Source: a virus | Direction: 5' to 3' (one strand) | UHGV virus genome: UHGV-0064883 | DNA length: 64,000 bases | Part shown: piece by piece, positions 1-64,000 of the stretch | How the letters are laid out: every line of letters begins with the position of its first letter | How positions within the stretch are numbered: position 1 is the stretch's first letter | The notes under the pieces: model-generated | Databases searched by the model: none | Seen by the model: only the letters and a program-made list of their open reading frames with translations | What the model was told of the DNA's origin: nothing | Translations under genes and position numbers: made by a program

Positions 1-2
1 CA

Positions 3-572
3 TTGCCTTATTGCACGCTCAGCGAAGTGCAGGCGGAAATTCGTAACTACGATGCCAACATCAACGATAAGCTGATTTCAGCCATTGAGCGGGCTACGGC
101 ATACATCGACGAGTACTGCCGGAAAACCTATCAGCCTGTTGACCGGGTGTCGGTCCCTTTCCGCGTGCCGTCCCCCTGTGTTGCCGGAAAATCCATACTG
201 CTTCCGTTCCCGGTCCGGGAACTGTTGAGCATTGAGGACGGGGACCAGCACGGAGAAGCCCTCACCCCGCAAACGGTCGAATGGTACTCCGGTTCCACCC
301 GCATTATTGCCCCAAGAAACCTTGTCAACCCGGTCAACATCTATGGCACGTTCGGCGGGGAATCCTCCAACAACGCGCAGGAGCCTCCCTTGGATTTGCC
401 CGCCGGAATACGGCGTGCCGCCGTGTTGATTGCCGCCGCCTTTTCCGGAGAGTACAACCGCGAGCGCATTGACATCAATGGCGAGCGGCAAAACGTCCTC
501 GAAACCTGGATTCCTAAAGAGGCCAAGGAGCTTCTGAACCGCTACGCCAGGACCCCCGCATCATATATTTGA
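3..572 (+). CDS. Head-tail connector/adaptor protein (phage gp6-like); 5' end at or just outside window
   Basis: 189-aa ORF at the window edge, first codon TTG. N-terminal pattern L-x-E-V-x-A-x-I-R...D-x-L-I-x-A-I-x-x-A-x-x-Y-I-D-x-Y matches gp6-like connector proteins. Lies immediately before other head-tail joining genes. Confidence 0.5.
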   Translation: MPYCTLSEVQAEIRNYDANINDKLISAIERATAYIDEYCRKTYQPVDRVSVPFRVPSPCVAGKSILLPFPVRELLSIEDGDQHGEALTPQTVEWYSGSTRIIAPRNLVNPVNIYGTFGGESSNNAQEPPLDLPAGIRRAAVLIAAAFSGEYNRERIDINGERQNVLETWIPKEAKELLNRYARTPASYI

Positions 573-577
573 CGTTC

Positions 578-1204
578 ATGGGCTGGATGCGCTGTAGATA
601 TGCTTCGGGCAATTTCAGCCGGGCGCTTTCCCGCATGGAAAAAGCCCTGTCGCCCCAGCGGCTGGACAAGGAGGTTGCCAAGAAGTGCGCGGATATTGTC
701 AAGGCAAGGCTGGTGCGTCGCACCCCGAAACGCTGGACGGGCCAGCTTCGCCGCAACTGGCGCACGGTGCAGTGGTCCACCGGAATATGGGTGGTGGAAA
801 ACCCGTCCCCGGTTATGTCGTATCTGGAACATGGCACCAGGCCGCATGGCGCTCGCGGATTCCGGCACACCAGCACCGGGAAGCGCGTCAGAAAAAAATT
901 GTTCATACCCCTGAACCGTCAAACCGCTATGGCCTATTCAGCCCAGGGCGGCACATTGGAATCAAAGCGCGAACTGTTCCGGAACGGTCGATTTATCACG
1001 ACAACCAGAAGAAACCGCCGGGGAATCAGACAACAGCGCACCACGCAAAAGAAACTCATATACGGAAAAGACTATATACTGGCAAAACGGGTGAAGGGCA
1101 TCCGGGCAAAGCATATTGTGGAAGGCATGCGGCCATTTGCCCGGAAGCTTCTCCGGATTGAAATGCGCCGGTATCTCCGGAAGGCGGTTTTGGGCCGCAT
1201 GTAA
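578..1204 (+). CDS. HK97 gp10-like head-tail joining / tail completion protein
   Basis: First ATG of the ORF (the track start at 569 is TTG). Motif NPSPVMSYLEHGTRPHG resembles the conserved core of the HK97 gp10 family. Sits directly after the connector gene. Confidence 0.45.
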   Translation: MGWMRCRYASGNFSRALSRMEKALSPQRLDKEVAKKCADIVKARLVRRTPKRWTGQLRRNWRTVQWSTGIWVVENPSPVMSYLEHGTRPHGARGFRHTSTGKRVRKKLFIPLNRQTAMAYSAQGGTLESKRELFRNGRFITTTRRNRRGIRQQRTTQKKLIYGKDYILAKRVKGIRAKHIVEGMRPFARKLLRIEMRRYLRKAVLGRM

Positions 1205-1255
1205 ACCCGTCTTTTTTTTGTTTTGCCACGAACCGTTGCAGGCTATTTTAACCTT

Positions 1256-1855
1256 ATGAGCACTCAACCCATTGATACGTCAAAACTGCCTATGGCCCTG
1301 GCGCCGCTTTACGTTTTGCTGAACCGTCTGACCGGGCACACGGATAAGGGGCGCATGCTTTACGGCCTGCGCCTGGAACTCTTCCCGGCAATGGCCAGGG
1401 TGCAGGGAAGAAAAGATTACCCGGTGCTTCGGATGCTGGTTCCAGCCCTTGGTTGCAGGCCCTCCGACGCGGGTTCCGGGTACCGGGCGGCAAAAAACCG
1501 GGACACGGAAGAATCTTCCTGCCTTACCCCGATGGACAGCCTGCTCACCGTGACATTCCAGTTGGAGACCTCCGCTGATTCCGGCTGGTTCGGCCCGGAA
1601 GTCCCCAGGGGCCGCGACCGTTGCGCGCTGGGGCATCTCGACTGGCAATGCTTGATTATGGACGCAATGGAGACGGACTGGACCCGTGGAGACAATTTCA
1701 TCGACATGCGTCTTTGCAAGACATTGCAATCACCGTTTTCCATTGAGCTGACCGACGACCCAAGCCCCAACGAATCCAGTATTGCGTCATTGATTGTCGT
1801 CAACATGTCCCAGTCGTTCCTTCCGCGCGGTTCCCGGTATAGTACGCTTGTATAG
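1256..1855 (+). CDS. Hypothetical protein in the neck/tail module
   Basis: ORF 1223-1855, trimmed to the first ATG (MSTQPID...). No recognisable motifs; assigned by position only. Confidence 0.35.
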   Translation: MSTQPIDTSKLPMALAPLYVLLNRLTGHTDKGRMLYGLRLELFPAMARVQGRKDYPVLRMLVPALGCRPSDAGSGYRAAKNRDTEESSCLTPMDSLLTVTFQLETSADSGWFGPEVPRGRDRCALGHLDWQCLIMDAMETDWTRGDNFIDMRLCKTLQSPFSIELTDDPSPNESSIASLIVVNMSQSFLPRGSRYSTLV

Positions 1856-1930
1856 CTTTATTTTTATTGACCCGCTATACAGCACCTAGCAAACTCTCAC
1901 ACAAACGGAGGAACCTTTTTTCACATTGCT

Positions 1931-2302
1931 ATGGCCGAAAGCAAATACAAACAATTTGGAGACGAGCTTACTTGGGGCGTACCCAAAGACGAAATGAGCT
2001 TGGTAACGCAGACTGTTACGTTTACGCAAAAATCCGACAAAAAGGAAGTGCGGGACCATGAAGGGGAAATCCGCACTGTTACTTATTACAACCAATCCGC
2101 GGATGTCACCATCGAAGGCTATGGCGACGCTTCCGCAAGCGTTGCTACCCGCATGACGATGCAAAACACGTTCCAGTCCGCCATGTCCGGGGCCTTGCTT
2201 ATTGACCAGTGCCAGGTGTCCCTGTCAAATGAGGACCACATCAAGTCATCCATCACGGCAGTGCTCTATCCGAACATTGCCGCATCGGGTTCAGAATTGT
2301 AA
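1931..2302 (+). CDS. Putative major tail (tube) protein
   Basis: 123-aa ORF preceded by GGAGGAA and sitting between the head-tail joining genes and the chaperone/tape measure genes. Function inferred from gene order only. Confidence 0.35.
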   Translation: MAESKYKQFGDELTWGVPKDEMSLVTQTVTFTQKSDKKEVRDHEGEIRTVTYYNQSADVTIEGYGDASASVATRMTMQNTFQSAMSGALLIDQCQVSLSNEDHIKSSITAVLYPNIAASGSEL

Positions 2303-2370
2303 GCGAATTTTCACGCTTTGAAAATTGACGCGCCCTTGCTGTTTTTTTACAGTAAGGGCGCATTGCCGTT

Positions 2371-2877
2371 ATGACCGATACCCCGAACTCGTCCCCTCCC
2401 GCCGCGTTTGCTTTTGAGCAGGCGCAATTAGATGCCATGCGCCTTAATGGCCAGCACTTCGTCTACACAAAAGATACGGAAATCGCCGCCATGCTGGCGA
2501 TATGCGGATATCGGCTGAAAAGCCCGAAAAACGATTATGTCATGGAGACCAAGGCGGGTAAAAAAGTGTATGCCTGGACATTTTATGATGACGTTATCGA
2601 CATCAATCTTCCCCCCCCGTATAAAACGGCGTCGCTGAAAGCCGTTATGCAGCTTATTGCCAAGCACGGGGAAGCAGGGTTTGCTTCCGAATTTCCCGAC
2701 TGCATGCTTTCCCCGCTGCTCCTGCTGCGGACCACCCGGAACAAGTTCCAGCAAAAGCTTGATGCCTGTGACCACACTTACGTTGTCTTCCTTGCCGGGG
2801 CTACGGGCAGATACTGCTACCCCAAAAATTCCCCCAGGGCAAAGCTCTTCCGGGAAAAAGGCATCCCGCAATTATAA
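2371..2877 (+). CDS. Hypothetical tail-module protein
   Basis: 168-aa ORF with no recognisable family. Contains an in-frame C8 tract at 2621-2628 encoding PPP. Confidence 0.35.
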   Translation: MTDTPNSSPPAAFAFEQAQLDAMRLNGQHFVYTKDTEIAAMLAICGYRLKSPKNDYVMETKAGKKVYAWTFYDDVIDINLPPPYKTASLKAVMQLIAKHGEAGFASEFPDCMLSPLLLLRTTRNKFQQKLDACDHTYVVFLAGATGRYCYPKNSPRAKLFREKGIPQL

Positions 2878-2939
2878 CTTTGATTCTTCCCGCGAATTTG
2901 CAATCATTGCAAATCGTCCATCCAACCGCACAATCTACT

Positions 2940-3515
2940 ATGGCCGCACAATCATCATCTGATATTGCTTCACTTGCCGCGCAGCTGGCGGCAGCCCCGC
3001 TTCCGGGAGACGGAGGAAAAGCCTCCGCCATTTCCGAACCTTCCCGCATGCTTCCGCAGGAAAAATATGACCATGACCTGTCGGAATTGTTTCTCACGGA
3101 GGGCACGACGGATATCGCCGGATATAAAGTCGCTTCTCCTACCCTGGCTTCATTTATGCTGCTGGAATTGCTCGGAAACAGTTTCGTCATGGTTGAAAAT
3201 CTTGGCCAGATTCCGGCAAACCTGTTCACGTTCACTACCGTTCAGGCATTGGCCGTCCTGCGTTTCAAGGACACCTACAAACTGGTGAAAATGATTGCCG
3301 AAGACCGGGACGCTTTTGACCGTCTGGTGCTGCGCATGGCCGAAGAGCTTCCGGCATCAACCCCCGTACTGGACATAGCCGTTGCTATCGTTGAATTGAT
3401 GAACAACGGAAAACGGTCGAGCGCCAAGGAATCCCCCAACCCGAAAAAGCGTCAGGCCCCGGCAAAAGGAAAAAAAGCGTCAAGCCGCCGTGGTGGTTTA
3501 TCACAGCCAGCATAG
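2940..3515 (+). CDS. Putative tail assembly chaperone (by position, directly upstream of tape measure)
   Basis: First ATG of ORF 2880-3515. Acidic N-terminus and a basic Lys-rich C-terminus. The gene immediately before a tape measure gene is usually a chaperone. Confidence 0.35.
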   Translation: MAAQSSSDIASLAAQLAAAPLPGDGGKASAISEPSRMLPQEKYDHDLSELFLTEGTTDIAGYKVASPTLASFMLLELLGNSFVMVENLGQIPANLFTFTTVQALAVLRFKDTYKLVKMIAEDRDAFDRLVLRMAEELPASTPVLDIAVAIVELMNNGKRSSAKESPNPKKRQAPAKGKKASSRRGGLSQPA

Positions 3516-3668
3516 CGGCGAAACAGAGCGGAACAACGTTCCACTATTGCCTTTACCGGATGCCCGCTATGGAGGCGTTTGCCCATGAGCATGTATGGAT
3601 GCTGATGCAGGGCATTGAGTGTTATCTTCCATTTTACGAGTCTTCATAAATCCATACACACACATTCT

Positions 3669-3694
3669 GGGTTGATTTACATCAACCCTTTTTT
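3669..3694 (+). terminator. Intrinsic terminator-like hairpin plus T-run between chaperone and tape measure genes
   Basis: GGGTTGAT-ttac-ATCAACCC stem-loop followed by TTTTTT. Confidence 0.5.
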
Positions 3695-3708
3695 ATCCTT
3701 TATCGTAT

Positions 3709-6700
3709 ATGGCCCAGGCGAATCAACAGGCGGAGCGTATTATTTTTGACGCGGAAATTTCTTCCGCGCAGTCAAACCTGGCAAAACTGCGCACGGAATT
3801 AAATCTGATAGTGGCGGCGGCGGCAAAGACCAATGCCGCCCTTTCACGGATTAACCTGTCTGGGATGTTTGGCGGGGCCGGGGCGTCAGGAAAAGGGCTT
3901 TCCGGAATGGCGGGCGGCGTAAACGCGTCAAAGACATTTGCCGCAGCGCAGAATGCCGCCACCATGTCAACAAACAGGCTGACCACAGCTATGCGGGCCG
4001 GGGTAGGCACGGCTGGAGCCTACAGCAGGGCATTGGCCGGGGCCGCCGCATCAGCCGGGCTATTGTCCGGAAGCCGTATCGGCCAGACAATCAATACGGC
4101 GAGAGCGCCTATGCGCGGGGCCAAAGCGGAATCTGACGGGCTGCGTTCCAGCTTTTCCGGCGTAGGGCTTGCGGCTACAGGGGCCGCCGTGGCGGTGCTG
4201 GGCTTTGCTACCAAGCTCACGGGCATCATCCGGGAATCTTCGGAAGCCGCATCCAACATGCAGCAGCTGAATACTGTTTTTGGTGTATTGCTGCAAAGCC
4301 AGTCCAAAGGCTCTGCACTTCTCGAAGAGGTCACGCAGTTTGCCGCTGCCACGCCTATGAAGGTTCCGGAATTGGCCAATGCTACGCGAGTTTTGCTGGC
4401 CTACGGCGAAAGCTCCACGACTGTCATGAGCACTCTCCGGAGGCTGGGCGATATTGCGGCCGGTACGGGACAGCGCATTGATGAAATCGCCACCCTTATC
4501 GGTAAGGCGCGGCAGGCTGGCCGCCTGTACGGTGACGACCTGAACCGCCTGAATGACCGCGGCATTCCTCTTACTGCTACATTGGCGAAAAATTTCGGCA
4601 TCACCAGCATGGAAGTCCGAAAGCTGGTGGAGCAGGGGCGGGTAGGGTTTTCCGCGCTGGAAGACGCTATTAACGAAGTAACCAACGAGGGCGGCCTTTT
4701 TTACGGCATGCTGGAAAAGCAGTCCAAAAACTATGGCGGCGTGATGTCCACGTTGGAAGATAATATTACTCTGGCGAAAAAAGCATTTGGCGCACCTATC
4801 AATAACGCCCTGACGCCTATCCTGCAGGATGCCATTGAAATGCTCAAGGAAATGAAGCCCCAGTTTACCGAGCTGGGTGAGGCAATGGCCCCAGTAGTCG
4901 CCAGTTTGGTCACGGCGTTCAAAGACCTTGTCGTCTGGATTGGCGAAAACGGGAAGCAGGTTTTGGACCTTGTGCAGACCTACGGCCCCCTTGTGGCTAA
5001 GGCTCTGGCATTGGCGGCAGCAGTCAAAGCCGCCCAAATGGTGTTTGGCGCTCTTGGCGCCATTATCCGGGGGATTACCGGAACCTTAAGCGGGTTTACG
5101 TCAATAATCACCACAGCCGCTTCGGCGGTGATAAACCTGGGTTCCACCCTTGACCGTCTTGCGGCTAAATATGCAACTGCCGGAGTGGCGGCCAGGACCG
5201 CAGGGGCACAAATAGCCGCCTCTTCCGCAATGATGGGGGCTGCTTCCGCAGGTGCTGCCGCCGCAGGGGCTGGCAGAGCTGGTGGAGTTGTCGGGGCCGG
5301 AATTGCCGCCGCAGGAGCCGCTGCACCAGCCATAGGGTCGGCGATACGCGGTCTTTCCACCGGCTCAAAAGTGTGGTCAGTGGTAAAGGGTGTAGGAGGC
5401 AAGCTGGGAGGAATACTTGGCCCTCTTACCGCACTGCATGTTTTAGGTAAAGTTTCTGATGGCCTGTTTTCCGGCGACGCTCCATTGTCCTGGGGAGCCA
5501 AGCTTAATTATGGGATAGCCGGCGCTCTTGGCCTGGCAAGCTTCATCCCCAAAATCGGATGGATTACCGGCCCCCTGGGCGAGTGGTTTGCGTCAATGGG
5601 CGACGACATCAAGGAGGCGGACACGGCGAAATACATGCAGGGCCAGTATTCACAGGCGCTTAAATCCGCCCCCGGCAAGGGCCTTAAAAACGTTTACCGG
5701 AAACAGCTGCTCAATTTGTTCCAGTCGGAAGAATCCGGGACGCGGGGCGACCGGACGGTTTCCTCCGTGCAGGAAGAACTGCGGCAGGAAATCTCAAGGC
5801 AGACTGCAATACTTGATAAACAACTCCGCGATAACACGGCTATTTCCGACGGGCAAAAAGCTTTGCTCAAGCGCCGCCTTGAATACCTCCGGAGCATTGA
5901 CGACGCCACCATATCGCGGTGGACGGAACAGCTGCTTGACGAGACGAAGAACGCGGCTGGACGGGCCAAGTATGATGCGGTCATCGCCGCCGAGCAGGAA
6001 GCCGCCAGACGGGCGAATGAGGAACGGAGAGCCGCCGAACGTTATGGTCAGGTCAAGGACAACCGCGTTAAATTACAGGAAGCGGAAATCAGGTACGCGT
6101 CCGGAATAGACCAGCAGATGTTCTGGTGGCGCAGGCGGCGGACGGCATTGCAGGAAGCGCAGCCTGACGTTCAAGCGCTGCTGACCGGCCCGGACACCGG
6201 AGCTTACATGACGGAAAAGCTTGGAGCCGATTTCCGCATCCGGGGGACCGAAGACATTAAAAAAGTGCTGGATGCGGCAGGGGAATCCGAAGACACGGTA
6301 ATTTTTGCCAGCGAAAATGTGCTGAACCTCCAAAAAGCCTACGAGAAAATTCTCGACTACGAAAAAGAAGAGAAAAAACTCCGGGATTCCAAGCAGGAAT
6401 ACGACAGGCAGGAGGAAGAGCGGACGCGAAGCCTCAACGTGCTTAAACAGAAACTCTATCTTGACCAGGCTTACGCCGCAGGGCTTATCAACGCGGAACA
6501 GCGAACACAGTATGAAGACCAGCTCAAGGCTATTGACGCGGCAAAATCTTTCATGGATGCCGGCATGGACCGGGAGGAAGCCATGCAGATGGGCGTGGCT
6601 TCGGTGGAAGCCGAACGGAGGGCGGCGGGGCAGGCCGCCATTGACAACGCGGCGGAAACCTATAAATCCGCCGCTACGGGAACCCTTGCACGACAGGGCT

Positions 6701-6897
6701 GGGTGGATGTTATTTCACTGGGCTGGCGCAAGGATTCCGCCGGGGCGTATCTGGACCCGAACCGTTATGACGAACAGACCACCGGCCCCTATCAGGACGA
6801 GGACACGGATTTGTTGAAAAAAATCAACGATACGCTGGAAGCCATTCAGGCGAATACCAACCCCGACCTGAAAAAGTCCTCGGTTGTGTGGGGATAA
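3709..6897 (+). CDS. Tail tape measure protein (TP901-family core domain)
   Basis: 1062 aa with Ala/Gly-rich coiled-coil regions. The conserved tape-measure core (...GDIAAGTGQRIDEIATLIGKARQAGRLYGDDLNRLNDRGIPL...LFYGMLEKQSKNYGG...) is present. The antisense ORFs inside it are shadow ORFs. Confidence 0.9.
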   Translation: MAQANQQAERIIFDAEISSAQSNLAKLRTELNLIVAAAAKTNAALSRINLSGMFGGAGASGKGLSGMAGGVNASKTFAAAQNAATMSTNRLTTAMRAGVGTAGAYSRALAGAAASAGLLSGSRIGQTINTARAPMRGAKAESDGLRSSFSGVGLAATGAAVAVLGFATKLTGIIRESSEAASNMQQLNTVFGVLLQSQSKGSALLEEVTQFAAATPMKVPELANATRVLLAYGESSTTVMSTLRRLGDIAAGTGQRIDEIATLIGKARQAGRLYGDDLNRLNDRGIPLTATLAKNFGITSMEVRKLVEQGRVGFSALEDAINEVTNEGGLFYGMLEKQSKNYGGVMSTLEDNITLAKKAFGAPINNALTPILQDAIEMLKEMKPQFTELGEAMAPVVASLVTAFKDLVVWIGENGKQVLDLVQTYGPLVAKALALAAAVKAAQMVFGALGAIIRGITGTLSGFTSIITTAASAVINLGSTLDRLAAKYATAGVAARTAGAQIAASSAMMGAASAGAAAAGAGRAGGVVGAGIAAAGAAAPAIGSAIRGLSTGSKVWSVVKGVGGKLGGILGPLTALHVLGKVSDGLFSGDAPLSWGAKLNYGIAGALGLASFIPKIGWITGPLGEWFASMGDDIKEADTAKYMQGQYSQALKSAPGKGLKNVYRKQLLNLFQSEESGTRGDRTVSSVQEELRQEISRQTAILDKQLRDNTAISDGQKALLKRRLEYLRSIDDATISRWTEQLLDETKNAAGRAKYDAVIAAEQEAARRANEERRAAERYGQVKDNRVKLQEAEIRYASGIDQQMFWWRRRRTALQEAQPDVQALLTGPDTGAYMTEKLGADFRIRGTEDIKKVLDAAGESEDTVIFASENVLNLQKAYEKILDYEKEEKKLRDSKQEYDRQEEERTRSLNVLKQKLYLDQAYAAGLINAEQRTQYEDQLKAIDAAKSFMDAGMDREEAMQMGVASVEAERRAAGQAAIDNAAETYKSAATGTLARQGWVDVISLGWRKDSAGAYLDPNRYDEQTTGPYQDEDTDLLKKINDTLEAIQANTNPDLKKSSVVWG

Positions 6898-6910
6898 TGT
6901 GATATTAGAA

Positions 6911-6929
6911 ATTTGCAATCATTGCAAAT
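6911..6929. repeat. 19-bp perfect palindrome ATTTGCAATCATTGCAAAT (copy 1 of 18)
   Basis: Two TTGCAA hexamers around a 3-bp centre. Ends 9 nt before the ATG of the next gene. Confidence 0.9.
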
Positions 6930-6937
6930 CAGGAATT

Positions 6938-7738
6938 ATGGCTATTTCACACAACGGACCGCGGGAACCCATTGAACAGCCCGGAACGATGACCGTCGAA
7001 CGAGTGTCGGAAGACGGCGTAGTCCGGTTTGAAAAATCAGCAACCAGAGTGTTTGAGGTTCCGAAGGATATGGCGGCGGCCTTCATGCTGACCCCCCCGG
7101 CAACCCCCATGCCGGGAACAATCTTTTTGGAATCAAGGTGTGAAGAAGAAAATGCGGAGTGGTCCAAGGTGACATTCACCTACGGCGAAGACCCGGACGA
7201 TTCATCCGGAAGCGGCGGAGACGATTCCGTGCGCCGAACGGTCAACGTCACTACCTCTTTAGTAGATATCCCTATCCAATGTTCGCCAAAGTACATTGAC
7301 ATTTCCGGGGATTCCCCAAAATCGAAAATTCCTGATGACGATTTAAAACTTCTAGCCTATGCCATGTCCGGGCAGTTCAAAGACCCCCGGAACAACACCT
7401 ATATTAAGGACAGCCTTACGTCGGACATGGCTCGTGAGATTTTCGACTACCTGACGCTCGGAATCACCCACTTTGCCTATCCGCAGACCGTGATACGCAT
7501 CTCTTACCCAAAGTCCAAAGTAGGTTCCGGCCAGCAATTCGGCGTTCCCACTAAAACACCCGGAAAAAAGGGAGATGCCATTCCAGTAAAACTTCCGGAA
7601 GACAGCAAAATTGATTTCACATTGATTTCCCGGTCTATCAACTACGACGGGAAATACCACACGACAGACGAGGAATACCAGTCATCGTCCCCGTTGGGCT
7701 GGAAAAATGACCGGAAATTCTGGGGGGAAGGAGAATAA
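6938..7738 (+). CDS. Putative distal tail protein (by position after tape measure)
   Basis: First ATG of ORF 6884-7738; the track start lies inside the palindrome. No family motif recognised. Confidence 0.35.
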   Translation: MAISHNGPREPIEQPGTMTVERVSEDGVVRFEKSATRVFEVPKDMAAAFMLTPPATPMPGTIFLESRCEEENAEWSKVTFTYGEDPDDSSGSGGDDSVRRTVNVTTSLVDIPIQCSPKYIDISGDSPKSKIPDDDLKLLAYAMSGQFKDPRNNTYIKDSLTSDMAREIFDYLTLGITHFAYPQTVIRISYPKSKVGSGQQFGVPTKTPGKKGDAIPVKLPEDSKIDFTLISRSINYDGKYHTTDEEYQSSSPLGWKNDRKFWGEGE

Positions 7739-7752
7739 ACCTGTAAAATATT

Positions 7753-10233
7753 ATGGCATTACGGCGAGTACGAAGAGGGGAACCCCTGCGTATTGGACAG
7801 ATTAACCAGTACGCCGAACTTCTTGGGCAGATGGCCGGGGGCGGAAAACTTTTCCGGGCTAACAGGACCGGCTACCAGATGGACCGGGACCTGAACCCCC
7901 TGTTCCCGTTTGAGTTGATGGCCCTGGATGCCCAGTCAAGCACCGGGGAAGCTACAAAAGGCGTGCCGCTGGCGAAATCCAAGGATTTAATTGCGTTTCT
8001 CCACCCCGGTTCCGTCACGTTTATCGGACTGGACGGCGCAGCCTCACAGGTGTTCCCGGTCATCAAAGACCCGAAATACGCCCCTACGGATTCCCCCGGC
8101 GGAGGAAACGAGGATGGAGCCGCCGTCAATACCTGGCCCCGCCCCGGTATTCAAATTGAGCTTGATACGGTATATGGCATTCATCTGTTCGCTAAATTGG
8201 AGCGAGTGACGATGCAGATAGGCCGTGACCGGATAATTCAGGTGTCGGTCAAGAAATGGTGTCGTGACCGCACCCCGTTCATCGGCACGGAGGACGAAAT
8301 GGACAGCTCCGCTTCGGACGATGAAGATATTATCCGGACGTTCATTCCATTGTTCCGGCCCATTGAAGACAGCGCAATCGAAGGAAATGTTTATGTGGAA
8401 AACCTGCATGAAAGCGATTTAATTCTTCCGGACATTCCGCTTGAAGGCGGGTCATCATCTTCCTCAGCGTCCTCTTCATCCAGCAGCTCCAGTAGTTCGA
8501 GCGGCGGAGTATCATTCAGCAGTTCAAGCAGCTCATCATCATCAAAATCAGAGGGTTCGGAATCCGCATCTTTTTCCTCGTCTTCGTCGTCGGCAGGCCC
8601 CTACATTGACCCTACATTGATTTCCGTGCCGGCGCGGGAACCCAATTCGGAATTCGGCGGCATCTACCGCACCCTGAAAGGCTTTAATTTTCCGCCCAGC
8701 GATGACAAGCCGGGCATGGCCTACATCATCATTTTCAGCCCTGTCGAATCTTGCGATTGGGTAAACTTTTCCACAGCCGGATTGGTGGTAACCAAGACGG
8801 ACAAACAATGGGAAGGCTATGTTGCCATTGACGACAACGGGAACTGGGATTGCAACGTCATCATTGACGAATTCACCGACCCGGAACATACCGGTGTCCA
8901 CCGCTACAAAGATTTCAAAGTCGGCTACCGGGCTAAAAAGCAGAACATAGCCGTAGATATTCTCATTGTTGACCAGGCGCCCCCGGAAGCGTCCTCTTCC
9001 TCGTCTTCGTCGTCTGTGAGTTCATCTTCGGAAGAAAAGTATTATTTCCGGTTTGTCCCTAATAAAATTACGGTGGACAGCCAATTTCAGAAAGTACAGG
9101 GCTATATCCGCACCGACTCCCCCTACGGGTGGAAAATCCCGGAGGACTTTCCGGCGCAGTTCCCTTCCGGGAAATGGGTATCTATTTCCCCGCTGACCGG
9201 GAAAGACCACGATAATTTTGAGGTTACGTTCCAGAAAAACGAGGAAGGGACCACCCGCGACAATCTGGTAACAGGGTACGCATTGACCTCGCACGGCACA
9301 TTGATGCTGGAAGCAACCGACACCCTGAATGTCACCCAGACCCCGGAAGCCTCTTTATCCAGCAGTTCCAGTAGTTCGAGCAGTTCCTCTTCATCTTCCT
9401 CGTCTTCCTCATCTTCCTCTTCCGGCTCGTCAAGCTCGTCCCAGGCGGACTGGTTTGAAGTGTTCCCCACTTCTATGGCTTTTAGCGCGGACGGCAAGCC
9501 AAAAGATTCTAACAAGGTAAGGCTTCGCGGAACGGTCGGATGGCGGGCTGATACGCAAAAAGACTGGTGTTCCATGTCCCCGTCATCAGGCCCAGCGCCA
9601 GGGGACGCGGGAACGGAAGCCGTGATAACCTGCCAGCCGAACAAGGAGGTAAACGGAAGAAGCACACTGGTTGAAATTAGCGTCACCCTGAATGGGTCCC
9701 CGCAATATTACTACGTCAATGTTATCCAGGAAGGCAATCCTCCTGTTCCTTCGTCGGAAAGCGAATCTTCCTCATCCTCGGAAGCCTCTTCGGGGGCCAG
9801 TTCGGCTTCATCAAGCAAAACCGCCATTTTGCCGGTGCGCGGAAAGTTCCTCGGCATGATGTGCATGGAGTCCCCGGAAACCTGGTTTATCGACTTTGCC
9901 ACTATCCACCTCCCGCTTGGGCTGATGTTGGTTGACCAGACGTTCATTGATGTTACCGAGCCGGGTTCCATAGCGGTTGTGTCCGCCATAGATGACCGGG
10001 GCCGCCCCGCAAGAGCATGGCTGCGGCTGGAAGGCGGGGAAAAGAAATATCTGACCCTGTATGCCCGTCCGCAGGGGTTGGGCCGGATATTCAGGCCGGA
10101 CCGCATTACCGTCCAACTGATAGGGAGGCGCCTCGGACACCGGAGCAGGTTCCCGGAATTTTCAGAAGCGCAGTTCCGGGCGAACGAAGCGTTCTACGCC
10201 CAGGCGCACAGGGAGAAAACCCCGAAAGATTAA
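7753..10233 (+). CDS. Tail-associated adhesin-like protein with poly-Ser linkers and two BACON/Ig-like domains
   Basis: 826 aa with five poly-Ser tracts encoded by (TCN)n DNA repeats at about 8449-8530, 8570-8595, 8985-9025, 9355-9440 and 9750-9815. Two segments (aa 430-520 and 575-660) have a BACON-like pattern (GW/W-x-S-x-SP...G...V...TL-V). Lies in the position of a tail tip or receptor-binding protein. Confidence 0.55.
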   Translation: MALRRVRRGEPLRIGQINQYAELLGQMAGGGKLFRANRTGYQMDRDLNPLFPFELMALDAQSSTGEATKGVPLAKSKDLIAFLHPGSVTFIGLDGAASQVFPVIKDPKYAPTDSPGGGNEDGAAVNTWPRPGIQIELDTVYGIHLFAKLERVTMQIGRDRIIQVSVKKWCRDRTPFIGTEDEMDSSASDDEDIIRTFIPLFRPIEDSAIEGNVYVENLHESDLILPDIPLEGGSSSSSASSSSSSSSSSSGGVSFSSSSSSSSSKSEGSESASFSSSSSSAGPYIDPTLISVPAREPNSEFGGIYRTLKGFNFPPSDDKPGMAYIIIFSPVESCDWVNFSTAGLVVTKTDKQWEGYVAIDDNGNWDCNVIIDEFTDPEHTGVHRYKDFKVGYRAKKQNIAVDILIVDQAPPEASSSSSSSSVSSSSEEKYYFRFVPNKITVDSQFQKVQGYIRTDSPYGWKIPEDFPAQFPSGKWVSISPLTGKDHDNFEVTFQKNEEGTTRDNLVTGYALTSHGTLMLEATDTLNVTQTPEASLSSSSSSSSSSSSSSSSSSSSSSGSSSSSQADWFEVFPTSMAFSADGKPKDSNKVRLRGTVGWRADTQKDWCSMSPSSGPAPGDAGTEAVITCQPNKEVNGRSTLVEISVTLNGSPQYYYVNVIQEGNPPVPSSESESSSSSEASSGASSASSSKTAILPVRGKFLGMMCMESPETWFIDFATIHLPLGLMLVDQTFIDVTEPGSIAVVSAIDDRGRPARAWLRLEGGEKKYLTLYARPQGLGRIFRPDRITVQLIGRRLGHRSRFPEFSEAQFRANEAFYAQAHREKTPKD

Positions 10234-10261
10234 CCTTCCCTGCCTTCCGGGGGCCTCCGGC

Positions 10262-10630
10262 CTATGCCCATATAACATTCCCCAGCCGGGAAATATCCAC
10301 CGCCTTTTTCCCGGCGCGCATAGCCGCCCTCAGTTCCCCGTAGTTCCTGCGGATTTCGTGCGTTACTGGGTAATCCCGGAACACGTTGATATAATTCAGC
10401 CACCGTTCCTTTTGCGTGTACACCGCCGAATCTTTTATTATGTAGATTGTTGCGCTTTCATCAATTTTCCTGTCCGGGAGGCACGTGCAGCAATACCACT
10501 GATACCACTCATGAATGAGGTACACTGTATTAAAGCCGCGCAGGGTCATGACAGCCGTATCAGCGATATATTTGGGGGCCAGATTAAAAAGCTGCTCTTT
10601 GGTCAGTTCAATTTTCTTTGGTGCTTTCAT
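10262..10630 (-). CDS. Hypothetical protein (the only clear minus-strand gene in the first 60 kb)
   Basis: 122-aa ORF with its own TTGCAA-17-TATGAT promoter upstream on the minus strand. Confidence 0.45.
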   Translation of the reverse strand: MKAPKKIELTKEQLFNLAPKYIADTAVMTLRGFNTVYLIHEWYQWYCCTCLPDRKIDESATIYIIKDSAVYTQKERWLNYINVFRDYPVTHEIRRNYGELRAAMRAGKKAVDISRLGNVIWA

Positions 10631-10639
10631 TGTATCTTG

Positions 10640-10676
10640 ATGCCTTCATCATAGCTATCTTTTTAAAAATTGCAAG
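10640..10676 (-). promoter_or_regulatory. Sigma70-like promoter (TTGCAA-17nt-TATGAT) for the minus-strand gene
   Basis: Reverse complement reads tcTTGCAAtttttaaaaagatagcTATGATgaagg, ending 12 nt before the ATG. Confidence 0.35.
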
Positions 10677-10702
10677 ATAAAAATACACATTCCGCGAGAA
10701 AA

Positions 10703-10721
10703 ATTTGCAATCATTGCAAAT
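10703..10721. repeat. 19-bp palindrome ATTTGCAATCATTGCAAAT (copy 2)
   Basis: Followed by TTCAGAAAT, then the GT25 gene start. Confidence 0.9.
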
Positions 10722-10773
10722 TTCAGAAATCAATGTTGCCCATGAAAATTCAGGCGGCTATAGTGTCAAAGAC

Positions 10774-11826
10774 ATGATAACCTTAAACCATCTCGGAATA
10801 TCCCACGCGGTCATCATTGCCCTGCCGGAACGTGCCGAACATGTTTCCCGGCTGAAAAACTCCATGATTGACGGAGGCATCGACCCGGAAAGCGGCGTTA
10901 CCATACTCCCCGCCTGGAACGGTCGTGAGCTGCACCCCCCGAAAAGCTGGAAGGGGACCCGTGGCGCATGGGGCTGCGTACAGTCCCACATCCGGGCCTT
11001 GCGGCTCGCAGTCAAAAACAATTGGGAATCAGTGCTCATTTTGGAGGACGACGCCATATTTTGCCGCAATGCCGCCGTCAGACTGCAAACGTTGTTTGCC
11101 GCTCTGCCGAAAGACTGGCGGTTGCTCTACCTCGGAGGCTACCACCAGAACTGGCCGAAAGAAGTCCACGCGGATTACATTCTGGCTTCCGGCATGACGG
11201 CCACCCATGCCTACATCGTCAAACGGGAATCCGTGCCCTGGCTTATCAAGCACATCGCCTATTATCCCGACTATGAACAACAGCAATGGGGTGTTGACCA
11301 GCAAATCCGGAACGCCGTCTATCGGGGCGACATCCTCCAATACGCCCCGCGCTGGAATATTGTGGGGCAACAGCGTCAGGAGTACAGCACCATTGCCCAT
11401 TCTAGAGCCGGAAACCGGGAACGCTGGTGGGAACATTCGCAAAACGACCAGTTCCGCCTGCTTCCGCTTGTACTTCTCCAAGAGCCGTTAACCGTGGAAG
11501 ACGTTGACGGGCTTGAGGAACTGGTGGACATCGCCCCGGAAAAAAGCGTTGAATCCCTCCTGGAAAAAACGGAAGACATGGCCGGCGCCATCATTGAAGC
11601 ACTTTCCTACAGCGCACGGGGGGCGTTCAGCCACCGGCGCGTTCCCGCCCTGTATTACAGCGACCGGAAAGCTGCGGACAGATGCGCCCGCCTGTGGTCT
11701 GCGGAATGCCTGTTTGCCGAAGCCGGTGATTCCGACCAAACCAGGGAACTACTCGTTACCACCCTGCGCCGCATTGTCGATTATGCGGAAAACCCGGATA
11801 TGAACCCGGACATGGGCGAAAACTAA
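10774..11826 (+). CDS. Glycosyltransferase family 25 (Lic2A/LpsA-like) protein 1
   Basis: N-terminal (h)INL-x-x-R motif (VIIALPERAEHVSRL). GAWGCVQSHIRAL and LILEDDAIF motifs typical of GT25. The C-terminal WWEHS...LLPLVLL region is shared with the second copy. Start is the first ATG after the palindrome. Confidence 0.7.
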   Translation: MITLNHLGISHAVIIALPERAEHVSRLKNSMIDGGIDPESGVTILPAWNGRELHPPKSWKGTRGAWGCVQSHIRALRLAVKNNWESVLILEDDAIFCRNAAVRLQTLFAALPKDWRLLYLGGYHQNWPKEVHADYILASGMTATHAYIVKRESVPWLIKHIAYYPDYEQQQWGVDQQIRNAVYRGDILQYAPRWNIVGQQRQEYSTIAHSRAGNRERWWEHSQNDQFRLLPLVLLQEPLTVEDVDGLEELVDIAPEKSVESLLEKTEDMAGAIIEALSYSARGAFSHRRVPALYYSDRKAADRCARLWSAECLFAEAGDSDQTRELLVTTLRRIVDYAENPDMNPDMGEN

Positions 11827-11848
11827 TTCTTTTTCCACGCACATTACT

Positions 11849-12889
11849 ATGGATTATTTATTTCCGCATTATTTTGACCGTATTGTCGTCATCAATCTCG
11901 CCAAAAACCCCGAACGGTTCACCCGCATTGCCGACGAGCTGAAACATAAGTGCCTGGCCGGGCCGGATGATATTGTCAGGCATGAAGCCGTGCATGGGGA
12001 TTCCATGCCGCACCCGGCATGGTACAGGGCCGGAAACGGAGCATGGGGGTGCTTATCCAGCCACATTGAGGTGCTGGAAGATGCCTGGAATACCGGAAGC
12101 GAGCATACTCTGATTATTGAGGATGACACCGTATTCGCCGACGACCTTTTGACGCGGTTCCCGGAAATCATGAAAGAAGTTCCGAAGGAATACGGGCAGC
12201 TGTATCTTGGAGGCCAGCACCAGCAGGCCCCGGAAGCCCTGTCTGACACGTTGTGGCGCGGCACGTCCATCAACCGGACGCACTGCTACGCCGTCACCCG
12301 GAAATTCATTCCGGAAATCCTCGCCCACATCATGGACTGGGACACCCACATCAAGGCTGCGGGAAACCCGCTCCATATCGACCACACGCTGGAAATCGGA
12401 CACCAGCGCCGGTACTGGCCCGTGTTCTGCCCCCGGTTCTGGTTCGCCGGGCAGGGAGAAAACCAATCCGACATCAACGGCAGGCCGCAGCGGGAAATGT
12501 GGTGGGAATATTCCGTGAAACAACAACACCTGGAACTTCCCCTGCTTGTGTTGCGGACCGTTGACATGCCAAAACATATTAAAGACCTTGTGTTTGCCGG
12601 TTGGCCGACAGATTTGGACGCCCGTGGCGTGAACAAAAAAATTGAGGATGCCAAAAAAGACAAGGCCACCCTGCTTCGGGAAATAAGCTGGCTGGCTTAT
12701 GTGGGATTCCAACACCACAGCCTTCCGGCGGTGTATCTTCCGGAGCCGGAACCTACCAGCGAGCTGCAACGCCTGTGGTCCGGGGAAGTCGTTGACACGG
12801 CCCGCATGGATGACGCGGACATTCACCGGATGCACCGCATTCTGGAATTCGCCAGCAACCCGGAGATGCTAAAGTATAGGTTCCGATAG
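11849..12889 (+). CDS. Glycosyltransferase family 25 protein 2 (paralog)
   Basis: FDRIVVINLAKNPERF, GAWGCLSSHIEVLE and LIIEDDTVF motifs. C-terminal WWEYS...LPLLVL and ASNPEM motifs are shared with copy 1. Confidence 0.8.
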   Translation: MDYLFPHYFDRIVVINLAKNPERFTRIADELKHKCLAGPDDIVRHEAVHGDSMPHPAWYRAGNGAWGCLSSHIEVLEDAWNTGSEHTLIIEDDTVFADDLLTRFPEIMKEVPKEYGQLYLGGQHQQAPEALSDTLWRGTSINRTHCYAVTRKFIPEILAHIMDWDTHIKAAGNPLHIDHTLEIGHQRRYWPVFCPRFWFAGQGENQSDINGRPQREMWWEYSVKQQHLELPLLVLRTVDMPKHIKDLVFAGWPTDLDARGVNKKIEDAKKDKATLLREISWLAYVGFQHHSLPAVYLPEPEPTSELQRLWSGEVVDTARMDDADIHRMHRILEFASNPEMLKYRFR

Positions 12890-12917
12890 GTTGACGGCTT
12901 TTCCGGGCGCAAGTATC

Positions 12918-13535
12918 ATGGCAGGCATGAAACGGTTACGTTTGATGCCTGTCTTTTTTGTGATTGCCGGGTGCGCCCAGCAAAACCCGCAGCCGTCCAT
13001 TACTACGCCCGTACCGGAGCCGGTTGTGGAAAAAACAGTCGTCCGGCCTGTAGCGTCGTCAACGGTCGAATGCGCGGCTACTGTCCAGGAAGCGGCCAAC
13101 GCCGTGCAGAACAGTATTGCGGCTATTGTCTCCACTCTGCAGCAGGCGGAGGCCGCCACACAGGAACCGCAAACCCCCGGATGGGCTGACATGTTGTCCG
13201 AGCTGGCAAAGCAGGCCGGAAACGCGGATAAGCAAACCGCCGTGCTGATAGACCGTTCCGACCGCCTGACCAAACAGGTGACCGCTTTATCCGGAACGTG
13301 CGAACAACTGGCGGAAGAACGGGACGCGGCAATCAAAACCGCGCAGGAATCCAGAGACGCAGCCTCGGCAATCAAGGCGGAAGCCGCAGAGGTAAAAGCT
13401 GATGCACAGGCCCGCCTGTCCTCCATGTCGGACGAGCGTTCCTGGTGGCGGAAATGCGCCCTTTACACCTGGGCAGGCATTGCGGTTTTTTGTTTGGCGT
13501 GGCTCGGAATCCGGCTGGCAAGGGCCGCCAGATAG
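12918..13535 (+). CDS. Lipoprotein with coiled-coil and C-terminal TMD (unimolecular spanin-like)
   Basis: N-terminal signal with a lipobox (VIAGC), an Ala/Gln/Glu-rich coiled-coil region, and a C-terminal hydrophobic helix (ALYTWAGIAVFCLAWLGI) followed by a basic tail. Lies upstream of the holin/endolysin pair. Confidence 0.45.
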   Translation: MAGMKRLRLMPVFFVIAGCAQQNPQPSITTPVPEPVVEKTVVRPVASSTVECAATVQEAANAVQNSIAAIVSTLQQAEAATQEPQTPGWADMLSELAKQAGNADKQTAVLIDRSDRLTKQVTALSGTCEQLAEERDAAIKTAQESRDAASAIKAEAAEVKADAQARLSSMSDERSWWRKCALYTWAGIAVFCLAWLGIRLARAAR

Positions 13536-13551
13536 CGGGAAAATATTCTCA

Positions 13552-13570
13552 ATTTGCAATCATTGCAAAC
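13552..13570. repeat. 19-bp palindrome ATTTGCAATCATTGCAAAC (copy 3)
   Basis: Immediately after the spanin-like gene, at the start of the AT-rich noncoding region. Confidence 0.85.
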
Positions 13571-14211
13571 CGGAAAAACCGGTGATTCAAGGCCGTAATT
13601 CTACGGTCTTTTTTATTTGTCAATATTGTTTTTTACGTTTTTATAACTTATTGAGCATCATTTGGTTGCAAATAGTATGCACCAAGAAATTTCTAGTTTA
13701 GTTATTTGTCATTGAGTATTAGATACTTACAAATAATTTGCACTTTTATAAGTTCAGGGCATTTGCAGGCGTTTGAGTATCAATAAGTTATAAATGCACT
13801 AAATCCGGAAAAACGCGCTGAATCCGCAATGGGTGCAAATATAACCAGCTGATTATCATATCATTGTGCATAACTTGCACTTGCGCGGAAGTGCATTTAT
13901 TTTACAAACTACTGAAAATGAACAGGTTATAAAGACAACCAGAAGGGAAAAACGTCAATTTTTGTTTTTATAAGTCATTGAACTATATGAAATTATAAAA
14001 AATTTGCACTTTGGGAGTGCATTAATATATATATATATATAATGTTCGTTCCTCACATTAATATATATCTATATTCTCCGTCCTTACCCTAAAGGGTAAG
14101 TACGGGGCCTGGGCTGTTCCGCCCAGGCACTCTGGGACAGGGTTGGAAGAGTAGCCCAGAGTGTGAAATTTCCACTACTGTTCCGGCCAGTTTCATGATA
14201 CGGTTCCGGGG
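13571..14211. other. AT-rich 640-bp noncoding region with TTATAA and TGCAC(T) motifs, (AT)n and hairpins; candidate origin or regulatory hub
   Basis: No ORF of 60 aa or more. GC content is far below the 55% genome average. Repeated TTATAA, AATTTGCACTTT and GTGCATTT motifs. Inverted repeats GCACTTgcgcggAAGTGC and TGCACTttgggAGTGCA. (AT)9 at about 14031-14048. Confidence 0.5.
14083..14170 (+). ncRNA. GC-rich cluster of three consecutive stem-loops (candidate structured RNA)
   Basis: CCGTCCTTACCC-taaa-GGGTAAGTACGG, then CCTGGGC-tgttcc-GCCCAGG, then CACTCTGGG-(18 nt)-CCCAGAGTG. Sits 40 nt upstream of the holin ATG and is not tRNA-like. Confidence 0.25.
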
Positions 14212-14562
14212 ATGAAAAACCTTCCGCAAATCGTCAAGGACAGTTGGCGCGATATTATCGCTTTTTTGCTCATTGGCATTTTTCTCTCCATTGGCGTGGA
14301 ATACCTGATTCGCCTCTCGGTCATCATGGACGTTACCGGGGCAGCTTCCTTCATCGCCTTGCTGCAGGGCTTCACCAAGTTTGCCGGGGCCAATCTCTGC
14401 GCATGGCTGCTGGGAGCCAATGTGGCCTTCCCGTACATTTCCCGTTGGGCCAGATTCGACTTCAATGCGACCTGGCGCACGATGGAGGGGTTCCGGAAAG
14501 TCCAATGCTTCCTCGCGGTTGCCATCGGGGAATTGCTCATGGCCGCCATCTGCTTTGCCTGA
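14212..14562 (+). CDS. Holin (about 3 TM helices)
   Basis: 116 aa with three hydrophobic helices. Ends 8 nt before the endolysin start. Confidence 0.55.
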   Translation: MKNLPQIVKDSWRDIIAFLLIGIFLSIGVEYLIRLSVIMDVTGAASFIALLQGFTKFAGANLCAWLLGANVAFPYISRWARFDFNATWRTMEGFRKVQCFLAVAIGELLMAAICFA

Positions 14563-14570
14563 TACGCCCC

Positions 14571-15263
14571 ATGAACGGTCGGAGTTTAATCGGTTTGGCC
14601 CTTGCGGCCCTGTCCGCGTTTTTCGCCTGCGGGGATATGCCGGCTTCCGGTCTGGTCCTAAGTGACCGGGCCGTAGATATGATTATCCGGTACGAGACCG
14701 GAGGGAAGGCGTACTACGTGAAAAAGCTCGTGCGGCCCACATGGCCCGGAGGGGACAGCGGGGTAACAATCGGCATCGGCTACGACCTGGGCTACTATTC
14801 GGTGGCGCAGATTCGTGCCGACTGGGCATCGCTTCCGGAAAAAGACCTCCGGTTGCTTTGCACCGTGGCCGGGTTGAAGCGTCAGACGGCCCGCGCATCT
14901 GTGAGCCGGGTGCGGTCTGTCACCGTTCCGTGGGAGCTGGCGTTGGACGTGTACCGGAAAAAGACGATTCCCGCCTATGCGTCCACGACTAAAACCGCGT
15001 TTCAGGGGCTGGCCTTAACTCATCCCCATGTGCAGGGTGCTATGGTGTCTTTGGTGTATAACCGGGGTGCTTCCATGTCGGGGGCCAGCCGGAAGGAGAT
15101 GCGGGACTGCCGGGATGACATCAAGTCCGGGCAGGTGCGGCGGGTTCCTGCCCATATCCGGAGCATGAAACGGCTGTGGATTGGGAAGGGCCTGAACGGG
15201 CTGTTAATCCGGCGAGAAGAGGAAGCCTGTCTGGTTGAACTGGGGCTGAAAGAAAAAAATTGA
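14571..15263 (+). CDS. Endolysin: GH24 (T4/lambda-type) lysozyme with N-terminal signal peptide or SAR domain
   Basis: ETGG...GGDSGVTIGIGYDLG matches the T4-lysozyme E-x8-D-x-G-x2-TIGIG core, and SLVYNRGASMSG follows. Hydrophobic N-terminus MNGRSLIGLALAALSAFFAC. Start is at an internal ATG; the Arg-rich upstream portion of the ORF (14244 onwards) is out-of-frame overlap with the holin. Confidence 0.75.
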   Translation: MNGRSLIGLALAALSAFFACGDMPASGLVLSDRAVDMIIRYETGGKAYYVKKLVRPTWPGGDSGVTIGIGYDLGYYSVAQIRADWASLPEKDLRLLCTVAGLKRQTARASVSRVRSVTVPWELALDVYRKKTIPAYASTTKTAFQGLALTHPHVQGAMVSLVYNRGASMSGASRKEMRDCRDDIKSGQVRRVPAHIRSMKRLWIGKGLNGLLIRREEEACLVELGLKEKN

Positions 15264-15274
15264 TAAAATGTCTT

Positions 15275-15305
15275 GCAATTTTTTTGTGTTGTGGGTATAG
15301 TTCTC
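15275..15305 (+). promoter_or_regulatory. Sigma70-like promoter TTGCAA-17nt-TATAGT
   Basis: tcTTGCAAtttttttgtgttgtgggTATAGTtctctcATG. Confidence 0.4.
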
Positions 15306-15307
15306 TC

Positions 15308-15517
15308 ATGCCTTACGATAAACATACGTTAGAACTTACTCTGGAAGAGCTTACGACGTTTGCCTCGAAGAATCCGAACTCTGATGCCGGATTCGTTGAA
15401 GCGTTGAATGTGGTTCGTGATTTTCAGCGTCAGGGAAAACCTGTGGTTATTCTCTGGCCCAGCCGGAAGCCGGTAGAGGTCCATGAGAGGGTCGAAAGGC
15501 GCCAAGAAGCGGAATAA
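15308..15517 (+). CDS. Hypothetical small protein
   Basis: 69 aa (MPYDKHTLELT...), directly after the promoter. Confidence 0.3.
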   Translation: MPYDKHTLELTLEELTTFASKNPNSDAGFVEALNVVRDFQRQGKPVVILWPSRKPVEVHERVERRQEAE

Positions 15518-15523
15518 TCGAAA

Positions 15524-15542
15524 ATTTGCAATCATTGCAAAT
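15524..15542. repeat. 19-bp palindrome ATTTGCAATCATTGCAAAT (copy 4)
   Basis: 33 nt upstream of the AAA ATPase ATG. Confidence 0.9.
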
Positions 15543-15575
15543 TTTCATAATCCATAGCTATCGAGGGATAACATC

Positions 15576-17249
15576 ATGACATCACAAGAAAAATACATTC
15601 AAAAATTGGACGACATGTTCGCCAGCGCGGTGAGTGTCGTATTTACGCCAAGCCGTGAACCGCGCAGAACTGTAGAGGCTGTCAAGGCAATGGGGGCGCG
15701 GGACAATGTGCCGGTGTTCGTCTGGAACGATGTGTACGGCTGGAAAGTCTTTACCGGACAGGACCGCACCGTAGGAGTCCCGGTTGACGCGGATTCCCCG
15801 GTAGGCAATTTTTATCAGGCGTTGCGCCGCATCCTGGGATTTAAAATCGGGGAAAACACCAGTAACGCGTCTTCCCGATTTGATTATGAAAAAGGCGCGG
15901 CGTATATCGTCATGGAGGGCACTAGCCCGCATCTTGGTTTGCTTCCAATGACGACAACTCTTCTCAAGGATTACGCCTATTCCTTCCCGGAAACGCTCAT
16001 GAGCCTTGTGTTGATTACGTCGGAATCCTACACCATTCCGGAAGAGCTGGCCCACGACATTCTGGTTGTGGATTTTGACCTGCCGACAAAAACCGACTTG
16101 CGCCACGCATGGGAAAGCACTGTAGCCAATCAGTACGAGTCCAAGAACCTTCCGATTCCCGAAACCTATATTCCGGGGGACAGCGTGGATGCGCTGGTCA
16201 ACGCGGCATCCGGCATGACGATTCTGGAAGCGGAAACTGCGTATTCGAGGGCTTTCACCCTTAATGACCGCCTGTTCCCGGACATTCCCGTTGAAAATCT
16301 TCTCGCGCAGGTTCACCGCTCGAAGGAAGACATTGTGAAAAAGTCGCAGACGCTGGAAATGGTTAACCCCATTCCGGTTGATTCCATCGGCGGCCTGGAA
16401 CTGCTGAAAGACTGGTTTATCACGCGGTCGGTATGTTTCAGCGAAGAGGCCCGCAAGGCGAAAGTTGATGCGCCTAAAGGCGTAGCCCTTATCGGGCCGC
16501 CAGGAACGGGTAAGTCGGTATGCTCCAAGGCGGTGGCATCCATTCTCAATCTTCCCCTCGTGCGGGTGGATTTGGGGCGGCTGTTCGGGTCTCTCGTCGG
16601 CCAGACGGAAGCCCGCACCCGGACCATGTTGAAGGAATTGGAAGCTATGGCCCCCTGCATTGTCTGGGTGGACGAAGTTGACAAGGCGGGCTTGTCTTCC
16701 GGGGCTAATGGAGATTCCGGCGTATCTTCCCGCCTGCTGGGTTCTCTGCTGACCCACATGTCGGAAAATGAGTCTGGCTTGTTCTGGATTTTCACCGCCA
16801 ACCGGACGGAAAACCTTCCGTCGGAATTCTTGCGGAAGGGGCGGCTGGATGAAGTATTTTCCGTTCTGCCTCCGACTTGGGCCGAACGCCGCCAGATTTT
16901 CGACATCCACTTGAGCAAGCGCGGAATCAATATTGATGATATTGTTGACTTTGACCAGGTGCTGACGGAAAGCCGGGGATTCGTGTCTGCGGAAATTGAA
17001 GCCGCGTGCAAGGAGGCGAAAGTACTTTCTTTTTATCGCAATGTTCCGGTTACGAGCAGCCTTTTGCGGTCCACCCTTAAAGGCATCATTCCAATTTCGG
17101 AAGCGTACAAAGACCAGTTTGACGCTATGACCGAGTGGGCGCAGAATAACGCGAGGCCGTCTTCCGAGCAAGAGGTTGACGTTGATGCTTCCAGCCCGCT
17201 TCCGTCCAGCATTCCGGAATCGTTGCGTGCCCGCCGCCGCAGGCATTGA
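15576..17249 (+). CDS. AAA+ ATPase (single AAA domain, CDC48/FtsH-like)
   Basis: Walker A GPPGTGKS, Walker B VWVDEVDK and an arginine-finger region, with a GAGGG ribosome-binding site. The 554-aa antisense ORF 15582-17246 is a shadow ORF. Confidence 0.8.
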   Translation: MTSQEKYIQKLDDMFASAVSVVFTPSREPRRTVEAVKAMGARDNVPVFVWNDVYGWKVFTGQDRTVGVPVDADSPVGNFYQALRRILGFKIGENTSNASSRFDYEKGAAYIVMEGTSPHLGLLPMTTTLLKDYAYSFPETLMSLVLITSESYTIPEELAHDILVVDFDLPTKTDLRHAWESTVANQYESKNLPIPETYIPGDSVDALVNAASGMTILEAETAYSRAFTLNDRLFPDIPVENLLAQVHRSKEDIVKKSQTLEMVNPIPVDSIGGLELLKDWFITRSVCFSEEARKAKVDAPKGVALIGPPGTGKSVCSKAVASILNLPLVRVDLGRLFGSLVGQTEARTRTMLKELEAMAPCIVWVDEVDKAGLSSGANGDSGVSSRLLGSLLTHMSENESGLFWIFTANRTENLPSEFLRKGRLDEVFSVLPPTWAERRQIFDIHLSKRGINIDDIVDFDQVLTESRGFVSAEIEAACKEAKVLSFYRNVPVTSSLLRSTLKGIIPISEAYKDQFDAMTEWAQNNARPSSEQEVDVDASSPLPSSIPESLRARRRRH

Positions 17250-17291
17250 TTAGCGTGGTGATTTTTTATCTCGCATTTTTTCAATATTTGT

Positions 17292-17326
17292 CTTGCAATT
17301 CTTAAATTAAAAGGGTATATTATTGA
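17292..17326 (+). promoter_or_regulatory. Sigma70-like promoter TTGCAA-17nt-TATATT
   Basis: gtcTTGCAAttcttaaattaaaagggTATATTattgacATG. Confidence 0.4.
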
Positions 17327-17327
17327 C

Positions 17328-17969
17328 ATGAGCAATGATTTAAGCACTCTTGATACCGTCACCGGGGAAATGCAGACGCTGGTGAATGGGTATGTTAAAG
17401 TGATTTTATTCAAGGTTCAGCTTCCGGGGCCGGGAACTCTGTATAAGGAAGATGGCATTTTCCGCAACAACGTTCCGGGCGTGAACCGCATCGGGTTCCC
17501 TGGGTCTATCGCCTCCCTGCAAAATGGGAGGCCGGAAGTGTGCGGAACGGTTTTTTCCGGGAAGTACAGCCTGACCCCAGGTTCCTTCCTTAAAATTTTT
17601 GTCAAGGCGCATCGGCGCAGGTCATTCCCGGAATCGGCCAGCCTGTTCATCAGGATGCGCCCTTCGGCCGCCTTGCGGCGTATCACTGTTTCCTGCCCGG
17701 AAGACCCTAAAGCCACCATTTCCGAGTTCAGCATTACCGGACGCTTCGACCTGGTAAAACCCATTGAGGCCATTGCCGCCGGGTGTAGAATCCCTGAGCA
17801 GTTCAAGCTTGGGTACGCTCCCACAGTGGTAAACCGTTTGATGCGGTTTAGCGTCCTGTCTCCGGAAACAGCCACCCGGACCGTAGTCCGCACGGCTTCC
17901 GGGGAAGAAAAAGAAGTCATTGTCGCCAAGAGGCGGCGGCGTTTGGGCGGGGTACGTTCCCACTCCTGA
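17328..17969 (+). CDS. Hypothetical protein
   Basis: 213-aa ORF directly after the promoter, with a basic C-terminus. Confidence 0.45.
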   Translation: MSNDLSTLDTVTGEMQTLVNGYVKVILFKVQLPGPGTLYKEDGIFRNNVPGVNRIGFPGSIASLQNGRPEVCGTVFSGKYSLTPGSFLKIFVKAHRRRSFPESASLFIRMRPSAALRRITVSCPEDPKATISEFSITGRFDLVKPIEAIAAGCRIPEQFKLGYAPTVVNRLMRFSVLSPETATRTVVRTASGEEKEVIVAKRRRRLGGVRSHS

Positions 17970-18004
17970 AAAATCTCTCATTATTAACAACAAAAAAATA
18001 AACC

Positions 18005-18490
18005 ATGAGCCATACAACTAAAGTCAAATCCGTAGTCATCCGGGATGTCCGGGCTATCCGTGCCGCTGTGCAGGAACTCCAACGTGCGGGGCGAAAAATC
18101 GCCTTGAAGGAAAATGCCGTTCCCCGTATGTATTACAAAGACCAGTTCCAAAATAGCACTAAGCGTCAGACGGCGGAATACGTCATTGAGTGTCAGGGGA
18201 TGTCCAACATTACCGGAAAACCGTGTGATGTGGGCCTTGTCAAGCAGGATGATGGAACGTTTGTGCCGTATCTTGATACGTGGGGAAACTACGTCAAAGA
18301 GCATTGCGGAAACCCGAAACTTACTGCCAAAGATGGCCTTACGGAGTCGGATATTGCCATTGCGGCTTTCTCCCAGGCGTATTCCAAGCACGCGGCCATT
18401 TTCGCGGCAACTGACCAGGGCTACACCGTGCAGGACTGCTACCTTGATTCCGCGGGCAATGTGCAGTTGACCGTAGCCACCGGATTCTAA
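18005..18490 (+). CDS. DUF1257 (Ycf35-like) family protein
   Basis: N-terminal MSHTTKVKSVVIRD and the central DVGLVKQDDGTFVPYLDTWG match, from memory, the DUF1257 consensus (MSHFTTIKT...DIGF...DGTY-LVADWWG). Confidence 0.5.
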   Translation: MSHTTKVKSVVIRDVRAIRAAVQELQRAGRKIALKENAVPRMYYKDQFQNSTKRQTAEYVIECQGMSNITGKPCDVGLVKQDDGTFVPYLDTWGNYVKEHCGNPKLTAKDGLTESDIAIAAFSQAYSKHAAIFAATDQGYTVQDCYLDSAGNVQLTVATGF

Positions 18491-18497
18491 GCCTGAA

Positions 18498-18516
18498 ATT
18501 TGCAACGATTACAAAA
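18498..18516. repeat. Degenerate palindrome copy ATTTGCAACGATTACAAAA (copy 5)
   Basis: The second half-site has two mismatches. Still intergenic and upstream of a + strand gene. Confidence 0.5.
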
Positions 18517-18525
18517 ATCAACAAC

Positions 18526-18729
18526 ATGGAAACAATTCACATTACGATTGACCCGGCAGGCCGCCCGACTCTGAAAGGGGAAGGATTCACCGGCACAAAA
18601 TGCAACGACCGCATGAAAGCTATCGAGGATAAGCTTGGAGCCGGAAAAGGAGCCACGCGGACCGACCACCCGGAAATGTACGCGCCGGAAGACACGACCA
18701 GCACGGAGCAGTCTATCCACATGTGGTAA
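18526..18729 (+). CDS. DUF2997-like small protein
   Basis: METIHITIDPAGRPTLKGEGFTGTKCNDRMKAIEDKLG matches, from memory, the DUF2997 pattern (I-x-IDPDG-x-V...G-x-G-x-x-C...LE-x-LG). Confidence 0.5.
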   Translation: METIHITIDPAGRPTLKGEGFTGTKCNDRMKAIEDKLGAGKGATRTDHPEMYAPEDTTSTEQSIHMW

Positions 18730-18751
18730 AAAATCAGCCCCTCTTATTATT

Positions 18752-19072
18752 ATGAGCCAGCAAATTACTATCTATCCGGACGGCGGCATGGAATCGCTCA
18801 GGGTATCTTCCGGGAACGGGCTTGACCTGCGGATGTTCGGAACCGTGGAAGCCCGGCGTGTGTCTGACATTGTTTTTGACGATGCGGCGCAGAAGTGGAA
18901 AATTGACATACTTGGGCAGGGCCTGCTGACCTTTTCCGAGTGGGCCAACGTGGCGAAGAAGCCTTTACCATGCTTTGCGCGTCTGGCGGCGGACGGCGTG
19001 ATTTTACTGGCGGAATATGAACAGGCGGTTGATGTCGAAGTGCAGTACTTTAACGCCCGGAGAATCAAATGA
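18752..19072 (+). CDS. Hypothetical protein
   Basis: Internal ATG of ORF 18635-19072 (MSQQITIYPDGGME...). The Arg-rich upstream part looks like out-of-frame noise. Confidence 0.4.
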   Translation: MSQQITIYPDGGMESLRVSSGNGLDLRMFGTVEARRVSDIVFDDAAQKWKIDILGQGLLTFSEWANVAKKPLPCFARLAADGVILLAEYEQAVDVEVQYFNARRIK

Positions 19073-19156
19073 CCGAAAAAATCCCCCTGCCAGCAATAAT
19101 CGCCGGCAGGGGGATTGCAAGTTACTCTGAAAACACTATATCGTGCGCCGTGAATT

Positions 19157-20065
19157 GTGCCAAAATCTCATGTACAGTCAAGCGAAAATCAGGATTTTCA
19201 CAAAATCTGGTGCTGGTTGTACCGAACGGTCCGCCCCGCAGTGGAAGCCGAATCCGCTACATTGTTTCCCGTGCTGGAATTCGTGTTCGACCGGACGCTA
19301 GCCTGCGGAAAAACCTGGGAAGTCATCAGGCTTTTTCAATTTTCGGAAAATCTGACGTTGCACCGGAACACCATTTCCCGGAATATCAAGCGGCTGGTTG
19401 CTCTGGGGGTTATTTTTACCCGGAACCCGAAACATGGCCGAGCAATATATGCTATCAATCTAAACTGGACTGACACCGATATGATGAAAATTCCAAAGCG
19501 GGGCCGGACGGAAGCCCCTGTCATTCCTCTTTCCGAAATAGGCCGCATGGCGGCGGAAAAAGCGGCGGAAGCCAAAAAGAAAAAGCAGCGCAAACTGTCG
19601 TTTGATGCGGTTTCCAGCTTATGGGCTTCCACCGTTGTGGACCTGCTGGGAAGGGAGGCGTTTATTGCGCCGACGAAAACAAATTACATGGCGCTGTTTT
19701 CTTACGCCAAACGGTTTACCTCCGAGGGTAAAACCTTCTCCGATTTTAAGGATTTTTTAACTTGGGCGATTGGACGCTGGCAACTCATCATGCGAGATAC
19801 CTTCCGCTGGACAAAAAACACCGCTCCGAAAGTGCCGTCCATTGGCTGGCTGGTAAAATTTTCTGCTCAATTTGAAGAAGCCTATCTGCTTTATCTTAAC
19901 CCGGTCGCAGGAAAAAACCTTTCCGGCAATCCAGCCGTTAAACCGAAGAGCGCCCGACCCCGAACGGTCGAACCGAAAATGCCAAAACCTAAACCCCAGC
20001 CCCCGAAGCTTTTGAGGCCGTCAGGCGGTGGCGCCGGAATTGAAGAGCTTCCCGAATGGCGATAA
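19157..20065 (+). CDS. Winged-HTH protein, putative replication initiator / replisome organiser
   Basis: An HTH-like segment LHRNTISRNIKRLVALGVIFTRN, a Lys-rich linker and a Pro/Lys-rich C-terminus. Sits directly upstream of the helicase genes. The true start is uncertain. Confidence 0.35.
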   Translation: MPKSHVQSSENQDFHKIWCWLYRTVRPAVEAESATLFPVLEFVFDRTLACGKTWEVIRLFQFSENLTLHRNTISRNIKRLVALGVIFTRNPKHGRAIYAINLNWTDTDMMKIPKRGRTEAPVIPLSEIGRMAAEKAAEAKKKKQRKLSFDAVSSLWASTVVDLLGREAFIAPTKTNYMALFSYAKRFTSEGKTFSDFKDFLTWAIGRWQLIMRDTFRWTKNTAPKVPSIGWLVKFSAQFEEAYLLYLNPVAGKNLSGNPAVKPKSARPRTVEPKMPKPKPQPPKLLRPSGGGAGIEELPEWR

Positions 20066-20107
20066 CCGTAACCCTAACCCTTTATCTCTCTTTTACTTTT
20101 TTCCGAC

Positions 20108-20671
20108 ATGAACAATGCGATTTCCTGTGATGAAGTGGCTGCCGCGTTGCAGCGCAACGGCATTCCGAGAATGTTCACCCGCCCCGGATATTCCGGGCTT
20201 TCCGACATTAAAGGCCGGCAGGCCGTTAATACGCGGATGCTGCTGGTTGACCGGGTGGCGGATTGTTCCCCCGCCGCCCCGTTGGTGCTAGAATTGTCCG
20301 GAGACGGAAAAACCTCAATAGAGGTATTTTATGGGGCAATCCGGGTGTTGGTCCTCCGATATAGGTTTTCGGTGCTGGTGACTCACCTGGCAGACCTGTT
20401 GCCCCGGATTGATTCCTGTTTCGATTTTTTGAAGACTACCCAGCACCATGTGCTTGCTCTGTCCTCAATGGTGGAGGATGACCGGACGGCGGGCTACCTT
20501 TCCCGGCAGGAGCTGTACCGGTGTGAGCGTTTTGTCCAGGAGTGGCTAATGGCCGGAAAGCATCTTGTTTTTACCGGGGCAAGGCCGCTGAAAGATTCGG
20601 AGATGTTCAGCCGGGGCTTTATCAATTTTTTGACCAGCCAGGATAATTACATTTTTGTTCCGGAGGATTGA
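20108..20671 (+). CDS. Hypothetical protein in helicase-loader position
   Basis: 187 aa. Ends 3 nt before the dnaB-like start. Only a weak P-loop-like segment (GDGKTS). Confidence 0.35.
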   Translation: MNNAISCDEVAAALQRNGIPRMFTRPGYSGLSDIKGRQAVNTRMLLVDRVADCSPAAPLVLELSGDGKTSIEVFYGAIRVLVLRYRFSVLVTHLADLLPRIDSCFDFLKTTQHHVLALSSMVEDDRTAGYLSRQELYRCERFVQEWLMAGKHLVFTGARPLKDSEMFSRGFINFLTSQDNYIFVPED

Positions 20672-20674
20672 CGT

Positions 20675-21946
20675 ATGGCCGTAGGCATTGATTTTTTGCG
20701 CGCCGTCTGCGCCGAACAGAACGTGTCCCTGCTCCACCAGGTGGATGCTACCTACTTTCTCGATGACGAGCGCCCTTTTTACCAGTTTGTCCGCAACCAC
20801 TACGACAACTACCACTCATTGCCGGATGCGAGGGCGCAGGCCATAGGGAGGTTTACCTTTAGCACGCCGTTGGTTAATAATGGGCAATACTGGTTTGCCA
20901 CCCTCGTCAACCGGACGAGGTATAACGCTGTGCGGCGGTATTACTCTCAATTTCAGACGGCGATAAAGACTTACGATTGGGAGCAGCTTTTAGGCATCAC
21001 TTCGGCCATACAATCGTCGGTGATGGCCGTTGGAGCAAGTCAGGGATATACCAACATGCACCAGCAGGCCCAGGCGGTGTGGGAGGATTACCAGATTGCC
21101 AGACGGTCGTCCGACATGCGGGGAATACCTACTCCGTGGGCGACGCTGAATCAGGCAACCGGAGGCTGGGCAGGCGGCGATTTGGTGGTAATTGCCGGAA
21201 GGCCCGGTATGGGTAAATCCTGGTCGCTTCTCAAATGCATGGAGGCGGCTTTCACTGCCGGGAAAAAATGCGGGTTTGTCTCAATGGAAATGTCTCCGAT
21301 TCAAATCGCCCGTCGCTGGATAGGGCTTCGCGCCGGCATCAATCCTAACTTGATTCGGCAGGGGACCATGACCACATATTCCGAGCGCAGGATGCGGGAT
21401 TTAATCGCCCGGATGGCGGACGAGGAAGCCCTTCATATTTTGTCCGGGGACATGTCAAAAACAACCGATAAAGTTGTGGGGATGATAGACCAGCTTCACC
21501 CGGACCTCATGTTTGTTGATGCGGTGTACTTGCTTTCCCCTTCCGGAATGCGGCTTGGGTATGTAAAAAGGTGGGAGGCATTGACGGAAGTTATCCGGGA
21601 ATTGAAACAGTGCGCTATTAAAAACGGGATTCCGATTGTGATTACCGTCCAGCTCAACCGCAACGTGAAAACAAACTCACGCCGGGAACTGGATTCCGGG
21701 GATATTTCCGGCTCTGATTCTATCCCTCAAGATGCGTCCATTTTGCTTGGCCAACGACATGGGCCGGGGCCTTTCGGCTACCGCTACCGCTACTACGATT
21801 TTATGAAAAACCGTGACGGCGAAACCCCTGATTTCATGACGAATTTTGTTTTCGACCCGCCTAATTTTGATGAGGTTCCCATACCGGATGATGACGCTTC
21901 CGGGGAACCGGTAGAACCTGATGCTTCCACCGGATATACTTATTGA
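20675..21946 (+). CDS. Replicative DNA helicase, DnaB family
   Basis: Walker A VVIAGRPGMGKSWSLL, Walker B LMFVDAVYLLSP and a RecA-like C-terminal domain organisation. GGAGG ribosome-binding site 8 nt upstream. Confidence 0.8.
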   Translation: MAVGIDFLRAVCAEQNVSLLHQVDATYFLDDERPFYQFVRNHYDNYHSLPDARAQAIGRFTFSTPLVNNGQYWFATLVNRTRYNAVRRYYSQFQTAIKTYDWEQLLGITSAIQSSVMAVGASQGYTNMHQQAQAVWEDYQIARRSSDMRGIPTPWATLNQATGGWAGGDLVVIAGRPGMGKSWSLLKCMEAAFTAGKKCGFVSMEMSPIQIARRWIGLRAGINPNLIRQGTMTTYSERRMRDLIARMADEEALHILSGDMSKTTDKVVGMIDQLHPDLMFVDAVYLLSPSGMRLGYVKRWEALTEVIRELKQCAIKNGIPIVITVQLNRNVKTNSRRELDSGDISGSDSIPQDASILLGQRHGPGPFGYRYRYYDFMKNRDGETPDFMTNFVFDPPNFDEVPIPDDDASGEPVEPDASTGYTY

Positions 21947-21974
21947 TTTCAACCCTCCATTTTACGTTCCCACG

Positions 21975-24803
21975 ATGAAAAAAACCAATACCGCTAATTT
22001 AAACCTGCTGCTTCAAAATGACCGTAAAACGGTCAAGCCCCCGATTCTGGTAGTGTGCGAGCCTCCCGGAGAGCAGACTTTTTCGCAGGGCGGCGTTATG
22101 TCCCAATTTCACTTGAGCCGGTTTAATCGGATGTGCAATAATTGCGGCATTCCGCTTTCCATGCTGGAATTCATCACCCCATGCCCCCCGGTCCCGGAAG
22201 CCATTACCAAGCGGGAAAAAAAGGTGCTTGAATATTTGAGTCAGTATCGGAATGAATTCATTACGGCTTTAAACCGGCTGCTTCCCGGAAAGCGTCTTGT
22301 GGTGTTTTTGGGCAAAAACGCGCTGAGGCAGTTCGCCGGGAAAAACGTTTCAATTAAGGAACTGCGCGGCTCGTTTGAGCGCATTGACCCTAAGCTGATG
22401 GCCGTTCCGGCATCCCTGCGTACCATAGCTATTTACGGCCCCGGACATTTTACCCGGTCACCGGAGGTGCTTCCGGTAGTGGAGGCGGACATGCGGCAGA
22501 TTGGCAACCTTATTAAAAATAACTGGGATTATTCCTGCTTTCGCTCGTCTATCGAGAGCGGGGAGTACACCTGGTGTCGGGATTTATCGCCCCTGCTGGA
22601 AAACCCTCCGAAGTTTATCGGGCTTGACACGGAAACGCGGGGCCTGGATTACGCTATGGGGCGCAAAGCCATTTTGACTGTGCAGATAACTGTCAAGGAT
22701 GGAAAAAGCCTTGTCATTCCATTGGACCCGGATTTTTACAATGACCGGGCGTTGCGTGATGAAACGGTCGATTATGGGGAGGATTTAACCGCTGATGAGG
22801 TGTCCGGAATTATTGAACAACTGAAACAGCTACTATCCAATCCGGGCATCAAGGTTTTCGGACACAATCTCAAGTTCGACTTGCACCACCTGAAAAACTA
22901 CGGGATAGAGGTCGCAAACTGGTTCGCAGATACAATGCAACTTTCTTACGTTGTCGATGACAACATGCAGGAGCGAAACCTTGATGAATGTACCCGCCGC
23001 TGGGTTAAGCCGATGGCCGGATATGCTGATGAGTTTAACAAAAAGGTGGATAAAAGCCACATGGAGACCGTGCACCACCGGGAGTTTCTACGCTACGCCG
23101 GCGGCGATACTGATGCCGTGTTCCGACTTTACCGGGAGCTGGTTATCTTGGCGAAGCAGGACCGGCGAAACTGGAATTGCTTTTTGCGGGTGCAAATGCC
23201 CGCTTTGCGGGCGTTTTTGAAGATGGAGCACGTCGGCATGAATGTGGACCAGCAGTCATTGCGGTCTCTGGGTGATGAGCTGGACGTGATGGACGCCGAA
23301 TTGGAGCAGGAACTTTCCGAAACGGTCAAGCGCGACATACCGGAGGCGGTGAAAGAATTGTTCGCGGAGGGGAAGCCGCTTGACTTTAATTCGTCTAAGT
23401 GCGTATCGCACTTGCTGTTCAGCCGTTCCGGGTATGGTCTCGCCCCAAAAGTGTTTACCCAGGGCAGTACCAAAGATGCGCCGGTTCCGTCCGTGTCTAT
23501 AAAAACGCATCTTCCTTTCTTTTCCGATTCCTGCCCGTTTGTGGCCCGATATATCAAGTACAAGCAGCTTCAAATGCTTCGGAACACTTACGTCGGCAAA
23601 CCGCGCCAGAGCAAAGAAACGCCTATCCTCCGTCTGAAAAATGGGAGCTATCCTGCGGTGTACAAAAAAGCCCTTGAAGAGATGGACGCTCAAATCATGG
23701 CTAAAGTCCCCGCATTTACCAGGACAAGGGACGCAGGCGGGGAATGTCCCCCGAACGGTCGAACCGTACTGGCCCAGGCAACAATACCCAAAGGAGTTGT
23801 GACGCTATACCGGGGCGGGCAGGCCACAATCACCACCGAGCAGCCCCCGTCCGGATTCTGGCAAAACATTTGCGCTGACGGGTCAATCCACGCCACCTTC
23901 CGGCTGGACAAGACCGTCACCGGACGCTCGTCCTGCCAAAACCCGAATTTGCAGAACATTCCCAAGCGGGGCCGGTTGGCGAAAATGTTCCGCCGGGTAT
24001 TCACCGCCAGGCCGGGGAAAGTTATCATTGAATGCGACCTTTCCCAGGCTGAGCTGCGTATCGCGGCCTGGATGGCCAATGAGCGGCATATGATTGAGCT
24101 TTATCGGAATGGTGTGGACATCCACGCGGCTACAGCCGCCAAGGCGGCACAAATGACGTTGGAGCAGTTTCAGGCCCTTCCGCATGACCAGTACAAAAAA
24201 CTCCGGCAAAACGGGAAGCCCGTCAATTTTGGATTTTTGTACGGAATGGGGTGGGATAAATTCATGCGGTTCGCCCGGACGGACTACGGCGTGACGTTCA
24301 CGCCGGAAGAGGCGCAGAATATGCGGAAACACTTTTTTGAGGCGTATCCGGCGTTGCAGGTGTGGCATAAAAACATGCGGGCATTCGTCCGCAAACATGG
24401 GTATGTGCGTGCCCTCCACGGAAGCTTGCGGCGTCTTCCGGGGATTTACTCAACCGATGAGGCGGTCGTCGCTGAATGTGAGCGGCAGGCCATTAACTCC
24501 CCGGTTCAAAAATTCGCGTCGGACATAGGGCTGATGGCCTTAGCTGAATTTTCCAAGCACGATACCCCGGATTATTACGGGATTTCTTTTATTCACGACG
24601 CAAACTACATTGAGGTCAACGCCGAGGCGGCGTATGAGGTCACTGGGTGGCTGAAATGGCAAATGCAAAATATTCCGTTTTATGACTGGTTTGGCTTAGA
24701 ACCTCCGCTTCCTATTATCGCCGATGCCGCAGTCGGTCCAAGTTTAGACAAGACGGAAGAGCAGGAAAATCAGGAAGTTATTGTGCCGCCGTGGGCAAAA
24801 TAG
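21975..24803 (+). CDS. Family A DNA polymerase (Pol I-like) with 3'-5' exonuclease and an N-terminal UDG-fold (family 4-like) domain
   Basis: Exo I GLDTETRGLD. Polymerase motif A DLSQAELRIAAW, motif B KPVNFGFLYGMG and motif C ISFIHDANYIE. The N-terminal 190 aa align to the UDG family-4 fold (LVVCEPPGEQ vs GEGPG; IYGPGHF vs HPS), but the catalytic residues are substituted. Confidence 0.85.
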   Translation: MKKTNTANLNLLLQNDRKTVKPPILVVCEPPGEQTFSQGGVMSQFHLSRFNRMCNNCGIPLSMLEFITPCPPVPEAITKREKKVLEYLSQYRNEFITALNRLLPGKRLVVFLGKNALRQFAGKNVSIKELRGSFERIDPKLMAVPASLRTIAIYGPGHFTRSPEVLPVVEADMRQIGNLIKNNWDYSCFRSSIESGEYTWCRDLSPLLENPPKFIGLDTETRGLDYAMGRKAILTVQITVKDGKSLVIPLDPDFYNDRALRDETVDYGEDLTADEVSGIIEQLKQLLSNPGIKVFGHNLKFDLHHLKNYGIEVANWFADTMQLSYVVDDNMQERNLDECTRRWVKPMAGYADEFNKKVDKSHMETVHHREFLRYAGGDTDAVFRLYRELVILAKQDRRNWNCFLRVQMPALRAFLKMEHVGMNVDQQSLRSLGDELDVMDAELEQELSETVKRDIPEAVKELFAEGKPLDFNSSKCVSHLLFSRSGYGLAPKVFTQGSTKDAPVPSVSIKTHLPFFSDSCPFVARYIKYKQLQMLRNTYVGKPRQSKETPILRLKNGSYPAVYKKALEEMDAQIMAKVPAFTRTRDAGGECPPNGRTVLAQATIPKGVVTLYRGGQATITTEQPPSGFWQNICADGSIHATFRLDKTVTGRSSCQNPNLQNIPKRGRLAKMFRRVFTARPGKVIIECDLSQAELRIAAWMANERHMIELYRNGVDIHAATAAKAAQMTLEQFQALPHDQYKKLRQNGKPVNFGFLYGMGWDKFMRFARTDYGVTFTPEEAQNMRKHFFEAYPALQVWHKNMRAFVRKHGYVRALHGSLRRLPGIYSTDEAVVAECERQAINSPVQKFASDIGLMALAEFSKHDTPDYYGISFIHDANYIEVNAEAAYEVTGWLKWQMQNIPFYDWFGLEPPLPIIADAAVGPSLDKTEEQENQEVIVPPWAK

Positions 24804-24823
24804 CTGGTATTCTCTTCCTGTGA

Positions 24824-24946
24824 ATTTGCAATGATTGCAAATTTTTTTCGTGAATTGAATACTTTTATCTTGCAATTTTCATTTTTTAGTGTTATAACAA
24901 ACCCATCAAAGGGCGAAAGCCCTGAATCAATAAAAACATCACCAAT
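24824..24946 (+). promoter_or_regulatory. Palindrome (copy 6, ATTTGCAATGATTGCAAAT) plus promoter/leader cassette
   Basis: Palindrome followed by TTGCAA-17nt-TATAAC and a leader containing the hairpin GGGC-GAAA-GCCC, then an A-rich stretch to the ATG. Confidence 0.5.
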
Positions 24947-26215
24947 ATGAGCAAGACCGAAATTGATATTACCAAGCCGCTTAATCTGGCTGACCGCCAA
25001 GAACTCCGTTTTATCGGATATGCCACGCAGAATAACGACCCGAAGCTGTCTCCGGGGGATGTCATCTATTTTCTGAAACAGGCGCGGGACGATAAAAACA
25101 TCCCTGTTTATGACGTTGCCACTACCAAAAAGGGCAAGGTAGCCGTGGAAAGTCTTTACGCTGACGAATTTGAAGTTGTGGATGCGGATTCCGCGCCGGA
25201 AGTCGCCCCGGTTGCGGCCCCTGCCAAAAAGAAAAAGACGGAACTCAAGAAGGTGGAGGAACCCGGCGAAGAGCAGCCCGCCCCCAAGGCTAAGAAGGCC
25301 AAAGCCGTCAAAGCGGAAGCTGCCCCTGCCAAGAAGACCAAGAAGGAAAAAGTGAAGGCCGAAGCCCCCGTGGAAGTGCAGGAGCCGCAGGAAGTCCAGG
25401 AACCTGCAGCTGAGGTTGAATCCGTTCCCGCCGTCCAGCCCGAAGCCGTCAAGGAGGTTGAAGACATCAAGCCCGCCTCCACTCCGGAATTGGGAATGGA
25501 TGCCGTAACCCTTAACTTGATTCAGGAACACGGCGGGAATGCCTGTGCCGCCGCCCTTGCCATTGCCAAGGATTCTGAGGCTAAGCGATTCCTTCTTGGC
25601 GGCGTGCTGCTGTACATTCAAAAAACAAAAGTTTATGAAGAAGAAAAGGATTCTGCCGGAGTTCCACGCTTCACCGGGCAAAAGGGCTTTGCCATGTTTT
25701 GCGAGCAATACATCGGGCTTTCCTACTCTTCCGCAAAATTGTACCAGCGCATCTATGCTAATTTTACCAGCATGGGCCTCGGTGTTGAGGATTTTCGGAG
25801 AGTGGGTACGGCTAAGGCCCGTGAAATTGTGCAAATGATTGAGCTGGATTTTTCCAAGGCTGATGTCGAAGAGGCTATTCATATCGGCGAAACGAAAACG
25901 CACGAAGAACTGCACTCCCATGTGAGCTCGAAAATGCAGGATGCTGAAATTGAGGGGCATGGACTGCGTGATAAAGTCAAATGCACGCTCTACAAATTCG
26001 AGGTGTTTGCCGACCAGGAAGACATCATCAACGCCGCCATCCGGCTGGCAATGGACAACGGGGACATCAAGGACACCGATCAGAACGCCCTTGGACGCGC
26101 GTTTGTTTCCATTTGCTCCGACTATTTGCAGGCATATAGCAAAGTGGCGCAGCCGACGGTGGACGAAACTGAAGAATTTCAGGAATCTGTAGCCCAGGAA
26201 TCCGTCAATGCCTGA
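24947..26215 (+). CDS. Hypothetical protein with histone-H1-like Lys/Ala/Pro-rich linker (putative DNA-binding)
   Basis: 422 aa. A KKAKAVKAEAAPAKKTKKEK region lies between the N- and C-terminal domains. Confidence 0.45.
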   Translation: MSKTEIDITKPLNLADRQELRFIGYATQNNDPKLSPGDVIYFLKQARDDKNIPVYDVATTKKGKVAVESLYADEFEVVDADSAPEVAPVAAPAKKKKTELKKVEEPGEEQPAPKAKKAKAVKAEAAPAKKTKKEKVKAEAPVEVQEPQEVQEPAAEVESVPAVQPEAVKEVEDIKPASTPELGMDAVTLNLIQEHGGNACAAALAIAKDSEAKRFLLGGVLLYIQKTKVYEEEKDSAGVPRFTGQKGFAMFCEQYIGLSYSSAKLYQRIYANFTSMGLGVEDFRRVGTAKAREIVQMIELDFSKADVEEAIHIGETKTHEELHSHVSSKMQDAEIEGHGLRDKVKCTLYKFEVFADQEDIINAAIRLAMDNGDIKDTDQNALGRAFVSICSDYLQAYSKVAQPTVDETEEFQESVAQESVNA

Positions 26216-26924
26216 CATTTCCAGATTTCGGTCTGAACTGGCTCGTTTCTTTTCGGAGGACGGGCCAGGCTCCCAGCCTACCTTCCCTGATGCCTGCGAG
26301 GGCGACTTGTGCCTATGGACGGACGGGTCAGCTCTTGGAGACGCAAGGCAACTGGGAACTGGCGGAGGTTCCGCTTTTGCAGTGACAATAGTAGCCGGAG
26401 GCGTGGAGCATTATGTAGCCTCCTACGCGGAGCGCCTGGAGCCACAATCGGATTCCGATTGCGGGGTGACGGTAAACTACGCGGAAATCAAGGCTATCCA
26501 TAACGGGCTTTCCTACCTCCAAAAATTGGACGGGGCCGAGGACAAGACCATCCATGTGTTTTCCGATTCCGCTTACGCCGTTTCCGTCCTGTCCAAATGG
26601 GTCCATCGCTGGGAACGGTCGGAGCGTACTTTGGAATCCGTAGCAAAATCCGGCTGGTTGTGCGCCGACGGGTGGCCTGTGGCTAACGCCCGGCTGATAA
26701 AAGATACGCACCGGCTGAGAGTGGAATTTTTCCGGGTTGTGTATCATAAGATCGCCGGGCATTCTGGGTACTTTTTTAACGAGCATGCCGACCATCTGGC
26801 ATCCATCGCCAGAAACGGTCAGCTTTCTGACGCGCTGGTTGCGGATTATAATTGGCAGGGCCAGCGAATAAAATCGGTGCGCTTTGATTACGCAACCGGA
26901 AAAGTGGTGCTGGAAGAGTATTAG
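26208..26924 (+). CDS. Ribonuclease H (RNase HI-like)
   Basis: LWTDGSA (catalytic D), AEIKAIHNGL (E), HVFSDSAY (D) and HKIAGHSG...NEHADHLA (H/D) motifs. Confidence 0.8.
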   Translation: MPDISRFRSELARFFSEDGPGSQPTFPDACEGDLCLWTDGSALGDARQLGTGGGSAFAVTIVAGGVEHYVASYAERLEPQSDSDCGVTVNYAEIKAIHNGLSYLQKLDGAEDKTIHVFSDSAYAVSVLSKWVHRWERSERTLESVAKSGWLCADGWPVANARLIKDTHRLRVEFFRVVYHKIAGHSGYFFNEHADHLASIARNGQLSDALVADYNWQGQRIKSVRFDYATGKVVLEEY

Positions 26925-26932
26925 CGTTTTCA

Positions 26933-27075
26933 ATTTGCAACGATTGCAAATTTTTTTCTCAAAAAGATTCTTTTTTCTCTTGCAATTCATCAAAAATAAT
27001 GCTAACTTATATTCATCAAAGGGAGGGAATCCCTAAGAGAAAAAACCTAAAAACCGAATTAGAAAGACCAAAACA
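26933..27075 (+). promoter_or_regulatory. Palindrome (copy 7, ATTTGCAACGATTGCAAAT) plus conserved promoter/leader cassette
   Basis: T-run, then TTGCAA-17nt-TAACTT, then CATTCATCAAAGGGAGGGAATCCCT with the hairpin AGGGA/TCCCT, then an A-rich leader to the ATG. Confidence 0.55.
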
Positions 27076-27405
27076 ATGATTATCTCCATGAACCCTTACG
27101 ATAACTGGAAGATTGAAGTTAGCGAATTTTCCCATCTCAATCTGGGCATCGAAGGTGATTCCACAACGCTTGAAGATGAATCCGATGTTGCCTGGCTTCA
27201 AAATAAAATAGAATCCCGGCTGGAAACGTTGGGAGACCAGATTGACGCGAACCCCGGAGATAAAACTCTGGAAGGCGACATGGAAGAGTTGGAAGAAGCG
27301 CTGGAAGACCTTGCTGCCGCCCGCGAAGAGCAGGAAGCCTACGAAATTAGGGAAGCCGAAGAATTTCTTCAGGAACGATATGAAGAATGCTGCTACGCTT
27401 ATTGA
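27076..27405 (+). CDS. Highly acidic small protein (candidate DNA-mimic or anti-restriction protein)
   Basis: 109 aa, about one third Asp/Glu (EELEEALEDLAAAREEQEAYEIREAEEF). First gene behind a cassette promoter. Confidence 0.4.
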   Translation: MIISMNPYDNWKIEVSEFSHLNLGIEGDSTTLEDESDVAWLQNKIESRLETLGDQIDANPGDKTLEGDMEELEEALEDLAAAREEQEAYEIREAEEFLQERYEECCYAY

Positions 27406-27443
27406 TTAAATCTTATTTAACTCATTAAAAAACCTACTAAAAA

Positions 27444-27893
27444 ATGAAAAAGAACACATACGTAAGAACACGCCGTCAGGAGCCGCTGAATTCCGAAGTG
27501 AAGCAGCCGACCTCCAAGGAACTGGAAGACATCGCTACGCTGGCCCGACAGTTTTATCAGCAGAACAAGATTAAAAATGCTGCTTCGACCAAGGAGCGTT
27601 CCATACGGTCCCGGCTGCTTTCCCTGTGCGTGGAAGCCGGGGTGAAGTCCCAGGAAGTGGACTGCATCACCGAAGATGGAACCAAGCTCGTGCTGTCTGT
27701 CACTGTGGCCCCAGGGCAGAAAAGCGTTATTGACCTGGACACGCTGAAACGGCTCATTCCTGCAGAACTGTACGAAAAATGCCTGTCCGCCACCCAGTCG
27801 AAAGTGGAGGAAGTGGCCGGAAAGAGCATTGCACTGGCCGCGAGGCGCGTAGTGTCCACGGAAATGAACGTGTCCGTGTCCACGAAAAAGTAA
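27444..27893 (+). CDS. Hypothetical protein
   Basis: 149-aa ORF behind an A-rich leader. Confidence 0.45.
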   Translation: MKKNTYVRTRRQEPLNSEVKQPTSKELEDIATLARQFYQQNKIKNAASTKERSIRSRLLSLCVEAGVKSQEVDCITEDGTKLVLSVTVAPGQKSVIDLDTLKRLIPAELYEKCLSATQSKVEEVAGKSIALAARRVVSTEMNVSVSTKK

Positions 27894-27913
27894 CTTTGGT
27901 TGGGCAAAAGGGC

Positions 27914-28933
27914 ATGAAGGAATCAAGCATTCGGGAAATCCTGGCCGAACTGGGCATAGATGCGGCCCATCTGTCTCCCACCGGCTGGCTAATCTGTTCA
28001 TGCCCTTTTGCCCAGGCCACGCATCAATACGGGACTGACCGCAGGCCGTCTTTCGGCGTCAAGGTGGATTTGGAATCCCCCTCAGCGTATAAATGTTTCA
28101 CATGCCACGAGCACGGACTGTTCACCGGGCTTCCCATCCGGCTGGGCACGCTGCTGGGCGACCCCGGCATGTATAAGCAGGTCCGCAATCGGGCCGTGTT
28201 TCTGGAATCCGCCACCCTCCCTGACTTTGATGAGGGAGTGGCCGCCCAAACGGTCGAATCTTTGAGAGTGCTTGACGTGGCAATGCTTGATATTTATCCG
28301 TCGCCAATGGATTCGGAGGCCCCACGGAAATACCTGCTTGAGCGCGGCGTTTCAGAGCATGCCGCCCTCGTCATGGATTTACGGTTTGACTCAAAAGAAA
28401 ACCGAATTCTTTTCCCGCTGTTTTCCAGAGACCGGGAACTGCTTGGATTTTCGGGCCGGTCTATCCTGTCCCCGCTTCCGGACGACACGCCAAAGATAAA
28501 GACCTACGCCGGAGTGAAAACCGACCGCTGCCTGCTGGGTATTCATCTGATTCCGCATCAGCCGGACGGCAAACCCATATTTGTTGTTGAGGGCCTGTTT
28601 GCGTACGCGCATTTAATCTCCATTGGCGCCCGCAGATTCTGCCACCCGGTGGCCACCCTCGGATGCCACCTTTCATTTCCGCAGCGGGATATGCTGGCAA
28701 TGCTGGGGCGGCCTGTGTTTCTTTGCTACGACGGTGACGTTGCGGGCACAATAGGATTGTTCGGAAAATGGAACCGGCAGGCTAAAAAGTTTATGGGTGA
28801 CGGGGCGGTGGACAGATTGAAAGACCATGTGCCCACGTTTGTCTGCAAGTACCCGGTGGGGCGTTCCGACCCTGATGATTTGAGGTTGTCGGACGTAACG
28901 CAGATGCTCGACAAGTGGAACACGGGCTATTGA
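27914..28933 (+). CDS. DNA primase (DnaG-like: CHC2 zinc finger plus TOPRIM)
   Basis: CSCPFAQATHQYGTDRRPSFGV...YKCFTCHEHG is a CHC2 zinc ribbon. IFVVEGLFAYAHL is TOPRIM-like. Start is at an internal ATG of ORF 27779. Confidence 0.7.
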   Translation: MKESSIREILAELGIDAAHLSPTGWLICSCPFAQATHQYGTDRRPSFGVKVDLESPSAYKCFTCHEHGLFTGLPIRLGTLLGDPGMYKQVRNRAVFLESATLPDFDEGVAAQTVESLRVLDVAMLDIYPSPMDSEAPRKYLLERGVSEHAALVMDLRFDSKENRILFPLFSRDRELLGFSGRSILSPLPDDTPKIKTYAGVKTDRCLLGIHLIPHQPDGKPIFVVEGLFAYAHLISIGARRFCHPVATLGCHLSFPQRDMLAMLGRPVFLCYDGDVAGTIGLFGKWNRQAKKFMGDGAVDRLKDHVPTFVCKYPVGRSDPDDLRLSDVTQMLDKWNTGY

Positions 28934-29094
28934 TAGCCACTTCTAGCCTTTTTCTTTTATAGGACGTTATAACTTTTAATTTTTTTACTCTTTTTTCTTG
29001 CAATAAAAAAATATCATGCTTAATATTTCATTGTTCCCATCATGGAACATCAGTAAAAAAACAATACTCCCATTGGAGACATTAAAAAAATAAT

Positions 29095-30120
29095 ATGAAT
29101 ACAAACCAACCATCACAGAGCGCAAGGCGCGGTAAATCCGCATTGGAGCAGGCCGCAAAAAGTCAGCAGCAGCAATTCAGCCGGCAGCGCATGCCGTTCA
29201 GGTTTTTCCTCCCCAAAGGCGGCGAGGCTAAAATCGTCATTCTTGATTATGCTTTTGCCACCGACGACGGAACCGGAAACGGGCTTGTCATCAAGGAGCA
29301 TAATTTGAAAAAGCCTGACGGGACGTTCGGGGATTTTCAGCCCTGCACTTCGGAGCGCGGGCATTGTGATATTTGCGAAACCTATAAGAAAGAATTCGCC
29401 CCGTATTACGCCGTAGTCATGTCCATTATTGACTGGCGGCCGTACACCAACAAAAACGGGGAGACCGTCCAAGGCTCCAAAAAGTTGCTGGTCATTAAAA
29501 TGTGGCAGCGCGACAAGTGGTACGAGCTTCAAGAAGTCGCGTTCGCGCAGAACGGCAAGCGCGGCATGCGGGGCATGACCCTCCGGATGAAACGGAGTAT
29601 GGACGCGAAGAGCAGCAGCATTGGCGAGCCTGTGGCGTTTACTTCCCCCGCATCAATGGCCGGGCGCATGTGCGGATTCATGTCGGAGGAAGCTATGTTG
29701 ATACGATTTGGCGGGCAGGATATTGTTGGACGCGACGGCAAGGTCTATCAGAAGGCCGGAGACGGCATCAAGCCGTTCAACTACGACGAGCTTTTCCCGG
29801 AACCGGAACCCATCAATGAATTTTCCAACTCCAATTCCCGGTCTTCCGGTGATGCGGATTTTGGTGACGATGAAGACTTCGGTCAGGATTTGCAGGACGG
29901 TAACAGCGCGTCCGGAGATTTCGACCCGGAAGATTTCCGCCCCTCGGCAGACCAGGACGGCGGGGAAGATTACCTTAACGCCGACGCGGATTTTGCCGGT
30001 GATGAAGATTTTGAGCAGGAGCCTCCCGCCCGCACCAGAGGACGCCGCGTGCCTGACCCGGAAGAACCGGGGCAGCCGGGCCAAAGCCAGGATGATTTTG
30101 ATGATGACATTCCCATGTAG
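29095..30120 (+). CDS. Single-stranded DNA-binding protein (T4 gp32-like zinc motif, acidic C-terminal tail)
   Basis: CTSERGHCDIC is a Zn-ligand cluster. An Asp/Glu-rich C-terminal tail ends DDDIPM, like the SSB DDDIPF tail. Confidence 0.5.
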   Translation: MNTNQPSQSARRGKSALEQAAKSQQQQFSRQRMPFRFFLPKGGEAKIVILDYAFATDDGTGNGLVIKEHNLKKPDGTFGDFQPCTSERGHCDICETYKKEFAPYYAVVMSIIDWRPYTNKNGETVQGSKKLLVIKMWQRDKWYELQEVAFAQNGKRGMRGMTLRMKRSMDAKSSSIGEPVAFTSPASMAGRMCGFMSEEAMLIRFGGQDIVGRDGKVYQKAGDGIKPFNYDELFPEPEPINEFSNSNSRSSGDADFGDDEDFGQDLQDGNSASGDFDPEDFRPSADQDGGEDYLNADADFAGDEDFEQEPPARTRGRRVPDPEEPGQPGQSQDDFDDDIPM

Positions 30121-31572
30121 TTGCAACCATTAACTTACCTGCCGGAAATGGACGCTATTTTATCTCAACTTTGCTGGATTCCAAAAATGCGGTTAACGCC
30201 GACACAGGAAGCGGAATTGATTTCCGACCTGACTATTTACCCACGGCTTTCCGGGTTTTCGGATGATGCAGCTCTGAAAAAGATTCAAACGTTCATTTCC
30301 GGCAAAACTTATATCGGCGTGCCGTGCTTTTACGGGCGGCAGTGGTGCGAGAAGCACCGCATTGCCATTAAGGATGACACGTCTTCCGGGTTTAACATTT
30401 CCCGGTACATCCGCAAGTTGCCCGACCCGCATCATCCGTCCGCTTCCCAGGGGCAGGAAGAATTCTTTTCTTCCCTTCTGGAAACGGTCAAATCCAACAA
30501 TACCGTTTTGGCCGAAGCCCCCACTGGAAGCGGAAAAACCGTGACGGCATTGAATGCCATTGGTCGCCTGGGGCGTTCCGCGCTGATAGTCGTCCCGAAC
30601 GGTCCATTGATGGAACAATGGAAAAAAGAGGCTATCCGGCATCTTGGATTGACCGAGGATGAAGTCGGCGTGATTGGCGGGGGTAAATCCGTTTGGAAGG
30701 ACAAGCCGGTGGTGGTGGCTATCATTCACAATATTTGCATGGCCTCCATGCCGGATGCGTTTTACCGGGCGTTTGGTATTACGGTATGGGATGAGGCCCA
30801 TGTTGTGGGTGCGGAGTGGTTTAGTTTGTCCACGCAGCACCTGCGCTCAAAATACCGGATTGCCATTACCGCCACCCCAAACCGTTCCGATGGGTGCATG
30901 CGAATTGTTACGGACGCATTCGGCCCCGTTGCCGTAAGGCATAGCGGGAACGCGGTTCCGCTGATTTATGCCCCGTTGAGTTACAATCTCCCGGCTAAAC
31001 TGCGGGCCTGGGCTGACCGTGCCCAGGGTAAAGAGATGTCCAGAGTGCTAAAGGCCTTGACCGCTGACTTGCCGCGTAATATTAAAATCGGGAGGCTGGC
31101 GGTTGCCGGATATAAAAAAAACCGTAACATACTGCTGATTTCCGACCGCATTTCCCACTTGGAGGCCATGCAGGATATTTTAGTTCATCTCGGCATTCCG
31201 TCCGAACACATAGGCATGTTTTCCGGGGCGGTAAAGGGCGACAAGGACGCATCCGGGAAAAAAAAGTTGACCAAAAAACAAAAACTGGATGATGTGGTCA
31301 AAAATCCTAAATACCGGGTGATTCTGGCGACCTACGCAATGATGAAACTCGGAATTGATATCCCCCGGCTCGACATGGGAATTGACATCAGTCCGAAGAG
31401 TGAGGCCGTGCAGACTGTGGGGCGCATCAGGAGGCCGTTCCCGAACAAGCCGACCCCAGTCTGGTTTACGGTTGTCGATTCCAGCCGGAAATTCCAGGCC
31501 CTGTACCGCAGCCGGGAACGGGAACTGCTGTCGAAGGGCAGCGTAGAAATAAGACCGATTAAAACTTTATGA
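30121..31572 (+). CDS. Superfamily 2 DNA helicase (DEAH-type)
   Basis: Motif I AEAPTGSGKT, motif II VWDEAH, motif III ITATPNR, motif VI QTVGRIRR. Confidence 0.8.
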   Translation: MQPLTYLPEMDAILSQLCWIPKMRLTPTQEAELISDLTIYPRLSGFSDDAALKKIQTFISGKTYIGVPCFYGRQWCEKHRIAIKDDTSSGFNISRYIRKLPDPHHPSASQGQEEFFSSLLETVKSNNTVLAEAPTGSGKTVTALNAIGRLGRSALIVVPNGPLMEQWKKEAIRHLGLTEDEVGVIGGGKSVWKDKPVVVAIIHNICMASMPDAFYRAFGITVWDEAHVVGAEWFSLSTQHLRSKYRIAITATPNRSDGCMRIVTDAFGPVAVRHSGNAVPLIYAPLSYNLPAKLRAWADRAQGKEMSRVLKALTADLPRNIKIGRLAVAGYKKNRNILLISDRISHLEAMQDILVHLGIPSEHIGMFSGAVKGDKDASGKKKLTKKQKLDDVVKNPKYRVILATYAMMKLGIDIPRLDMGIDISPKSEAVQTVGRIRRPFPNKPTPVWFTVVDSSRKFQALYRSRERELLSKGSVEIRPIKTL

Positions 31573-32114
31573 CATTAAGTGACACTAACAAAACTGCTGT
31601 TGAGGCCGGAGCCGGGAATGATTCTGCCCGGATTCCTGGCCGCAAAAAAAAATACGAGACAAAGCGTGAAATGCAGATAGCGAAAAACCGCTACCACAAA
31701 ACGCTGACCTACAAAGTCAAAAACCGGGCGCGGTATCATGTGGATTCCGACTACCGGGAATCGGTACGATTGCAAAACCGGAAAGCAAATGAGCGGAAGA
31801 AACGCATCATGCTGGCGCAGGCAGTCGTCCGGGGAGGGAAGTACCTGCGTGCGGTGATGAACGAACCGCCCATTGTCGTTGCTGGGGAAGAGCTGATAAC
31901 AAGAAAAAGATTTTTGGAGTTAATCAGCCGGTCATATCCAACCCTGGTACGGTGGAGGGCACACAGAAAATTTACCGTGGAGGAAGTGCACATTTCCGTG
32001 GTCCGGAACGGTCGAGTTGTCCCCCGTCTGGAACAGATAGCCTACCGGAAAAAAGATTTAATCCAATTCATCGATGCCAACCGCGAGTATGTCGGACTGA
32101 CGAAAACGAGCTAA
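31569..32114 (+). CDS. Hypothetical basic protein
   Basis: 181 aa, Arg/Lys-rich. ATGA overlap with the helicase stop. Confidence 0.4.
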   Translation: MTLSDTNKTAVEAGAGNDSARIPGRKKKYETKREMQIAKNRYHKTLTYKVKNRARYHVDSDYRESVRLQNRKANERKKRIMLAQAVVRGGKYLRAVMNEPPIVVAGEELITRKRFLELISRSYPTLVRWRAHRKFTVEEVHISVVRNGRVVPRLEQIAYRKKDLIQFIDANREYVGLTKTS

Positions 32115-32123
32115 CTCTTTTCC

Positions 32124-32142
32124 AATTTGCAACGATTGCAAA
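32124..32142. repeat. 19-bp palindrome ATTTGCAACGATTGCAAAT (copy 8)
   Basis: 34 nt upstream of the next ATG, followed by a T-run. Confidence 0.9.
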
Positions 32143-32176
32143 TTTTTTTCGCAAAAACCAGAAACAGAAATAAACC

Positions 32177-32554
32177 ATGAGTCAAGAAACATCCAATCGT
32201 TCCAGAGCGTTGCCCCCGCAGGGAGGTTCCGCTATCGTAGAAACCGCCGTCACGCAGAACCGCGTTCCGGTAACGGGCGGTGCGCATTCCATGCCGCTGA
32301 ATCCGTTGTACAATGATAACCGCCCGTCAAATAATCCGGCGTATGTGGCCGTTGGCGCGTCCCTGACGCTTCCGGGGCGGCAAATGTATTCATCCGTGAA
32401 AATTATGGCCACAGTCACCCTTCCGGCTTTTCCGGACGATGAATCCATTCAGGCTGCGGCGCAGGCCGCCGGAAATATGGCGGAAACGTTTTTATACGAA
32501 GAAGCCGACCGTTTTAAAGACTTTCTTCCGGAAGAAGGGAGGGGGCGTTGCTGA
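32177..32554 (+). CDS. Hypothetical protein
   Basis: 125-aa ORF. Confidence 0.4.
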   Translation: MSQETSNRSRALPPQGGSAIVETAVTQNRVPVTGGAHSMPLNPLYNDNRPSNNPAYVAVGASLTLPGRQMYSSVKIMATVTLPAFPDDESIQAAAQAAGNMAETFLYEEADRFKDFLPEEGRGRC

Positions 32555-33780
32555 TGGCCGGGGAATCGCCAAAACGGTCGAGGTCGCAAAAAGCATCCGC
32601 CCCGGCGGGGCTGGCCGAACTGCGTGCCGACCTCGTGAAAGGCGGGCGCGGGCGGGCTATGGACGGCAGCCGCATCGGCGTAGATGACTGGATGATTCCC
32701 ACGGGAATCTTCCACTTGGATTACGCTTTTTTGGGCGGCATCCAGGAAGGCCAGGTGACGATGTTCCTGGGGCTTCCGTCCGCGCATAAAACGACTATCG
32801 CCCTGAAAACCATTGCCGGGCTGCACCGGAAATACCCGGATAAATGGGCGGTGCTTGTGGATGCGGAAGACAACTACGACCAGAAATATTCACAGGATTT
32901 GGGCATTGATACCGACCGCCTGGAAGTCATCAAACCCTTTGACGGGCCTACCGCCGTTGATGCGCTGGAAGCCGCATTGCGCGTCCCGGAAGTAGGGCTT
33001 GTCGTGCTGGATTCCATCCCTGCCTGTTCCGGAATGCAGGTGCTTACCAAATCGGCGGAGGATGCCAGCGTGTCGGAATTGGCGACAATCATGAGCCGGA
33101 TGGCGAGTAAAATCACTTCGACGCTTGTGACGGAAAAAGAAAAAGGGCATCTGGTGTCCGTTATTCTTTTAAATCAGTTCCGGTCTAAAATCGGCGTCAT
33201 GTTCGGGAATCCGCTGACCAGCCCCGGAGGTTATTTTATCAACCACCTGGCGACGAGAAAAATCGTGTTCCGGTCAAAGCCCATCCTCCAAAGCACCAGC
33301 CTGGATGAAAAAGCGGAAGGAGTGGCCCAGATTTCTTTCACGGTGGAAAAATCAAAGTTCGGCGGCCCTGTCCGGGCTGGGGAATTTTTCATGTCGCATC
33401 TTCCGCAGGGCTACCCGGTGATGAACCCGTCGGCAACCAAGGAAAGCACCCGCATCTGCGTCAACCGCCCCTATTTACAGGGGGAGGTGATTGAAGAGCC
33501 GCAGGTAGTCCAGCTGGCCGTGAAATACGGGCTGCTTTCCGGCGCGGGGGCCAACATGTCTTGTCCGCTTGTCTCCCAGGAAAAGATGTCCAAGACGCAA
33601 TGGATGCTGTGGCTTAGGGACCACCCGGAAGAATCGGCTGTGCTCAAGGCAAACCTTGTCGCTCTGTACCGGGCGTACTCCAACCGCCAAACGGTTCCGG
33701 TTGACGGGTATCTGCTCGGAGTCGGAAAAGATAAGATTCTGCCGGAGGAAAGCCTCCGGAAGATTATCGCCAACATGTGA
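32548..33780 (+). CDS. RecA-family recombinase homolog (UvsX/RadA-like core) with atypical P-loop
   Basis: IPTGIFHLDYAFLGGIQEGQVTMFLGLPSAHKTT...AVLVDAEDNYD...LVVLDSIPA aligns to the RecA core. The Walker A reads GLPSAHKT: His replaces the conserved Gly before Lys. Confidence 0.65.
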   Translation: MLMAGESPKRSRSQKASAPAGLAELRADLVKGGRGRAMDGSRIGVDDWMIPTGIFHLDYAFLGGIQEGQVTMFLGLPSAHKTTIALKTIAGLHRKYPDKWAVLVDAEDNYDQKYSQDLGIDTDRLEVIKPFDGPTAVDALEAALRVPEVGLVVLDSIPACSGMQVLTKSAEDASVSELATIMSRMASKITSTLVTEKEKGHLVSVILLNQFRSKIGVMFGNPLTSPGGYFINHLATRKIVFRSKPILQSTSLDEKAEGVAQISFTVEKSKFGGPVRAGEFFMSHLPQGYPVMNPSATKESTRICVNRPYLQGEVIEEPQVVQLAVKYGLLSGAGANMSCPLVSQEKMSKTQWMLWLRDHPEESAVLKANLVALYRAYSNRQTVPVDGYLLGVGKDKILPEESLRKIIANM

Positions 33781-33792
33781 GGTGGGGGGGGT

Positions 33793-34152
33793 ATGAAACA
33801 ACCAAAACGTTTAGGGGTTTTGACACAGAGCCGGGCCTATAACCACGCCCCGGTACAGGAGCGGGAAGCCGCGAAAAGGCTTGGCGGGCGTACCACCCCG
33901 GCATCTGGCTCCCTCCTGGAAAAAGGTGATGTGCGCGTTTCCGGCATTCTTCGTTTGGAGTGCAAGGCCACTTCAAAAAAATCGTTTTCCGTCACCAGGG
34001 ACATGGTGCGGAAAATCACGGAAGCCGGGGAACTTTCCGGGGAACTGCCCGCCATTGAAATTGAGTTTCTTCCCCTGGCCGGGCAATTTCACGGGAGGGT
34101 TGCCGTTGTCCCGGCATACGTCCTGAATCAACTTGTTACCGGAGAAAAATAA
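33793..34152 (+). CDS. Small PD-(D/E)XK-type nuclease (resolvase-like)
   Basis: GDVRV...LECK fits a D...E-x-K motif. 119 aa, between the RecA-like and Cas4-like genes. A G8 tract precedes the ATG. Confidence 0.35.
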   Translation: MKQPKRLGVLTQSRAYNHAPVQEREAAKRLGGRTTPASGSLLEKGDVRVSGILRLECKATSKKSFSVTRDMVRKITEAGELSGELPAIEIEFLPLAGQFHGRVAVVPAYVLNQLVTGEK

Positions 34153-34153
34153 C

Positions 34154-35110
34154 ATGGATAAGCAACAATTACTCCGCCGCCTTGGCTGGGAGCGTTCCCA
34201 GCCCCGGATAACTATATCGGAAGCGGCGCATCCGACACAGGGGCCGTCATCATCATTGGGGAGGGTTGACCTCCTCTCGGCGATTTCCGGAACGGTCGAA
34301 CTTGAATCGCTGTCCGATATTTTAAACCGGGCCAGCAGGCAGCTTCACGAATCTGAAAGGGTGCATGCGGACTGCCTGCACGTATCAAGTCTGATAGGCG
34401 ATTATTTATGCCCCCGCCGGATTTGGCTCGCAAGGCATCACCATCTCACGGCTGTCAGCCGAGTCAGCCCCGCGATGAAAATTGTGTGGGACATGGGCCG
34501 GGCATGCGAAAAAACCGTCCGCGATTTGCTGATTGCCGGAATGGGCCGGTCAAGAGTCCTCGGAAAGTGGTCATGTGCGTGCGGAAAGACGTCGCACGTC
34601 GGGCAGGGTCAGGAAATTCATTGCAACATCTGTGATACCGACTGCGCTATTTATGGCGAAGCCGATCTGTACTATTCGCCGCTAAAGATTTTCGGGCATT
34701 CCGATTTTATTTATCTGGACGAAAACCGGAACGTCAATGTCGTGGAGATTAAATCCATCAATAAATCCGACTGGCTTGCATTATCAGAGCCGAAGCGTGA
34801 CCACGTTGCCCAGGTCTCCATGTATTACTTTATGCTACGGGAGTCGATGGGGCAGGAGCGCATGTATCCGGGTGCGCAGATTATTTATGTGTGCAAGGAT
34901 TACATTACGCGGCAAATGCCGTGGAAGTGCTACACCGTCCCGCAGGGAACCTGTGAAGCCGCATCCGAAGAGGTTTTACGCACGGCAACCGCAGTCCAGA
35001 GCGGATACGCCCCCGCCTGCCCGCCCCGGCTGTTGTGCTGCACGTCGCCGGATTGCCTCACGTCCCGAAATTGTATTGCATGCGCCGTCTGTTTTATGCA
35101 CAATGATTAA
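34154..35110 (+). CDS. Cas4/RecB-like exonuclease (PD-(D/E)XK with Cys cluster)
   Basis: DFIYLDENRNVNVVEIKS (D...E-x-K), QVSMYY (Q-h-x-x-Y), an N-terminal Cys and a C-terminal cluster ACPPRLLCCTSPDCLTSRNCIACAVC (putative Fe-S). GGAG ribosome-binding site 9 nt upstream. Confidence 0.5.
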   Translation: MDKQQLLRRLGWERSQPRITISEAAHPTQGPSSSLGRVDLLSAISGTVELESLSDILNRASRQLHESERVHADCLHVSSLIGDYLCPRRIWLARHHHLTAVSRVSPAMKIVWDMGRACEKTVRDLLIAGMGRSRVLGKWSCACGKTSHVGQGQEIHCNICDTDCAIYGEADLYYSPLKIFGHSDFIYLDENRNVNVVEIKSINKSDWLALSEPKRDHVAQVSMYYFMLRESMGQERMYPGAQIIYVCKDYITRQMPWKCYTVPQGTCEAASEEVLRTATAVQSGYAPACPPRLLCCTSPDCLTSRNCIACAVCFMHND

Positions 35111-35134
35111 ACATCAAAGATAGATAGACGATTT

Positions 35135-35362
35135 ATGTTTTTGCAACCAATATCCCCCGCCGTAGTCCGGACTTGCCGGATGTACGGAGTTCCTGAGGCC
35201 CTTGCCCCGATATGCCGAAATTTGACGAAGACGGGAATCAAAAAATTAGGAAGAGCGTATAAGGATTATACCGTCAAATGCGGGGCTGACCCGGCCCACG
35301 CTGATGCCAGCAACTGGGGCGGAACCGTCATGCGAATCTTACGTGATTATCGGAAAAAATGA
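35135..35362 (+). CDS. Hypothetical small protein
   Basis: 75-aa ORF. Confidence 0.3.
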   Translation: MFLQPISPAVVRTCRMYGVPEALAPICRNLTKTGIKKLGRAYKDYTVKCGADPAHADASNWGGTVMRILRDYRKK

Positions 35363-35928
35363 ACATCCTCGGCATTGACCCGTCCCTGACTGCCACCGGG
35401 CTTTATTTGCGGGAAACCGGGCTTATGGCCGCCCCGGAATCCACGCTGATTGCCCCAAAAAATTTGAGGGACATGGAGCGGCTGTGTTTTATCCGCGACT
35501 TCCTTCTCGGATTCATCAACAGAGACCGGGCGTTTTTTCCCGAATTGGCGGTCATTGAAGGGTACGCAATGGGGGCGAAAACCCATACGCACGACCTCGG
35601 AGAAGCCGGAGCCATGCTGAAAACTGCGGTTTACGAGGCGGGAATTGACCTGCTGATAGTCCCGCCCGCCACGCTGAAAAAGTTCATCACGGGAAGCGGG
35701 AACAGCAAAAAACAAGTGATGATGGTGGAAGCGCTTTCTCGGTATCATGTTAAAATCACCGATGATAATATTTGTGATGCGTTCTGCCTGACACACTTTG
35801 GGGAAGCCTGGTACGCGGCTAATGCTTTTGGCCGTACAGCGGGAGGAATCGGCATCACAAAAAGCCAGTATGCCTGCCTGTCCGCTGCCCGGCTGGTTCC
35901 TGGCCGCAAACGGTCGTCTCGGAGATAA
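35359..35928 (+). CDS. RuvC-family Holliday junction resolvase
   Basis: MNILGIDPSLTATGL (catalytic D), AVIEGYAM (E), and a C-terminal DDNICDAF (D). Confidence 0.75.
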   Translation: MNILGIDPSLTATGLYLRETGLMAAPESTLIAPKNLRDMERLCFIRDFLLGFINRDRAFFPELAVIEGYAMGAKTHTHDLGEAGAMLKTAVYEAGIDLLIVPPATLKKFITGSGNSKKQVMMVEALSRYHVKITDDNICDAFCLTHFGEAWYAANAFGRTAGGIGITKSQYACLSAARLVPGRKRSSRR

Positions 35929-35953
35929 CCGGCTGCCGGTTTTTCCTTTTTTC

Positions 35954-36093
35954 AATTTGCAATCATTGCAAATTTTTTTCGCTGACTGTGTAATTTTATC
36001 TTGCAATTTCTAAAAAATAATGCTAAATTGCATTCATCAAAGGGAGGGAAACCTCCCAAGAATAAAAAACCTAAAAACCTGAAAGACAAGATT
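35954..36093 (+). promoter_or_regulatory. Palindrome (copy 9) plus conserved promoter/leader cassette
   Basis: ATTTGCAATCATTGCAAAT, then TTGCAA-17nt-TAAATT, then CATTCATCAAAGGGAGGGAAACCTCCC (hairpin GGGAGG-GAAA-CCTCCC), then AAAAACCTAAAAACCTG and the ATG. Confidence 0.55.
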
Positions 36094-36306
36094 ATGAATA
36101 ACAAAGAAACATTCTATCTGGTTGAAGTTTACCACCTCGGAACCGCTGTTGGCAGCCTTATTTCCCTTGACCATGTGCACCGCTGCAAGTCCCTGGAATC
36201 TGCGAAAGATTTCGGTTCCATCATGAAAGAAAAAAATGGGTGGTTTGAAGTAACGGAAATCACTTCCGAAGGCCGTTCCATTGTGTTTGATTCCCGCAAC
36301 AACTAA
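36094..36306 (+). CDS. Small hypothetical protein (cassette-driven)
   Basis: 70 aa (MNNKETFYLVEVYHLG...). Confidence 0.4.
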   Translation: MNNKETFYLVEVYHLGTAVGSLISLDHVHRCKSLESAKDFGSIMKEKNGWFEVTEITSEGRSIVFDSRNN

Positions 36307-36549
36307 CCCGTCAAGACAATGAAAGTACAAGCTAAAATTATCACCGAACAGGAGTACAAATGGTACGGGGGTTGCCCCTCAAGATGCGGAACACGGAATG
36401 GGAAAATCGGTATAAAGAAAACGGCATTAAGTTTGAAACCCGCGTGAATATCTAAAATCCTCAAGCCCCTCTTTGGAGGGGCAAGACCCCTCCACCGCAA
36501 CCAGAAAAACTTTTCAGCAGTAAAAATTTTCGGTGGTACTAATTAGGTT

Positions 36550-36596
36550 CTGCCCCTTTTCCGGCCTTTCGTTGCTGGGAAGGGGGCAGTTTTTTT
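36550..36596 (+). terminator. Intrinsic terminator
   Basis: CTGCCCC...GGGGCAG stem with a TTCC/GGAA inner stem, followed by T7. Confidence 0.5.
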
Positions 36597-36599
36597 GCG

Positions 36600-36762
36600 T
36601 CAATTTGTAGTGGTATTTTTAATTTTAGCGCACAAATAACTATATATTGCGGCTATTTTCGTAAACGGTTGACTTTAAGAAAAATAAACTCTTGAACCGG
36701 TTTGACGGCAAGTTAAGATGCCGGAGGTTAAACACTAGTTTGGCTGTCTTCTATCTTTTCGA
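36600..36762 (+). ncRNA. Candidate small transcript between two intrinsic terminators
   Basis: 160 nt with no ORF, a TTGACT/TTGAAC promoter-like sequence, bounded by terminators at 36550-36596 and 36763-36803. Confidence 0.2.
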
Positions 36763-36803
36763 CCCCTAATTCGGAGTGATGCCCGGATTAGGGGCCTTTT
36801 TTT
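36763..36803 (+). terminator. Intrinsic terminator
   Basis: CCCCTAAT-(16 nt)-ATTAGGGG stem followed by CC and T7. Confidence 0.5.
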
Positions 36804-36806
36804 CTC

Positions 36807-36952
36807 CATTTGCAATGATTGCAAATTTTTTTCTCAAAAAAGATTCTTTTTTCTCTTGCAATTTCTAAAAAAGAATGATAAATTACATTCATCAAAGGGA
36901 GGGAATCCCTGAGAGAGAAAAACAAAAAACCTAAAAAACCTGTTAGACTAAA
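36807..36952 (+). promoter_or_regulatory. Palindrome (copy 10, ATTTGCAATGATTGCAAAT) plus conserved promoter/leader cassette
   Basis: TTGCAA-17nt-TAAATT, then CATTCATCAAAGGGAGGGAATCCCT (hairpin AGGGA/TCCCT), then an A-rich leader. Confidence 0.55.
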
Positions 36953-37222
36953 ATGAATACCGTAACCGAAACTGAAATCAAGTTAGGCTCCAAGATTAAA
37001 CCGACCTGGAAGCTTTCCAAAGTGCGTGCAATTGTTGGAAAGGAAACCGAAAAGGCAATCCGCATTGACCTCGACTACAGCAGCAGGTCTGAATATCATT
37101 GGCTTCCGAAAAGCCTCATTGCGGCTATCGAAGAAAAAGAGGACGGAACATGGGCCGGGGATTCTTACATTACTCTTCCCACCTGGTTCTGCATCGAAAA
37201 TGGCTTTGTAACCGAACAATAA
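36953..37222 (+). CDS. Small hypothetical protein (cassette-driven)
   Basis: 89 aa. Confidence 0.4.
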   Translation: MNTVTETEIKLGSKIKPTWKLSKVRAIVGKETEKAIRIDLDYSSRSEYHWLPKSLIAAIEEKEDGTWAGDSYITLPTWFCIENGFVTEQ

Positions 37223-37229
37223 AACGCGT

Positions 37230-37424
37230 ATGAAATTCTTTCTGTCTTTCGTTTCCGAAGCAATGGGCGTTGCCGTGATTGGGTACATGGCCGTGTGCGC
37301 CTACTGGCTTTTGTTCTGTTACCTGGCAACCGACCAGGAATTTAATTCAACCCTTTATCCTCCCCCGGCATATGTCCAGGCCGCTTTTAACGCGGCGGAT
37401 TCTCTTTATCACCTGATATTTTAA
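37230..37424 (+). CDS. Small membrane protein
   Basis: 64 aa with one or two hydrophobic helices (GVAVIGYMAVCAYWLLFCYL). Confidence 0.35.
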   Translation: MKFFLSFVSEAMGVAVIGYMAVCAYWLLFCYLATDQEFNSTLYPPPAYVQAAFNAADSLYHLIF

Positions 37425-37426
37425 TC

Positions 37427-38029
37427 ATGAAACCCGCTATGCAATCTCAAATGACTGATTTACTGCACGACGCTGACCGCCTTTCAGAAGAGGCGTACCG
37501 TTCCCGGCTGCGCTATCTGGGCAGGCTGGTTGATTCGCCCCAAAATGCCCCTACAGTGCGGAAAGTGCGGAATATGGGCGCCAAACGCTGGAACAGCCTG
37601 ATTCAGCTCGTACATGCTGTGTGCATTGCTTCCGATGAGCCTCTGGGGCTTCATGACCGGAACTGGCTGGAATCGGCGCTAGGCTACACGGCGTTGCATG
37701 TGTTTATTTCCGCCGGAAACCGGAGGCTGATGTTTATCCAGATTATGCTGGACGAGCTGTTTTCCGGGCGGGAATTCGCGGGCTTTGACCGCATCATTGC
37801 CCTTGTGGCCAAAGAGGCTCCCATTGTATATAATGGTTCCGGGCTTTATTACCATATCCCCCCGGTAATCCGTCAGGAGCTGGAACTAAACGCGGGAAGA
37901 GGAAGCGGCGCCAGCGTCCGAAAAAATCTGGAAGACAGCATCCGGCATTTGGACGGCATCAGCCGGAAATGCACGGGTGTTCCCGTTATCACCCATATGC
38001 TTTACTATGGCCTCCGTTTGTTCTCCTGA
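37427..38029 (+). CDS. Hypothetical protein (possibly the N-terminal part of a split methyltransferase-like gene)
   Basis: 200 aa. Overlaps the next ORF by about 50 nt in a different frame. Confidence 0.4.
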   Translation: MKPAMQSQMTDLLHDADRLSEEAYRSRLRYLGRLVDSPQNAPTVRKVRNMGAKRWNSLIQLVHAVCIASDEPLGLHDRNWLESALGYTALHVFISAGNRRLMFIQIMLDELFSGREFAGFDRIIALVAKEAPIVYNGSGLYYHIPPVIRQELELNAGRGSGASVRKNLEDSIRHLDGISRKCTGVPVITHMLYYGLRLFS

Positions 38030-38156
38030 TTCCCGGCCCGTTGAGGGCAGTCTGGTAAAACCGGGCTTTTACTCTGTGCTGGAAAAATTGCCGCTGGTGG
38101 AATACATAGGCCCCTCCGAACGGTTTTTCCTGTGGTTGGAATTTGCTTTTTCCGCC

Positions 38157-38783
38157 ATGTCCGGAACGCCCCTGAATTCTTCCGTTACCGAAAAAATGAG
38201 CGCGGGAAGGGAAGGTTATGAGGCTATCCAGCGCGGGTTTCTGGACTGCATCAGGCTTCTTGGAGACGACATGGAGCGGAAGCCCTATGAAGACCTGCTG
38301 GGAGACTATCATGAAATGTTGAACAGTCGGATGACCCGGACGGCAAACGGTCAATTTTATACCCCAATGCCGGTCTGCCGTCTTATGGCTAAAATCACCG
38401 TATCGAAACAGCTTGCGGAAAAACTGAAACTTGGGGAAGTGATACAGATGAACGAACCCGCCTGCGGCTCCGGGCGCAATATGCTTGCCGTAGCGGAAAT
38501 ACTTTCCGAACATCGCTCCAAGCTGCGTGTGACTTGCACCGATATTGACATCCGGGCCTGCTGGATGTGCTTCATCAACTTGACCATGTGGGGCATCCCG
38601 GCAACAGTCATCCACGGGGATGCGCTGTCCGGGAAAGAGTGGGGGCGCTGGGTCAATATGTTTTGGCTGATTGGAGAGGCAGAACGGAAACGCCAGCTCA
38701 AGGTTAAAAAAATCATAGACGCAGTGCAGAAGCTTTGCCCTGATGAACAAAATATTCCGGCATTTCCCCGGTGCAGAGACTAA
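38157..38783 (+). CDS. N6-adenine DNA methyltransferase-like protein lacking the catalytic (D/N)PP(Y/F) motif
   Basis: Motif X GQFYTP, motif I EPACGSGRNML, motif II-like TCTDID and motif III-like IHGDAL are present, but no NPPY/DPPY follows. The longer ORF 37977-38783 overlaps the previous gene. Confidence 0.45.
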   Translation: MSGTPLNSSVTEKMSAGREGYEAIQRGFLDCIRLLGDDMERKPYEDLLGDYHEMLNSRMTRTANGQFYTPMPVCRLMAKITVSKQLAEKLKLGEVIQMNEPACGSGRNMLAVAEILSEHRSKLRVTCTDIDIRACWMCFINLTMWGIPATVIHGDALSGKEWGRWVNMFWLIGEAERKRQLKVKKIIDAVQKLCPDEQNIPAFPRCRD

Positions 38784-38803
38784 CAAAAAACCTAACAAAA
38801 AAA

Positions 38804-39382
38804 ATGAAAGCTAAGAAAAGAGTATTTACCCCGGAAATGCGGGAAGAAATCCGCACGTTTATTACCGACATGATTAGCCGGGGGGCGGCCTATAATTCCA
38901 TTGATTTTATCCTGGATTCCCTGGCCGACGATATTAAATCCCTCCGGGAATCCCCAGACTTGTCGCGGAAAGCGGAAACGGAAACCGCCATTGCCTGGTG
39001 CGAGGAACTTTGCAAGCATATTGCGCGTTTGCGCGGAAAATATAACTCCGTAAAAAATCCGTATGACGAAGGTCTGGCGGCCTGCAACGTATTGGCTCAA
39101 ATCAGGATAGACTTGCTGGAACGGTCCACCTCGAAAGAATTTCACCGTAATAACAGCCCGGACGGGAAGACACCGCGGTCAAGCCCTAATATCAATTATG
39201 AGCTTTGCATCGCCATCACGTCCGCTGCGATAAATAACCTGTACCGTCAGATTGATGCGGCGGTGAATTTGCATAACATGAATATCCTCCTGGGCTTTTA
39301 CGACGACATCCAGAATGACCGAATCACGCCCCATCTTACCGGATGGGGAGGAAGCCCTGCCGGGGAACCTGAAACCCGTTAA
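38804..39382 (+). CDS. Hypothetical protein
   Basis: Internal ATG of ORF 38771 (MKAKKRVFTPEM...). Confidence 0.4.
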   Translation: MKAKKRVFTPEMREEIRTFITDMISRGAAYNSIDFILDSLADDIKSLRESPDLSRKAETETAIAWCEELCKHIARLRGKYNSVKNPYDEGLAACNVLAQIRIDLLERSTSKEFHRNNSPDGKTPRSSPNINYELCIAITSAAINNLYRQIDAAVNLHNMNILLGFYDDIQNDRITPHLTGWGGSPAGEPETR

Positions 39383-39410
39383 GTTTACTTAAACAGTAAA
39401 AAAGAAAAAG

Positions 39411-40043
39411 ATGAATACAGCACCGAAAAAACATTCCTGGGTAAGCTGGTTTTACCCGTTTCCCGCTCATTGCGTTATCCTGAACCGGCTATTCTGCCGG
39501 CTGGCAATAGCGAGTCTGGCGCTTCTGGCCGTCCTGCCCCTTTACTGGCTTTTCTTCCCGGACTTGTGGGAGGGCTGGGTGACGGAAGGGCAGACCATAT
39601 ATTGGATGCTGATTGCCGTTATTTCTGCGGTGGAATGTTCCGACGTCTGGATTTCCCGGTTGAAAATATCCTTGTTCCGGAGGCATTGCTCCAAGAAAAA
39701 AATGCACGATTTATATTTCCGGCAGCAGGTACGGCAGCTTATTATCCAGGAGCGGGGCGTAGTTTACTTTTCCGACTATTTAATCGACGGAGAATTTACG
39801 CGGAAGCATTTTTTATTTTTATACTGGGAATTTAAATGGGGCCGTTTTCTGGCTTTCCGGGAACCCTGGAAAGTGTATGTTGTGATGCACGAGGATAAGG
39901 ATTGTGCGTCTATTTTTTCCCGCGATACCTCTTCGGATTTTCATTTGGAGCTTGCTAGACATTTGCCGAGCATTAAAATGGCCGACGCACACGTTTGTGG
40001 CCGCGCCATTTCTATCGACTATGACCATCCCGCTGTTCCGTAA
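39411..40043 (+). CDS. Hypothetical membrane protein
   Basis: Two or three N-terminal TM helices, e.g. LAIASLALLAVLPLYWLFF and IYWMLIAVISAV. Confidence 0.4.
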   Translation: MNTAPKKHSWVSWFYPFPAHCVILNRLFCRLAIASLALLAVLPLYWLFFPDLWEGWVTEGQTIYWMLIAVISAVECSDVWISRLKISLFRRHCSKKKMHDLYFRQQVRQLIIQERGVVYFSDYLIDGEFTRKHFLFLYWEFKWGRFLAFREPWKVYVVMHEDKDCASIFSRDTSSDFHLELARHLPSIKMADAHVCGRAISIDYDHPAVP

Positions 40044-40488
40044 AAAAAAATATGTGCCGAATCCTGATTTAATTTTTCCCGATACGCAGGATGAATATCT
40101 GTTCAGATTCCGGGAAGCCTCAATGGCTCACAAGGCTATCCATTTTGAGATAACCGGGTATCCGGGGGATTCAAGGGCGTTTTTGTACAAAGTCCACCAC
40201 CTCGACGGCACTTGCATGGAGCACCGCTGCCCCAACAGGCGGGCAGTTAGCCGCCTGTCCGCTTATGACGATTTGTTCTCAATATACTGCAACCGGAAAT
40301 TTTGGTTGTACATCAAAGACTACGTTGACCCCAAGTGGTTCCGCTCCATGAGCACGATTTTATTTCTGGCCGCGAAAAAGGGGCATCGGATGCGCCGGGA
40401 AGACTTGATTCATAAAGTGTTTTTGGAGGGCTACTGCTACGACCCGGATGTCGATTACGACGGGTTGACGGTGGCTTTATTTTCCTGA
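40021..40488 (+). CDS. Hypothetical protein
   Basis: ATG within ORF 39904-40488 (MTIPLFRKKK...). Overlaps the previous gene by 23 nt. Confidence 0.35.
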   Translation: MTIPLFRKKKYVPNPDLIFPDTQDEYLFRFREASMAHKAIHFEITGYPGDSRAFLYKVHHLDGTCMEHRCPNRRAVSRLSAYDDLFSIYCNRKFWLYIKDYVDPKWFRSMSTILFLAAKKGHRMRREDLIHKVFLEGYCYDPDVDYDGLTVALFS

Positions 40489-40503
40489 TAGACTTCCCGG
40501 CAT

Positions 40504-41358
40504 ATGGCAACTGATAATGATGACGAGTTTTCCGGTTTTTTCGGGGACGATTCCGGCGGCTTTTTCGACGAACCCCAGGAACCTTCCAGCGCCCCAGATA
40601 CCCCGGAATCACAGGAGGAAGCCCCGCCGGAGGAACCTGATGAGGACGAGGATGACGGGGAACTTAATGAGCTTGCCGGGACTGGCGCCGGAACGGTCGC
40701 ACGCCTGAACCCGGAGATTCGGCATCAGATTATGGCCCAAGCTAATTCCCGCGCCTGGACGCGCCATGAACGCCATGTTGTCATGCGCCGGGCCATGTCG
40801 GCGGGAAAGCTGGAAGAGATTATTGACTGGTACCCGCGTTCCGGACAGAGCATCCACATTTTATCCTGCGGGGAAGTAGATTTGTTTTCCTACCTTCATT
40901 TCATGCTTCGGCAACGCCCCTATGCCTATATTTTGCTTTCGACATTTAGCTTAGGTTATATGGAAATTCGCAACCTGCACGAATATCTGGAAAAAGGAGT
41001 GATTGGCCGCCTGGATGTGTACGCTGGAAGTATCTTCCGCAACCGGACTATCCGGACGCGGGAATATGATGCGCTGGTTGCCCTGCATCAGAGATTTCCG
41101 CATTGTTTTTGCGGTCTGGCAAATGTCCACGCGAAAGTCATTGCCGGGATTGACCGAGATAACGGGGAAGGTGATTTTGTCGTGGAGGCCAGCGCTAACG
41201 CCAACCTGAATTTCCGTGTTGAGCAGGCTTGTCTGACGATGGACACCGATTTGGCGCTTTTTTACAAGGAGGCGTTTGACGGCGTGGATTGCCCGCAGGA
41301 TGCCCAGTATTTTAAGAATGTGAGACGGACTCCGTGGGTGGTTGATCGGAAAAGCTGA
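40504..41358 (+). CDS. Hypothetical protein with acidic N-terminus
   Basis: 284 aa. The N-terminus is rich in D, E, F and G. Confidence 0.45.
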   Translation: MATDNDDEFSGFFGDDSGGFFDEPQEPSSAPDTPESQEEAPPEEPDEDEDDGELNELAGTGAGTVARLNPEIRHQIMAQANSRAWTRHERHVVMRRAMSAGKLEEIIDWYPRSGQSIHILSCGEVDLFSYLHFMLRQRPYAYILLSTFSLGYMEIRNLHEYLEKGVIGRLDVYAGSIFRNRTIRTREYDALVALHQRFPHCFCGLANVHAKVIAGIDRDNGEGDFVVEASANANLNFRVEQACLTMDTDLALFYKEAFDGVDCPQDAQYFKNVRRTPWVVDRKS

Positions 41359-41493
41359 TTTGCAATCATTGCAAATTTTTCCCGGCAATCCTGATTTTTT
41401 CTCTTGCAATTTGTCAAAAAGAATGCTAACTTATATTCATCAAAGGGAGATAAAACCTTAAAAATAAAAAACCTAAAAACCTGTTAGAATAAG
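41358..41493 (+). promoter_or_regulatory. Palindrome (copy 11) plus conserved promoter/leader cassette
   Basis: ATTTGCAATCATTGCAAAT, then TTGCAA-17nt-TAACTT, then CATTCATCAAAGGGAGATAAAACCTT (stem AAGG/CCTT), then an A-rich leader. Confidence 0.5.
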
Positions 41494-41766
41494 ATGACCG
41501 GAATTACATTGCAAGACGGAGTTTCAGAAATCAATAAGTATTTTCAGAAGTATTGCCGCCCCAGTAAGGTGCGTAACGCTTCCCTTATTTCTCAGCGTTC
41601 CGTAATGATAAAGGCAGACCCCAGTGACATCAAAGACGATTCCAGCTGTGATAAGGCCCTCCGCCATTTGAAGCAGCTCGTGCAGGACATGACTTGCATG
41701 GAGGTGGAATCCGTGGATATTGACCGCTATTCCAGCGGGTACGAGTTCACTTTTACCCTGCGTTGA
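41494..41766 (+). CDS. Small hypothetical protein (cassette-driven)
   Basis: 90 aa. Confidence 0.4.
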   Translation: MTGITLQDGVSEINKYFQKYCRPSKVRNASLISQRSVMIKADPSDIKDDSSCDKALRHLKQLVQDMTCMEVESVDIDRYSSGYEFTFTLR

Positions 41767-41824
41767 TTTTTGCATTGCGGAGGGGGAACAATCCCCCTCC
41801 GGGAATAAAAATCTGACAGCAACT

Positions 41825-42046
41825 ATGGAGCCGCAGCGGGACAGGGACGGGTACTGGCGCAGTTTATCGGAATCTATCAATAAAATTGCGGAAGACTACC
41901 GGCTATCCAGAGCCGAGCTTGAACAGAGCGCAATTGCTTTTCACCGCGCCGCGCAGCAGCTGCTGGAACTGCGGAAAAAGTCAAGCAATCCTCCCAAGTC
42001 TCCGGAAGTAATAGTACGTCGGGTTCCGCGTAAATTCCGCGGCTAA
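41825..42046 (+). CDS. Small hypothetical protein
   Basis: Internal ATG of ORF 41720 (MEPQRDRDGYW...), 73 aa. Confidence 0.3.
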   Translation: MEPQRDRDGYWRSLSESINKIAEDYRLSRAELEQSAIAFHRAAQQLLELRKKSSNPPKSPEVIVRRVPRKFRG

Positions 42047-42075
42047 ATGACAGTTTTTTTAACAAAAATATAAAT

Positions 42076-42408
42076 ATGGAAGACGAGCCGAAAATTACAT
42101 CACCAAGAAAAATTAAACCGGTGTTCCGGAAATGGGGATTTGACTACCGCCTAATCCGGAGGCAGGGGAACGTGGTCTTGTACGAGCAGAAATCCAAATA
42201 CGGGAATATCATATCGTATGAGGTCATGCGCGTCCAAACGGTCAAGTCCCCCACGGAGTTTCATCAGGTCGGCGACGAGTACCTTCCCGGAACCAACTCC
42301 TGGGGAACTCTGGGCTGGACACTCGGCACGCTGAAAGATGCTGAAAAGCGTTTTGCCGAAATAGTGTACCGGTATGAGCCTTCCGAGGTAAAAATCTCAA
42401 GACGCTAG
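42076..42408 (+). CDS. Hypothetical protein
   Basis: 110-aa ORF behind an A-rich leader. Confidence 0.4.
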   Translation: MEDEPKITSPRKIKPVFRKWGFDYRLIRRQGNVVLYEQKSKYGNIISYEVMRVQTVKSPTEFHQVGDEYLPGTNSWGTLGWTLGTLKDAEKRFAEIVYRYEPSEVKISRR

Positions 42409-42428
42409 CGCGGGCTGGCTACCGACTG

Positions 42429-42602
42429 ATGTTTCTGCAGTTTTTAGCTTCCGGGGCCGTGACAGTTCTAGGCGCTCAAATGTTGCTTTGCACCTTTTCC
42501 TGCATCAGACACCGGATGCCGGTTGGAGCAATCCTTAACTGGCTGGCGGGCATTGCGCTGATTAAATGCGGGTATTATTTATTACTGGATATTTTCATGT
42601 AG
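42429..42602 (+). CDS. Possible small membrane protein (57 aa, below the ORF-track cutoff)
   Basis: Read directly from the sequence: MFLQFLASGAVTVLGAQMLLCTFSCIRHRMPVGAILNWLAGIALIKCGYYLLLDIFM. Confidence 0.25.
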   Translation: MFLQFLASGAVTVLGAQMLLCTFSCIRHRMPVGAILNWLAGIALIKCGYYLLLDIFM

Positions 42603-42609
42603 TTAAAAA

Positions 42610-42720
42610 ATTATTTTTTGTGCTTTTTATCTTGCAATTTCTGAAAGATAATACTAAAGTACATTCATCGAGGGGAGAGAAAAACCCTGAGAATAAAAAC
42701 CTGAAATATAATAAAACACG
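42610..42720 (+). promoter_or_regulatory. Promoter/leader cassette without the palindrome
   Basis: TTGCAA-17nt-TAAAGT, then CATTCATCGAGGGGAGAGAAAAACCCT (stem AGGG/CCCT), then an A-rich leader to the ATG. Confidence 0.45.
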
Positions 42721-43104
42721 ATGAGCAACAATTATTGTTTAAAAGCTTCCGGCAAGCAGATTGTCGAACTCGCGCGGTTAATGGATGTGCATTCCAGACG
42801 CACCGGATTTGATGAGCCGATATTGTACCTGGGAGATGCCTGCCGCCTGGAACCCATTCCCTACTCCAAAGTGTATGCGACTTGCGACACGCCCCGGATA
42901 TTTTCCGCATGTCTGGTGGATGAATCCAGCTCCCATGACCTGATGGAGCTGACTGACCTGTTTGGTGTGGTAGGCTTGTTCCCTCATCACCCCCGGCTGC
43001 TTCCGTCTTATTTCAGCACGCAAAAATTAAAGTTCTGCGGGGAATATGTCTCCGTATATTGCGCGTATATTTACGTTCCTGAACATCCTGATTTTTTGCA
43101 ATGA
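42721..43104 (+). CDS. Hypothetical protein
   Basis: 127-aa ORF. Confidence 0.4.
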   Translation: MSNNYCLKASGKQIVELARLMDVHSRRTGFDEPILYLGDACRLEPIPYSKVYATCDTPRIFSACLVDESSSHDLMELTDLFGVVGLFPHHPRLLPSYFSTQKLKFCGEYVSVYCAYIYVPEHPDFLQ

Positions 43105-43112
43105 TTGCAAAT
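43094..43112. repeat. 19-bp palindrome TTTTGCAATGATTGCAAAT (copy 12)
   Basis: Overlaps the stop of the previous gene; 37 nt before the next ATG. Confidence 0.85.
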
Positions 43113-43149
43113 TCAAAAACTTTTTTATCAATTACAATAATTTAATTTT

Positions 43150-44217
43150 ATGAAGTTCTACACGAAAATCCCTAAGAATCCTTCCAACGTTTCCCACACC
43201 TCTTCCCTTACAGGCGAATACCAGGATTATCTTGAACATGGGTTTGTTTACGATAAACTTCCGGCTTACAAACCAAAGCGAGGAACGCTTTTCCAGGCGC
43301 TTTCCTCCATAGCAGGGTTGAAAGCTACCTGGAATCCGGGCTACTTTTCTCCGGTAGTGCATAATAATATCGCTTACGCTACAAACGGTCGTATTCTGGT
43401 CTGGATAGACCTGTCTCTGGTGGACGAGGCGGAAAGAATGGATGAAGGCATTCATTTTAATCCGACATTGTGGGCAGGAGACCTGGACAGGACGGAAATG
43501 GTGGAAGCTTCCATTTGTCGGCTGGCAGAATCCAGCTGGGGCGAGTTTAAACAACTGCTGGAAAAATCCGGGGAAGCCGATTACGTCACACGGCAATTCC
43601 GCATTGAGCATATGCCGGTGCTGAAAAAAGCCGGGCAAAGTTTTTATTGCCTGGATGAGGGCACACAGGCAGTTTGGGCCACAGTCAATATCCCGGTATG
43701 TCCGATTGTCCACGTATCAAGTGCGTCCCTATACACGTGGATGGATGCCGTTTATTCCCTGATGCCGGAAAAACAGTTTCCCGCCATTACCGCGCACCTG
43801 TCCGTTCCGAAGGAATCCGGGCGGAAAAATAGCATCTATCTATCCGTGGAAGGGTTTGAATACAACCGGCTTGGCGCCCTCGTTTATGGTACTGACCATT
43901 TTCCGGAAAGGCTGACCTACCTATGGACTGACCCGGATGCGGATTCCAAAGCCGGAGGGCTGACTTTGCCGATACAAAAAGACCCGGAGAACGATGGCCC
44001 AAGATGGAGTGAAGCGCGTCTTGTCCCTGTACATAACCCGACGGACCGTTCCATGATTATTTCCGTGCCGGGAAGAGTAAGTGATTGCGTCCAGGTAAAA
44101 GGAAACAATGGAGGCCCGGAACTGCATTTTTACTGTGATGAGCGTTCTATGCGCCGGTTTTATCAGTCTTTAGGGGAATACTTTAGCCGACGGGACGCGG
44201 AAAAAAGTGAATCATAA
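43150..44217 (+). CDS. Hypothetical protein
   Basis: 355-aa ORF with no recognised motif. Confidence 0.45.
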   Translation: MKFYTKIPKNPSNVSHTSSLTGEYQDYLEHGFVYDKLPAYKPKRGTLFQALSSIAGLKATWNPGYFSPVVHNNIAYATNGRILVWIDLSLVDEAERMDEGIHFNPTLWAGDLDRTEMVEASICRLAESSWGEFKQLLEKSGEADYVTRQFRIEHMPVLKKAGQSFYCLDEGTQAVWATVNIPVCPIVHVSSASLYTWMDAVYSLMPEKQFPAITAHLSVPKESGRKNSIYLSVEGFEYNRLGALVYGTDHFPERLTYLWTDPDADSKAGGLTLPIQKDPENDGPRWSEARLVPVHNPTDRSMIISVPGRVSDCVQVKGNNGGPELHFYCDERSMRRFYQSLGEYFSRRDAEKSES

Positions 44218-44287
44218 ATAGCCGCAGGGGAACTCCGGGGAGGATTATTTCCCCGGAGCTTTTTTATTCCTTTCGATTTCCTTCCCC

Positions 44288-44429
44288 ATTTGCAACGATT
44301 GCAAATTTTTTTCTCAAAAAAGATTCTTTTTTCTCTTGCAATTTATAAAAAATAATACTAAATTGCATTCATCAAAGGGAGGGAAACGTCCCAAGAATAA
44401 AAAACCTAAAAACCTAAATTACTGATACC
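44288..44429 (+). promoter_or_regulatory. Palindrome (copy 13, ATTTGCAACGATTGCAAAT) plus conserved promoter/leader cassette
   Basis: TTGCAA-17nt-TAAATT, then CATTCATCAAAGGGAGGGAAACGTCCC (stem GGGA/TCCC), then an A-rich leader. Confidence 0.55.
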
Positions 44430-44690
44430 ATGAATGCTAAAACCGAAACCAAAACGACAATGTACAAATGGACTGCTTGCAACCCTTACAACTACCTCAA
44501 TGGAGTTGTAGAAGCCCGCACTTTGCTTGGAGCTGTCCGGGCGGGGCGCAAGTATGTGGAAGGTGAACTTGGCGGCGAGGGAGAAATCCGCATCTGGGAA
44601 AGCATTGACGGAGGCCGCACATGGAAGCTGGTGAGGACGGATGAAAAAGGCATCCTTTCCATGACTGGATGGGCAGTTCGGCACGAGTAA
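44430..44690 (+). CDS. Small protein, paralog family A (with 55432-55683)
   Basis: YKWTA...TLLGAVRAGRKYVEGEL...ESIDGGRTWKLV aligns with the product of 55432-55683. Confidence 0.45.
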   Translation: MNAKTETKTTMYKWTACNPYNYLNGVVEARTLLGAVRAGRKYVEGELGGEGEIRIWESIDGGRTWKLVRTDEKGILSMTGWAVRHE

Positions 44691-44767
44691 TCGTGCCTTT
44701 CCCCTCCTATTTTTAATTAACCAAGCAAAAAGATATATCAAGCAAAAAAAACGAAAGGAACTGAAAC

Positions 44768-44938
44768 ATGTATAAAATGTGCCGTGATTGCAGTTGGAGA
44801 GACCAGGAAGACGGCTGTTGCTGGAATTCGCGAAGCTTTCGATACCTTACCGAAGTGGACGAAGATGAGGAAATCTGCGAAGAATACACGAACCGGATGA
44901 AGAAACCCAGGACGCGTAATGGTAATGAAAACTCCTAA
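44768..44938 (+). CDS. Possible small Cys-containing protein (56 aa, below the ORF-track cutoff)
   Basis: MYKMCRDCSWRDQEDGCCWNSRSF... Overlaps the next gene start by 14 nt. Confidence 0.25.
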   Translation: MYKMCRDCSWRDQEDGCCWNSRSFRYLTEVDEDEEICEEYTNRMKKPRTRNGNENS

Positions 44939-45290
44939 ATGCTGGATGTGCGGACAAAAGCTGACCACAAACTGGGTACCTTCTGTGGTGGATTATCACA
45001 CCGGATGCTACCGCGTTGGATGCCGTCATTGCGGCTGGGCAACTTATCTTACAAGTGCAACGGAGGAACAGGCGATAGATTCCGCGAAAGAATTCATGGC
45101 GAAAATTCCTCCCACCATGCGGGTGCGGGAAGGGGACACCGTCCTCATGCGGTTCGGGGAAGAGGTCAAAAGTGCAAAAATACGAGCCGTAACCAATACG
45201 ACTTTGTTTGAAACCGATGAAGGAATCGTATTCCCGGACAGCATCGAAAAATGGCCCTGGGAATTTGAACAGAAAGGAGGGGATAAATAA
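44925..45290 (+). CDS. Zinc-ribbon protein, paralog family C (copy 1 of 3)
   Basis: MKTPKCWMCGQKL...C-x-x-C, then FMAKIPPTMRVREGDT, then C-terminal WPWEFEQ. Shared with the genes at 56824 and 57165. Confidence 0.45.
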   Translation: MKTPKCWMCGQKLTTNWVPSVVDYHTGCYRVGCRHCGWATYLTSATEEQAIDSAKEFMAKIPPTMRVREGDTVLMRFGEEVKSAKIRAVTNTTLFETDEGIVFPDSIEKWPWEFEQKGGDK

Positions 45291-45538
45291 TGAAACGGAA
45301 CCCTCACATCATCGTCCAGCAGGTCTGCCCCATGAAGAAAACCGACGATGGGAAATATGAAGTTCAGGCCGCGATTGTGCACCACAAAGGGATTATCGCC
45401 CGCTATCGCATGGAGTACCCCACGAAACGGCATGCCCGGTGGGCGCAGCACCTTATTTGCACGACAAAAAATCATACACGTCTGCGAGTATTTGGTGAAT
45501 TAAAGGCTATCATTGACGGAAAGGAGAATAAACAATGA
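45290..45538 (+). CDS. Small hypothetical protein
   Basis: 82 aa. ATGA overlap with the previous stop. Confidence 0.35.
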   Translation: MKRNPHIIVQQVCPMKKTDDGKYEVQAAIVHHKGIIARYRMEYPTKRHARWAQHLICTTKNHTRLRVFGELKAIIDGKENKQ

Positions 45539-45918
45539 TGCGGAACACATTTTACTGGGAGGCCGCCCGGTACATATCTGTGGCAGTCATACCCGGCGCG
45601 GGGGCAAGGTATTTCACTTATGTCAACGAATCTGACGCACGCCGCCATGAAACCAGCATGAGGGAGTGGCACGGCTCCCAGGGCAGAATCACATATTACA
45701 CCATCCAAGACGCCGGGAACATCCTGCGTGCGGCGGAACATTGGACCATGTGCCGGGATTGTAAACGATGCCGCCCCTCCCAGCCCCATCTTCACCAACC
45801 AGGGAAGCAGCATGAATGCGACCTCCTGGGAACGGATGGGCACTGGTACGTGGACCCGGAGAAGGATGGCTGCACCTGGGGAACCAGAAAGGAGGAAGAA
45901 AATGAAACTAAATCCTGA
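45535..45918 (+). CDS. Small Cys-rich hypothetical protein
   Basis: 127 aa. MCRDCKRC...C cluster. ATGA overlap. Confidence 0.35.
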   Translation: MMRNTFYWEAARYISVAVIPGAGARYFTYVNESDARRHETSMREWHGSQGRITYYTIQDAGNILRAAEHWTMCRDCKRCRPSQPHLHQPGKQHECDLLGTDGHWYVDPEKDGCTWGTRKEEENETKS

Positions 45919-46258
45919 ACAGAAGACTGTTTATGAATATGGAAAAGCAGTCAAGGACCTCAGCAACATAATTAAAGAGATTCGCAATAAGGCCCGAATG
46001 CAGTTTGCAACGGAGTATCACGAGCTACCTCTACAATATCGTGCAGAGTTATTGAATTATTTTGGTTTTGAGACCTTTGTTGATGAAGTTCGATATAGGC
46101 GGGCCGAGTGCCGGGCGTTTATGGTCCCAAATGACTGTAGCAAGTGTATTCACTTTCCCAATAAATATCCCGGTTGGAAATGTGTCGGCTGTAAATGGGA
46201 TATATCTTACAAAAATGTTAAATCACGTTGGGAACCAAGAAAAGAGAACGAAAACTAA
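45901..46258 (+). CDS. Cys-cluster protein, paralog family B (with 56076-56636)
   Basis: MKLNPEQKTVYEYGKAV... parallels MKLTLEQKAFYEYGRAV at 56076. CSKCIHF...CVGC cluster. Confidence 0.4.
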
Positions 46259-46647
46259 TGAAAAAGACTATTGAACAAACAGCCTTTTATTGGTATGGGT
46301 ACTATAAAGCCTGCCTGAAATTAAAAATTAAAGAGGCCCGTAATTATGCTGAGTGTGAATACGAGAGACAATACAGTGAGCTGACACCAGCGGGGCGGGA
46401 AGAGTGTTTGGTATATGCCGGGGTTAGGTCTTACATCATTCTGACCAGAAGGGCACGCCGCTCATGCCGGTTATTTGGCATACCCAGCGCTGAACGGTCA
46501 TGCGTTAATTGCGCGTATGTCGATTTATTGCATTACCAGCCGCCATGCAATAACTGCCTTCGTTCCCCGTATGCCGTGCACGGAGAAACGACCGACGACG
46601 CCTGGAAGCCGATTGGAAAATGGCAAAACCCATACAAGCGGGCTTGA
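46258..46647 (+). CDS. Small Cys-rich hypothetical protein
   Basis: Internal ATG of ORF 46228. C-x-x-C...C-x-x-C motifs. Confidence 0.35.
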   Translation: MKKTIEQTAFYWYGYYKACLKLKIKEARNYAECEYERQYSELTPAGREECLVYAGVRSYIILTRRARRSCRLFGIPSAERSCVNCAYVDLLHYQPPCNNCLRSPYAVHGETTDDAWKPIGKWQNPYKRA

Positions 46648-46802
46648 TTTTTCAGCCTGTAGAATATAAGCTGGGGCCGTTTCCCCCGGCAGAAAAAGGG
46701 AAAGGGGAACAGGCGTTCTTTCTTTCCTTTTTTTCAGGTTTGTAATTTGCGTTGGTATTGCCGCAAGCCGCAAGGGGGAATGGAAAGACAGATACCCCCG
46801 CC

Positions 46803-47495
46803 ATGCAGGAAGAAAAGTCCAATATATCCGCCAGACCCGCCCCGCACCGAGCCAGGAAAAGACACAGGCCCATTCCCGTACCGGGTGATTTGCCGGCCCC
46901 TCCGTCCAACAGGATTATTGGCCGTATTGTTTCTGACGACAGCGTCCGGCAAAAAGCCCTGGAAGTCCAGCGGGCGGCGCAGGCGCAGAAAAAAAAGGAA
47001 GAACAGGAAGCTTTTTTAACTGCCTACAGGGATTCGTTCGCCCTGCCGCACATTGCCGCGAAAAAATGCCGGATTTCCGTTACCAAGCATAACCAGTGGT
47101 TCAGCACGGATATGGACTACCGCCGCCGGGCGGAGGAAATCAAGGAATTCTGCGCCGAGCGTTTGCAGGCGAAAATGTACAAGAGCGCCCTTGCCGGTGA
47201 CGGCCAGATGCTCCGGTATTTGGACCAGCGCCGAATTACCGCTGAGCAGAGCGCGGCATTGAAGATTGCCGTCGAACACTCCGGAACGGTCGGATGTTCA
47301 TTCACGTCGGAAGAAGACATGAAGGAAAAGACCGGGTTCACTGTGAGCCGCATGGAACATACCCTGAAAATGCTTGCCGACTACGCCCCGGAAGCGCTGC
47401 GGCAGATTCTTGTCGCCCCGAACGAAATACCGGACAAGGCCCCGGACCTCAGAAAAATGGGGAGGAAGCCTTCGGAGAGGCGTAAATCCCTGTAA
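46803..47495 (+). CDS. Putative terminase small subunit (by position; HTH-like segment)
   Basis: Directly upstream of the large terminase gene. HIAAKKCRISVTKHNQW is HTH-like. Internal ATG of ORF 46752. Confidence 0.4.
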   Translation: MQEEKSNISARPAPHRARKRHRPIPVPGDLPAPPSNRIIGRIVSDDSVRQKALEVQRAAQAQKKKEEQEAFLTAYRDSFALPHIAAKKCRISVTKHNQWFSTDMDYRRRAEEIKEFCAERLQAKMYKSALAGDGQMLRYLDQRRITAEQSAALKIAVEHSGTVGCSFTSEEDMKEKTGFTVSRMEHTLKMLADYAPEALRQILVAPNEIPDKAPDLRKMGRKPSERRKSL

Positions 47496-47558
47496 TGGCA
47501 GGGCGGGCGTAAGAGCCTCTTTTTTCCTGTTTTCCGTTTTTCATTTTTTCCTTTTTCC

Positions 47559-49049
47559 ATGCACCAGGACACCGACGCAGAAAATGCCGCCAGTCAGAGC
47601 CGGTTAAATGAAACCGCCATGCTGATTCCCCGGCTGCTGTTAAAAGCCCGTACTGATTTTATTGCATTTTTGCTTGCCATTTCCGACGACGAATCCGGCT
47701 ACATCCTGTCCCGAATGCACCTGTTTATTGCGGGCAAGCTCAATGATACCGTCACCCGGAAGGACGTGCCGAGGAATTACACCATTTCCGTACCGCCCCA
47801 GCACGGGAAGTCCTCCCTGATTGTGCGGTATGTCGCGTGGCTGGTTGGGTCTTATCCCAGATTGTGCGTTGCCCTGACTGGCTTCTCCGCCGAATTGATG
47901 GGTCAGATGCTCCGGCAGGTCACATCCATTATGGATTTGCCTGTGTACCAGGTGATTTTTCCCGGTGTGAAAGTGAAGCCGAAGGATGACCGCTGGGACT
48001 ATAAACGGTTCACCAATGACGCTATTATTTATGCTAAGCCGGCAGGCTCCAAGCTGACCGGGAGGCGGGTGGACATTCTCATTATTGACGACCCCCATGC
48101 CGGGCGTGCCGAAGCCGAATCCCCCACTATCCGCAACCGCGTTGTGCAGTGGGCGGTTGCAGACTGCTTTTCCCGCCTTTCGCCCCATTGGCGGGTGTTT
48201 GTCATTGGGACCCGGTGGCATCCGGAAGACCTCATTGGACATCTCACCGGGCGGGAATACAATAAACGGCTTGAAATGCTTGGCAATACCGCCATGAAAT
48301 TTGAAGTCATCAAGATTCCCGCTATCTGCGAAGACCCGGCTACCGACCCCCTGGGGCGGAAGGCTGGGGAAGTGGCGTTTCCGGAAGAGCGTGACTTGGA
48401 GTTTTTAACGTCCATCCGTGGGGCCATGACCACGACGGAGTGGAAATCCCAGTACCAGCAGGAGCCGGTCACGTCCAAGGGCGGGCAGGTCAACGCGGAT
48501 GATTTCAACCTCATTTCCCCGGAGGAAGTGCCGTGGAGCGAACTGACGGCCATAGGCTCCGGCTGGGACTTGGCCGCAACCGACAAAACGGCATCCGACT
48601 GGACCGTGGGCGCGTGCGGGGCGCGGACAAAGGATGGCCGCCTGTATATTTTCGACCAGTTCCGCAAACAAATGCAGATTCCAAAACTGCTTCCGGCCAT
48701 TGAAGCCCGCGCCCTGGCATGGAAGGATATGTACGGGGCCAATCAGCTGGGCGTGGAAGGCGTGGGGGGCATGGTGGGATATTACCAGCAGCTTCGGCAA
48801 ATGCTTTTAGGAAAAATCAGCGTGCGGCTCAAAAATCCCCCGGTCAAAGGAGGGGGGAAACTGGTGCGGGCACAAAACTGGCTGGCCTTGGTGGAGGCAA
48901 AAAAAGTGTATCTGGTACAGGCCCCCTGGGTGCGGTCGTTTTTGGAAGAGGTGGAAGTATTCCCGGACGGGGACCACGATGACCAGGTGGACAGCGTATC
49001 CATTCTTTACGAGCTTCTGTTTCTCTCCGCCCGCATTCTGGTCGGATAA
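47559..49049 (+). CDS. terL: Terminase large subunit
   Basis: ATPase Walker A-like VPPQHGKSSL and Walker B DILIIDDPH. C-terminal RNase-H-fold nuclease region with DGDHDDQVDSVS. Confidence 0.85.
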   Translation: MHQDTDAENAASQSRLNETAMLIPRLLLKARTDFIAFLLAISDDESGYILSRMHLFIAGKLNDTVTRKDVPRNYTISVPPQHGKSSLIVRYVAWLVGSYPRLCVALTGFSAELMGQMLRQVTSIMDLPVYQVIFPGVKVKPKDDRWDYKRFTNDAIIYAKPAGSKLTGRRVDILIIDDPHAGRAEAESPTIRNRVVQWAVADCFSRLSPHWRVFVIGTRWHPEDLIGHLTGREYNKRLEMLGNTAMKFEVIKIPAICEDPATDPLGRKAGEVAFPEERDLEFLTSIRGAMTTTEWKSQYQQEPVTSKGGQVNADDFNLISPEEVPWSELTAIGSGWDLAATDKTASDWTVGACGARTKDGRLYIFDQFRKQMQIPKLLPAIEARALAWKDMYGANQLGVEGVGGMVGYYQQLRQMLLGKISVRLKNPPVKGGGKLVRAQNWLALVEAKKVYLVQAPWVRSFLEEVEVFPDGDHDDQVDSVSILYELLFLSARILVG

Positions 49050-49061
49050 GCCGCCAATAAA

Positions 49062-49080
49062 ATTTGCAATCATTGCAAAT
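49062..49080. repeat. 19-bp palindrome ATTTGCAATCATTGCAAAT (copy 14)
   Basis: 13 nt after the terL stop. Followed by TTCAGAGAC, then a 320-nt leader containing a C8 tract (49348-49355). Confidence 0.9.
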
Positions 49081-49403
49081 TTCAGAGACTACGGCCAAAA
49101 AGCTTTTTTCCTTTACTTTTCACTTTTCCGGCACAAACAATACCAGCCCATGAAGTTCCACAGCCTTTCCATGCTTTTTACGCTCCGTGGCCCTCCCCGC
49201 CCTGTTTTTCAGCTTGTCCCCCAGGCAATCCGCGAACGGTCGGATGCGCGAGGACGGGAACGCATCATTTCCCGCGTCTGAAATAAATGGCTTTCACCAT
49301 CAGGCGCAATCTCCGCATTTCCTTTTTCTGTTGCCTTCGCCGGATTGCCCCCCCCTCGTCAGGAAGGGAACGGCAAACCGTAACCATAAACAAAAAGATA
49401 GAA

Positions 49404-50279
49404 ATGACAGTTCAAACCTTACCGGCAACCGTGCCGGACAGCGTTTCTGCGACCTTGCGCGTCGTCATGAAGCCCGTGGAATCAATTCACCCCTACGAAA
49501 ATAACCCCCGCTACAACGACAGCGCGGTTCCCTACGTCAAAAACTCAATTCAGGAGTTCGGCTTCAAGGTTCCGATTATCGTCGATGAAGCCGGAAGCAT
49601 TGTCTGCGGTCACACGAGGTACAAGGCGGCCCTGGAATTGGGCATGAGCCATGTGCCTTGCATTGTCGCTTCGGATTTGACCCCAAAGCAGATTCAGGCG
49701 TTCCGCCTTGTTGATAACAAGGTGTCGGAGTTTTCAAGCTGGGATTTTTCCAAACTTGAAATTGAGATAGGGGAGCTGGATGCCGAATTTAATCTTGATG
49801 ACTTCGGTTTTTTCTCCGATTCAGAGCGGGCGGGAAGCTCGCCGGCGGATGTGGGCAGTGCCGCAGAAATGCAGGATGATACTGCGAGGGATGACCGGAA
49901 TATCTATACAGGACGCATCATTACTCCGGTTTATGAAATTACCGGGGATTGTCCAAAAACCGAAGAGCTGGTTGACCGCACCAGAGCGGAATCCCTGCTG
50001 GAAGAGATTGACCGGACCCCAGGGCTTCCGGATGCCGTGCGTGACTTTTTGCGTATTGCCGCCATGCGGCACTATGTCCTGCATTTCGACAGGATAGCCG
50101 AGTTTTACGCCCATGCGGTCCCTCCTGTGCAGCGGCTCATGGAAAACTCCTGTCTGGTCATTATTGATTATGACCGCGCCATTGAGCTTGGATATGTGCA
50201 AATGGCACGTGCCCTGGCCGATGAATACGACCGAGAATACCCGGAAGGGGAGGAACAGGAAGGAGGCGGCGAATCATGA
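49404..50279 (+). CDS. ParB-like N-terminal (ParB/Srx) nuclease-domain protein 1
   Basis: IHPYENNPRYND...GFKVPIIVDEAGSIVCGHTRYKAALELG matches the ParB N-terminal domain with its GxxR arginine motif. The C-terminal domain is shared with copy 2. Start is an internal ATG of ORF 49287. Confidence 0.65.
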   Translation: MTVQTLPATVPDSVSATLRVVMKPVESIHPYENNPRYNDSAVPYVKNSIQEFGFKVPIIVDEAGSIVCGHTRYKAALELGMSHVPCIVASDLTPKQIQAFRLVDNKVSEFSSWDFSKLEIEIGELDAEFNLDDFGFFSDSERAGSSPADVGSAAEMQDDTARDDRNIYTGRIITPVYEITGDCPKTEELVDRTRAESLLEEIDRTPGLPDAVRDFLRIAAMRHYVLHFDRIAEFYAHAVPPVQRLMENSCLVIIDYDRAIELGYVQMARALADEYDREYPEGEEQEGGGES

Positions 50280-51211
50280 TGCGGCACTCTGATTTCTGCG
50301 TCTTGATTATTTCCCATGGACGGGCCGGGAGGGTGAAAACCCTGAACGCGCTTGAGCGTTTTGGCTACAGCGGCCCCTGGTACATCGTCATCGACAATGA
50401 GGATTCACAGGCCGGAGACTACCTTAATTGCTACGGGAGTGACCACGTTGTTGTTTTTGATAAACCCCTTGAGGCATCCAGGCTGGACATAGCGGATAAT
50501 TTTACAGGCCGTCTTGGGCGCAAAAGCACCGTGTACGTACGCAATGCGAGCTTTGACATTGCCCGCCGCCTGGGATTCCGGTATTTCATGGTGCTGGACG
50601 ACGATTACGACTATTTCCGTTTCGTATTGGACAGCAACCGCCGCTATACTTGCCGGCGCTGTGTCTGTCTGGACACAATCCTTGACATCTGCCTCGATTA
50701 CTTCACCCGTACACCGGCCCTTGCCACCATAGCGTGGCTTCAAGGCGGCGACCTGCTGGGAGGGGCCAACTCCAACAGCCTTTTCAGCCTCCGGCGAAAA
50801 GCCATGAACAGTTTTATCTGTGACACGGAACGCCCCTTTTCCTTCATGGGCCGGTTTAATGAAGACGTGAACACCTACATCACTCACGGAAACCGGGGAG
50901 TGGTCATGTTCTCAATTACGGAATTGGCGCTTAACCAGGCCAGCACCCAGCAGACGGCGGGAGGGATGACGGAAGCCTACCAGGAAAACGGAACCTACGT
51001 GAAATCGTTTTACAGCGTCATGCATATGCCGTCTGCGGTGAAAATCCGGACAATGGGCGAACGTTACCGAAGAATCCACCATGCTATTACATGGAATAAT
51101 TGTGTACCGAAAATCATCCGTCCGGAGTACCGGAAACCGGATATTGTGCGGGGTGACAGGAGAAAACGCGGCAGGAGCCGAAAAAAACTGCTTGCAATTC
51201 CGGCCCCTTAA
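50276..51211 (+). CDS. GT-A-like putative nucleotide-sugar transferase 1 (DxD-like motif)
   Basis: Hydrophobic beta1 CVLIISHGR, WYIVIDNED, and FMVLDDDYDY at about aa 105, consistent with a GT-A fold DxD. ATGA overlap with the ParB-like gene. Paralog at 54342. Confidence 0.35.
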   Translation: MMRHSDFCVLIISHGRAGRVKTLNALERFGYSGPWYIVIDNEDSQAGDYLNCYGSDHVVVFDKPLEASRLDIADNFTGRLGRKSTVYVRNASFDIARRLGFRYFMVLDDDYDYFRFVLDSNRRYTCRRCVCLDTILDICLDYFTRTPALATIAWLQGGDLLGGANSNSLFSLRRKAMNSFICDTERPFSFMGRFNEDVNTYITHGNRGVVMFSITELALNQASTQQTAGGMTEAYQENGTYVKSFYSVMHMPSAVKIRTMGERYRRIHHAITWNNCVPKIIRPEYRKPDIVRGDRRKRGRSRKKLLAIPAP

Positions 51212-51396
51212 TAGGATATTGCTAGTGTTACCCGCCCAGCGGGAACCCGACAACAACCAATAATAGCTGCTATCCAGAAAAGACAAGCCCCCGGCCCCTT
51301 CCTGCATCCCACCCGCGTATCGGATTGCCTGTCATGCGTACCGCAGGAAACCGGGGGCTTGTTTTCTTTCCCCCCTCCGGGTATAACGGCGGCGTT

Positions 51397-51723
51397 ATGA
51401 TTGCCTTGAATACTCCTATTGCCACCATACCGGGGCGCCGGTACTGCATCACCACAGTATCTTCCGTCCAGGTGATTGCCGTCATTGACGACGAAGAGTT
51501 TGATTTGCTGGGGGGCCTTCCCATCACTGGCCAGGCGCAATTTGTCGCCCCCACGGACCACATTGAGGTGCGTGACGCGTCAGCCCCGGAAGAAGGGGCG
51601 GCGGCCAGCGCGTCGGAATCATCCCCGGAAACGTCAAGCGTCATGTTTGACGGCTCCGCAACGCCCCTTGCCGGAGACGCGGCTTCCGTGTCCGGGAGCA
51701 TCGTCGAAATTGTACGCAGTTGA
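51397..51723 (+). CDS. Hypothetical protein
   Basis: Internal ATG of ORF 51325. Ser/Ala-rich C-terminus. Confidence 0.3.
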   Translation: MIALNTPIATIPGRRYCITTVSSVQVIAVIDDEEFDLLGGLPITGQAQFVAPTDHIEVRDASAPEEGAAASASESSPETSSVMFDGSATPLAGDAASVSGSIVEIVRS

Positions 51724-52041
51724 CAAGCTATCCCGGATTTGGCAGGATGCTCCCCGCATGCGCGACGCGCTTCAAAGGCGTGGATTGAGGCGATAAGGGC
51801 ATGCTTCCGCAGGGTGTATGCGTGGGGGGCAAAAGAAGGCTTCCCTTGGAGGGTATAGTGAAGACTCTCCCCTTCTCCTGCGGCAAACGGGAACAACAAA
51901 AAAGGGGATGCCCTTCCTTTTTTCCAGGATGGCCGCAGTTTTCCGCTGCGGGGAAAGAAGGAAGGGTATTTTTCCGCCTCCAATTTTTCTTTTTACTCTT
52001 TGTGCCTGATGCAGATTCCTCCCCCCCCCGATAAATGCCGA

Positions 52042-52800
52042 ATGCACTGTATCATTCCCCTGAAAGCGCGCTCTATGCGTTGCCCTGGAAAAAATTTTAG
52101 AACCTGCAACCCGTATCTTTCCGGGGGCCTGATTCCGCTGTGGGAAGTGTCGGCCCGGTACGTCAGGGGCGAGGGATGGGAACCAGTTATTTCCTGTGAC
52201 AGTCCGGAATTGTTGCATGATATTTCCCGGCGCGGATATGAACGCACTGTTTTATGGCATCCCGACCCGGAATCCCCATATATGCAGGGCCACATCAGTC
52301 AGGTTGCCGTGCAGATTAACGCCGGGGATTCTGACCTGCTTTGCGTAGTCCAGGCAACTTCCCCGGTAAGACGGCCCGGACTGCTTCGGGACATGCACGC
52401 CTTGATGTCATCCGATACCAATATTCAGGTGGCTTTTACGGGAGAACACCTGAAAATTTGCGGTATCTTGAATGGCTCTCTTTTTGGGCAGGATGAAAGC
52501 CAGTCCGCCCGGCACTGGTACGACCACTATGACGGGGCGCTTATCCTGCTGCGCTATGATACTCTGAAACGCTGCCCCCCCCGAACGGTCGTGCATCCAG
52601 GGCTGCTGTCCGGCCCCGGTGATAAAGTGGCCGTGTTTTACCAGACCCTGCCCTGGTCATTTCAAATCGACACGGAAGACGATTATTCCTTTTATCTGCA
52701 AATGCGGCGGCCTGATGCGGAAAAACAGTCAGCCTTCTGCAAACGGTCGAACCCGTATCGGGTATATACAAAAAGCGCAACCCCTGATGAATTGGCATGA
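52042..52800 (+). CDS. Acylneuraminate / CMP-ulosonic-acid cytidylyltransferase-like protein (CTP_transf_3 family)
   Basis: N-terminal IIPLKARSMRCPGKNF matches the IIPARxGSKGxxxKN P-loop of CMP-NeuAc/CMP-Kdo synthetases, followed by GGLIPLWEV. VVQATSPVRRPGLL matches the hallmark QxTSPLR motif. A C9 tract lies 13 nt upstream of the ATG and another inside the CDS at 52575-52583. Confidence 0.65.
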   Translation: MHCIIPLKARSMRCPGKNFRTCNPYLSGGLIPLWEVSARYVRGEGWEPVISCDSPELLHDISRRGYERTVLWHPDPESPYMQGHISQVAVQINAGDSDLLCVVQATSPVRRPGLLRDMHALMSSDTNIQVAFTGEHLKICGILNGSLFGQDESQSARHWYDHYDGALILLRYDTLKRCPPRTVVHPGLLSGPGDKVAVFYQTLPWSFQIDTEDDYSFYLQMRRPDAEKQSAFCKRSNPYRVYTKSATPDELA

Positions 52801-53396
52801 TTGTATTGGTAGGAAATGCCCAGGAATCTGAACACCGATTAAAAGACTACTCCGCTTTTATCGACTCCGACAAGCCCCGGTTGGTGGTGAGGGTGTCGAA
52901 AATGTGCAACTACGATTCTGGAAAGACCGGAACGCGCTGTGATTGGGTGTTCCTCAACCCTAATCCCATGTACTGGACTTTTCCGCCAGAGCGCCGCCAT
53001 TGGAATGTGCTTGCCGGGGCCAGTAAAATCATCATCACCTATCCCCCTCCCGGAAGCCTGAAAGAAGGGCCTTGCATTCCTCCGTACTGGCAAAAGGAAG
53101 AATACCGGTTTCTGCACCAGCACCCTTTTCTGGAATACTTGCCGGAGGCGGTGTTCCGGGAAGGGGTGGACCGGCGGCTGACGACGTTCGGATTTGCCCT
53201 GTGGGTGCTTTCGCGGCGTTTCCCGCATGAGCAGATAGCCCTGCATGGGTGCATTACCTCGCAGGATGCCTGGCGCCGTGTCCGCTGGTGTCCCTGGCAC
53301 AATGGCGTTGGCGAGTTTGCCCTGTATGCCAATCTGTTCCGGAACGGTCGGATTTTCAGGCTGGACGGTGGCGGATTATGCTTTGATGAGGATTGA
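52797..53396 (+). CDS. Hypothetical protein translationally coupled to the cytidylyltransferase
   Basis: ATGA overlap. 199 aa with no recognised motif. Confidence 0.35.
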   Translation: MIVLVGNAQESEHRLKDYSAFIDSDKPRLVVRVSKMCNYDSGKTGTRCDWVFLNPNPMYWTFPPERRHWNVLAGASKIIITYPPPGSLKEGPCIPPYWQKEEYRFLHQHPFLEYLPEAVFREGVDRRLTTFGFALWVLSRRFPHEQIALHGCITSQDAWRRVRWCPWHNGVGEFALYANLFRNGRIFRLDGGGLCFDED

Positions 53397-53419
53397 AACC
53401 ATGCTAAGAATCCATGAGA

Positions 53420-53438
53420 ATTTGCAATCATTGCAAAT
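53420..53438. repeat. 19-bp palindrome ATTTGCAATCATTGCAAAT (copy 15)
   Basis: Ends 20 nt before the ATG of the second ParB-like gene. Confidence 0.9.
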
Positions 53439-53458
53439 TTCAAAAATCGTTTTCGCAC

Positions 53459-54295
53459 ATGGAAATTGTAGATATTGCCGTAAAAGACCTGATTCCTTAT
53501 GATAAAAATCCGCGCCGTAATGATGAAGCGGCCGTCAAGGTGGCGGAATCCATTAAACAGTTCGGTTTTAAGATTCCCCTTGTGGTTGACCGCAATAATG
53601 TTGTTGTCTGCGGGCACACCCGTTTAAAGGCCGCAAAAAAGTTAAAGCTTAAAACTGTTCCCTGTATTCTCGCTGACGATTTGTCGGAAGACCAAATCAA
53701 GGCGTTCCGTCTGGTAGATAACCGGACGGCGGAAATCGCCGAATGGGATTTTGCCCTTTTAGAAGAGGAACTGGCGGACGTGCAGCTTGACATGACCGCC
53801 TTTGATTTCGACGACCTTTTGGCAGAAGAGGAAGCCGGAAGCGAAAACAGTCAGACCCCAGTAGGAGCCGAAAGGGAGGAAGAAAGCGCATCACCGGAGT
53901 CGCAAACTGCAGAAAATATGTACACGCAGCGCATCGTCACTCCGGTTTATGAGGTTACCGGAGATTGCCCGGAAGTGTCTTCCCTGGTGGACAAGGGCAA
54001 AGCGGAAGCGCTGCTGGAATCCATTAACCAAGCCCAGGAACTCCCGGATGATGTGCGGGAGTTTTTACGCATCGCCGCCGCCAGGCATTATGTTTTGCAT
54101 TTTGACCGCATCGCTGAATACTACGCCCACGCCCCGGCCCATATTCAGCGGCTCATGGAGGATTCCTGTCTGGTTATCATTGATTTTAACAAAGCCATTG
54201 AGCAGGGATATATCCGCATGTCCGAACGATTGGCCGCGCTGGCCAGCATAGACGAACAGGGCGCAACGGAAGAAGAAGACGAAGCGGACGAATAA
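53459..54295 (+). CDS. ParB-like nuclease-domain protein 2 (diverged paralog of 49404-50279)
   Basis: LIPYDKNPRRND...GFKIPLVVDRNNVVVCGHTRLKAAKKL. The C-terminal YTQRIVTPVYEVTGDCPE...LRIAAARHYVLHFDRIAEYYAHA is about 70% identical to copy 1. Confidence 0.65.
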   Translation: MEIVDIAVKDLIPYDKNPRRNDEAAVKVAESIKQFGFKIPLVVDRNNVVVCGHTRLKAAKKLKLKTVPCILADDLSEDQIKAFRLVDNRTAEIAEWDFALLEEELADVQLDMTAFDFDDLLAEEEAGSENSQTPVGAEREEESASPESQTAENMYTQRIVTPVYEVTGDCPEVSSLVDKGKAEALLESINQAQELPDDVREFLRIAAARHYVLHFDRIAEYYAHAPAHIQRLMEDSCLVIIDFNKAIEQGYIRMSERLAALASIDEQGATEEEDEADE

Positions 54296-54341
54296 CACAG
54301 GCCGCTTTGATTTTTTTACCGCAATAACTTTTCTTTTTTTT

Positions 54342-55205
54342 ATGCTGACGCATTCCGATTTTTGCACGTTTATTTTGTCTCATGGACGGCCAAACAATAT
54401 CAGAACCCTGCACCCGTTGCTAAACACCGGAAATTACAGCGGCCCCTGGTACATCATTATCGACAATGAGGACCCCACGGCGGAAACCTACTATCAGCTT
54501 TACGGCTCCGACCGGGTAATCATGTTTGACAAGGAGGCCGAAGCCCGTCGCCTGGATATTGCAGATAATTTCGTCCACATGAGCCGCAAGACCATTACCT
54601 ATGCCCGCAATGCCTGTTATGACATTGCCAAAAACTTGGGCTACACGTATTTTTGGCAGCTGGATGACGATTATTGCCGGTTTCGGTACGTGACCGACCA
54701 GGCCGGAAAATACGTGTACCACAGCATCCGCCACCTGGACGAAGCGTTGAACGCGACCCTTGATTATTATAAAAGCGTTCCTTCCCTGACCCTGTTGTCC
54801 TGGATGCAGGGCGGGGATTTACTGGGCGGCGCCAACAGCCAGTCTCTGACCGTGGTGAAGCGAAAAGCCATGAACAGCTTTATTTGCTCTACCGAGCGCC
54901 CCATAAAGTTCCGGGGCCGGATGAATGAGGACGTAAACACCTATGTTTCCGAGGGCAACCGGGGAAAGCTCATTATGATGGCGAATTGTGCCGGCATTTT
55001 ACAGACCCCCACCCAGATTAACGACGGAGGAATCACGGAACTTTACAGGTCTTGCGGCACTTACACCAAGGCAATGTACACTGTGATGCACATGCCCTCA
55101 GTAACTACAGTGGGCATGATGCACAGCACTTTTCCCCGGATTCACCACACAATAAATTGGAACAACTGCGTTCCGAAAATTATCCGGCAGGAGCTTAAAA
55201 AATAG
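54342..55205 (+). CDS. GT-A-like putative nucleotide-sugar transferase 2 (paralog of 50276-51211)
   Basis: MLTHSDFCTFILSHGRP...WYIIIDNED...YFWQLDDDYCRF; about 55-60% identical to copy 1. Confidence 0.35.
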   Translation: MLTHSDFCTFILSHGRPNNIRTLHPLLNTGNYSGPWYIIIDNEDPTAETYYQLYGSDRVIMFDKEAEARRLDIADNFVHMSRKTITYARNACYDIAKNLGYTYFWQLDDDYCRFRYVTDQAGKYVYHSIRHLDEALNATLDYYKSVPSLTLLSWMQGGDLLGGANSQSLTVVKRKAMNSFICSTERPIKFRGRMNEDVNTYVSEGNRGKLIMMANCAGILQTPTQINDGGITELYRSCGTYTKAMYTVMHMPSVTTVGMMHSTFPRIHHTINWNNCVPKIIRQELKK

Positions 55206-55293
55206 AGCTTTTCCGGGAAGAAAGACCCTTCATCTATCGGCCCTGTCTGGATATTAGCCCGGCAGGGCCGCAGTATATCTTTCTCTTTTTCTC

Positions 55294-55431
55294 AATTTGC
55301 AATCATTGCAAATTTTTTTTCTCAAAAAAGATTCTTTTTCTCTTGCAATTTATAAAAAATAATGCTAAATTACATTCATCAAAGGGAGGGAATAACTCTC
55401 CTACAGCAAAAAGCCTGAAAGTTAAAACATA
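55294..55431 (+). promoter_or_regulatory. Palindrome (copy 16) plus conserved promoter/leader cassette
   Basis: ATTTGCAATCATTGCAAAT, then TTGCAA-17nt-TAAATT, then CATTCATCAAAGGGAGGGAATAACTCTCCT (stem GGAG/CTCC). Confidence 0.55.
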
Positions 55432-55683
55432 ATGAAGACTGCAACCATCATTTACCGCTGGACCGCCAAAACCTCTTCCAGATGTCTTGGCCGCTATTAT
55501 ACCGCCAGCACCCTGCTTGAAGCCATTAAGGCGGGAAAAGAATTTGTGACCCGTGAGTTCCACGGGACGGGTTCCGTACTTATTGAAGCTTCCCTGGACG
55601 GAGGAAAAACCTGGCACGTTAATCGCGAATACAGACGCGACCGTTATACCCAGATGCGCTGGACAGCGGAAGTTTTCTATTGA
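55432..55683 (+). CDS. Small protein, paralog family A (with 44430-44690)
   Basis: YRWTA...TLLEAIKAGKEFVTREF...ASLDGGKTWHV. Confidence 0.45.
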   Translation: MKTATIIYRWTAKTSSRCLGRYYTASTLLEAIKAGKEFVTREFHGTGSVLIEASLDGGKTWHVNREYRRDRYTQMRWTAEVFY

Positions 55684-55769
55684 TACCCCCTTCCCCGGCT
55701 GGAAATTATATTTGGCCGGGGAATAAACCTGATTTCATTATTATTTACTTAAATCATAAAGAAAAAACC

Positions 55770-56060
55770 ATGAACAGAAACGTAACTAAAACCGTAACCC
55801 ATCATATTCTTCCCTGTCTGGGCCTTCTGATTGTTGAAGCCGTCTCCTGCGTGCTTGCCGTCTATGGCATTGTTATCCTGCTTGGATATGACGCGCCTTC
55901 CCTTTATTGTGTGTTATCCGGGATTCTGAAAGCTATCGCGCTGGTAATATTGCTTCTCATCAGCGTGGGAAGCCTGGTGGGTATTGTGGGTGTGGCAGTG
56001 CATCTTTTTTCCTCAAATTGCCGTTGCCAGGAAGAAGACAGTGATGAAATTAACCGATAA
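55770..56060 (+). CDS. Small membrane protein
   Basis: Two or three TM helices (ILPCLGLLIVEAVSCVLAVYGIVILLG; AIALVILLLISVGSLVGIVGVAV). Confidence 0.4.
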   Translation: MNRNVTKTVTHHILPCLGLLIVEAVSCVLAVYGIVILLGYDAPSLYCVLSGILKAIALVILLLISVGSLVGIVGVAVHLFSSNCRCQEEDSDEINR

Positions 56061-56075
56061 TCCTCCAGACAAAAA

Positions 56076-56636
56076 ATGAAATTGACGCTTGAACAAAAAG
56101 CTTTTTATGAATATGGCCGGGCTGTGGAATCCCTCAAGAGGACAATTTACGAAACCCGCGAAACTGCTATTCAGGAATTCAAAGACCCATACCGCTTTCT
56201 TTCGACATATGACCGGAAACAGCTGATTGACGCAATGGGTCTTGCCTCGGAGATTTCTGCTGTCCGGCAGAAGCGTGCCGCGTGCAGGGCGTGGAAGTTG
56301 CTAGCACAAAGACATTGCCAGAATTGTTGTTATTACGGAAAATCCGGTAATGATGCGCCCTGCGTCGATTGTACCTTGGGAGACATTGGTGATGATACTC
56401 GTCTTAGCTGTAATTGGGCGCCAAGGCGCAAGTTCAGAAAAGGTGATATTGTACGTCGGATTGATACCGGAAAAATGCGGGCGTATGATGACCATATTCC
56501 ATTCGGAAAACTTGTAACCATACTGAAAGACGAGACTGATGACGACTGCGGAAATATCTTAGTAGGAACTAGAGAAACTACGCAGGCCGTAAAATTCTAT
56601 GAAGTGAAACTTTTTTTAAAAAAAGCTAACGATTGA
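56076..56636 (+). CDS. Cys-cluster protein, paralog family B (with 45901-46258)
   Basis: MKLTLEQKAFYEYGRAV... and a CQNCCYYG...CVDC cluster. Confidence 0.4.
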   Translation: MKLTLEQKAFYEYGRAVESLKRTIYETRETAIQEFKDPYRFLSTYDRKQLIDAMGLASEISAVRQKRAACRAWKLLAQRHCQNCCYYGKSGNDAPCVDCTLGDIGDDTRLSCNWAPRRKFRKGDIVRRIDTGKMRAYDDHIPFGKLVTILKDETDDDCGNILVGTRETTQAVKFYEVKLFLKKAND

Positions 56637-56837
56637 TTGAACATGAAAAAAGAAAAACTTAAATGTTTTATATGCGGGCAAGCAGTAGAATTAGTTGGTG
56701 ACTCTGCTCAAATAGAACGTATGGGTTATGACAGGCACAATGACCGTCCGTTTTTTAATGTCTGCCGTGAATGTCAACAACTTATCGACAAATGCCTTAT
56801 AGAATTTGAGCAGAAATTTCCAGATGAAGACGCTTAA
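56637..56837 (+). CDS. Small zinc-ribbon protein
   Basis: CFICGQ...CREC, 66 aa. Confidence 0.35.
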   Translation: MNMKKEKLKCFICGQAVELVGDSAQIERMGYDRHNDRPFFNVCRECQQLIDKCLIEFEQKFPDEDA

Positions 56838-57168
56838 ATGTCCACTGTGCGGGAGTTTGTTGAAACTGGATTTCAGTTGCAAATATATCTGCCCCAATTG
56901 CGAACTAGCTGCAAAAAGCGGAATCTCAAAAGAAGAGGCACTAAAACGTGCGGAAAAACTTATTTCTCAATTCCCACCTATCATGCGGGTATTTCCAGGA
57001 GATAAGTTAAAGTTTTTTAACCACCAAATGCGCCAGAAAATTGCATACATAGAAAAAGTTAATTTGAAGTCTGGCTGGATAAAAACAAATAAAGGATTTG
57101 CCCGCCCGGATGATGTGATTCTGTGGCCTTGGGAACTTGAACAAAAAGAAGAAGGAGATAAACAATGA
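56824..57168 (+). CDS. Zinc-ribbon protein, paralog family C (copy 2)
   Basis: MKTLKCPLCG...CPNC, then ISQFPPIMRVFPGDK, then WPWELEQ. Confidence 0.45.
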   Translation: MKTLKCPLCGSLLKLDFSCKYICPNCELAAKSGISKEEALKRAEKLISQFPPIMRVFPGDKLKFFNHQMRQKIAYIEKVNLKSGWIKTNKGFARPDDVILWPWELEQKEEGDKQ

Positions 57169-57506
57169 AAACACCTAGATGTCCGCTGTGCGGAGAAGAA
57201 TTAACGCCGTCTGTACAAAAATACGGATTTGAATACGTCTGCTGGAAGTGCAAATGGCAAACCGCTTCACTTTGCTCCACCAGGCAAGAAGCGGAAAAAA
57301 CAGCTCAAAAGCTAATCTCCAAGTTCCCTCCCATCATGAGGGTTCATCCTGGCGATAAGCTTCATGACAAGTGGTGCGGGCTGGTCACGGTTGAATCCGT
57401 CGATAAGGAAGACTGTGTAATCACAGTACGAACTGTCAAGGGGAATGTATCCCGTACTTATTGCGAGGATGTTAATGAATGGCCCTGGGAAATCGAACAA
57501 GAATAA
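57165..57506 (+). CDS. Zinc-ribbon protein, paralog family C (copy 3)
   Basis: MKTPRCPLCG...CWKC, then ISKFPPIMRVHPGDK, then WPWEIEQ. ATGA overlap with copy 2. Confidence 0.45.
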   Translation: MKTPRCPLCGEELTPSVQKYGFEYVCWKCKWQTASLCSTRQEAEKTAQKLISKFPPIMRVHPGDKLHDKWCGLVTVESVDKEDCVITVRTVKGNVSRTYCEDVNEWPWEIEQE

Positions 57507-57509
57507 ATT

Positions 57510-57803
57510 ATGGACATAAATGAATTGTTAGAAGATAAGGATAACGGGCTTGTTCCGTTAGACGGGCGCAGTTATGATATAGCTGCATACGCTGGACAAC
57601 TACGGCAGGCCCGGAATCTTTTACTGGGTTCCCTGCCCGCTGAAACAGTGGCTTGCATGTCGGATAATGAAGTACTCCAAACTTTGGTTGACTGCAAGAA
57701 TCTCGTTCCAGTCGCCGCCTCCTATAAAGACGGCATAGACGATGAAGTCATCTTTCTGGTTCCGGCGGAAATATTGAAGAGGTGCAGGGTTCTGCAACGC
57801 TGA
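57510..57803 (+). CDS. Hypothetical protein
   Basis: 97-aa ORF. Confidence 0.35.
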   Translation: MDINELLEDKDNGLVPLDGRSYDIAAYAGQLRQARNLLLGSLPAETVACMSDNEVLQTLVDCKNLVPVAASYKDGIDDEVIFLVPAEILKRCRVLQR

Positions 57804-57862
57804 ATGATTTTCCGGCAAACCACGCTATGAACGGAAAAACATGAGAAAAAAGGAATCATGCA

Positions 57863-58270
57863 ATGACCGATATTCTTCTATCTATCAAAAAGCCGTTCTC
57901 CGACCTCATTTTGTCGGAGGAAAAGAAATGGGAGCTGCGGAAAACCGAACCCCGCGCCATGAAAGACGGCCCCATAATGCTCTGGCTTTATGAATCCGGG
58001 AAGGATGGGGCGCATGCCATTATTGGAAAATGCCAGACAAAGTATGCGCTGCCCATGCTCCAACAACTGAACAACTGGCAACGCCTGTGGATGATGCGGG
58101 AAGCCTGCATCACGAAAGAATACCTGTCTTCCTACATCCCCTGCCGCGCCTGGAACCTCACCAGCCCCGTGCGGCTTCCCTACGCCGTACCGCTCTCTGA
58201 AATCGGCCTGGTCCGCCCTCCGCAGTCCTGGCAATACCTCACCGAAGAACAAGCAGCACTTTTACGATGA
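57863..58270 (+). CDS. ASCH-domain (PUA-like) protein
   Basis: N-terminal ILLSIKKPFSDLILSEEKKWELRK matches the ASCH start pattern (ILLSIKP-x-Y-x-x-I-x-x-G-x-K-x-x-E-x-R). Confidence 0.45.
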   Translation: MTDILLSIKKPFSDLILSEEKKWELRKTEPRAMKDGPIMLWLYESGKDGAHAIIGKCQTKYALPMLQQLNNWQRLWMMREACITKEYLSSYIPCRAWNLTSPVRLPYAVPLSEIGLVRPPQSWQYLTEEQAALLR

Positions 58271-58420
58271 AAAACCCTATAAAATTTCTACAGCACATGA
58301 TTACCGGCATACAGACTGCCACCCCCCCCCACCTCTACTACCGCCGCCGAAGAAACCCCGGAAAGGCAGACGTACAGGAATCTCCGGCAGGCATGGAGAT
58401 ATTACTACCGCACTCACAAG

Positions 58421-58633
58421 GTGGATTTGGCCATTCTTTACCAGTTAACCGGCCTGCGTGACCGGCTGGACCCGGACAAAGACCCGGAACAGTACGCCCA
58501 TGCGGTGAAGGCGGTGGAAGCCATCAATGGTGTCCTGGCTCAAAACCGGATTATCCAGACACGCATTTCCGCCCTGATGACCGACTGCCGGAAAAAGTAC
58601 GAGAAAAACAGAACGCCCCATCATGAGCAGTAA
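58421..58633 (+). CDS. Hypothetical protein; possibly the C-terminal part of a gene split at a C9 tract
   Basis: 70-aa ORF. The upstream ORF 58267-58461 carries a C9 tract (58322-58330). Deleting one C would fuse the two frames. Confidence 0.3.
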   Translation: MDLAILYQLTGLRDRLDPDKDPEQYAHAVKAVEAINGVLAQNRIIQTRISALMTDCRKKYEKNRTPHHEQ

Positions 58634-59423
58634 TTTTGAAATACCGCCCCAGGAACTTTATGTTGACTGGCCGGAACAGCCCTGGCCCCGCCTGTCAGGG
58701 CAGCTTGACCGGAAGCAGCTCCGCCGCGAATTGCTGGACGTGCTGAAACATCTTTCAAACAAGGCGAAACTCCGTATTGGGCCGTCCGGGACCACCAGCA
58801 AGAAAGTACATTATGCCTGCGAATCCAGATATACCCGTCTGATAGCCTCTGACTGTGTGGCGCTGGCCGTCATTACCCGGAAACGGCTGGAAGCTGACAA
58901 GCCGGCAGGCTATTGCGGGCATATTGCACCCAAATCGGGAAGAATCTACCCCGACAAGCCGAACTACTTCACGCAGTTCTGGAAACGGTCGATGCCCGGC
59001 AGCCCGGAATGCACCATTGCCATCAACTACGATACGTGCATTGCCAGCCTCGAACGGTTTGCCTTTTTCGCCAATATGGCTGATTCCAGCCAAAACTGCT
59101 GCGCGGAAAATTACTATTTTGGCGTAACAAACCGCCGTGGAAACTTTATTGCCGTCCATCCGTGCTATATCGGCAATTTTCTCCGGCTGGTGGAAATCCT
59201 GCACCGCCATCTTGGCGGCCGATTGAAAATGACCCTGCGCGTTCCCGCCGCACAGAGCGGCCCTCTGCGTTTTTCCTTCCTGGCGGGCAAGAATGCGGGC
59301 GATTGCTATATTCTGGACTACGCCGTAATGCCGTTCTGGCATAAGCATCCCCTCAAAGGCTTCCGCCGCGTGGCGCTGAACTGCTTCCAGATAGGCAATT
59401 GGGCGGGGAAGAACAAGCCCTGA
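58623..59423 (+). CDS. Hypothetical protein
   Basis: 266-aa ORF. Confidence 0.45.
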   Translation: MSSNFEIPPQELYVDWPEQPWPRLSGQLDRKQLRRELLDVLKHLSNKAKLRIGPSGTTSKKVHYACESRYTRLIASDCVALAVITRKRLEADKPAGYCGHIAPKSGRIYPDKPNYFTQFWKRSMPGSPECTIAINYDTCIASLERFAFFANMADSSQNCCAENYYFGVTNRRGNFIAVHPCYIGNFLRLVEILHRHLGGRLKMTLRVPAAQSGPLRFSFLAGKNAGDCYILDYAVMPFWHKHPLKGFRRVALNCFQIGNWAGKNKP

Positions 59424-59426
59424 AAA

Positions 59427-59445
59427 ATTTGCAATGATTGCAAAT
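59427..59445. repeat. 19-bp palindrome ATTTGCAATGATTGCAAAT (copy 17)
   Basis: 3 nt after the previous stop; 90 nt before the tail fiber ATG. Confidence 0.9.
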
Positions 59446-59535
59446 TTCAAAAAAGTGCGCGGGATGCCATATGTGCGGGGTTCCGTGCGCTTTGCGGTTT
59501 GACAGCCTGCGCCCTTTGAAACAAAGTGTGCCTGT

Positions 59536-61941
59536 ATGATTCAAGCCGCCCATTTTGACATCAAGACCGTTACCGGACTCCGGCAGGCGCTGGTACTGTC
59601 CGCAGAGTATGAAAATGAGCCTTTCCCTCTTGAGGGCTACACCCTCCACGGCAGTATCGGGACGTACCCAAGAATGGATTTGAAATGTTCCGTGGACGAA
59701 AACGGTCGCGCCCGGATTGAATGGGATTCCGTGCCTCCGGGGAACTGGAAATATGATGTGTTTCTCATCAGTGCCAGCAACGATGAAACCCCCCTCATGG
59801 AAGGGACTTTCACCGCCCTTCCAAGAATCACCCCCGTTCTGGACGATGAATCCGTCAATGATGAAGTCGGCGGGGTTCTGCACCTGCCTTCCGGGAACGA
59901 GGGAACTATCACCTTGGAGGTTGACGGCGGATTCGTCTCAAAAGAATATGCGGCCATTGCCAAGGATGCGGCGGAGAAGGCCCAACAGGCTCTGGAAGAC
60001 ATCAAGCAGGCATTGCAGGGCGTAGTCACGTCGATTGGCGGGGCATCCGGAGACATCCTTCTGGATTCCGGTCTGAAAATCACCGGCGACCGGGAAAAAG
60101 GCAATGTTTCCCTGTCCCTGGACGACAAAACGGTCGTATTGACCGCGGGCAGCCAGACGATTGACGGCGTGAAAACCTTTTCATCCCCTCCCGTCATTGC
60201 GTCCGCCCCCGCTTCCAACAATGAGGCGGCAAACAAGAAGTATGTCGATGACATGGCGAGCAAGGCCACCGGCACTACCATTAACGGCGTTTCCGGGAAC
60301 ATCACGCTGGACCTTCCCATGCAGCTGGACCCTGGTACCAAGTCCATGTCTGTAGATTTGAGCGGCTACGCCTCTTTGCAGACGGATAACGTTTTTGAGG
60401 GCGGCAATACGTTTATGGCCGGAATCAAGGGCCATGTCGACAGCGTAACCGGCACTGATATCCTGTACGCAACCAACGTCCCCGGCGACAGCAGCAGCGG
60501 GCATCCGGTATTGACCATTGAGCATGTCGGTTCCAGCAACGTGAGGATTTCCTCCGGAACGCATTTGCTGTTGAAAGCCAGGGGCGGCAATATTTATGCG
60601 GAATCCATCTTCACCGCGAACGGGGGCGTCAATGTTTACGGCTCCGCCCTGTTCAATTCCGGCGTAACCGCCAGCCAGTCGCTCACCGTGGGCGGCCATG
60701 CCCAGTTCAATGATACTGTGCGCGTGGAAACCGGGAAAATCGACCCCGGCAATTTCGGCCATACCTGGACATTCGGCTCACTGATTGATTCCCCCACGAC
60801 TGACGACAACAACAATCACCGGCTATGCTGCAAATCCACTTCCGACAACGGGGCCTACATCATCTACCATGAGCGGGTGATCAACGGCGCATGGATGAAA
60901 GATAAGATTATTCCCGCCTGCCAGTTCGATTTTTCCTGGCACAACGACGCCTCCCTTGTCGTCAAGGACCCCACTAAGGCGGAACAGGCCGCCAACAAAA
61001 ATTATGTGGATTCGCAGTTTAATTGCCTGTCCCTGTCCTACATGACTCTGGACACCCCGCAAACGGTCAAAGCCGAAAAAACCTTTACCGGCAACGTCAA
61101 TATCAACACCAACGGAAACAACGGCACGCTGACCCTGAAAACCAGCGGGGGCGTGGGGTATCTGGTAATGGACACCGGAGAATTCTCCATTTCTGTCGAT
61201 TATCTCACTCTGGGGGGCCAAACTTTCGTTCAAACGCTGAATGTGGCGGAATCCTCCCTGTTCACCGGGTCCGTAACCGTGAGCCAATACCTGAAAACAA
61301 GCTCGCTGGACGCTGAAAACGTGGAAGCGAGTACGATAAATCTGGTGGATAGTTATGACCTGTCCTGCATTGACCTGATGCCGTTTTACGACTCTCCAGA
61401 TACAGCAAGCCTAATCTTCCATCCCGCCCAGACCGGCCCCGGCACAACGGATTACGATATACAGCTTTATTTCACCTACGGTTCCAGCGGCGGCTTCGCG
61501 GACTGGCTGGCCGGACCATCTATACAGATGATGCGGTTCCATCCGGCAATCGGGTTTTACAATGCGGTATCTTACAGCAATCCGGTAGTGTTTCTCGGTT
61601 CAGCTACATTCAGCGCCCTGTTGAAAGCGCAGCAGGCTGAAATAGACCAGCTGAAAATCAACAGCCCGTTGTATGAGGAGGGGTTTTTAGCCTGGCAGGA
61701 TGCCGGGGGCCTCTCCATGACCCGCCCCAGCATTACGGAATCCCTATACGATGCCGACAACCCCAAAGCCATGTTGAACCGGGAAGACAACGACCAGCGC
61801 TATTTGCAGGTAAAATCCCTTACGGCGGCGGAATACGCAGCCCTCGGTTCCTACAGTCTGACAACCCTGTACCGGATTACGGATGCAGACCCCGCCGCGG
61901 TATATCTGGGGGACCTGAAATTATCCGTGGCCGCCGACTGA
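59536..61941 (+). CDS. Tail fiber protein
   Basis: 801 aa. Repeated A-x-NK-x-YVD motifs (EAANKKYVDDMA, AANKNYVDSQF) are typical of phage tail-fiber repeats. Gly/Ser/Thr/Asn-rich beta-type composition. Confidence 0.7.
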   Translation: MIQAAHFDIKTVTGLRQALVLSAEYENEPFPLEGYTLHGSIGTYPRMDLKCSVDENGRARIEWDSVPPGNWKYDVFLISASNDETPLMEGTFTALPRITPVLDDESVNDEVGGVLHLPSGNEGTITLEVDGGFVSKEYAAIAKDAAEKAQQALEDIKQALQGVVTSIGGASGDILLDSGLKITGDREKGNVSLSLDDKTVVLTAGSQTIDGVKTFSSPPVIASAPASNNEAANKKYVDDMASKATGTTINGVSGNITLDLPMQLDPGTKSMSVDLSGYASLQTDNVFEGGNTFMAGIKGHVDSVTGTDILYATNVPGDSSSGHPVLTIEHVGSSNVRISSGTHLLLKARGGNIYAESIFTANGGVNVYGSALFNSGVTASQSLTVGGHAQFNDTVRVETGKIDPGNFGHTWTFGSLIDSPTTDDNNNHRLCCKSTSDNGAYIIYHERVINGAWMKDKIIPACQFDFSWHNDASLVVKDPTKAEQAANKNYVDSQFNCLSLSYMTLDTPQTVKAEKTFTGNVNINTNGNNGTLTLKTSGGVGYLVMDTGEFSISVDYLTLGGQTFVQTLNVAESSLFTGSVTVSQYLKTSSLDAENVEASTINLVDSYDLSCIDLMPFYDSPDTASLIFHPAQTGPGTTDYDIQLYFTYGSSGGFADWLAGPSIQMMRFHPAIGFYNAVSYSNPVVFLGSATFSALLKAQQAEIDQLKINSPLYEEGFLAWQDAGGLSMTRPSITESLYDADNPKAMLNREDNDQRYLQVKSLTAAEYAALGSYSLTTLYRITDADPAAVYLGDLKLSVAAD

Positions 61942-61977
61942 TTTACTTTACAGCAATCCCCCTCCGCCTATAATTGC

Positions 61978-62547
61978 ATGCCTATGAAAGACAACATCCT
62001 AGTGTTATGCCACAGCAACATGCACCGCAGCCCGTTCGTTGCGGAATTCATCCGGAACTCCCCCTACGGAGACAGCTATGAAGTCCGTGATGCGGGACTG
62101 CACGTCGACAAGGAGCAGCGCGTGCCCAAATCCCTTCAGCGGGCCTTCCAGACCGTCTCCCAGGGGAGCCTGAAAAGCCACAAGTCGCGCCCGGTGGGAA
62201 TCAGCGATATTCTGTGGGCAGACAAAATAATCATCATGGAGCCGGAGAACAAAAGCGACCTCCTGCAAATGCTCGGAAGCCTGCACCTCTCCGACAAGCC
62301 CCGGTACGACCACATTGTCTCCAAGATAATCTCCCTGGCCCAAATCGGCGGGAAGACAGCCGTGGACGACCCTCACCACTACTCCCCCGGAACGATCGAA
62401 TACGGAAAAGTAGTATTAAACCTCGCCTGCCTGACAGCCGTCCTTCTGGAAACGTGGGAAGCCCAGCGTTCATTGAGCGGAGGGGAAAAATCCAAAGACC
62501 GGAAACCGGACGACGCGGAATCCGCAGCAGGCCCATTCGGAGCTTGA
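61978..62547 (+). CDS. Low-molecular-weight protein-tyrosine phosphatase (LMW-PTP/ArsC-fold)
   Basis: ILVLCHSNMHRSPFVAEFI carries the C-x5-R-S P-loop signature. A downstream DP (VDDPHHYS) matches the position of the catalytic Asp. Confidence 0.65.
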   Translation: MPMKDNILVLCHSNMHRSPFVAEFIRNSPYGDSYEVRDAGLHVDKEQRVPKSLQRAFQTVSQGSLKSHKSRPVGISDILWADKIIIMEPENKSDLLQMLGSLHLSDKPRYDHIVSKIISLAQIGGKTAVDDPHHYSPGTIEYGKVVLNLACLTAVLLETWEAQRSLSGGEKSKDRKPDDAESAAGPFGA

Positions 62548-62846
62548 CCCGTACCCCCCCCGCATACAATACCGCATAGCCTACACCTCGACATGATATA
62601 TGCTTTCGGCGCAGGACAACGAAAGCCTCCGGTGGAGGCTGATTCAGATGAATGTAATCGTCGTCTGGTTTTACCTCCTGCGGCTCCGGGATTCCGGAAT
62701 CTGGAACAAACACCTGCAGCAGAAGCTGGACGACACGGAACTCGTCTTTTTAATCATCAAATGGTACATGTGGTACATGCCCGTTCTGTTCCCCGCCTGA
62801 TTGCGGGTGGCGAGATGAGATAAAATGATGGGCCGCGCGGAAAAAA

Positions 62847-62882
62847 CGTGTAAAACGTGTAAAACATGTAAAATATGTGCAG
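62847..62882. repeat. Tandem 9-bp repeat (C/T)(G/A)TGTAAAA x3-4 (iteron-like)
   Basis: CGTGTAAAA CGTGTAAAA CATGTAAAA TATGTGCAG, in a 440-bp noncoding stretch that also holds C8 and C9 tracts. Confidence 0.5.
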
Positions 62883-62986
62883 TGCATGTATGCAGGGGGG
62901 ACATATCGCGCGCAGGCGCGGATGCGTAAAGGCATGCGGCCCTACCCCCCCCTATGAAAGTAAATAAATAAAGAAAAAAATCGGAA

Positions 62987-63742
62987 ATGCACGCCTATTT
63001 GCTCTACACACCGGGGGAAATGCTGGAAGGCGAAGACGAACTTACCGCACTGGGCTACCATGTCCATCCTTTTTTGGGCAATAATGATACGTCCGGCCTC
63101 CGGAACAAAGTCAAACACATTCCCAGCCTGGGGCATTCCGCGTCCTATTTATCAGACGGACTGGGCTACAACTGGTGCGGCCACGTCCATGCGCTCCGCG
63201 CCAACTTTGCAACCATGCTGGAAACTTACATGGATGCGGACGACCTTACTATATATGGAGAGTCGGACTGCGTGCCCGCGCCTTATCCCCCTGTGTCCGC
63301 CGACGATATTTCCTGTGTTTGTCAAGAAGCGGTTTCCCGGCATCCTGAAATCGGCATCATCCGTCTGTACCGCCGCGCCACACTATTTAACGAGCCTACC
63401 TGGTGGAACCATGCGCCCCTTGAGATTGTCCCGCTGAAAAAGGCGGCCAGAATCTCCAACATTCCTTTTACGAAATATTACTGTCAAACCCACGCCCTGA
63501 TTATCCGCAGGCACGTCCGCCAAACGGTCATCGACGCCATGCGGGATTATTATTTGCCCATTGACGTGCTCCTATCTTATTTGTCCCAGATTGGGACCGT
63601 GCCCGTGTGGCACACCAGCATCAACCTAATGCTTCAACGCCCCCACAGCACGGGAAAGAGGCTGGCGGACTGGCAGCGCAAACATTCTGTTCCGGCAGCG
63701 GACTATTGGCGCGACAGGCCCGGACTGACTGGAAAAAGGTAG
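62987..63742 (+). CDS. Hypothetical protein
   Basis: 251 aa. A C9 tract lies 35 nt upstream of the ATG. Confidence 0.4.
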   Translation: MHAYLLYTPGEMLEGEDELTALGYHVHPFLGNNDTSGLRNKVKHIPSLGHSASYLSDGLGYNWCGHVHALRANFATMLETYMDADDLTIYGESDCVPAPYPPVSADDISCVCQEAVSRHPEIGIIRLYRRATLFNEPTWWNHAPLEIVPLKKAARISNIPFTKYYCQTHALIIRRHVRQTVIDAMRDYYLPIDVLLSYLSQIGTVPVWHTSINLMLQRPHSTGKRLADWQRKHSVPAADYWRDRPGLTGKR

Positions 63743-63750
63743 GTGCACAA

Positions 63751-63769
63751 ATTTGCAATCATTGCAAAT
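63751..63769. repeat. 19-bp palindrome ATTTGCAATCATTGCAAAT (copy 18)
   Basis: Last copy. Downstream the gene strand switches to minus. Confidence 0.9.
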
Positions 63770-63788
63770 TTTCCTTTTCCCCTCTTTT

Positions 63789-63986
63789 TTACTCTTCCCG
63801 CCTGTCCCGATTGCCGGAATCCCCCAGTAGTGAGTTCCGCGCCTGCTGGGTTTTCAAAAATTCTTTCCAGTAGTGCTCATACGGCCTGTTCGGCTGCGAC
63901 CGGATAATTTCTCTGCAAATCCGCGCATTTTTCAGCAGGCTTTCCATGCCGGAAATCATTGCGGTGTCTGGATGCTCTTCTGTCAT
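63789..63986 (-). CDS. Hypothetical protein (minus strand)
   Basis: 65-aa ORF (MTEEHPDTAMISGMESLLKN...). The only ORF of any length at the window end. Confidence 0.3.
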   Translation of the reverse strand: MTEEHPDTAMISGMESLLKNARICREIIRSQPNRPYEHYWKEFLKTQQARNSLLGDSGNRDRREE

Positions 63987-64000
63987 ATCTGCGGGAGATT

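Follow-up and report, generated by a model that had tools for sequence, protein, structure and literature searches.

Promoter and leader cassettes in the phage genome

The window, a 64,000-nt stretch of UHGV-0064883, derives from a very common, uncultured human-gut phage of ~85-89 kb that is lytic-looking. We observe in it eight copies of a promoter and leader cassette, which lie at the positions and show the order of parts given in a preliminary description, far above chance, supporting the promoter and shared-leader architecture proposed there (Table 1). The cassette promoter consists of a -35 TCTTGCAAT, a 17-nt spacer, usually a TGn, and a TAAATT-like -10. The -10 had been described as TAA(A/C)TT, which holds for six cassettes (TAAATT or TAACTT) but not for those at 24824 (TATAAC) and 42610 (TAAAGT). 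We found 13 copies of TCTTGCAAT in the window vs 0.75 expected, 12 of which are intergenic with the orientation of the downstream gene; at ≤3 mismatches, CATTCATCAAAGGGAG gives 7 matches vs 0.87 expected. All eight copies originally claimed are real; however, there are four more promoters, that of the minus-strand cassette at 10703 and those at 15271, 17291, and 28996.

Among 36 distinct copies, the -35, TG, and -10 are invariant, and the spacer and the 3 nt past the -10 are variable. An invariant block, ATCAAAGGGAGG, starts exactly 7 nt past the -10 in 8/8 cassettes. Given this fixed distance and the variable 3 nt directly past the -10, the A of this block is most likely the transcription start. 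The minus-strand cassette likewise has ATCAAG at its predicted +1, as the block does in the eight cassettes. Promoter activity and early timing, like the start site, are predictions read from the sequence.

Past ATCAAAGGGAGG, the leader contains a small hairpin and then an A-rich tract without a Shine-Dalgarno (SD) sequence. The GGGAGG of the hairpin had been argued to play no SD role, and we agree: it is 45-55 nt away from the ATG, and SD sequences are not enriched among the phage genes (19/79, about the estimated chance level). An A at -3 is enriched (40/79 phage genes), and A at -3 without SD is a signature of SD-less translation (PMC6847099). This signature suggests that the host is Bacteroidota-like. 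However, the -10 lacks two bases of the Bacteroidota TAHHTTTG element, T-6 and G-5, so that the polymerase and sigma factor reading these promoters are uncertain.

The downstream genes had been described as 70-127 aa in length, from which the first cassette's gene departs with 422 aa. The genes at 44430 and 55432 are paralogues as noted (41% identity, E 3e-15), and the protein encoded at 27076 is strongly acidic (pI 4.05, 32 D+E among 109 residues). ORFans, the acidic protein, and replication genes are the genes served, which fits the early expression proposed for them. The gene at 29095 appears SSB-like, judged on sequence features only. The cassette at 55295, however, sits among structural genes.

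Table 1. Cassettes, further promoters, and promoter-free dyads in the window. All +1 positions are predicted.
Feature	Span	Strand	Dyad	-35	-10	+1	Leader	Gene and context
Cassette 1	24824..24946	+	24824-24842 then T7	TTGCAA 24870-24875	TGT + TATAAC 24893-24898	24905	AGGGC-GAAA-GCCCT 24910-24923	ATG 24947; 422-aa protein, conserved in 81-kb relative
Cassette 2	26933..27075	+	26933-26951 then T7	26980-26985	TGC + TAACTT 27003-27008	27015	AGGGA-GGGAA-TCCCT 27020-27034	ATG 27076; acidic 109-aa protein
Cassette 3	35955..36093	+	35955-35973 then T7	36001-36006	TGC + TAAATT 36024-36029	36036	GGGAGG-GAAA-CCTCCC 36042-36057	ATG 36094; GC-rich intrinsic terminator upstream, 35927-35941
Cassette 4	36808..36952	+	36808-36826 then T7	36856-36861	TGA + TAAATT 36879-36884	36891	hairpin 36896-36910	ATG 36953; strong terminator upstream, 36763-36794
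Cassette 5	41358..41493	+	41358-41376, abutting upstream stop codon	41404-41409	TAACTT 41427-41432	41439	AAGG/CCTT 41443-41459, marginal pairing only	ATG 41494
Cassette 6	42610..42720	+	none	42632-42637	TAAAGT 42655-42660	42667	AGGG/CCCT, long loop, 42672-42688	ATG 42721
Cassette 7	44288..44429	+	44288-44306 then T7	44336-44341	TAAATT 44359-44364	44371	hairpin 44377-44392, one uncompensated mismatch	ATG 44430
Cassette 8	55295..55431	+	55295-55313 then T8	55343-55348	TAAATT 55366-55371	55378	7-bp hairpin 55384-55402	ATG 55432; paralogue of 44430 gene
Minus-strand cassette	10628..10721	-	10703-10721	TTGCAA 10675-10670, 37 nt from dyad centre	TATGAT 10653-10648	10641 (ATCAAG)	11 nt, no hairpin	ATG 10630-10628; ORF 10262-10630
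TCTTGCAAT promoter, leaderless type	15271..15310	+	none	15273-15278	TATAGT 15296-15301			ATG 15308, beginning 7 nt past -10
TCTTGCAAT promoter, leaderless type	17291..17330	+		17293-17298	TATATT 17316-17321			ATG 17328
TCTTGCAAT promoter, different leader	28996..29097	+			TAATAT 29021-29026		GTTCC-CATCAT-GGAAC 29033-29048 at predicted 5' end, unrelated to cassette hairpins; then second small hairpin and A-rich end	ATG 29095
Bare dyad	2896..2914							18 nt past upstream stop, 25 nt before ATG 2940; tail module
Bare dyad	6911..6929							13 nt past tape-measure gene stop, 8 nt before ATG 6938
Bare dyad, last base C	13552..13570							past last tail gene, edge of AT-rich non-coding region
Bare dyad	15524..15542							33 nt before AAA-ATPase gene ATG 15576
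Degenerate dyad, 3 mismatches	18498..18516							9 nt before ATG 18526
Dyad then T7, no promoter	32125..32143							33 nt before ATG 32177
Bare dyad	43094..43112							central TGA is stop of gene 42721-43104; 37 nt before ATG 43150
Bare dyad	49062..49080							12 nt past TerL stop; position kept in 81-kb relative and sister species
Bare dyad	53420..53438							20 nt before ATG 53459, ParB_N-domain gene
Bare dyad	59427..59445							3 nt past upstream stop; precedes 801-aa tail-fibre-like gene
Bare dyad	63751..63769							8 nt past stop of gene 62987-63742

A variable hairpin just past the predicted start

All leader copies fold except the AAGG/CCTT type, and a shuffle test on the 8 hairpin types gave a Fisher p of ~1e-4. 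We compared 40 hairpin variants from two species, among which are two G-C to G-U to A-U series. In the 7-bp family, 49/49 cells are paired; opposite G only C or U is found, and G changes to A only opposite U. This tolerance of G-U points to the + strand RNA. Additionally, an unrelated hairpin holds the equivalent position in the 28996 leader. On these comparisons, the pairing is real as a tendency, maintained just past the predicted start.

The stem variation had been put forward as compensatory. The hairpin tendency stands; however, formal covariation is not significant, with 0 consensus pairs found in the aligned leaders by MAFFT and RNAalifold and, within same-register families, pair counts that are not above those of shuffle controls (194/500, 273/500). 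The claimed compensatory changes are mostly not covariation, since one invariant 5′ arm, AAAGGGAGGG, pairs in differing registers with differing 3′ arms. Most hairpin variation is a matter of register shifts and of swaps of a few hairpin modules among cassettes. Three individual stems also need correction: that of 55295, given as 4 bp, is 7 bp long and includes two G-U pairs (GGGAGGG/CUCUCCU), the AAGG/CCTT pairing of 41358 is at chance level (p 0.6), and that of 44288 has an uncompensated G-G mismatch. Since 44288 carries this pair-breaking change and the 41358 leader is essentially stemless, some contexts at least can do without the hairpin.

Exchange of cassettes and hairpin types among strains

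The mean pairwise identity is 71% within cassettes vs 49-51% in the 150-nt flanks. Since similarity ends at the cassette edges, the cassettes are not recent segmental duplications, for which near-identical flanks had been named as the sign. The cassettes at 44288 and 55295 are 83% identical, and the gene modules behind them have 31-41% protein identity. Across ten gut metagenome genomes, we found 0, 1, 2, or 3 cassette + ORF units between RuvC and gene 36953, such that strains differ at one locus by 0-3 "cassette + ORFan" units; L032 and L039 carry an extra cassette unit. The spacer, discriminator, and hairpin modules combine in many ways, and the 44430 gene, served by the cassette at 44288, is preceded by hairpin type B, C, or C′ depending on the strain. 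Recombination swaps hairpin types among cassettes, and therefore the copies are not independent samples.

Such extensive module swapping and presence/absence polymorphism, together with the non-significant covariation tests, would be expected if the cassette were mainly a selfish or neutral recombination module whose conservation, including that of the hairpin, came from gene conversion and not from selection on RNA structure. We consider this highly improbable, as the conservation is promoter-like, with -35, TG, and -10 fixed vs a free spacer and discriminator, and as ≥9 sequence-distinct 3′ arms are all complementary to the 5′ arm. The restriction of 5′-arm G-to-A changes to positions opposite U and the unrelated hairpin of the 28996 leader argue in the same direction.

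The hairpin could instead be a specific regulatory handle coordinating an early regulon, whether as the target of an RNA-binding protein, an RNase site, or a translational enhancer. In nearly all 40 variants from the two species, neither the 5′ arm nor the bases before it, ATCAAAGGGAGG, change, which exceeds the need of a purely structural role, and GNRA-like GAAA loops recur. A syntenic 81-kb relative also has an invariant transcript-start block, ATGAAATCCACC, so conservation at the 5′ end may be common to the family. However, loop sequence, loop length (4-10 nt), stem length, and register are all free to vary, hairpin types are interchangeable before one gene, some copies are almost stemless, and no Rfam family matches. 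The invariance of the 5′ arm could equally come from constraint on the promoter and initial transcribed sequence or from homogenisation by recombination. A specific handle is thus rather unlikely, and we do not regard the hairpin as a regulatory target recognised by its sequence.

The 19-bp dyad is a genome-wide element

The palindrome ATTTGCAATNATTGCAAAT had been described as a component of the cassette present in 7 copies. We observe 19 copies in the window (0.03 expected), of which 11 have no promoter, and 4 promoters have no dyad, making it a separate, genome-wide element. All 19 copies are at gene boundaries, which cover ~9% of the window. Dyad identity to the sister species is 96.5% vs 65% and 80% in the flanks. 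The dyad arms are identical in the 81-kb relative (35-43% protein identity) and also recur in unrelated phage contigs; kept at ~40% protein identity and in unrelated contigs, the dyad has the appearance of a site bound in a sequence-specific way. Among the dyad copies inspected across phages, single-arm variants occur but compensatory arm changes do not. Most likely, the dyad is the binding site of a dimeric sequence-specific protein, operator/stoperator-like; protein searches did not identify such a dyad-binding protein. The 81-kb relative has analogous dyad and promoter cassettes, none with a structured leader.

Dyad symmetry can also give rise to a conserved RNA hairpin in the polycistronic transcript, which with a T-run would be a terminator insulating the cassette and without a T-run a 3′-end stabiliser or a processing site for a hairpin-specific protein. 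Dyad + T7 resembles a weak intrinsic terminator (dG -5.6 to -7.7 kcal/mol), eight copies have T6-T8 directly after, and the dyad is a median ~12 nt past the upstream stop (estimated from coordinates), the classic terminator position. The window copies vary internally only at positions 9-10, the would-be loop, and flanking A/T lengthen the stem in several bare copies (-12.1 kcal/mol at 15524). Nevertheless, we find a role as RNA doubtful. The stem is weak and AU-rich, ~40% of the relative's copies (estimated from listed sites) carry TTTGAAAC, with a mid-stem A-G mismatch, 0 copies in the relative are followed by a T-run, and arm changes across phages are confined to a single arm. Structure alone does not need the identity of arms seen between phages at 40% protein identity or unrelated ones. 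The true terminators of the phage genome are GC-rich with sequences unlike the dyad, and strong ones already lie upstream of three cassette dyads (two found by scan, and one, upstream of 44288, from the intergenic sequence). Lastly, the minus-strand promoter is served by the same dyad at the same 37-nt distance.

A middle/late promoter element or activator site, with the bare copies driving structural operons, is very unlikely, even though 7/11 bare dyads are in structural-gene regions, where the TCTTGCAAT promoter was not found. The distance from dyad to -35 is fixed (37-39 nt in the window cassettes vs 6-9 nt in the relative, ~2 helical turns apart), and the half-site TTTGCAAT resembles the -35 region CTTGCAAT. 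However, several dyads are followed by an ATG so closely, at 8-9 nt in the window and 0-4 nt in relatives, that a -10 and start site would not fit in between, and no conserved -10-like motif is found past bare dyads. A symmetric promoter would also fire in both directions in a one-strand genome, and TerL has no upstream dyad.

As a protein-binding site, the dispersed dyad most resembles the stoperators of mycobacteriophages. In Cluster A, operators/stoperators (L5 gp71) are asymmetric 13-mers, monomer-bound and orientation-dependent, in temperate phages with a known repressor gene (PMC9283540, PMC6550527). Both systems have one short sequence in >20 genome-wide repeats, placed both beside early promoters and in narrow gaps between genes or over stop/start codons, in early and late operons. 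In contrast, the dyad is symmetric, 17-19 bp long, and entirely upstream of the -35, at 37-39 nt, and neither a repressor nor a lysogeny module was found in this phage. The OB operators of plasmid RK2 are also a short palindrome at roughly a dozen sites or more, both promoter-adjacent and remote, read by KorB, a dimeric global regulator of the ParB family; the dyad is similarly dispersed near and far from promoters. The phage encodes two ParB_N-domain proteins, but each is paired with a TAGT glycosyltransferase in a DNA-modification module, and neither was found in the 81-kb relative, which keeps the dyad.

Proposed function and known analogues of the cassettes

The closest known analogue of the cassettes is the promoter-early stem-loop (PeSL) of T4-like phages (Arbiol et al. 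2010, PMC2839356; Comeau et al. 2014, PMC4122927). Each system repeats a composite intergenic motif of ~100 bp, which starts at the upstream stop codon in AT-rich sequence and holds a host-type early promoter, here a predicted one, together with a G-tract/C-tract stem-loop. Both kinds of cassette cluster in hyperplastic regions, among ORFans, where close relatives differ by ORF insertion, deletion, and replacement between cassettes, with crossovers inside the cassette. The phage lineage and host differ, however, and our cassettes have no SD and an extra invariant 19-bp dyad upstream that also stands alone genome-wide. In PeSLs the stem-loop is a terminator. The hairpin here cannot be one, since it lies in the transcribed leader, downstream of the predicted +1, and A's follow it.

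We think it probable that the repeats are recombining PeSL-like regulatory cassettes of a gut phage and that the dyad is a separate sequence-specific element. Each cassette would be read from a promoter of the host housekeeping-sigma type, yielding a transcript that starts with a G-rich tract folded onto a nearby pyrimidine tract (a stem of 4-7 bp from ~+6) and continues as an A-rich, unstructured leader without SD up to the ATG. The hairpin may be a generic 5′ module that shields the 5′ end and keeps the G-rich start from pairing with the CCU-containing ribosome-loading region, such that any ORF placed behind the cassette would be expressed alike, as a "plug-in" unit. The cassettes would give the ORFans, the acidic protein, and the replication genes their own early transcription units and, additionally, provide homology for gain, loss, and swap of "cassette + ORF" units. 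The dyad could serve as genome-wide punctuation at gene boundaries, with a bound protein controlling read-through and/or promoter activity; in the early region, the dyad and its T-run may add weak intrinsic termination.

A generic 5′ module of this kind has a parallel in 5′-terminal stabiliser stem-loops, such as that of the ompA 5′ UTR, in which a short variable hairpin lies a few nt from the start and is followed by an unstructured translation-initiation region. The cassette hairpin is similarly near the predicted start, variable in sequence, and followed by an unstructured initiation region. It differs in that, provided the predicted +1 holds, the stem begins only after ~6 unpaired nt, and in that its 5′ arm is sequence-invariant.

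Promoter architecture of the cassettes

The preliminary description located eight cassettes, each a promoter followed by a leader with a hairpin, and all eight are present at those positions with core motifs far above chance. The motif TCTTGCAAT-N16/17-TAnnnT occurs at 12 sites against 0.75 expected, with a T-rich stretch upstream. All eight cassettes carry TTGCAA, a 17-nt spacer and a TAAATT-like -10 element, and an invariant block, ATC(A/G)A(A/G)GGG, starts exactly 7 nt past the -10 element in 8/8. Because a sigma-70-type start is expected at 7 nt past the -10 element, we place the predicted +1 at the first A of this block. Set against the extended -10 form of sigma-70 promoter (TTGACA-like -35, spacer of 17 ± 1 nt, TGn, TATAAT-like -10, start about 7 nt on), the cassettes agree at the sequence level: TTGCAA and TAAATT each match at 4/6 positions, the block stands at +7 and the TGn extension is found in 6/8. 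A generic promoter scan missed these promoters because they match 8/12 consensus positions and its threshold was 9, and a loose form of the pattern run against IMG/VR returned chance matches only.

A Bacteroidota sigma factor is another possible reader of these promoters. The sigma-ABfr promoter consists of -33 TTTG and -7 TAHHTTTG, with near-invariant -7 positions at T-12, A-11, T-8, T-7, T-6 and G-5 (PMC6847099). The cassette geometry, TTG-N20-TA with the start 12 nt after TA, is compatible with sigma-ABfr; T-6 and G-5 are absent in 8/8 cassettes, which read TAAATT(G/A)(C/T).

A comparison of 36 distinct copies from 11 genomes shows no change in TCTTGCAAT, in the T-rich run ahead of the -35, in the TG or in the -10 element; the spacer varies, as do the 3 nt that follow the -10 element. 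The cassettes are not recent duplicates with identical flanks, since pairwise identity is 52-84% inside them and about 50%, the background level, in the 150-nt flanks. Cassettes 44288 and 55295 are 83% identical even though the gene modules behind them share only 31-41% protein identity, which argues that cassette sequence is kept by selection, gene conversion or both. For seven of the eight first genes behind the cassettes, no Pfam or annotated PHROG family was found.

The original list of eight predicted promoters stands but is incomplete, as it missed four further TCTTGCAAT promoters (Table). The spacer is 16 nt in the minus-strand cassette.

Table. Positions of genes, promoters and terminators in the window
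Feature	Position	Strand	Remarks
Tape measure	3709-6897	+	
Minus-strand cassette	at dyad 10703	-	dyad also 37 nt away; ATCAAG at +1; 11-nt leader
Holin-like ORF	14244-14562		follows 13571-14100; by sequence reading only
Lysozyme-like ORF	14572-15263		follows 13571-14100; by sequence reading only
Leaderless-type promoters	15271, 17291	+	ATG 7 nt past -10
DnaB	20675-21946		
DNA polymerase	21921-24803		
Eight cassettes (starts)	24824, 26933, 35955, 36808, 41358, 42610, 44288, 55295		
Leadered promoter	28996	+	unrelated hairpin at predicted 5' end, then A-rich leader
Intrinsic terminator	36550-36589		16-bp stem
Intrinsic terminator	36763-36794		12-bp stem
TerL	47559-49049	+	

The leader hairpin

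Folded singly, each leader forms a hairpin with a GGG:CCC core, a stem of 4-7 bp and a loop of 4-10 nt. When shuffling was limited to the variable sequence that follows the invariant 5' arm, p ranged from 0.0025 to 0.6 per copy, with a Fisher p of about 1e-4 over the eight hairpin types, among which copies are not independent; the type of cassette 41358 was indistinguishable from chance. An outer helix, ATTC/GAAT, appears in some folds, but we excluded it from the RNA because the 5' half of this helix is variable and upstream of the predicted +1.

Alignment of the leaders with MAFFT followed by RNAalifold gave 0 consensus pairs, since the register in which the 3' arm meets the constant G-rich 5' arm differs among leaders. 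With ten genomes from gut metagenomes and one sister species (TerL 94% identical) included, the set came to 40 distinct 5' leader segments, which we grouped into families by pairing register. The 7-bp family is paired in 49/49 cells; changes in its 3' arm are exclusively C/U and face G, and the one change in its 5' arm, G to A, faces U. The 6-bp family likewise passes from G-C through G-U to A-U, at a different pair. This tolerance of G-U in the stem families matches the prediction for pairing in + strand RNA. Each register family has one double change, and shuffled controls score at least as high in 194/500 and 273/500 trials, which is not significant for families of 7 and 4 sequences. A C-to-G change in window copy 44288 breaks a pair. 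One gene is preceded by different hairpin types in different strains, so that much of the leader 'variation' is module swapping.

The preliminary description had read the stem changes as compensatory variation under selection on RNA structure. The thermodynamic and shuffle results support the selection, but the strict covariation is suggestive only, and we conclude that selection maintains a 5'-proximal hairpin without specifying it tightly.

A 19-bp dyad separate from the cassette

The palindrome had been counted as part of the cassette; we find instead that it is a separate element. The perfect 9+1+9 dyad ATTTGCAATNATTGCAAAT occurs 19 times in the 64-kb window against 0.03 expected. Eight copies lie 37-39 nt upstream of a -35 element (seven on the + strand, one on the - strand), 11 have no promoter on either side, and four promoters have no dyad. 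Every copy is intergenic, a class that makes up about 9% of the window, or overlaps a stop codon, and we estimate from the coordinates a median distance of about 12 nt past the upstream stop. Dyads of the early region are followed by T6-T8 and most others by TTCA(A/G)A.

Symmetric arms followed by a T-run could form an RNA hairpin or terminator, and in the early region this weak hairpin may add some termination. The predicted fold of the dyad with T7 is weak (-5.6 to -7.7 kcal/mol), and the bona fide terminators of this genome are GC-rich and of unlike sequence. Strong GC-rich terminators lie directly upstream of three cassette dyads, two of them found by scan and that of 44288 read from the sequence. 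The G/C leader hairpin is itself not terminator-like, as it comes after the predicted +1 and A's follow it.

Conservation bears on the same choice. The dyad is 96.5% identical in the sister species, versus 65% and 80% for its 40-nt flanks. An 81-kb relative (IMGVR_UViG_3300042560_001229), whose replication genes are syntenic at 35-43% identity, carries about 30 copies of TTTG(C/A)AAC-N-GTTGCAAA at gene boundaries, including directly behind the DNA polymerase and TerL genes; its dyads have a mild orientation bias and a degenerate left arm. A more distant TerL relative has TTGAAA-N4-TTTCAA at the corresponding positions, and two unrelated phage contigs of 45% GC (IMGVR_UViG_3300009502_001147, L375, and 3300009175_000500, L367) contain 15-19 copies of TTTGCAA-N3-TTGCAAA per 14 kb. 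Across the dyads of all these phages there are single-arm changes and no compensatory arm changes, and the commonest variant in the 81-kb relative would place an A-G mismatch in mid-stem. Together with the separate GC-rich terminators, this pattern favours a sequence-specific DNA-binding factor over an RNA hairpin or terminator, and the dyad is probably the site of such a factor acting as a dimer. In the 45% GC contigs, the dyad centre varies freely, several copies fall inside large ORFs by rough ORF calls, and there is one TCTTGCAAT promoter-like site.

The cassette itself recurs in related phages, with copies in the gut genomes and the sister species and a version without the structured leader in the 81-kb relative. 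There, at least 12 dyads are followed 6-9 nt on by TTGAC(A/G)A(C/T)GAATC, a TAAGT-like -10 element and a conserved ATGAAATCCACC. At least eight unrelated genes of this relative open with ATGAAATCCACC (MKST...), 8-12 nt past a -10-like element. These shared gene starts imply that the cassette reaches into coding sequence, giving leaderless transcripts with a common 5' end.

Candidates for a proposed dyad-binding factor

Among the candidates examined, no dyad-binding protein was identified. The ParB_N paralogues were rejected since both come with a TAGT glycosyltransferase partner and the 81-kb relative yielded no copy of either. Also set aside was the 422-aa first cassette gene product, whose homologues are all more than 81% identical, whose AlphaFold pLDDT is 48 and whose Foldseek matches are meaningless. 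Pfam at E values up to 5 returned nothing for this protein or for the basic proteins 17328, 19481, 31569 and 35135. No repressor, integrase or HTH family was detected in the roughly 50 proteins scanned, a set that excludes about 30 window proteins and the ORFs in the other 20 kb. On inspection, the dyad does not appear to match the consensus sites for sigma-54, lambda CII, IHF, the LacI family, CRP/FNR or CodY, because spacing or half-sites are wrong. Literature searches with dyad strings returned primers and unrelated sequences only.

The stoperators of Cluster A mycobacteriophages, a single repressor-binding sequence present at the early promoter and at many intergenic positions throughout the genome, offer the nearest likeness in distribution: of the 19 dyads in the 64 kb, all of them at gene boundaries, 8 adjoin promoters and 11 stand alone. 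However, stoperators are asymmetric 13-bp sites, tied to orientation and bound by a monomeric repressor, whereas the dyad is symmetric and serves a minus-strand promoter equally. Stoperator phages are also temperate and encode an immunity repressor; no repressor or lysogeny genes were seen here in the scanned proteins. We consider it conceivable, if rather doubtful, that TTTGCAA-N3-TTGCAAA is the site of a phage- or host-supplied sequence-specific factor that punctuates the genomes of several uncultured lineages at gene boundaries. This symmetric, lytic-phage counterpart of the stoperator would then block or license read-through and gate adjacent promoters, and in this way set the early/late programme, with the invariant transcript 5' end (AUCAAAGGGAGG plus hairpin) as a second handle of that programme.

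Cassettes and gene turnover

Between RuvC and gene 36953, the 10-11 genomes compared have 0, 1, 2 or 3 'cassette + ORFan' units, each opening with a full cassette, and an extra unit is also present in two IMG/VR relatives (L032 and L039). Individual cassettes combine their spacer, discriminator and hairpin modules in many ways, and the 35.9-47 kb region varies between strains. The promoter-early stem-loop cassettes (PeSLs) of T4-like phages combine an AT-rich region, a sigma-70-like early promoter and a G-tract/C-tract stem-loop, and are associated with ORFans and motif-bounded indels. Their stem-loop terminates or attenuates transcription arriving from upstream, for which the dyad with T7 and the G/C leader hairpin are the two candidates here, and recombination between PeSLs can excise mini-circles. 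At the level of sequence, the present cassettes resemble them as a repeated intergenic motif with a host sigma-70-like promoter and AT-rich upstream region, in their linkage to ORFans in hyperplastic regions, and in cassette-bounded indels or replacements between close relatives with chimeric cassettes. By analogy, the cassette may work like a PeSL with three differences: the stem-loop lies within the transcript, there is no Shine-Dalgarno (SD) sequence, and a genome-wide dyad is added. PeSL-like 'plug-in' evolution of ORFans thus extends beyond T4-like phages.

The phage, its relatives and its host

The phage is tailed, with nearly all genes on the + strand; besides those in the Table, we identified RNase H, a primase-like gene, a helicase, a RecA/UvsX-like gene and RuvC. 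The window has no tRNA genes, and Rfam searches returned no meaningful match at either the gathering or a permissive threshold. A 24-kb megablast query had no match among cultured phages and the best TerL tblastn identity was at most 33%, so the phage has no annotated relative. Human gut metagenomes contain many near-identical contigs of 83-89 kb, and the exact TerL sequence is found in 513 collection blocks, 109 of them with contigs >50 kb, which ranks the phage among the commonest in these metagenomes. The 'Flandersviridae' are colinear gut phages of about 85 kb with TerL/PolA monophyly, a contractile tail sheath, and a structural block followed by a DnaB/DnaG/PolA replication module and then some 20 kb with ORFs of unknown function (Benler et al. 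2021, PMC8008677). Size (85-89 kb), gene order and prevalence fit this published description.

SD-like motifs precede 19/79 genes, about our estimated chance level, so there is no SD enrichment. Upstream regions are A-rich, with A at -3 in 40/79, and in this they resemble those reported for Bacteroidota that lack SD sequences (PMC6847099). Exceptions in this SD-less genome are a few genes inside tightly packed clusters (45290-45538, 45535-45918 and 57165-57506), in which a strong SD-like sequence, AAGGAGG or GGAGA, stands 6-9 nt ahead of the ATG. A dyad scan of 185,000 species genomes identified no host or prophage, giving only single matches in diverse taxa; Bacteroidota account for about one third of the matches listed, which may just reflect AT content.

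A model for early expression

At the level of sequence, this genome presents a promoter architecture, a start block, a hairpin tendency, SD-less A-rich leaders, cassette-bounded indels and an independent, deeply conserved dyad. We propose that host RNA polymerase would start at the A of ATCAAAGGG early in infection, and that the hairpin would shield the 5' end and tie up the G-rich start of the transcript, leaving the A-rich ribosome-loading region with its CCU accessible. The dyad could serve as an operator or roadblock for a global regulator, separating transcription units and timing read-through into later genes. The cassettes provide a concrete map of predicted promoters, transcript starts and leaders, and potentially ready-made parts, promoter plus insulated leader, for gene expression in the phage's host. 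The dyad, conserved across deep divergence, offers a handle on a putative master regulator of the phage group, and its factor is the most interesting lead.

Other features of the window

Behind the last tail gene, an AT-rich non-coding stretch of about 530 bp (13571-14100) has many TTGCAC/GTGCAA-type inverted repeats (e.g. 13873-13898 and 14005-14030) and a (TA)9 run, and may be a replication origin or control region. Three genes at 15576-18729 encode, in order, an AAA+ ATPase of 557 aa, a DUF1257-like protein whose weak match (E 0.04) does not reach the Pfam cutoff, and a DUF2997 protein; homologues of the ATPase and of the 18005 and 18526 proteins occur in the 81-kb relative. The 36307-36807 interval has no long ORF and two very strong intrinsic terminators about 200 nt apart, and may encode a small RNA; in close relatives, 183 nt are inserted at 36378-36391. 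A gene pair encoding ParB_N-domain and TAGT (TET/JBP-associated glycosyltransferase, PF20691) proteins is duplicated (49287-51211 and 53459-55205; copies 51-54% identical). Alongside an N6_Mtase-like gene (38007-38783) and a PAPS-reductase-like ORF outside the window (L033), the latter recognized by motif only, these pairs suggest DNA base hypermodification. A whole small-gene module, cassette included, is duplicated (44430-46647 and 55432-57506, 31-41% protein identity), and one copy sits among structural genes. In an 83.6-kb IMG/VR contig, 54245-58859 is wholly missing.

Follow-up and report, generated by a model that had tools for sequence, protein, structure and literature searches.

Poly-C tracts at four positions (49348, 52021, 52575 and 58322) in the genome of an uncultured gut phage probably act as slipped-strand hypermutable contingency loci in a DNA-modification module and a tail-proximal gene, and a C run in a second ParB-like gene of related phages would be a further locus of this kind. 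Confidence in this reading is moderate. The window, i.e. the whole stretch of DNA analyzed, comprises 64,000 nt of virus genome UHGV-0064883. The genomes of its relatives have a size of 83-92 kb; about 20-28 kb lie beyond the window. The host of the phage is likely a member of the Bacteroidota.

Inventory and excess of long C runs

All tracts listed in the initial annotation were found, but two lengths and one position had to be corrected. Only the runs at 52021 and 58322 are C9; those given as C9 at 52575 and 62945 are C8, and the C8 run placed at 2621-2628 is located at 2611-2618. The C8 runs at 49348 and 62554 and the G8 run at 33784 were described correctly. Spacers given as 13, 49 and 35 nt measured 12 nt (52029 to ATG 52042), 48 nt (49355 to ATG 49404) and 34 nt (62952 to ATG 62987). 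The corrected runs are as follows:

2611..2618, plus strand: C8 run encoding Pro-Pro-Pro inside gene 2371-2877
33784..33791, plus strand: G8 run 1 nt upstream of the ATG of resolvase-like gene 33793-34152, within the 12 nt that separate this gene from gene 32554-33780
49348..49355, plus strand: C8 tract in the 5' region of ParB-like 1, in frame with ATG 49287 and 48 nt before ATG 49404
52021..52029, plus strand: C9 tract in the 5' region of a cytidylyltransferase-like gene, between upstream ATG 52009 and main ATG 52042
52575..52582, plus strand: C8 tract inside the same gene, codons 178-181 (CPPR)
58322..58330, plus strand: C9 tract at codon 19 of a small gene that immediately precedes the tail-fiber block and is out of frame in the window
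62554..62561, plus strand: C8 tract 7 nt past the stop of gene 61978-62547, within the 5' arm of an inverted repeat
62945..62952, plus strand: C8 tract in a non-coding stretch that also contains 9-nt iterons; ATG 62987 follows after 34 nt

The length distribution of C runs in the window is non-monotonic (61 C5, 5 C6, 1 C7, 5 C8 and 2 C9 runs); the lengths of A and T runs decay smoothly. The excess of long C runs claimed earlier was confirmed, as seven runs of at least eight C were counted versus 0.9 expected with an order-0 model and 0.06-2.7 with Markov models of orders 1-5. A synonymous-codon shuffle of 79 CDS predicted 0.99 coding runs of at least eight C, with five seen (P=0.002), and in the same shuffle runs of C6-7 were depleted (11.4 expected, 6 seen); for runs of at least eight G, 1.7 were expected and none was seen. 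CCC accounts for only 30% of the Pro codons. Six of the seven C tracts fall within 13.6 of the 64 kb (binomial P=5e-4), and other 20-kb parts of the relatives' genomes contain 0-2 tracts. The claim that the tracts are confined to one strand is weak for the window alone (7 C versus 1 G, P=0.07); counted across the lineage, with split clusters merged, there are about 18 distinct C loci versus 4 G loci. Tract positions favor 5' ends and host-interaction genes.

Tract length and reading frame in related genomes

Tract lengths were compared in more than 20 independent human-gut metagenome assemblies of related uncultured phages, which carry tracts at the same positions but of unequal lengths. The comparison, suggested earlier as a check of phase variation, supports hypermutable, frame-changing tracts at 49348, 52021, 52575 and 58322, and lends no such support to the runs at 2611, 62554, 62945 and 33784. 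Between near-identical genomes these tracts are the sites that change fastest: L030 has 11,765 bp in common with the window without a mismatch and L029 15,051 bp with one mismatch, and in both cases the sole indel is one C at 58322. L019 differs by 30 mismatches and three indels; two of the latter affect C9 tracts, and all its A/T runs are unchanged. Among more distant relatives intergenic A/T runs of 7-8 nt vary in length as well, and length variation per se is therefore not special to poly-C. The sequence of L018 is visibly of low quality with many 2-nt duplications, and L009 displays a systematic TpG/CpA-to-CpG anomaly. The tract region is also rich in deletions and contains a duplication; in L019, TAGT1 has a separate frameshift caused by a change from C4 to C3. 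The genes concerned are:

49287..51211, plus strand: ParB-like 1 (49287/49404-50279) and TET-associated glycosyltransferase (TAGT) 1 (50276-51211)
52009..52800, plus strand: divergent cytidylyltransferase (CMP-sugar synthetase-like) gene, main ATG 52042, assigned by transitive profile homology
53414..55205, plus strand: second pair, ParB-like 2 (53414/53459-54295) and TAGT 2 (54342-55205)
58267..58633, plus strand: gene split by a frameshift into 58267-58461 and the frame of 58421-58633
59536..61941, plus strand: tail-fiber or baseplate-like protein (Pfam BppL_N 3e-08; PHROG tail fiber 1e-07)

The first pair matches Pfam ParB_N (3e-07) and TAGT (5e-28) as well as PHROG 620 and 842. Judged by these gene families, the ParB-like, TAGT and CMP-sugar genes most likely form a module for glycosylation of DNA bases, and not a surface-glycan system; the initial annotation had spoken of a glycan system. 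The cytidylyltransferase assignment holds, with indirect support. The gene gave no direct match in Pfam, PHROG or NCBIfam, but with a threshold of E<=1e-3 a profile of its family reached 50 distant proteins; the ten that were tested all belong to Pfam CTP_transf_3. A weak match in the PDB (PpNeuA, E=0.83) covers the QATSP motif, and the AF2 model was unusable (pLDDT 32).

At 49348 the tract is C8 in seven genomes, C7 in four and C5 in three. C8 and C5 keep ATG 49287 in frame and result in an ORF of 329-330 aa; C7 leaves an upstream ORF of 31 codons. At 52021, C7 was found in one, C8 in ten, C9 in eight and C10 in three of 22 good-quality genomes. ATG 52009 is in frame with ATG 52042 at C9 only and GTG 52002 at C8 only. 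The tract had been described as located upstream of the start codon; it does precede ATG 52042, but it is probably situated inside a reading frame that begins at an upstream start. With two upstream starts in different frames, this tract is difficult to interpret as a simple on/off switch. The ratio of in-frame to out-of-frame states, roughly 8:10, does not differ from that expected without constraint. In a clade of about 80% identity (L011-L014) a tract is also present at this position, and the layout of upstream ATG, tract and in-frame main ATG is conserved in spite of different flanks.

The second tract of this gene, at 52575, is in frame in the window and encodes CPPR, as noted earlier. 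It is C8 in 16 of 18 genomes and C7, with a frameshift, in the other two (L016 and L028); the frameshifted C-terminus of the C7 form is also carried by the protein clusters P0013 and P0014 with 17 and 34 member sequences. The clade L011-L014 has CCCTGCCC in place of the tract.

ParB-like 2 has no tract in the window, and the gene is tractless in seven genomes; nine relatives contain a C5-C9 tract in the ParB linker. It is out of frame as C9 in L001, L002, L003, L005, L008 and L010 and as C7 in L009, and in frame as C8 in L028 and C5 in L004. These states are mixed across sub-lineages at most 3 aa apart. In the four non-deleted genomes with an out-of-frame tract the downstream frame is open to its natural stop, which weighs little against recent pseudogenization because divergence is only 1-3%. 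In L001-type genomes the tract is out of frame and 4.6 kb are deleted as well, and ParB-like 2 may simply be decaying there.

At 58322 the window allele ends the ORF at 58461 after 64 aa. Nine relatives (L006-L009, L017, L019 and L028-L030) carry C8 and encode an intact protein of 121-123 aa, so that C8 is present in nine of ten genomes and the out-of-frame C9 in the window only. This agrees with the earlier proposal that loss of a single C fuses 58267-58461 with the frame of 58421-58633. The gene has no PHROG match. The difference between the window and L029/L030 could correspond to a single homopolymer error in the assembly of the window.

Other runs and alternative explanations

The C8 run at 2611 gives no support for a switch; it merely specifies Pro codons and is synonymously interrupted in a relative (C8 in L021, CCTCCCCC in L020), and it is probably incidental. 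Nor is switching supported by the runs at 62554, 62945 and 33784, whose lengths hardly vary, if at all, and do not affect a reading frame. Two additional features were recorded:

44701..44707, plus strand: degenerate tract CCCCTCC after a hairpin
62895..62900, plus strand: G6 run in the 3' arm of the inverted repeat, arm TGTATGCAGGGGGG, complementary to CCCCCCCGCATACA at 62555-62568

At 44701, L001, L007, L009 and L028 carry C8 and L008 carries C9; in the window and in L019 the run is interrupted.

For the runs at 62554, 62945 and 33784 we tentatively consider a function as fixed structural or binding elements instead of switches. With the same reserve, they might for example contribute to a long-range C8:G6 stem enclosing the small ORF 62648-62800, be recognized by a DNA-binding protein or belong to an initiation region. 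C8 is present in all close relatives: at 62554 in the window, L006, L009 and both L029 copies, and at 62945 in all good-quality copies (window, L009 and L029 twice). The arms CCCCCCCGCATACA and TGTATGCAGGGGGG form a 14-nt inverted repeat with 93% complementarity, 318 nt apart, the G6 run is retained in L018 and L029, and inversion of the segment between the arms was seen in no relative. A direct repeat CC(G/C)TACCCCCCCC occurs at both C tracts, three iterons AAAACGTGT are located between them, and the G8 run lies 1 nt from the ATG of a gene matching PHROG 2002 (Holliday junction resolvase). L023 and L024 also have G8 here, and L025 has G7, a length change without frame effect. Less easily reconciled with such elements is the finding that L013 and L014 retain the tract at 62554 as C7, again without frame effect, but lack the G run and the entire 170-nt stretch holding 62945. 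The sole covariation stems from L009, where it would arise automatically through the CpG anomaly, and the sample is small (4-6 copies).

The tracts could also be a neutral by-product of a replication machinery that expands C runs on one strand beyond about 6-7 nt; they would survive where frameshifts are tolerated, i.e. in dispensable accessory genes and spacers, and out-of-frame copies would reflect gene decay and no selected switch. We regard this as rather unlikely. The gap at C6-7 with a peak at C8-9 is what length-dependent expansion predicts, and the strong strand bias across the lineage, the A/T-run variation, the deletions, the duplication and the TAGT1 frameshift in the region would fit as well. 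Tracts come and go, as illustrated by the interruptions at 44701 and 2611 and the lack of a tract in ParB-like 2 of the window. Yet those at 49348, 52021 and 62554 have persisted in clades that differ by about 20%, at 52021 within different flanks, and 16 of 18 genomes keep the tract at 52575 in frame and free of interruptions, even though the hazard could be removed by a synonymous change. The preference for 5' ends and host-interaction genes also argues against a purely neutral origin.

Homopolymer errors in sequencing or assembly, with one fixed true length per tract, had been suggested as an equal alternative. As a general explanation this is very unlikely, given that more than 20 independent assemblies have tracts at the same positions. 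Runs of 8-10 G/C are error-prone on several platforms, the single C at 58322 is the only such difference of the window from L029 and L030, and the quality of L018 and L009 is compromised. On the other hand, the contig names (NODE_..._cov_...) of L019, L029, L030, L009, L013 and L014 suggest SPAdes-type assemblies with 8-32x coverage. Uniform error would not yield the contrast between C8 in 16 of 18 genomes at 52575 and C7-C10 at 52021 in the same gene and contigs, and the C7 variant of 52575 is met again in protein clusters that total 51 member sequences. Random error would also not favor the C5 variants at 49348 and in ParB-like 2, a 3-nt difference that keeps the frame.

Recoding, by +1 ribosomal frameshifting at CCC CCC CCC (tRNA-Pro slippage at CCC-C, poly-proline stalling) or by RNA polymerase slippage, would allow C9 genes to be expressed as designed and appears highly improbable: CCC-C is a known +1 shift-prone site (tRNA-Pro, m1G37 and EF-P work), both out-of-frame C9 cases (58322 in the window, ParB-like 2 in six relatives) need exactly a +1 shift and C9 is the majority state of the ParB-like 2 tract (six of nine genomes), but in-frame versions are common (C8 in nine of ten genomes at 58322; C8 in L028, C5 in L004 and seven tractless genomes for ParB-like 2) and the out-of-frame arrangement is conserved nowhere.

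Proposed switching and comparison with known systems

As slipped-strand contingency loci, the four tracts would operate in two ways. One strand of the C:G run would slip during replication and give rise to progeny genomes with one C more or less, a change that would presumably be reversible. In coding tracts, slippage would truncate or restore the cytidylyltransferase-like protein (codon 178), the 121-aa tail-proximal protein (codon 19) and, in relatives, ParB-like 2. In 5' tracts, the length would select which upstream start codon shares the frame of the main ORF and might thereby affect expression. At 52021 this is ATG 52009 with C9 and GTG 52002 with C8; at C8 the frame of ATG 52009 becomes a short upstream ORF overlapping the main start, and at C10 it stops just before that start. 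The phage population would then be heritably mixed for the tail-associated gene and for the base-modification module of two ParB-like/TAGT pairs and the CMP-sugar synthetase-like enzyme. A possible benefit would be evasion of restriction systems, be they directed against modified DNA or blocked by the modification.

Bacterial contingency loci consist of poly-G/C tracts in surface-glycan and restriction-modification genes of Haemophilus, Neisseria, Campylobacter and Helicobacter. The phage tracts resemble them in length (8-10 nt), in their position at the 5' end of an ORF or near a start codon, in combinatorial multi-locus states and in the association with sugar-nucleotide and glycosyltransferase genes. 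They differ in that the genome is viral, the target is probably DNA bases and all tracts are on one strand. To our knowledge, Bacteroidota hosts are not known for G/C-tract phase variation.

By gene content and size, the lineage resembles the 'Flandersviridae' gut phages (median genome 85.2 kb; Benler et al. 2021, PMC8008677), with which it has in common the origin from human-gut metagenomes, genomes of 83-92 kb, a BACON domain, DnaB, PolA and a replication module followed by a long series of unknown ORFs. The passages of that description covered here mention no homopolymer tracts, and the term 'ParB' occurs nowhere in the paper. In phage TET/JBP-associated DNA hypermodification clusters, ParB-like and TAGT genes are located beside the terminase (Burke et al. 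2021, PMC8256090; Pfam TAGT PF20691), and they also adjoin the terminase here. No TET/JBP or C5-methyltransferase was detected among 54 ORFs of the window, with 20-28 kb of the genome outside it; the term 'homopolymer' does not occur in PMC8256090.

Campylobacter Fletchervirus phages, as summarized in PMC12633550, carry polyG tracts of 7-11 nt in host-interaction (receptor-binding) genes (Sorensen et al. 2021 Cell Rep 35:109214). The two cases have in common several G/C tracts of 7-11 nt per phage genome, located in host-interaction genes, whose length sets the frame and, in Fletchervirus, creates subpopulations. Here, in contrast, the tracts are poly-C on the coding strand and lie mostly in a DNA-modification module and not in receptor-binding genes, and the phage is an uncultured gut phage with a likely Bacteroidota host, in which switching is a prediction.

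In the T2 DNA alpha-glucosyltransferase gene agt, an A-tract contingency locus toggles DNA modification by +/-1 frameshifts, with bet-hedging between restriction systems attacking glycosylated or unglycosylated DNA as the proposed benefit (Gomez, Barrick & Waters 2025, preprint, PMC12633550). The two systems have homopolymers in phage DNA-glycosylation genes in common. Unlike the A runs of T2, which are of ordinary abundance in an AT-rich genome, the C8-C10 tracts are statistically over-represented; they also extend to 5' regions and to ParB-like and CMP-sugar synthetase-like genes, and the glycosyltransferases belong to the TAGT family. Slippage-driven on/off switches of phages are thus already known in kind, and the tracts described here likely represent a new case in a phage of a likely Bacteroidota host.

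Poly-C tracts and their gene setting

The run count of the window returned seven C tracts of 8 or 9 nt and a G8 tract, which are named here by their start positions. The runs listed in the initial annotation are present, but two C8 runs had been called C9 and one run had been placed 10 nt off.

Homopolymer tracts of the window
2611-2618, + strand, C8 tract
33784-33791, + strand, G8 tract
49348-49355, + strand, C8 tract
52021-52029, + strand, C9 tract
52575-52582, + strand, C8 tract
58322-58330, + strand, C9 tract
62554-62561, + strand, C8 tract
62945-62952, + strand, C8 tract

The lengths of the C runs are distributed non-monotonically (61 runs of C5, 5 of C6, 1 of C7, 5 of C8 and 2 of C9), and those of the A and T runs decay smoothly. 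Tracts of at least C8 are over-represented with respect to composition, with 7 seen versus 0.9 expected at order 0 and 0.06-2.7 at Markov orders 1-5 (analytic expectations). Using a synonymous-codon shuffle of 79 CDS, 5 coding runs of at least C8 were counted versus 0.99 expected (P=0.002). The same shuffle predicted 11.4 runs of C6-7 and 1.7 coding runs of at least G8, of which 6 and 0 were seen, so that long G/C runs are generally avoided with the exception of this C tract class. Six of the seven C tracts lie within 13.6 kb (P=5e-4). Lineage-wide, about 18 distinct C loci compare with 4 G loci, all of them oriented as the genes are, and three tract positions are common to the clade of about 80% identity (L011-L014). 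At C8-C9 (window) and C7-C10 (relatives), the tracts reach the length of about 7-8 nt or more that is regarded as hypermutable for G/C runs. Inspection by eye revealed no flanking motif common to the tracts. When 49-63 kb was scanned for sigma-70 promoters and terminators with a tool that does not cover Bacteroidota promoters, the counts were at chance level and nothing was located at the tracts.

The window has 52% G+C, and nearly all genes are located on the + strand. A minus-strand ORF at 51270-51983 was dropped because of its low-complexity translation.

Genes around the tracts (TAGT, TET-associated glycosyltransferase)
47559-49049, TerL
49287/49404-50279, + strand, ParB-like 1, after TerL
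50276-51211, + strand, TAGT 1, followed by a 129-aa ORF
52009/52042-52800, + strand, cytidylyltransferase-like gene (52042 gene), followed by a 199-aa ORF
53414-55205, + strand, ParB-like 2/TAGT 2 pair, followed by small ORFs
58267-58633, + strand, frameshifted gene, followed by a 266-aa gene
59536-61941, + strand, tail-fibre-like gene, after the 266-aa gene

PolA, DnaB and RecA are encoded elsewhere in the window, as are a tape measure protein, an N6-methylase, RuvC-like resolvases and a BACON domain; the gene starts are A-rich and have no Shine-Dalgarno motifs. A megablast search of 49-64 kb against GenBank phages gave no match, and the tblastn matches of TerL were at most 33% identical, which indicates that there is no cultured relative. 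No tRNA was found by a tRNA scan, and a comparison of TerL with 185,579 species genomes yielded only matches of 27-32% and no host or prophage lead. Judged only from the BACON domain, the absent Shine-Dalgarno sequences and the gut origin, the host probably belongs to the Bacteroidota. By description the phage resembles the gut phages that Benler et al. named 'Flandersviridae' (85 kb, BACON, DnaB and PolA; PMC8008677), of which it is a putative member.

The relatives comprised 4 IMG/VR loci and 14 metagenome loci from protein-guided scans and four more (L019, L028, L029 and L030) from exact-protein look-ups; their contigs of 83-92 kb come from human gut samples. Locus L018 (ORSK01001092, coverage 7.8) contains many 2-nt duplications versus all relatives, for example at 7430-7910, which identifies it as a low-quality assembly, and its tract lengths were left out. 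Locus L009 (ERZ1673702 NODE-282), which was used with caution, shows 849 differences to window 44317-63789, among them 351 exchanges of TpG/CpA for CpG and 82 in the reverse direction. With L013/L014 as outgroup, 84 of 127 sites with CpG changes in 46.7-53.3 kb are derived, mostly in L009 only, and even the 52042 gene has ACG in place of its ATG starts. The anomaly reflects either an artefact of the chemistry or base calling, possibly arising on modified DNA, or context-specific hypermutation.

The palindrome TTGCAAT(C/G)ATTGCAA is present at 19 sites in the window versus 0.24 expected (2898, 6913, 10705, 13554, 15526, 18500, 24826, 26935, 32127, 35957, 36810, 41360, 43096, 44290, 49064, 53422, 55297, 59429 and 63753). 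Its usual position, 25-143 nt ahead of a gene start, points to a probable promoter or operator element of the phage. One copy, at 53422, falls among the initial 15 codons annotated for ParB-like 2, so that this gene probably begins at 53459 instead. A C8-C10 tract directly adjoins one of the palindrome copies in L012-L014. These loci carry C8-C9 immediately followed by T7-T9 roughly 10 nt ahead of the start codon of TerL (L012 5206, L013 5480, L014 5532; C8T9 in L013 and C9T7 in L014), where the window has a T-rich stretch only. A leader motif, AAAAACCTAAAAACCT, precedes the ATG of five small genes by about 15-25 nt (27041, 36065, 36925, 41467 and 44400; 0.09 expected).

Tract lengths among related genomes

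The comparison of tract lengths in relatives that the initial annotation had suggested revealed the same positions with different lengths at 49348, 52021, 52575 and 58322. At 58322, C9 is found in the window only, and nine relatives with C8 encode an intact protein of 121-123 aa. The proposed fusion of ORF 58267-58461 with the frame of 58421-58633 after loss of one C could be reproduced; an exact look-up of the 64-aa frameshifted product of the window found no record. Locus L030 matches the window over 11,765 bp with 0 mismatches; its single indel is a C at 58322. Locus L029 matches over 15,051 bp with one mismatch and the same indel. In L019 we counted 30 mismatches and three indels. Two of the indels affect the C9 tracts (52021 and 58322), and 0 of about 10 A/T runs of at least 7 nt had changed. 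At short distance the poly-C tracts are thus the fastest-changing sites. The third indel of L019 is a C4-to-C3 change in TAGT 1 (window 50374, L019 8335), which causes a frameshift between genomes that are otherwise 99.9% identical; for L019 the gene caller gives a 226-aa product.

The label cytidylyltransferase for the 52042 gene stands in part. Direct matches in Pfam, PHROGs and NCBIfam are lacking, but a profile of its phage family reached distant proteins at E values of 3e-15 to 6e-4; each of the 10 proteins that were tested belonged to Pfam CTP_transf_3. Together with a weak PDB match to NeuA over the QATSP motif (E=0.83), this makes it reasonable to consider the gene a putative divergent CTP_transf_3 member. 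An AlphaFold2 model based on a shallow alignment was unusable (pLDDT 32).

At 52021 the good-quality genomes carry C7 (one), C8 (10), C9 (eight) or C10 (three). The earlier placement of this tract simply upstream of the ATG has to be corrected, since ATG 52009 or GTG 52002 come in frame depending on its length. With C9, the reading frame from ATG 52009 continues into that of ATG 52042 (MQIPPPPDKCR-MHCIIPLKARS...). With C8, GTG 52002 is in frame and the frame of ATG 52009 forms a 17-codon ORF overlapping the main start, and with C10 the ORF of ATG 52009 ends 7-8 nt before the main start. The clade of about 80% identity shows the same order of upstream ATG, tract and in-frame main ATG within different flanks. 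Within the gene, 52575 is C8 in 16 good-quality genomes and C7, and thus frameshifted, in two (L016 and L028); the clade of about 80% identity has CCCTGCCC in place of the tract.

The lengths at 49348 in good-quality genomes are C8 (seven), C7 (four) and C5 (three). C8 and C5 place ATG 49287 in the frame of ParB-like 1, and C7 places it out of frame. A length change at 52021 or 49348 would therefore bring a different upstream start into frame, with a putative effect on expression. Relatives possess an additional tract, which the window does not have, in the linker of ParB-like 2. It is out of frame as C9 (six) or C7 (one) and in frame as C8 in L028 and C5 in L004. The downstream frame is open to its natural stop in the four non-deleted C9 genomes, and the tract states are interleaved among sub-lineages at most 3 aa apart.

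The two ParB-like and TAGT pairs (49287-51211 and 53414-55205) share only about 71% identity along 283 nt of their ParB genes. L001-type genomes have lost the second pair by a deletion (window 54244 fused to 58860), and L013 does not have it. Besides the two TAGT and two ParB_N matches, neither a TET/JBP dioxygenase nor a C5-methyltransferase was detected among the 54 other window ORFs, and within the window the genes thus differ from a TET/JBP-associated DNA hypermodification cluster, in which these two enzymes accompany the TAGT.

Explanations for the tract variation

The best-supported interpretation is that the tracts are slipped-strand hypermutable and act as contingency loci in accessory genes, for which we infer slippage, reversibility and benefit. 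The genes concerned are probably a DNA base-glycosylation module, together with a tail-proximal gene. In silico, length changes cause frameshifts at 52575, 58322 and the ParB-like 2 tract.

A neutral expansion process with strand bias in dispensable genes is the chief rival. Intergenic A/T runs also vary at larger distance (T7 at 46728, for example, from 6 to 9), so that length variation alone is not specific to poly-C; among close relatives the tract-length polymorphism exceeds the change of the flanks. Sequencing error is a lesser rival. Protein clusters of the 52042 gene, built from hundreds of assemblies, contain the frameshifted C-terminus in groups of 17 and 34 members versus about 600 in-frame members.

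Fixed cis-elements are likewise a lesser rival, and 62554 and 62945 are possible elements of this kind. Every close relative has C8 at both positions, and L013 and L014 have C7 at 62554. At 62554, 62945 and the G8 tract 33784, which lies in a gap of 12 nt and is 1 nt away from the resolvase-like gene that follows, no placement that would alter expression was found. The tract 2611 encodes Pro-Pro-Pro and has a synonymous interruption in L020. The tracts 62554 and 62945 are part of a 440-nt stretch with ORF 62648-62800, three 9-nt iterons and a 14-nt inverted repeat (CCCCCCCGCATACA / TGTATGCAGGGGGG). An inverton at 62554-62900 was considered and rejected, as all relatives align in plus orientation only.

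The small ORF 62648-62800 encodes 50 aa with two hydrophobic stretches (MNVIVVWFYLLRL...KWYMWYMPVLFPA) and is conserved in both clades; it is absent from ORF listings of at least 60 aa and has no PHROG match. In L029 the region 11710-15048 (window 62332-64001) is an exact tandem duplication of 1,669-1,670 bp, which includes both C8 tracts, the small ORF and a 251-aa gene and has its junctions away from the tracts. It could be a recent real event or an assembly effect.

Recoding by +1 frameshifting at CCC-C or by polymerase slippage is a further lesser rival, against which speaks that the out-of-frame arrangement is not conserved, with 58322 in frame in 9 of 10 genomes and in-frame C8, C5 and tract-less forms of ParB-like 2.

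Returning to contingency loci, we propose tentatively, and with more doubt than conviction, that a common family of Flandersviridae-like human gut phages with a probable Bacteroidales host might keep at least five poly-C contingency loci which combinatorially switch the DNA base-glycosylation machinery and a tail-associated gene, so that each burst would mix 'phasotypes' of differing DNA modification and adsorption. The targets would be the two ParB-like/TAGT pairs, the CMP-sugar synthetase and the tail-associated gene. Switching tracts would allow an abundant lineage of gut phages to vary its own DNA modification and tail functions with every burst, which would bear on restriction escape, on the stability of gut phage-host pairs and on the reading of metagenomic 'pseudogenes' in phage accessory regions.

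Comparison with known phage switches

Homopolymer switches have already been described in phages. In Fletchervirus, according to PMC12633550, polyG tracts are located in receptor-binding genes. The glucosyltransferase gene agt of T2 contains an A-tract contingency locus through which DNA glucosylation is toggled between two threats from type IV restriction (PMC12633550). A published report of poly-C switching in a gut-phage TAGT/ParB/CMP-sugar setting was not found in the literature searched. If our proposal is true, such switching would be described for the first time in Bacteroidota phages, and simple repeats would for the first time be linked to TAGT-type DNA hypermodification. New in comparison with the described switches are the uncultured gut lineage and the TAGT/ParB/CMP-sugar context, and the tracts would offer a concrete, natural and testable example for the recent proposal of contingency loci as a general phage strategy.

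Follow-up and report, generated by a model that had tools for sequence, protein, structure and literature searches.

The genes beside the terminase (DNA-packaging) gene of the gut phage genome UHGV-0064883 raise a question of target—do the glycosyltransferases encoded there act on phage DNA or on surface glycans? We use "the window" for the whole 64,000-nucleotide stretch of DNA that was analysed. Seven genes, tightly spaced and all on the + strand, form an island in which a synthetase-transferase cassette is flanked by two ParB-TAGT modules. The initial annotation holds for the genes and the order in which they lie, for the two ATGA overlaps and for the motifs that it quoted, and the order is kept in all relatives. 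The island and the elements around it are as follows.

49062-49080, no strand: 19-nt palindrome ATTTGCAATCATTGCAAAT, 13 nt past the terminase stop, ahead of ParB1
49404-50279, + strand: ParB-like protein 1 (ParB1); a longer ORF from 49287 is the start used by gene callers on a near-identical contig
50276-51211, + strand: TAGT-family GT-A glycosyltransferase 1 (TAGT1), with an ATGA overlap with ParB1
51325-51723, + strand: small ORF of 132 aa; the gene call on relative L013 gives 129 aa from 51334
51902-51925, + strand: terminator-like hairpin and then a T-run, from a consensus scan, within the 320-nt gap preceding the synthetase gene
52042-52800, + strand: cytidylyltransferase-like gene (putative divergent NeuA-like CMP-sugar synthetase); gene callers start at 52009
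52797-53396, + strand: 199-aa ORF, probable sialyltransferase-like transferase, with an ATGA overlap with the synthetase gene
53420-53438, no strand: second copy of the palindrome, directly upstream of ParB2, between the cassette and the second module
53459-54295, + strand: ParB-like protein 2 (ParB2), with the architecture of ParB1
54342-55205, + strand: TAGT-family GT-A glycosyltransferase 2 (TAGT2), starting 46 nt past the ParB2 stop
55295-55313, no strand: third copy of the palindrome, 90 nt past the TAGT2 stop

The ATGA overlaps couple TAGT1 translationally to ParB1, and the 199-aa transferase to the synthetase. The palindrome occurs 19 times in the window against 0.07 copies expected by chance; the copy before ParB1 probably marks the start of the unit, and the copy after TAGT2 marks the end of the island. 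A terminator-like hairpin lies between the first module and the cassette, in a region where the count of such hits does not exceed that in shuffled sequence. The 132-aa ORF has no match in Pfam, PHROGs, NCBIfam or PADLOC and is confined to close phage relatives (L014-L016 only).

Both genes that had been called GT-A-like belong to the Pfam family PF20691 (TAGT), with scores well above the Pfam cut-off: 98.8 bits (E 5e-28) for TAGT1, over model positions 3-205 of 205, and 109.9 bits (E 2e-31) for TAGT2, over nearly the whole model. They also match phrog_842 (E 3e-63 and 5e-58, respectively). TAGT1 carries the DxD motif as DDDY and is 47% identical to Orf2 of Nocardia phage NTR1. PF20691 is the only GT-A family in which DNA glycosylation is known; it includes the T2/T6 DNA glucosyltransferase, and its characterised members act on DNA (PMC13216743). 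The TAGT-type family is not limited to DNA, since GREB1, a TAGT-related eukaryotic domain, O-GlcNAcylates a protein (PMC7968844).

The ParB-like calls are borne out by PF02195 (ParB_N) matches above the gathering score in both proteins (E 2.6e-7 for ParB1 and 1.8e-7 for ParB2) and by matches to phrog_620 (E 2e-55 over the full length of ParB1; E 1.6e-57 for ParB2). In ParB1 an acidic linker of ~40 aa joins an N-terminal ParB/Srx NTP-binding domain to a conserved C-terminal domain (~100 aa); across its whole length, ParB2 shares 39% identity with the Rac-type YnaK homologue of E. coli. In profile comparisons the N-domains are far closer to the ParB domain fused to DNA methyltransferases than to partition ParB: they match phrog_498, the ParB-DNA-methyltransferase fusions, at E 1e-37 to 1e-40 (ParB1 itself at 7e-37), and the N-terminus of PADLOC MTase_II matches that of ParB1 at E 1e-23. 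This resemblance agrees with the earlier suggestion that ParB-like proteins are partners of phage DNA-modification enzymes, as does the experimental finding that a phage ParB homologue of the same architecture activates a DNA thymine dioxygenase on double-stranded DNA (PMC13229309). The ParBs that activate these dioxygenases (5mYOX) share with the window proteins the layout of NTP-binding domain, linker and C-terminal domain. They also share two substitutions in the NTP-binding domain, N in place of Q52 (motif NPR) and H in place of E93 (motif GHTR), which have been described for the 5mYOX activators (PMC13229309; bioRxiv 10.1101/2025.08.14.668559).

The two modules are paralogous, as had been noted, with 51% identity between ParB1 and ParB2 and 54% between TAGT1 and TAGT2. 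Outside its own orthologues, each gene has its counterpart in the other pair as nearest relative, which suggests that the genes diverged jointly as pairs. The initial annotation had proposed a survey for such pairs in other phages, and they are frequent there: among 80 IMG/VR loci that carry TAGT relatives (47 clusters at 70% identity), a gene for the ParB C-terminal domain lies directly upstream of TAGT in 76, overlapping the TAGT start in most. Five loci retain the C-terminal domain alone beside TAGT, which makes this domain, rather than partition, the conserved link. The pair usually lies beside a terminase gene, and its recurring neighbours also include portals and TerS-like HTH proteins. 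Phages of E. coli, Salmonella, Lactobacillus, Nocardia, Vibrio and Porphyromonas carry the same pair, as do one haloarchaeal virus and 1,580 of 5,426 E. coli genomes. Restriction maps have reportedly been made of small temperate phages with the pair (Lactobacillus c5, 31.8 kb), and such maps would speak against a modification of the whole genome.

Between the modules, the initial annotation had recognised a CMP-sugar synthetase from two motifs, MHCIIPLKARSMRCPGKNF and LLCVVQATSPVRRPG, both located in the translation. That call stands through remote homologues, but not by direct recognition; the protein has no direct match in Pfam, PHROGs or NCBIfam. It keeps the motifs PxKxxSxRxPxKN, QxTSPxR and QIDTxxD, and it has 42 remote homologues at 27-39% identity, with PF02348 matched by 27 of the 29 scanned. 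Aligned by hhalign, the window family and these homologues match with a probability of 99.9% (E 1e-31), and their joint profile finds NeuA (1eyr, 1.4e-15) and KdsB (~1e-10) in the PDB. By this indirect route alone, the gene is assigned to a very divergent NeuA-like CMP-sugar synthetase of the CTP_transf_3 superfamily.

The coupled 199-aa protein matches the second domain of the synthetase relatives (phmmer, E 1e-14 to 1e-4); in ~20 of them this domain is fused C-terminally to the synthetase. The only PDB matches of its family profile, both sub-significant, are ST3Gal-I (E 0.083) and CstII (E 0.15-0.5), at sialyl-motif L, and one family member matches PF00777 (3.4e-4). A conserved LGD motif has Asp in relatives and Cys in the window copy, and the AF2 model, at a pLDDT of 30, is too poor for use. 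The gene probably encodes a sialyltransferase-like, CMP-sugar-dependent enzyme. Three fused homologues whose surroundings were examined sit in bacterial glycan clusters with GT1, GT11, GT6, GT10 and Galactosyl_T genes, and ParB and TAGT are absent from those surroundings. The cassette itself is present in only three of the 80 ParB-TAGT loci, all from the lineage of this phage.

Elsewhere this lineage is rich in glycan genes—GT11, two GT25 genes and a Gly_transf_sug (DXD GT) gene—and in sulfation genes (Sulfotransfer_2, CysD/CysN-like genes and an APS kinase, for PAPS synthesis). The GT25 pair (PF01755, 10705-12889) adjoins a tail protein with long poly-Ser linkers (7753-10233), as the initial annotation had pointed out. 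Across the ~89-kb genome, Pfam and PHROGs searches found no TET/5mYOX, C5-methyltransferase or ThyA-like hydroxymethylase.

We favour, at a probability of about 45%, a composite island in which two ParB-assisted DNA glycosyltransferase modules surround a glycan sialylation cassette. The modules are diverged copies of a widespread, terminase-adjacent late-gene unit, each pairing a TAGT GT-A enzyme with a "modification-type" ParB that has an NTP-binding domain, a flexible acidic linker, a partner-specific C-terminal domain and no DNA-reading HTH. By analogy with the experimentally shown ParB-thymine-dioxygenase pairs, late in infection each ParB dimer would hold or activate the glycosyltransferase of its own pair on double-stranded phage DNA, to which the TAGT would transfer a sugar taken from a nucleotide-sugar of the host; having two copies would provide for two different sugars, linkages or sequence contexts. 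That the phage encodes no recognisable pathway to 5-hydroxymethyl-pyrimidines, and hence no evident acceptor atom, counts against this reading. The cassette would be a split form of the fused bacterial enzyme, its synthetase producing a CMP-activated nonulosonic or ulosonic acid and its sialyltransferase-like enzyme transferring that acid. Its relatives make the capping of a surface or virion glycan, together with the lineage's own glycosyltransferase and sulfation genes, its most likely role; extension of a DNA-linked glycan is less likely. For the middle cassette, the earlier proposal of protein or surface glycosylation is the better fit.

The same genes could instead serve one pathway, as in the earlier proposal of CMP-ulosonic-acid DNA modification by the whole island: five enzymes would assemble an acidic oligosaccharide on the DNA of the phage. 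One TAGT would add the first sugar, the other would extend it and the sialyltransferase-like enzyme would cap it with a CMP-activated nonulosonic or ulosonic acid from the phage synthetase, the ParBs loading the enzymes on DNA. The shared strand, the tight spacing and an arrangement kept in all relatives speak for this, and the enclosure of the cassette by same-strand modules, compatible also with a single pathway, counts against the composite. There is experimental precedent too: adjacent phage glycosyltransferases, in position-specific roles, assemble di- and trisaccharides on 5hmC, some of these pathways require a co-encoded sugar-nucleotide enzyme, cytidylyltransferase included, and the product of one glycosyltransferase was assigned as Kdo-modified cytosine (bioRxiv 10.1101/2023.12.21.572611). 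We nevertheless consider a single pathway unlikely, given the restriction of the cassette to one lineage, the fucosyl- and galactosyltransferase clusters around its fused homologues, the hairpin and palindrome that part it from the two modules, and the absence of a hydroxymethyl-pyrimidine source among the genes found.

That last absence would suit a reading without any DNA modification, which would extend the earlier proposal of protein or surface glycosylation to the whole island. The TAGTs, like the phage's other glycosyltransferases, would then act on glycans of the host envelope or on proteins, such as the tail protein with its poly-Ser linkers, packaging proteins or the ParB linker with its Ser and Thr residues, and the ParB-like protein would be an adaptor or have a separate packaging function. 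The abundance of glycan genes, the poly-Ser tail protein beside two GT25 genes, the GREB1 precedent and the position of the module in lambdoid phages, within the late operon beside lysis and morphogenesis genes, point the same way; however, the TAGT partner, conserved across 76 of 80 loci, is a ParB-fold protein whose N-domain is of the type otherwise fused to DNA methyltransferases, its architecture is that of a dioxygenase activator, characterised TAGT enzymes act on DNA, and the small phages that carry the pair lack other glycan genes and share no Ser-rich proteins. We regard this reading as improbable. Far more doubtful is the view that the ParB-like genes have an ordinary role in partition or as packaging nucleases (in plasmid-prophage segregation, or in pac/cos processing beside the terminase) and that their adjacency to glycosyltransferases is functionally meaningless. 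Database labels ("ParB-like partition protein/nuclease") and the terminase genes adjoining ParB-like genes in many phages favour it, but both proteins fall below the 58.45-bit cut-off of the partition-ParB model TIGR00180 (32.6 and 35.3 bits) and lack an HTH, neither the window nor the flanking DNA taken from relatives yielded a ParA, and the genes overlap and their pairing persists over the 47 clusters and in cultured bacterial and archaeal viruses, down to the loci with a lone C-terminal domain.

The arrangement had been described as not a textbook one, and this holds for the juxtaposition alone; ParB-TAGT by itself is a very common two-gene module, and DNA with Kdo-modified cytosine had been reported before (bioRxiv 10.1101/2023.12.21.572611).

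The glycan-related island of this phage contains two copies of a two-gene module, in which a ParB-like gene is followed by a gene for a TAGT-type glycosyltransferase, with a cassette of two coupled genes standing between the copies. The window is a portion of a tailed-phage genome for which near-identical metagenomic contigs measure 89-92 kb, one of them with overlapping ends. The seven genes, their order, and the positions given for them in the initial annotation were all recovered, both among the ORFs of the window and in gene calls on a near-identical contig.

Genes of the island and the terminase gene upstream of it (window coordinates)
47559-49049: terminase large subunit, upstream of the island
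49404-50279, + strand: ParB-like protein 1 (ParB1); a longer ORF runs from 49287
50276-51211, + strand: glycosyltransferase 1 (TAGT1), ATGA overlap with ParB1
51325-51723, + strand: 132-aa ORF
52042-52800, + strand: cytidylyltransferase-like gene
52797-53396, + strand: 199-aa ORF, ATGA overlap with the cytidylyltransferase-like gene
53459-54295, + strand: ParB-like protein 2 (ParB2)
54342-55205, + strand: glycosyltransferase 2 (TAGT2)

The two modules resemble each other at both genes—ParB1 and ParB2 are 51% identical, TAGT1 and TAGT2 54%—and, with their own orthologues set aside, the ParBs are mutual nearest relatives, as are the TAGTs. This relationship suggests that the pair was duplicated as one unit and that the copies then diverged together. 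A blastn search of the island against cultured phages gave nothing beyond short ParB/TAGT matches.

The island units are bounded by three copies (49062, 53420, and 55295) of a 19-nt palindrome, ATTTGCAAT[C/G]ATTGCAAAT, which occurs 19 times in the window against 0.07 expected by chance, apparently at gene boundaries. The palindrome looks like an operator or promoter element serving a regulator that acts across the phage. We considered and rejected a parS site private to the island, since the same 19-mer recurs at gene boundaries across the whole window.

Copies of the 19-nt palindrome (window positions)
Copies 1-10: 2896, 6911, 10703, 13552, 15524, 18498, 24824, 26933, 32125, 35955
Copies 11-19: 36808, 41358, 43094, 44288, 49062, 53420, 55295, 59427, 63751

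Both glycosyltransferases had been called GT-A-like, and the family assignment is firm: they reach 98.8 and 109.9 bits on Pfam PF20691 (TAGT), whose cut-off is 27.5, cover model positions 3-205 and 3-200 of 205, and match phrog_842 at E values of about 1e-58 to 1e-63. A DxD motif of the GT-A type (DDDY) is present, with LDDDY invariant in the two window proteins and in Orf2 of Nocardia phage NTR1. A PDB sequence search for a solved TAGT structure returned no meaningful match. The family includes the T2/T6 enzyme that places a second glucose on glucosyl-5hmC in DNA (PMC13216743), and the window proteins share with this beta-glucosyl-HMC-alpha-glucosyltransferase and with the TET-associated glycosyltransferases the PF20691 domain, the GT-A fold family with its DxD, and a phage origin; PF20691 phage systems also often have two TAGT copies per genome. 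T-even TAGTs are absent from the tblastn matches at E 1e-10, which sets the window TAGTs apart as a separate, ParB-coupled subfamily.

The ParB-like proteins match PF02195 slightly above its gathering score (31.0 and 31.6 versus 26.3 bits) and phrog_620 along their full length. Their N-domains, which match phrog_498 at E 7e-37 and 6e-40 and the PADLOC MTase_II model at 1e-23, are far closer to the ParB domain found in ParB–DNA-methyltransferase fusions than to partition ParB. A defence-system reading was rejected, as the PADLOC matches are confined to the ParB domain of a methyltransferase model. Partition-type ParB, an identity that would have spoken against the system as originally proposed, does not describe these proteins: the partition model TIGR00180 (parB_part) scores 32.6 and 35.3 bits, under its curated cut-off of 58.45, neither protein matches an HTH family, and no ParA-like gene turned up in the window ORFs or in the remainder of the genome as read from relatives. 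Each protein instead has a ParB_N domain (residues 23-105), an acidic, Ser/Thr-containing linker of about 40 residues, DDFGFFSDSERAGSSPADVGSAAEMQDDTARDD, and a conserved C-terminal domain of about 100 residues; motifs like Box I and Box II read NPR and GHTR in both translations.

This layout has a close precedent. A subclass of phage thymine dioxygenases, the 5mYOX enzymes, needs a phage ParB homologue for its work on dsDNA specifically, and the pairs are specific to their cognate partners (O'Toole et al., PNAS 2026, PMC13229309). The activating ParB has a nucleotide-binding-type domain (NBD), an unstructured linker, and a CTD without a DNA-binding domain, and its gene lies beside that of the DNA-modifying enzyme (PMC13229309). 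In such ParBs the catalytic (hydrolysis) Gln is replaced by Asn, and the Box II Glu by His or Asp (bioRxiv 10.1101/2025.08.14.668559). By the layout and residues described in that preprint (linker of about 30-50 aa, Asn at Q52, His/Asp at E93), the window ParBs are of the 5mYOX-ParB type, having NBD, linker, and CTD, with Asn at the Q52 position and His at the E93 position; the likeness, drawn from layout and from the NPR/GHTR motifs, extends to the presence of two co-diverged pairs. The partner differs, being a glycosyltransferase rather than a dioxygenase, and glycosyltransferases were tied to the ParB-independent subclass in the 5mYOX–ParB study (PMC13229309).

Co-occurrence of such pairs in other phages, raised as a question at the outset, was surveyed in 80 IMG/VR loci with TAGT relatives, mostly 43-51% identical to TAGT1 and forming 47 clusters at 70% identity. 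A gene with the ParB C-terminal domain lies directly upstream of the TAGT gene, usually overlapping its start, in 76 of the 80; here too the neighbour of the ParB gene is a TAGT gene and not a 5mYOX dioxygenase. A recognisable ParB N-domain is also present in 62 of these 76 loci, while five have the C-terminal domain alone, and two TAGTs are found in 10 of the 80. Genes that recur nearby encode three types of TerL, portals, small HTH (TerS-like) proteins, NinG, and Mu-F-like proteins; no dioxygenase, methyltransferase, or thymidylate-synthase-like family ranks among the 30 most frequent neighbour families. The pair is also carried by Lactobacillus phages c5, phiLdb, and phi jlb1, by NTR1 (directly upstream of TerL), by Vibrio jumbo phages and Porphyromonas phages, and by the haloarchaeal virus HHTV-2.

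Lambdoid phages of E. coli and Salmonella carry the pair in the order Q – lysis – trkG – ParB – TAGT – TerS – TerL, and it is present in 1,580 of 5,426 complete E. coli genomes (~29%), in 889 of them intact, at a coverage of at least 80%. The ParB gene of the E. coli pair is annotated ynaK. The Rac-type ynaK pair is the same two-gene module: its TAGT is ~47% identical to TAGT2, the full-length ParB shares 39% identity with ParB2, C-terminal domain included, and the pair sits between lysis/trkG and TerS/TerL; unlike the window island, it is a single copy without a sugar-activation cassette. The Rac copy of E. coli K-12 MG1655 is a truncated remnant (2878-3481 in the region compared, L104) with a YnaK of 87 aa. 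The gene downstream, ydaY, was examined as a possible TAGT remnant and rejected for want of any similarity to TAGT. Our literature search found no functional study of the E. coli ynaK pair, nor, in the literature searchable, a description of ParB–glycosyltransferase pairing as a functional unit; the association itself is already visible in databases and was bioinformatically anticipated.

What the module acts on is the central issue. The best-supported reading is that, late in infection, each ParB would assist the TAGT paired with it in acting on phage DNA, a reading to which four lines of evidence point: the 5mYOX-ParB precedent; an earlier proposal, as quoted in PMC8256090, that ParB directs DNA-modification enzymes onto DNA during packaging; the frequent fusion of phage ParB folds to DNA methyltransferases (PMC12704722); and the DNA-acting pedigree of PF20691. 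The acceptor is the gap in this chain. T-even enzymes extend glucosyl-5hmC that derives from dCMP hydroxymethylase, and TET-associated enzymes use 5hmC made by a C5-methyltransferase and TET, but none of these was found in this phage. Pfam and PHROG scans of every window ORF gave no TET/5mYOX, C5-methyltransferase, or ThyA-like hydroxymethylase, and the remaining ~25 kb of the ~89-kb genome, as read from relatives, likewise has none of these priming enzymes, at a sensitivity that a highly divergent 5mYOX could escape. A 5-hydroxymethyl-pyrimidine source was thus found neither in this phage nor among the 30 commonest neighbour families of the 80 related loci. Such neighbours are also missing from ~65% of some 25,000 phage glycosyltransferase contigs (bioRxiv 10.1101/2023.12.21.572611), and solitary TAGT homologues of undefined function occur in 288 of 753 glycosyltransferase-encoding phage genomes (PMC13216743).

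The cassette was more difficult to place. The motifs quoted for the cytidylyltransferase in the initial annotation are present in the window translation, and its identification as CMP-sugar-synthetase-like stands through remote homologues and motifs, though not through any direct match to a family model: the family libraries gave none, and Pfam none at E <= 0.1. The weak direct matches, to PseF (TIGR03584, E 0.14) and to a NeuA structure (PDB 9t4z, E 0.83), both fall at the QATSP motif. Word-indexed searches with the synthetase and the 199-aa protein returned only relatives of at least 66% identity (at least 70%, fragments apart). With an exhaustive HMMER search, 42 remote homologues of the synthetase came to light, 27-39% identical across residues 3-217, and 27 of the 29 scanned match PF02348 (CTP_transf_3). 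The window family aligns with these homologues in hhalign at a probability of 99.9% (E 1e-31), and the joint profile matches N. meningitidis NeuA (1eyr) over its full length at E 1.4e-15 and CMP-Kdo synthetases (KdsB) along the N-terminal half. The catalytic motifs that bind CTP and sugar—a P-loop-like PxKxxSxRxPxKN, QxTSP, and IDTxxD—are invariant in the alignment. These homologies and retained motifs identify the protein as a NeuA-like CMP-sugar synthetase, albeit a highly divergent one. Genes of the NeuB/NeuC type for making the sugar were not seen in the phage, so the sugar must come from the host.

The coupled 199-aa protein has no direct family match. Searched alone against the PDB it gave one unrelated chance match, and its close-family profile gave none, with no sialyltransferase either way; AlphaFold2 models, built from alignments of close relatives only, were unusable (pLDDT 32 for the synthetase and 30 for the 199-aa protein). 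Homology nevertheless links it to a domain that stands directly after the synthetase domain in about 20 multidomain relatives; in 19 relatives synthetase and transferase form one polypeptide, within proteins of 376-1074 aa, and the coupled window genes can thus be read as the split form of a fused enzyme. All eight PDB matches of the domain profile are sialyltransferases, but at E 0.08-0.5; ST3Gal-I (GT29, E 0.083) and CstII (GT42, E 0.15-0.5) align at the N-terminal CMP-binding motif. One of the 22 members of the transferase-domain alignment matches PF00777 at 3.4e-4. The residues N7, R161, and H168 are conserved in the domain, but in the window copy Cys replaces the Asp of LGD. This evidence, weak as it is, makes the 199-aa protein a probable sialyltransferase-like enzyme. 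The cassette resembles NeuA/KdsB (PF02348) systems with GT29/GT42 transferases in its conserved CTP- and sugar-binding motifs, and departs from them in being split and phage-borne, with a statistically weak link on the transferase side.

The three fused relatives whose surroundings we examined lie in cellular glycan clusters.

Glycan clusters that include a fusion protein (487-1074 aa) of a NeuA-like synthetase and a sialyltransferase-like domain (coordinates of each compared region)
L097, 2809-9464
L101, 4434-17031
L102, 3144-13195

These are bacterial glycan clusters with GT1, GT11, GT6, GT10, and Galactosyl_T genes, a gene set reminiscent of blood-group- or Lewis-type glycan synthesis; two are flanked by chromosomal housekeeping genes, the third adjoins a serine recombinase, and none of the three has a ParB or TAGT near the fused homologue. 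An identical-length member of the 90% cluster of the 487-aa fused protein is labelled Akkermansia sp., which is the sole pointer to a host, and a hint only; a terminase search of GTDB genomes gave just two distant matches. Among the 80 ParB–TAGT loci the cassette is found in only three, all from the same phage. In the window it is preceded by a candidate terminator-like hairpin at 51902, and a copy of the palindrome that marks gene boundaries genome-wide stands between it and ParB2. From this distribution, the setting of the fused homologues, and these borders, we think that the cassette was inserted into an already duplicated ParB–TAGT locus and that its most likely role is in glycan synthesis, where it would add a CMP-activated acidic sugar as the cap.

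Taken together, the genes and motifs first described hold, and the functions proposed for them—DNA modification with a CMP-ulosonic acid by the whole island, or O-glycosylation of virion proteins or remodelling of host surface glycans—are supported only in part. We favour a composite reading, at a probability of about 0.45, in which two ParB-assisted DNA glycosyltransferase modules would flank a separate glycan sialylation cassette. A single pathway, with the cassette capping a DNA-linked glycan, appears unlikely. It draws on known phage DNA glycan clusters, in which several glycosyltransferases have ordered roles and accessory enzymes supply sugar nucleotides, a cytidylyltransferase among them (Pyle et al., Cell Rep 2024; bioRxiv 10.1101/2023.12.21.572611); there phage enzymes build oligosaccharides on cytosine, one product being assigned as the ulosonic acid Kdo, some pathways need the co-encoded cytidylyltransferase, and ParB and terminase are among the neighbours (bioRxiv 10.1101/2023.12.21.572611). 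The enclosure of the cassette by two ParB–TAGT modules would fit as well. Those clusters start from 5hmC via a methyltransferase and 5mYOX, however, and no primer enzyme was found here; the synthetase here is NeuA-like, its probable sialyltransferase-like partner is unlike the GT-A/GT-B DNA glycosyltransferases tested by Pyle et al., and both the rarity of the cassette among the 80 loci and the glycan clusters lacking ParB and TAGT in which its examined homologues reside argue against a shared pathway.

That the island modifies no DNA whatsoever is also doubtful. The missing base-priming enzyme favours this view, as does a TAGT-related eukaryotic domain that glycosylates a protein (PMC7968844), by which a non-DNA acceptor is conceivable for the window TAGTs; the precedents for ParB assistance on DNA weigh on the side of the composite reading. 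Quite improbable, in our estimate, is a more radical scheme in which ParB-coupled TAGTs would glycosylate DNA without hydroxymethyl-pyrimidine, using a new acceptor, be it a canonical base, the backbone, or an end of the DNA. In this scheme ParB would be an NTP-gated clamp that brings in the enzyme when packaging takes place, the second TAGT would extend the glycan, and a sialic-acid-like cap would yield 'sialylated' virion DNA. Judged by sequence, the parts of the island are members or divergent members of known families. Three things are new: the pair is duplicated, a split NeuA-like/sialyltransferase-like cassette stands between its copies, and a so far uncharacterised family of fused synthetase–transferases is recognised in bacterial glycan clusters.

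Further glycan-related genes occur elsewhere in the genome. Two GT25 genes (window 10705-12889) directly follow an 826-aa tail protein (7753-10233) with four long poly-Ser linkers, and a relative's copy of the latter (L007 15823-18306) has weak BACON-domain matches, which suggests a glycosylated or glycan-binding tail adhesin. On a near-identical contig (L001 13301-17155, ~3-7 kb past the right end of the window) lie genes for a sulfotransferase (PF03567), a CysD-like PAPS_reduct protein, a CysN-like GTPase, and an APS kinase, and in their midst one for a DXD glycosyltransferase (PF04488); both PAPS synthesis and a sulfotransferase are thus encoded in this lineage. Outside the window, a GT11 gene of the fucosyltransferase family (L005 1755-2471) is flanked by the prohead protease gene and the gene for a 746-aa head-morphogenesis-like protein, and a GT-A-like KIDDDDIYF motif was seen by eye in the translation of a 356-aa ORF without annotation (L010 10980-12050). 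The same L010 region encodes a Cpn10/GroES homologue (10507-10929) and, just downstream of the portal gene, a 227-aa ORF (13499-14182) with weak, sub-threshold PAS-fold matches.

Within the window, a low-molecular-weight phosphotyrosine-phosphatase-like gene (61978-62547; PF01451, E 3.5e-5) directly follows an 801-aa tail-fibre-like gene (59536-61941), and could be tied to the regulation of capsule or polysaccharide synthesis. On two related contigs a pair of tandem 251-aa genes stands ~1.67 kb apart (L001 8332-9087 and 10001-10756 on one of them), and the downstream member corresponds to a window gene without a family match (62987-63742). Two sets of small paralogous Cys-rich (zinc-ribbon-like) genes, at 56806-57168 and 57165-57506 and at 45728-46258, 46228-46647, and 56076-56636, likewise have no family match; one set shares KLIS-FPPIMRV-PGDKL, the other an N-terminal EQK..YEYG.AV followed by Cys clusters.

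The ParB–TAGT pair is among the commonest uncharacterised late-gene modules in tailed viruses, of bacteria and archaea alike, and the published DNA-glycosylation framework, which needs a 5hmC/5hmU primer, fails to explain it. Intact copies in Rac-type E. coli prophages and lambdoid phages make both TAGT action without hydroxymethyl-pyrimidines and activation by ParB directly testable. This phage is the only lineage found with a duplicated pair and an inserted CMP-sugar synthetase/sialyltransferase-like cassette, and the fucosyl-, galactosyl-, and sulfo-transferases of its genome, with PAPS synthesis beside them, point in one of two directions: DNA glycans of great elaborateness, or host-like (mucin- or Lewis-like) glycans whose synthesis the phage would direct in the gut. 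The interest of the island rests less on the island itself than on the testable question that it poses about a very common module.
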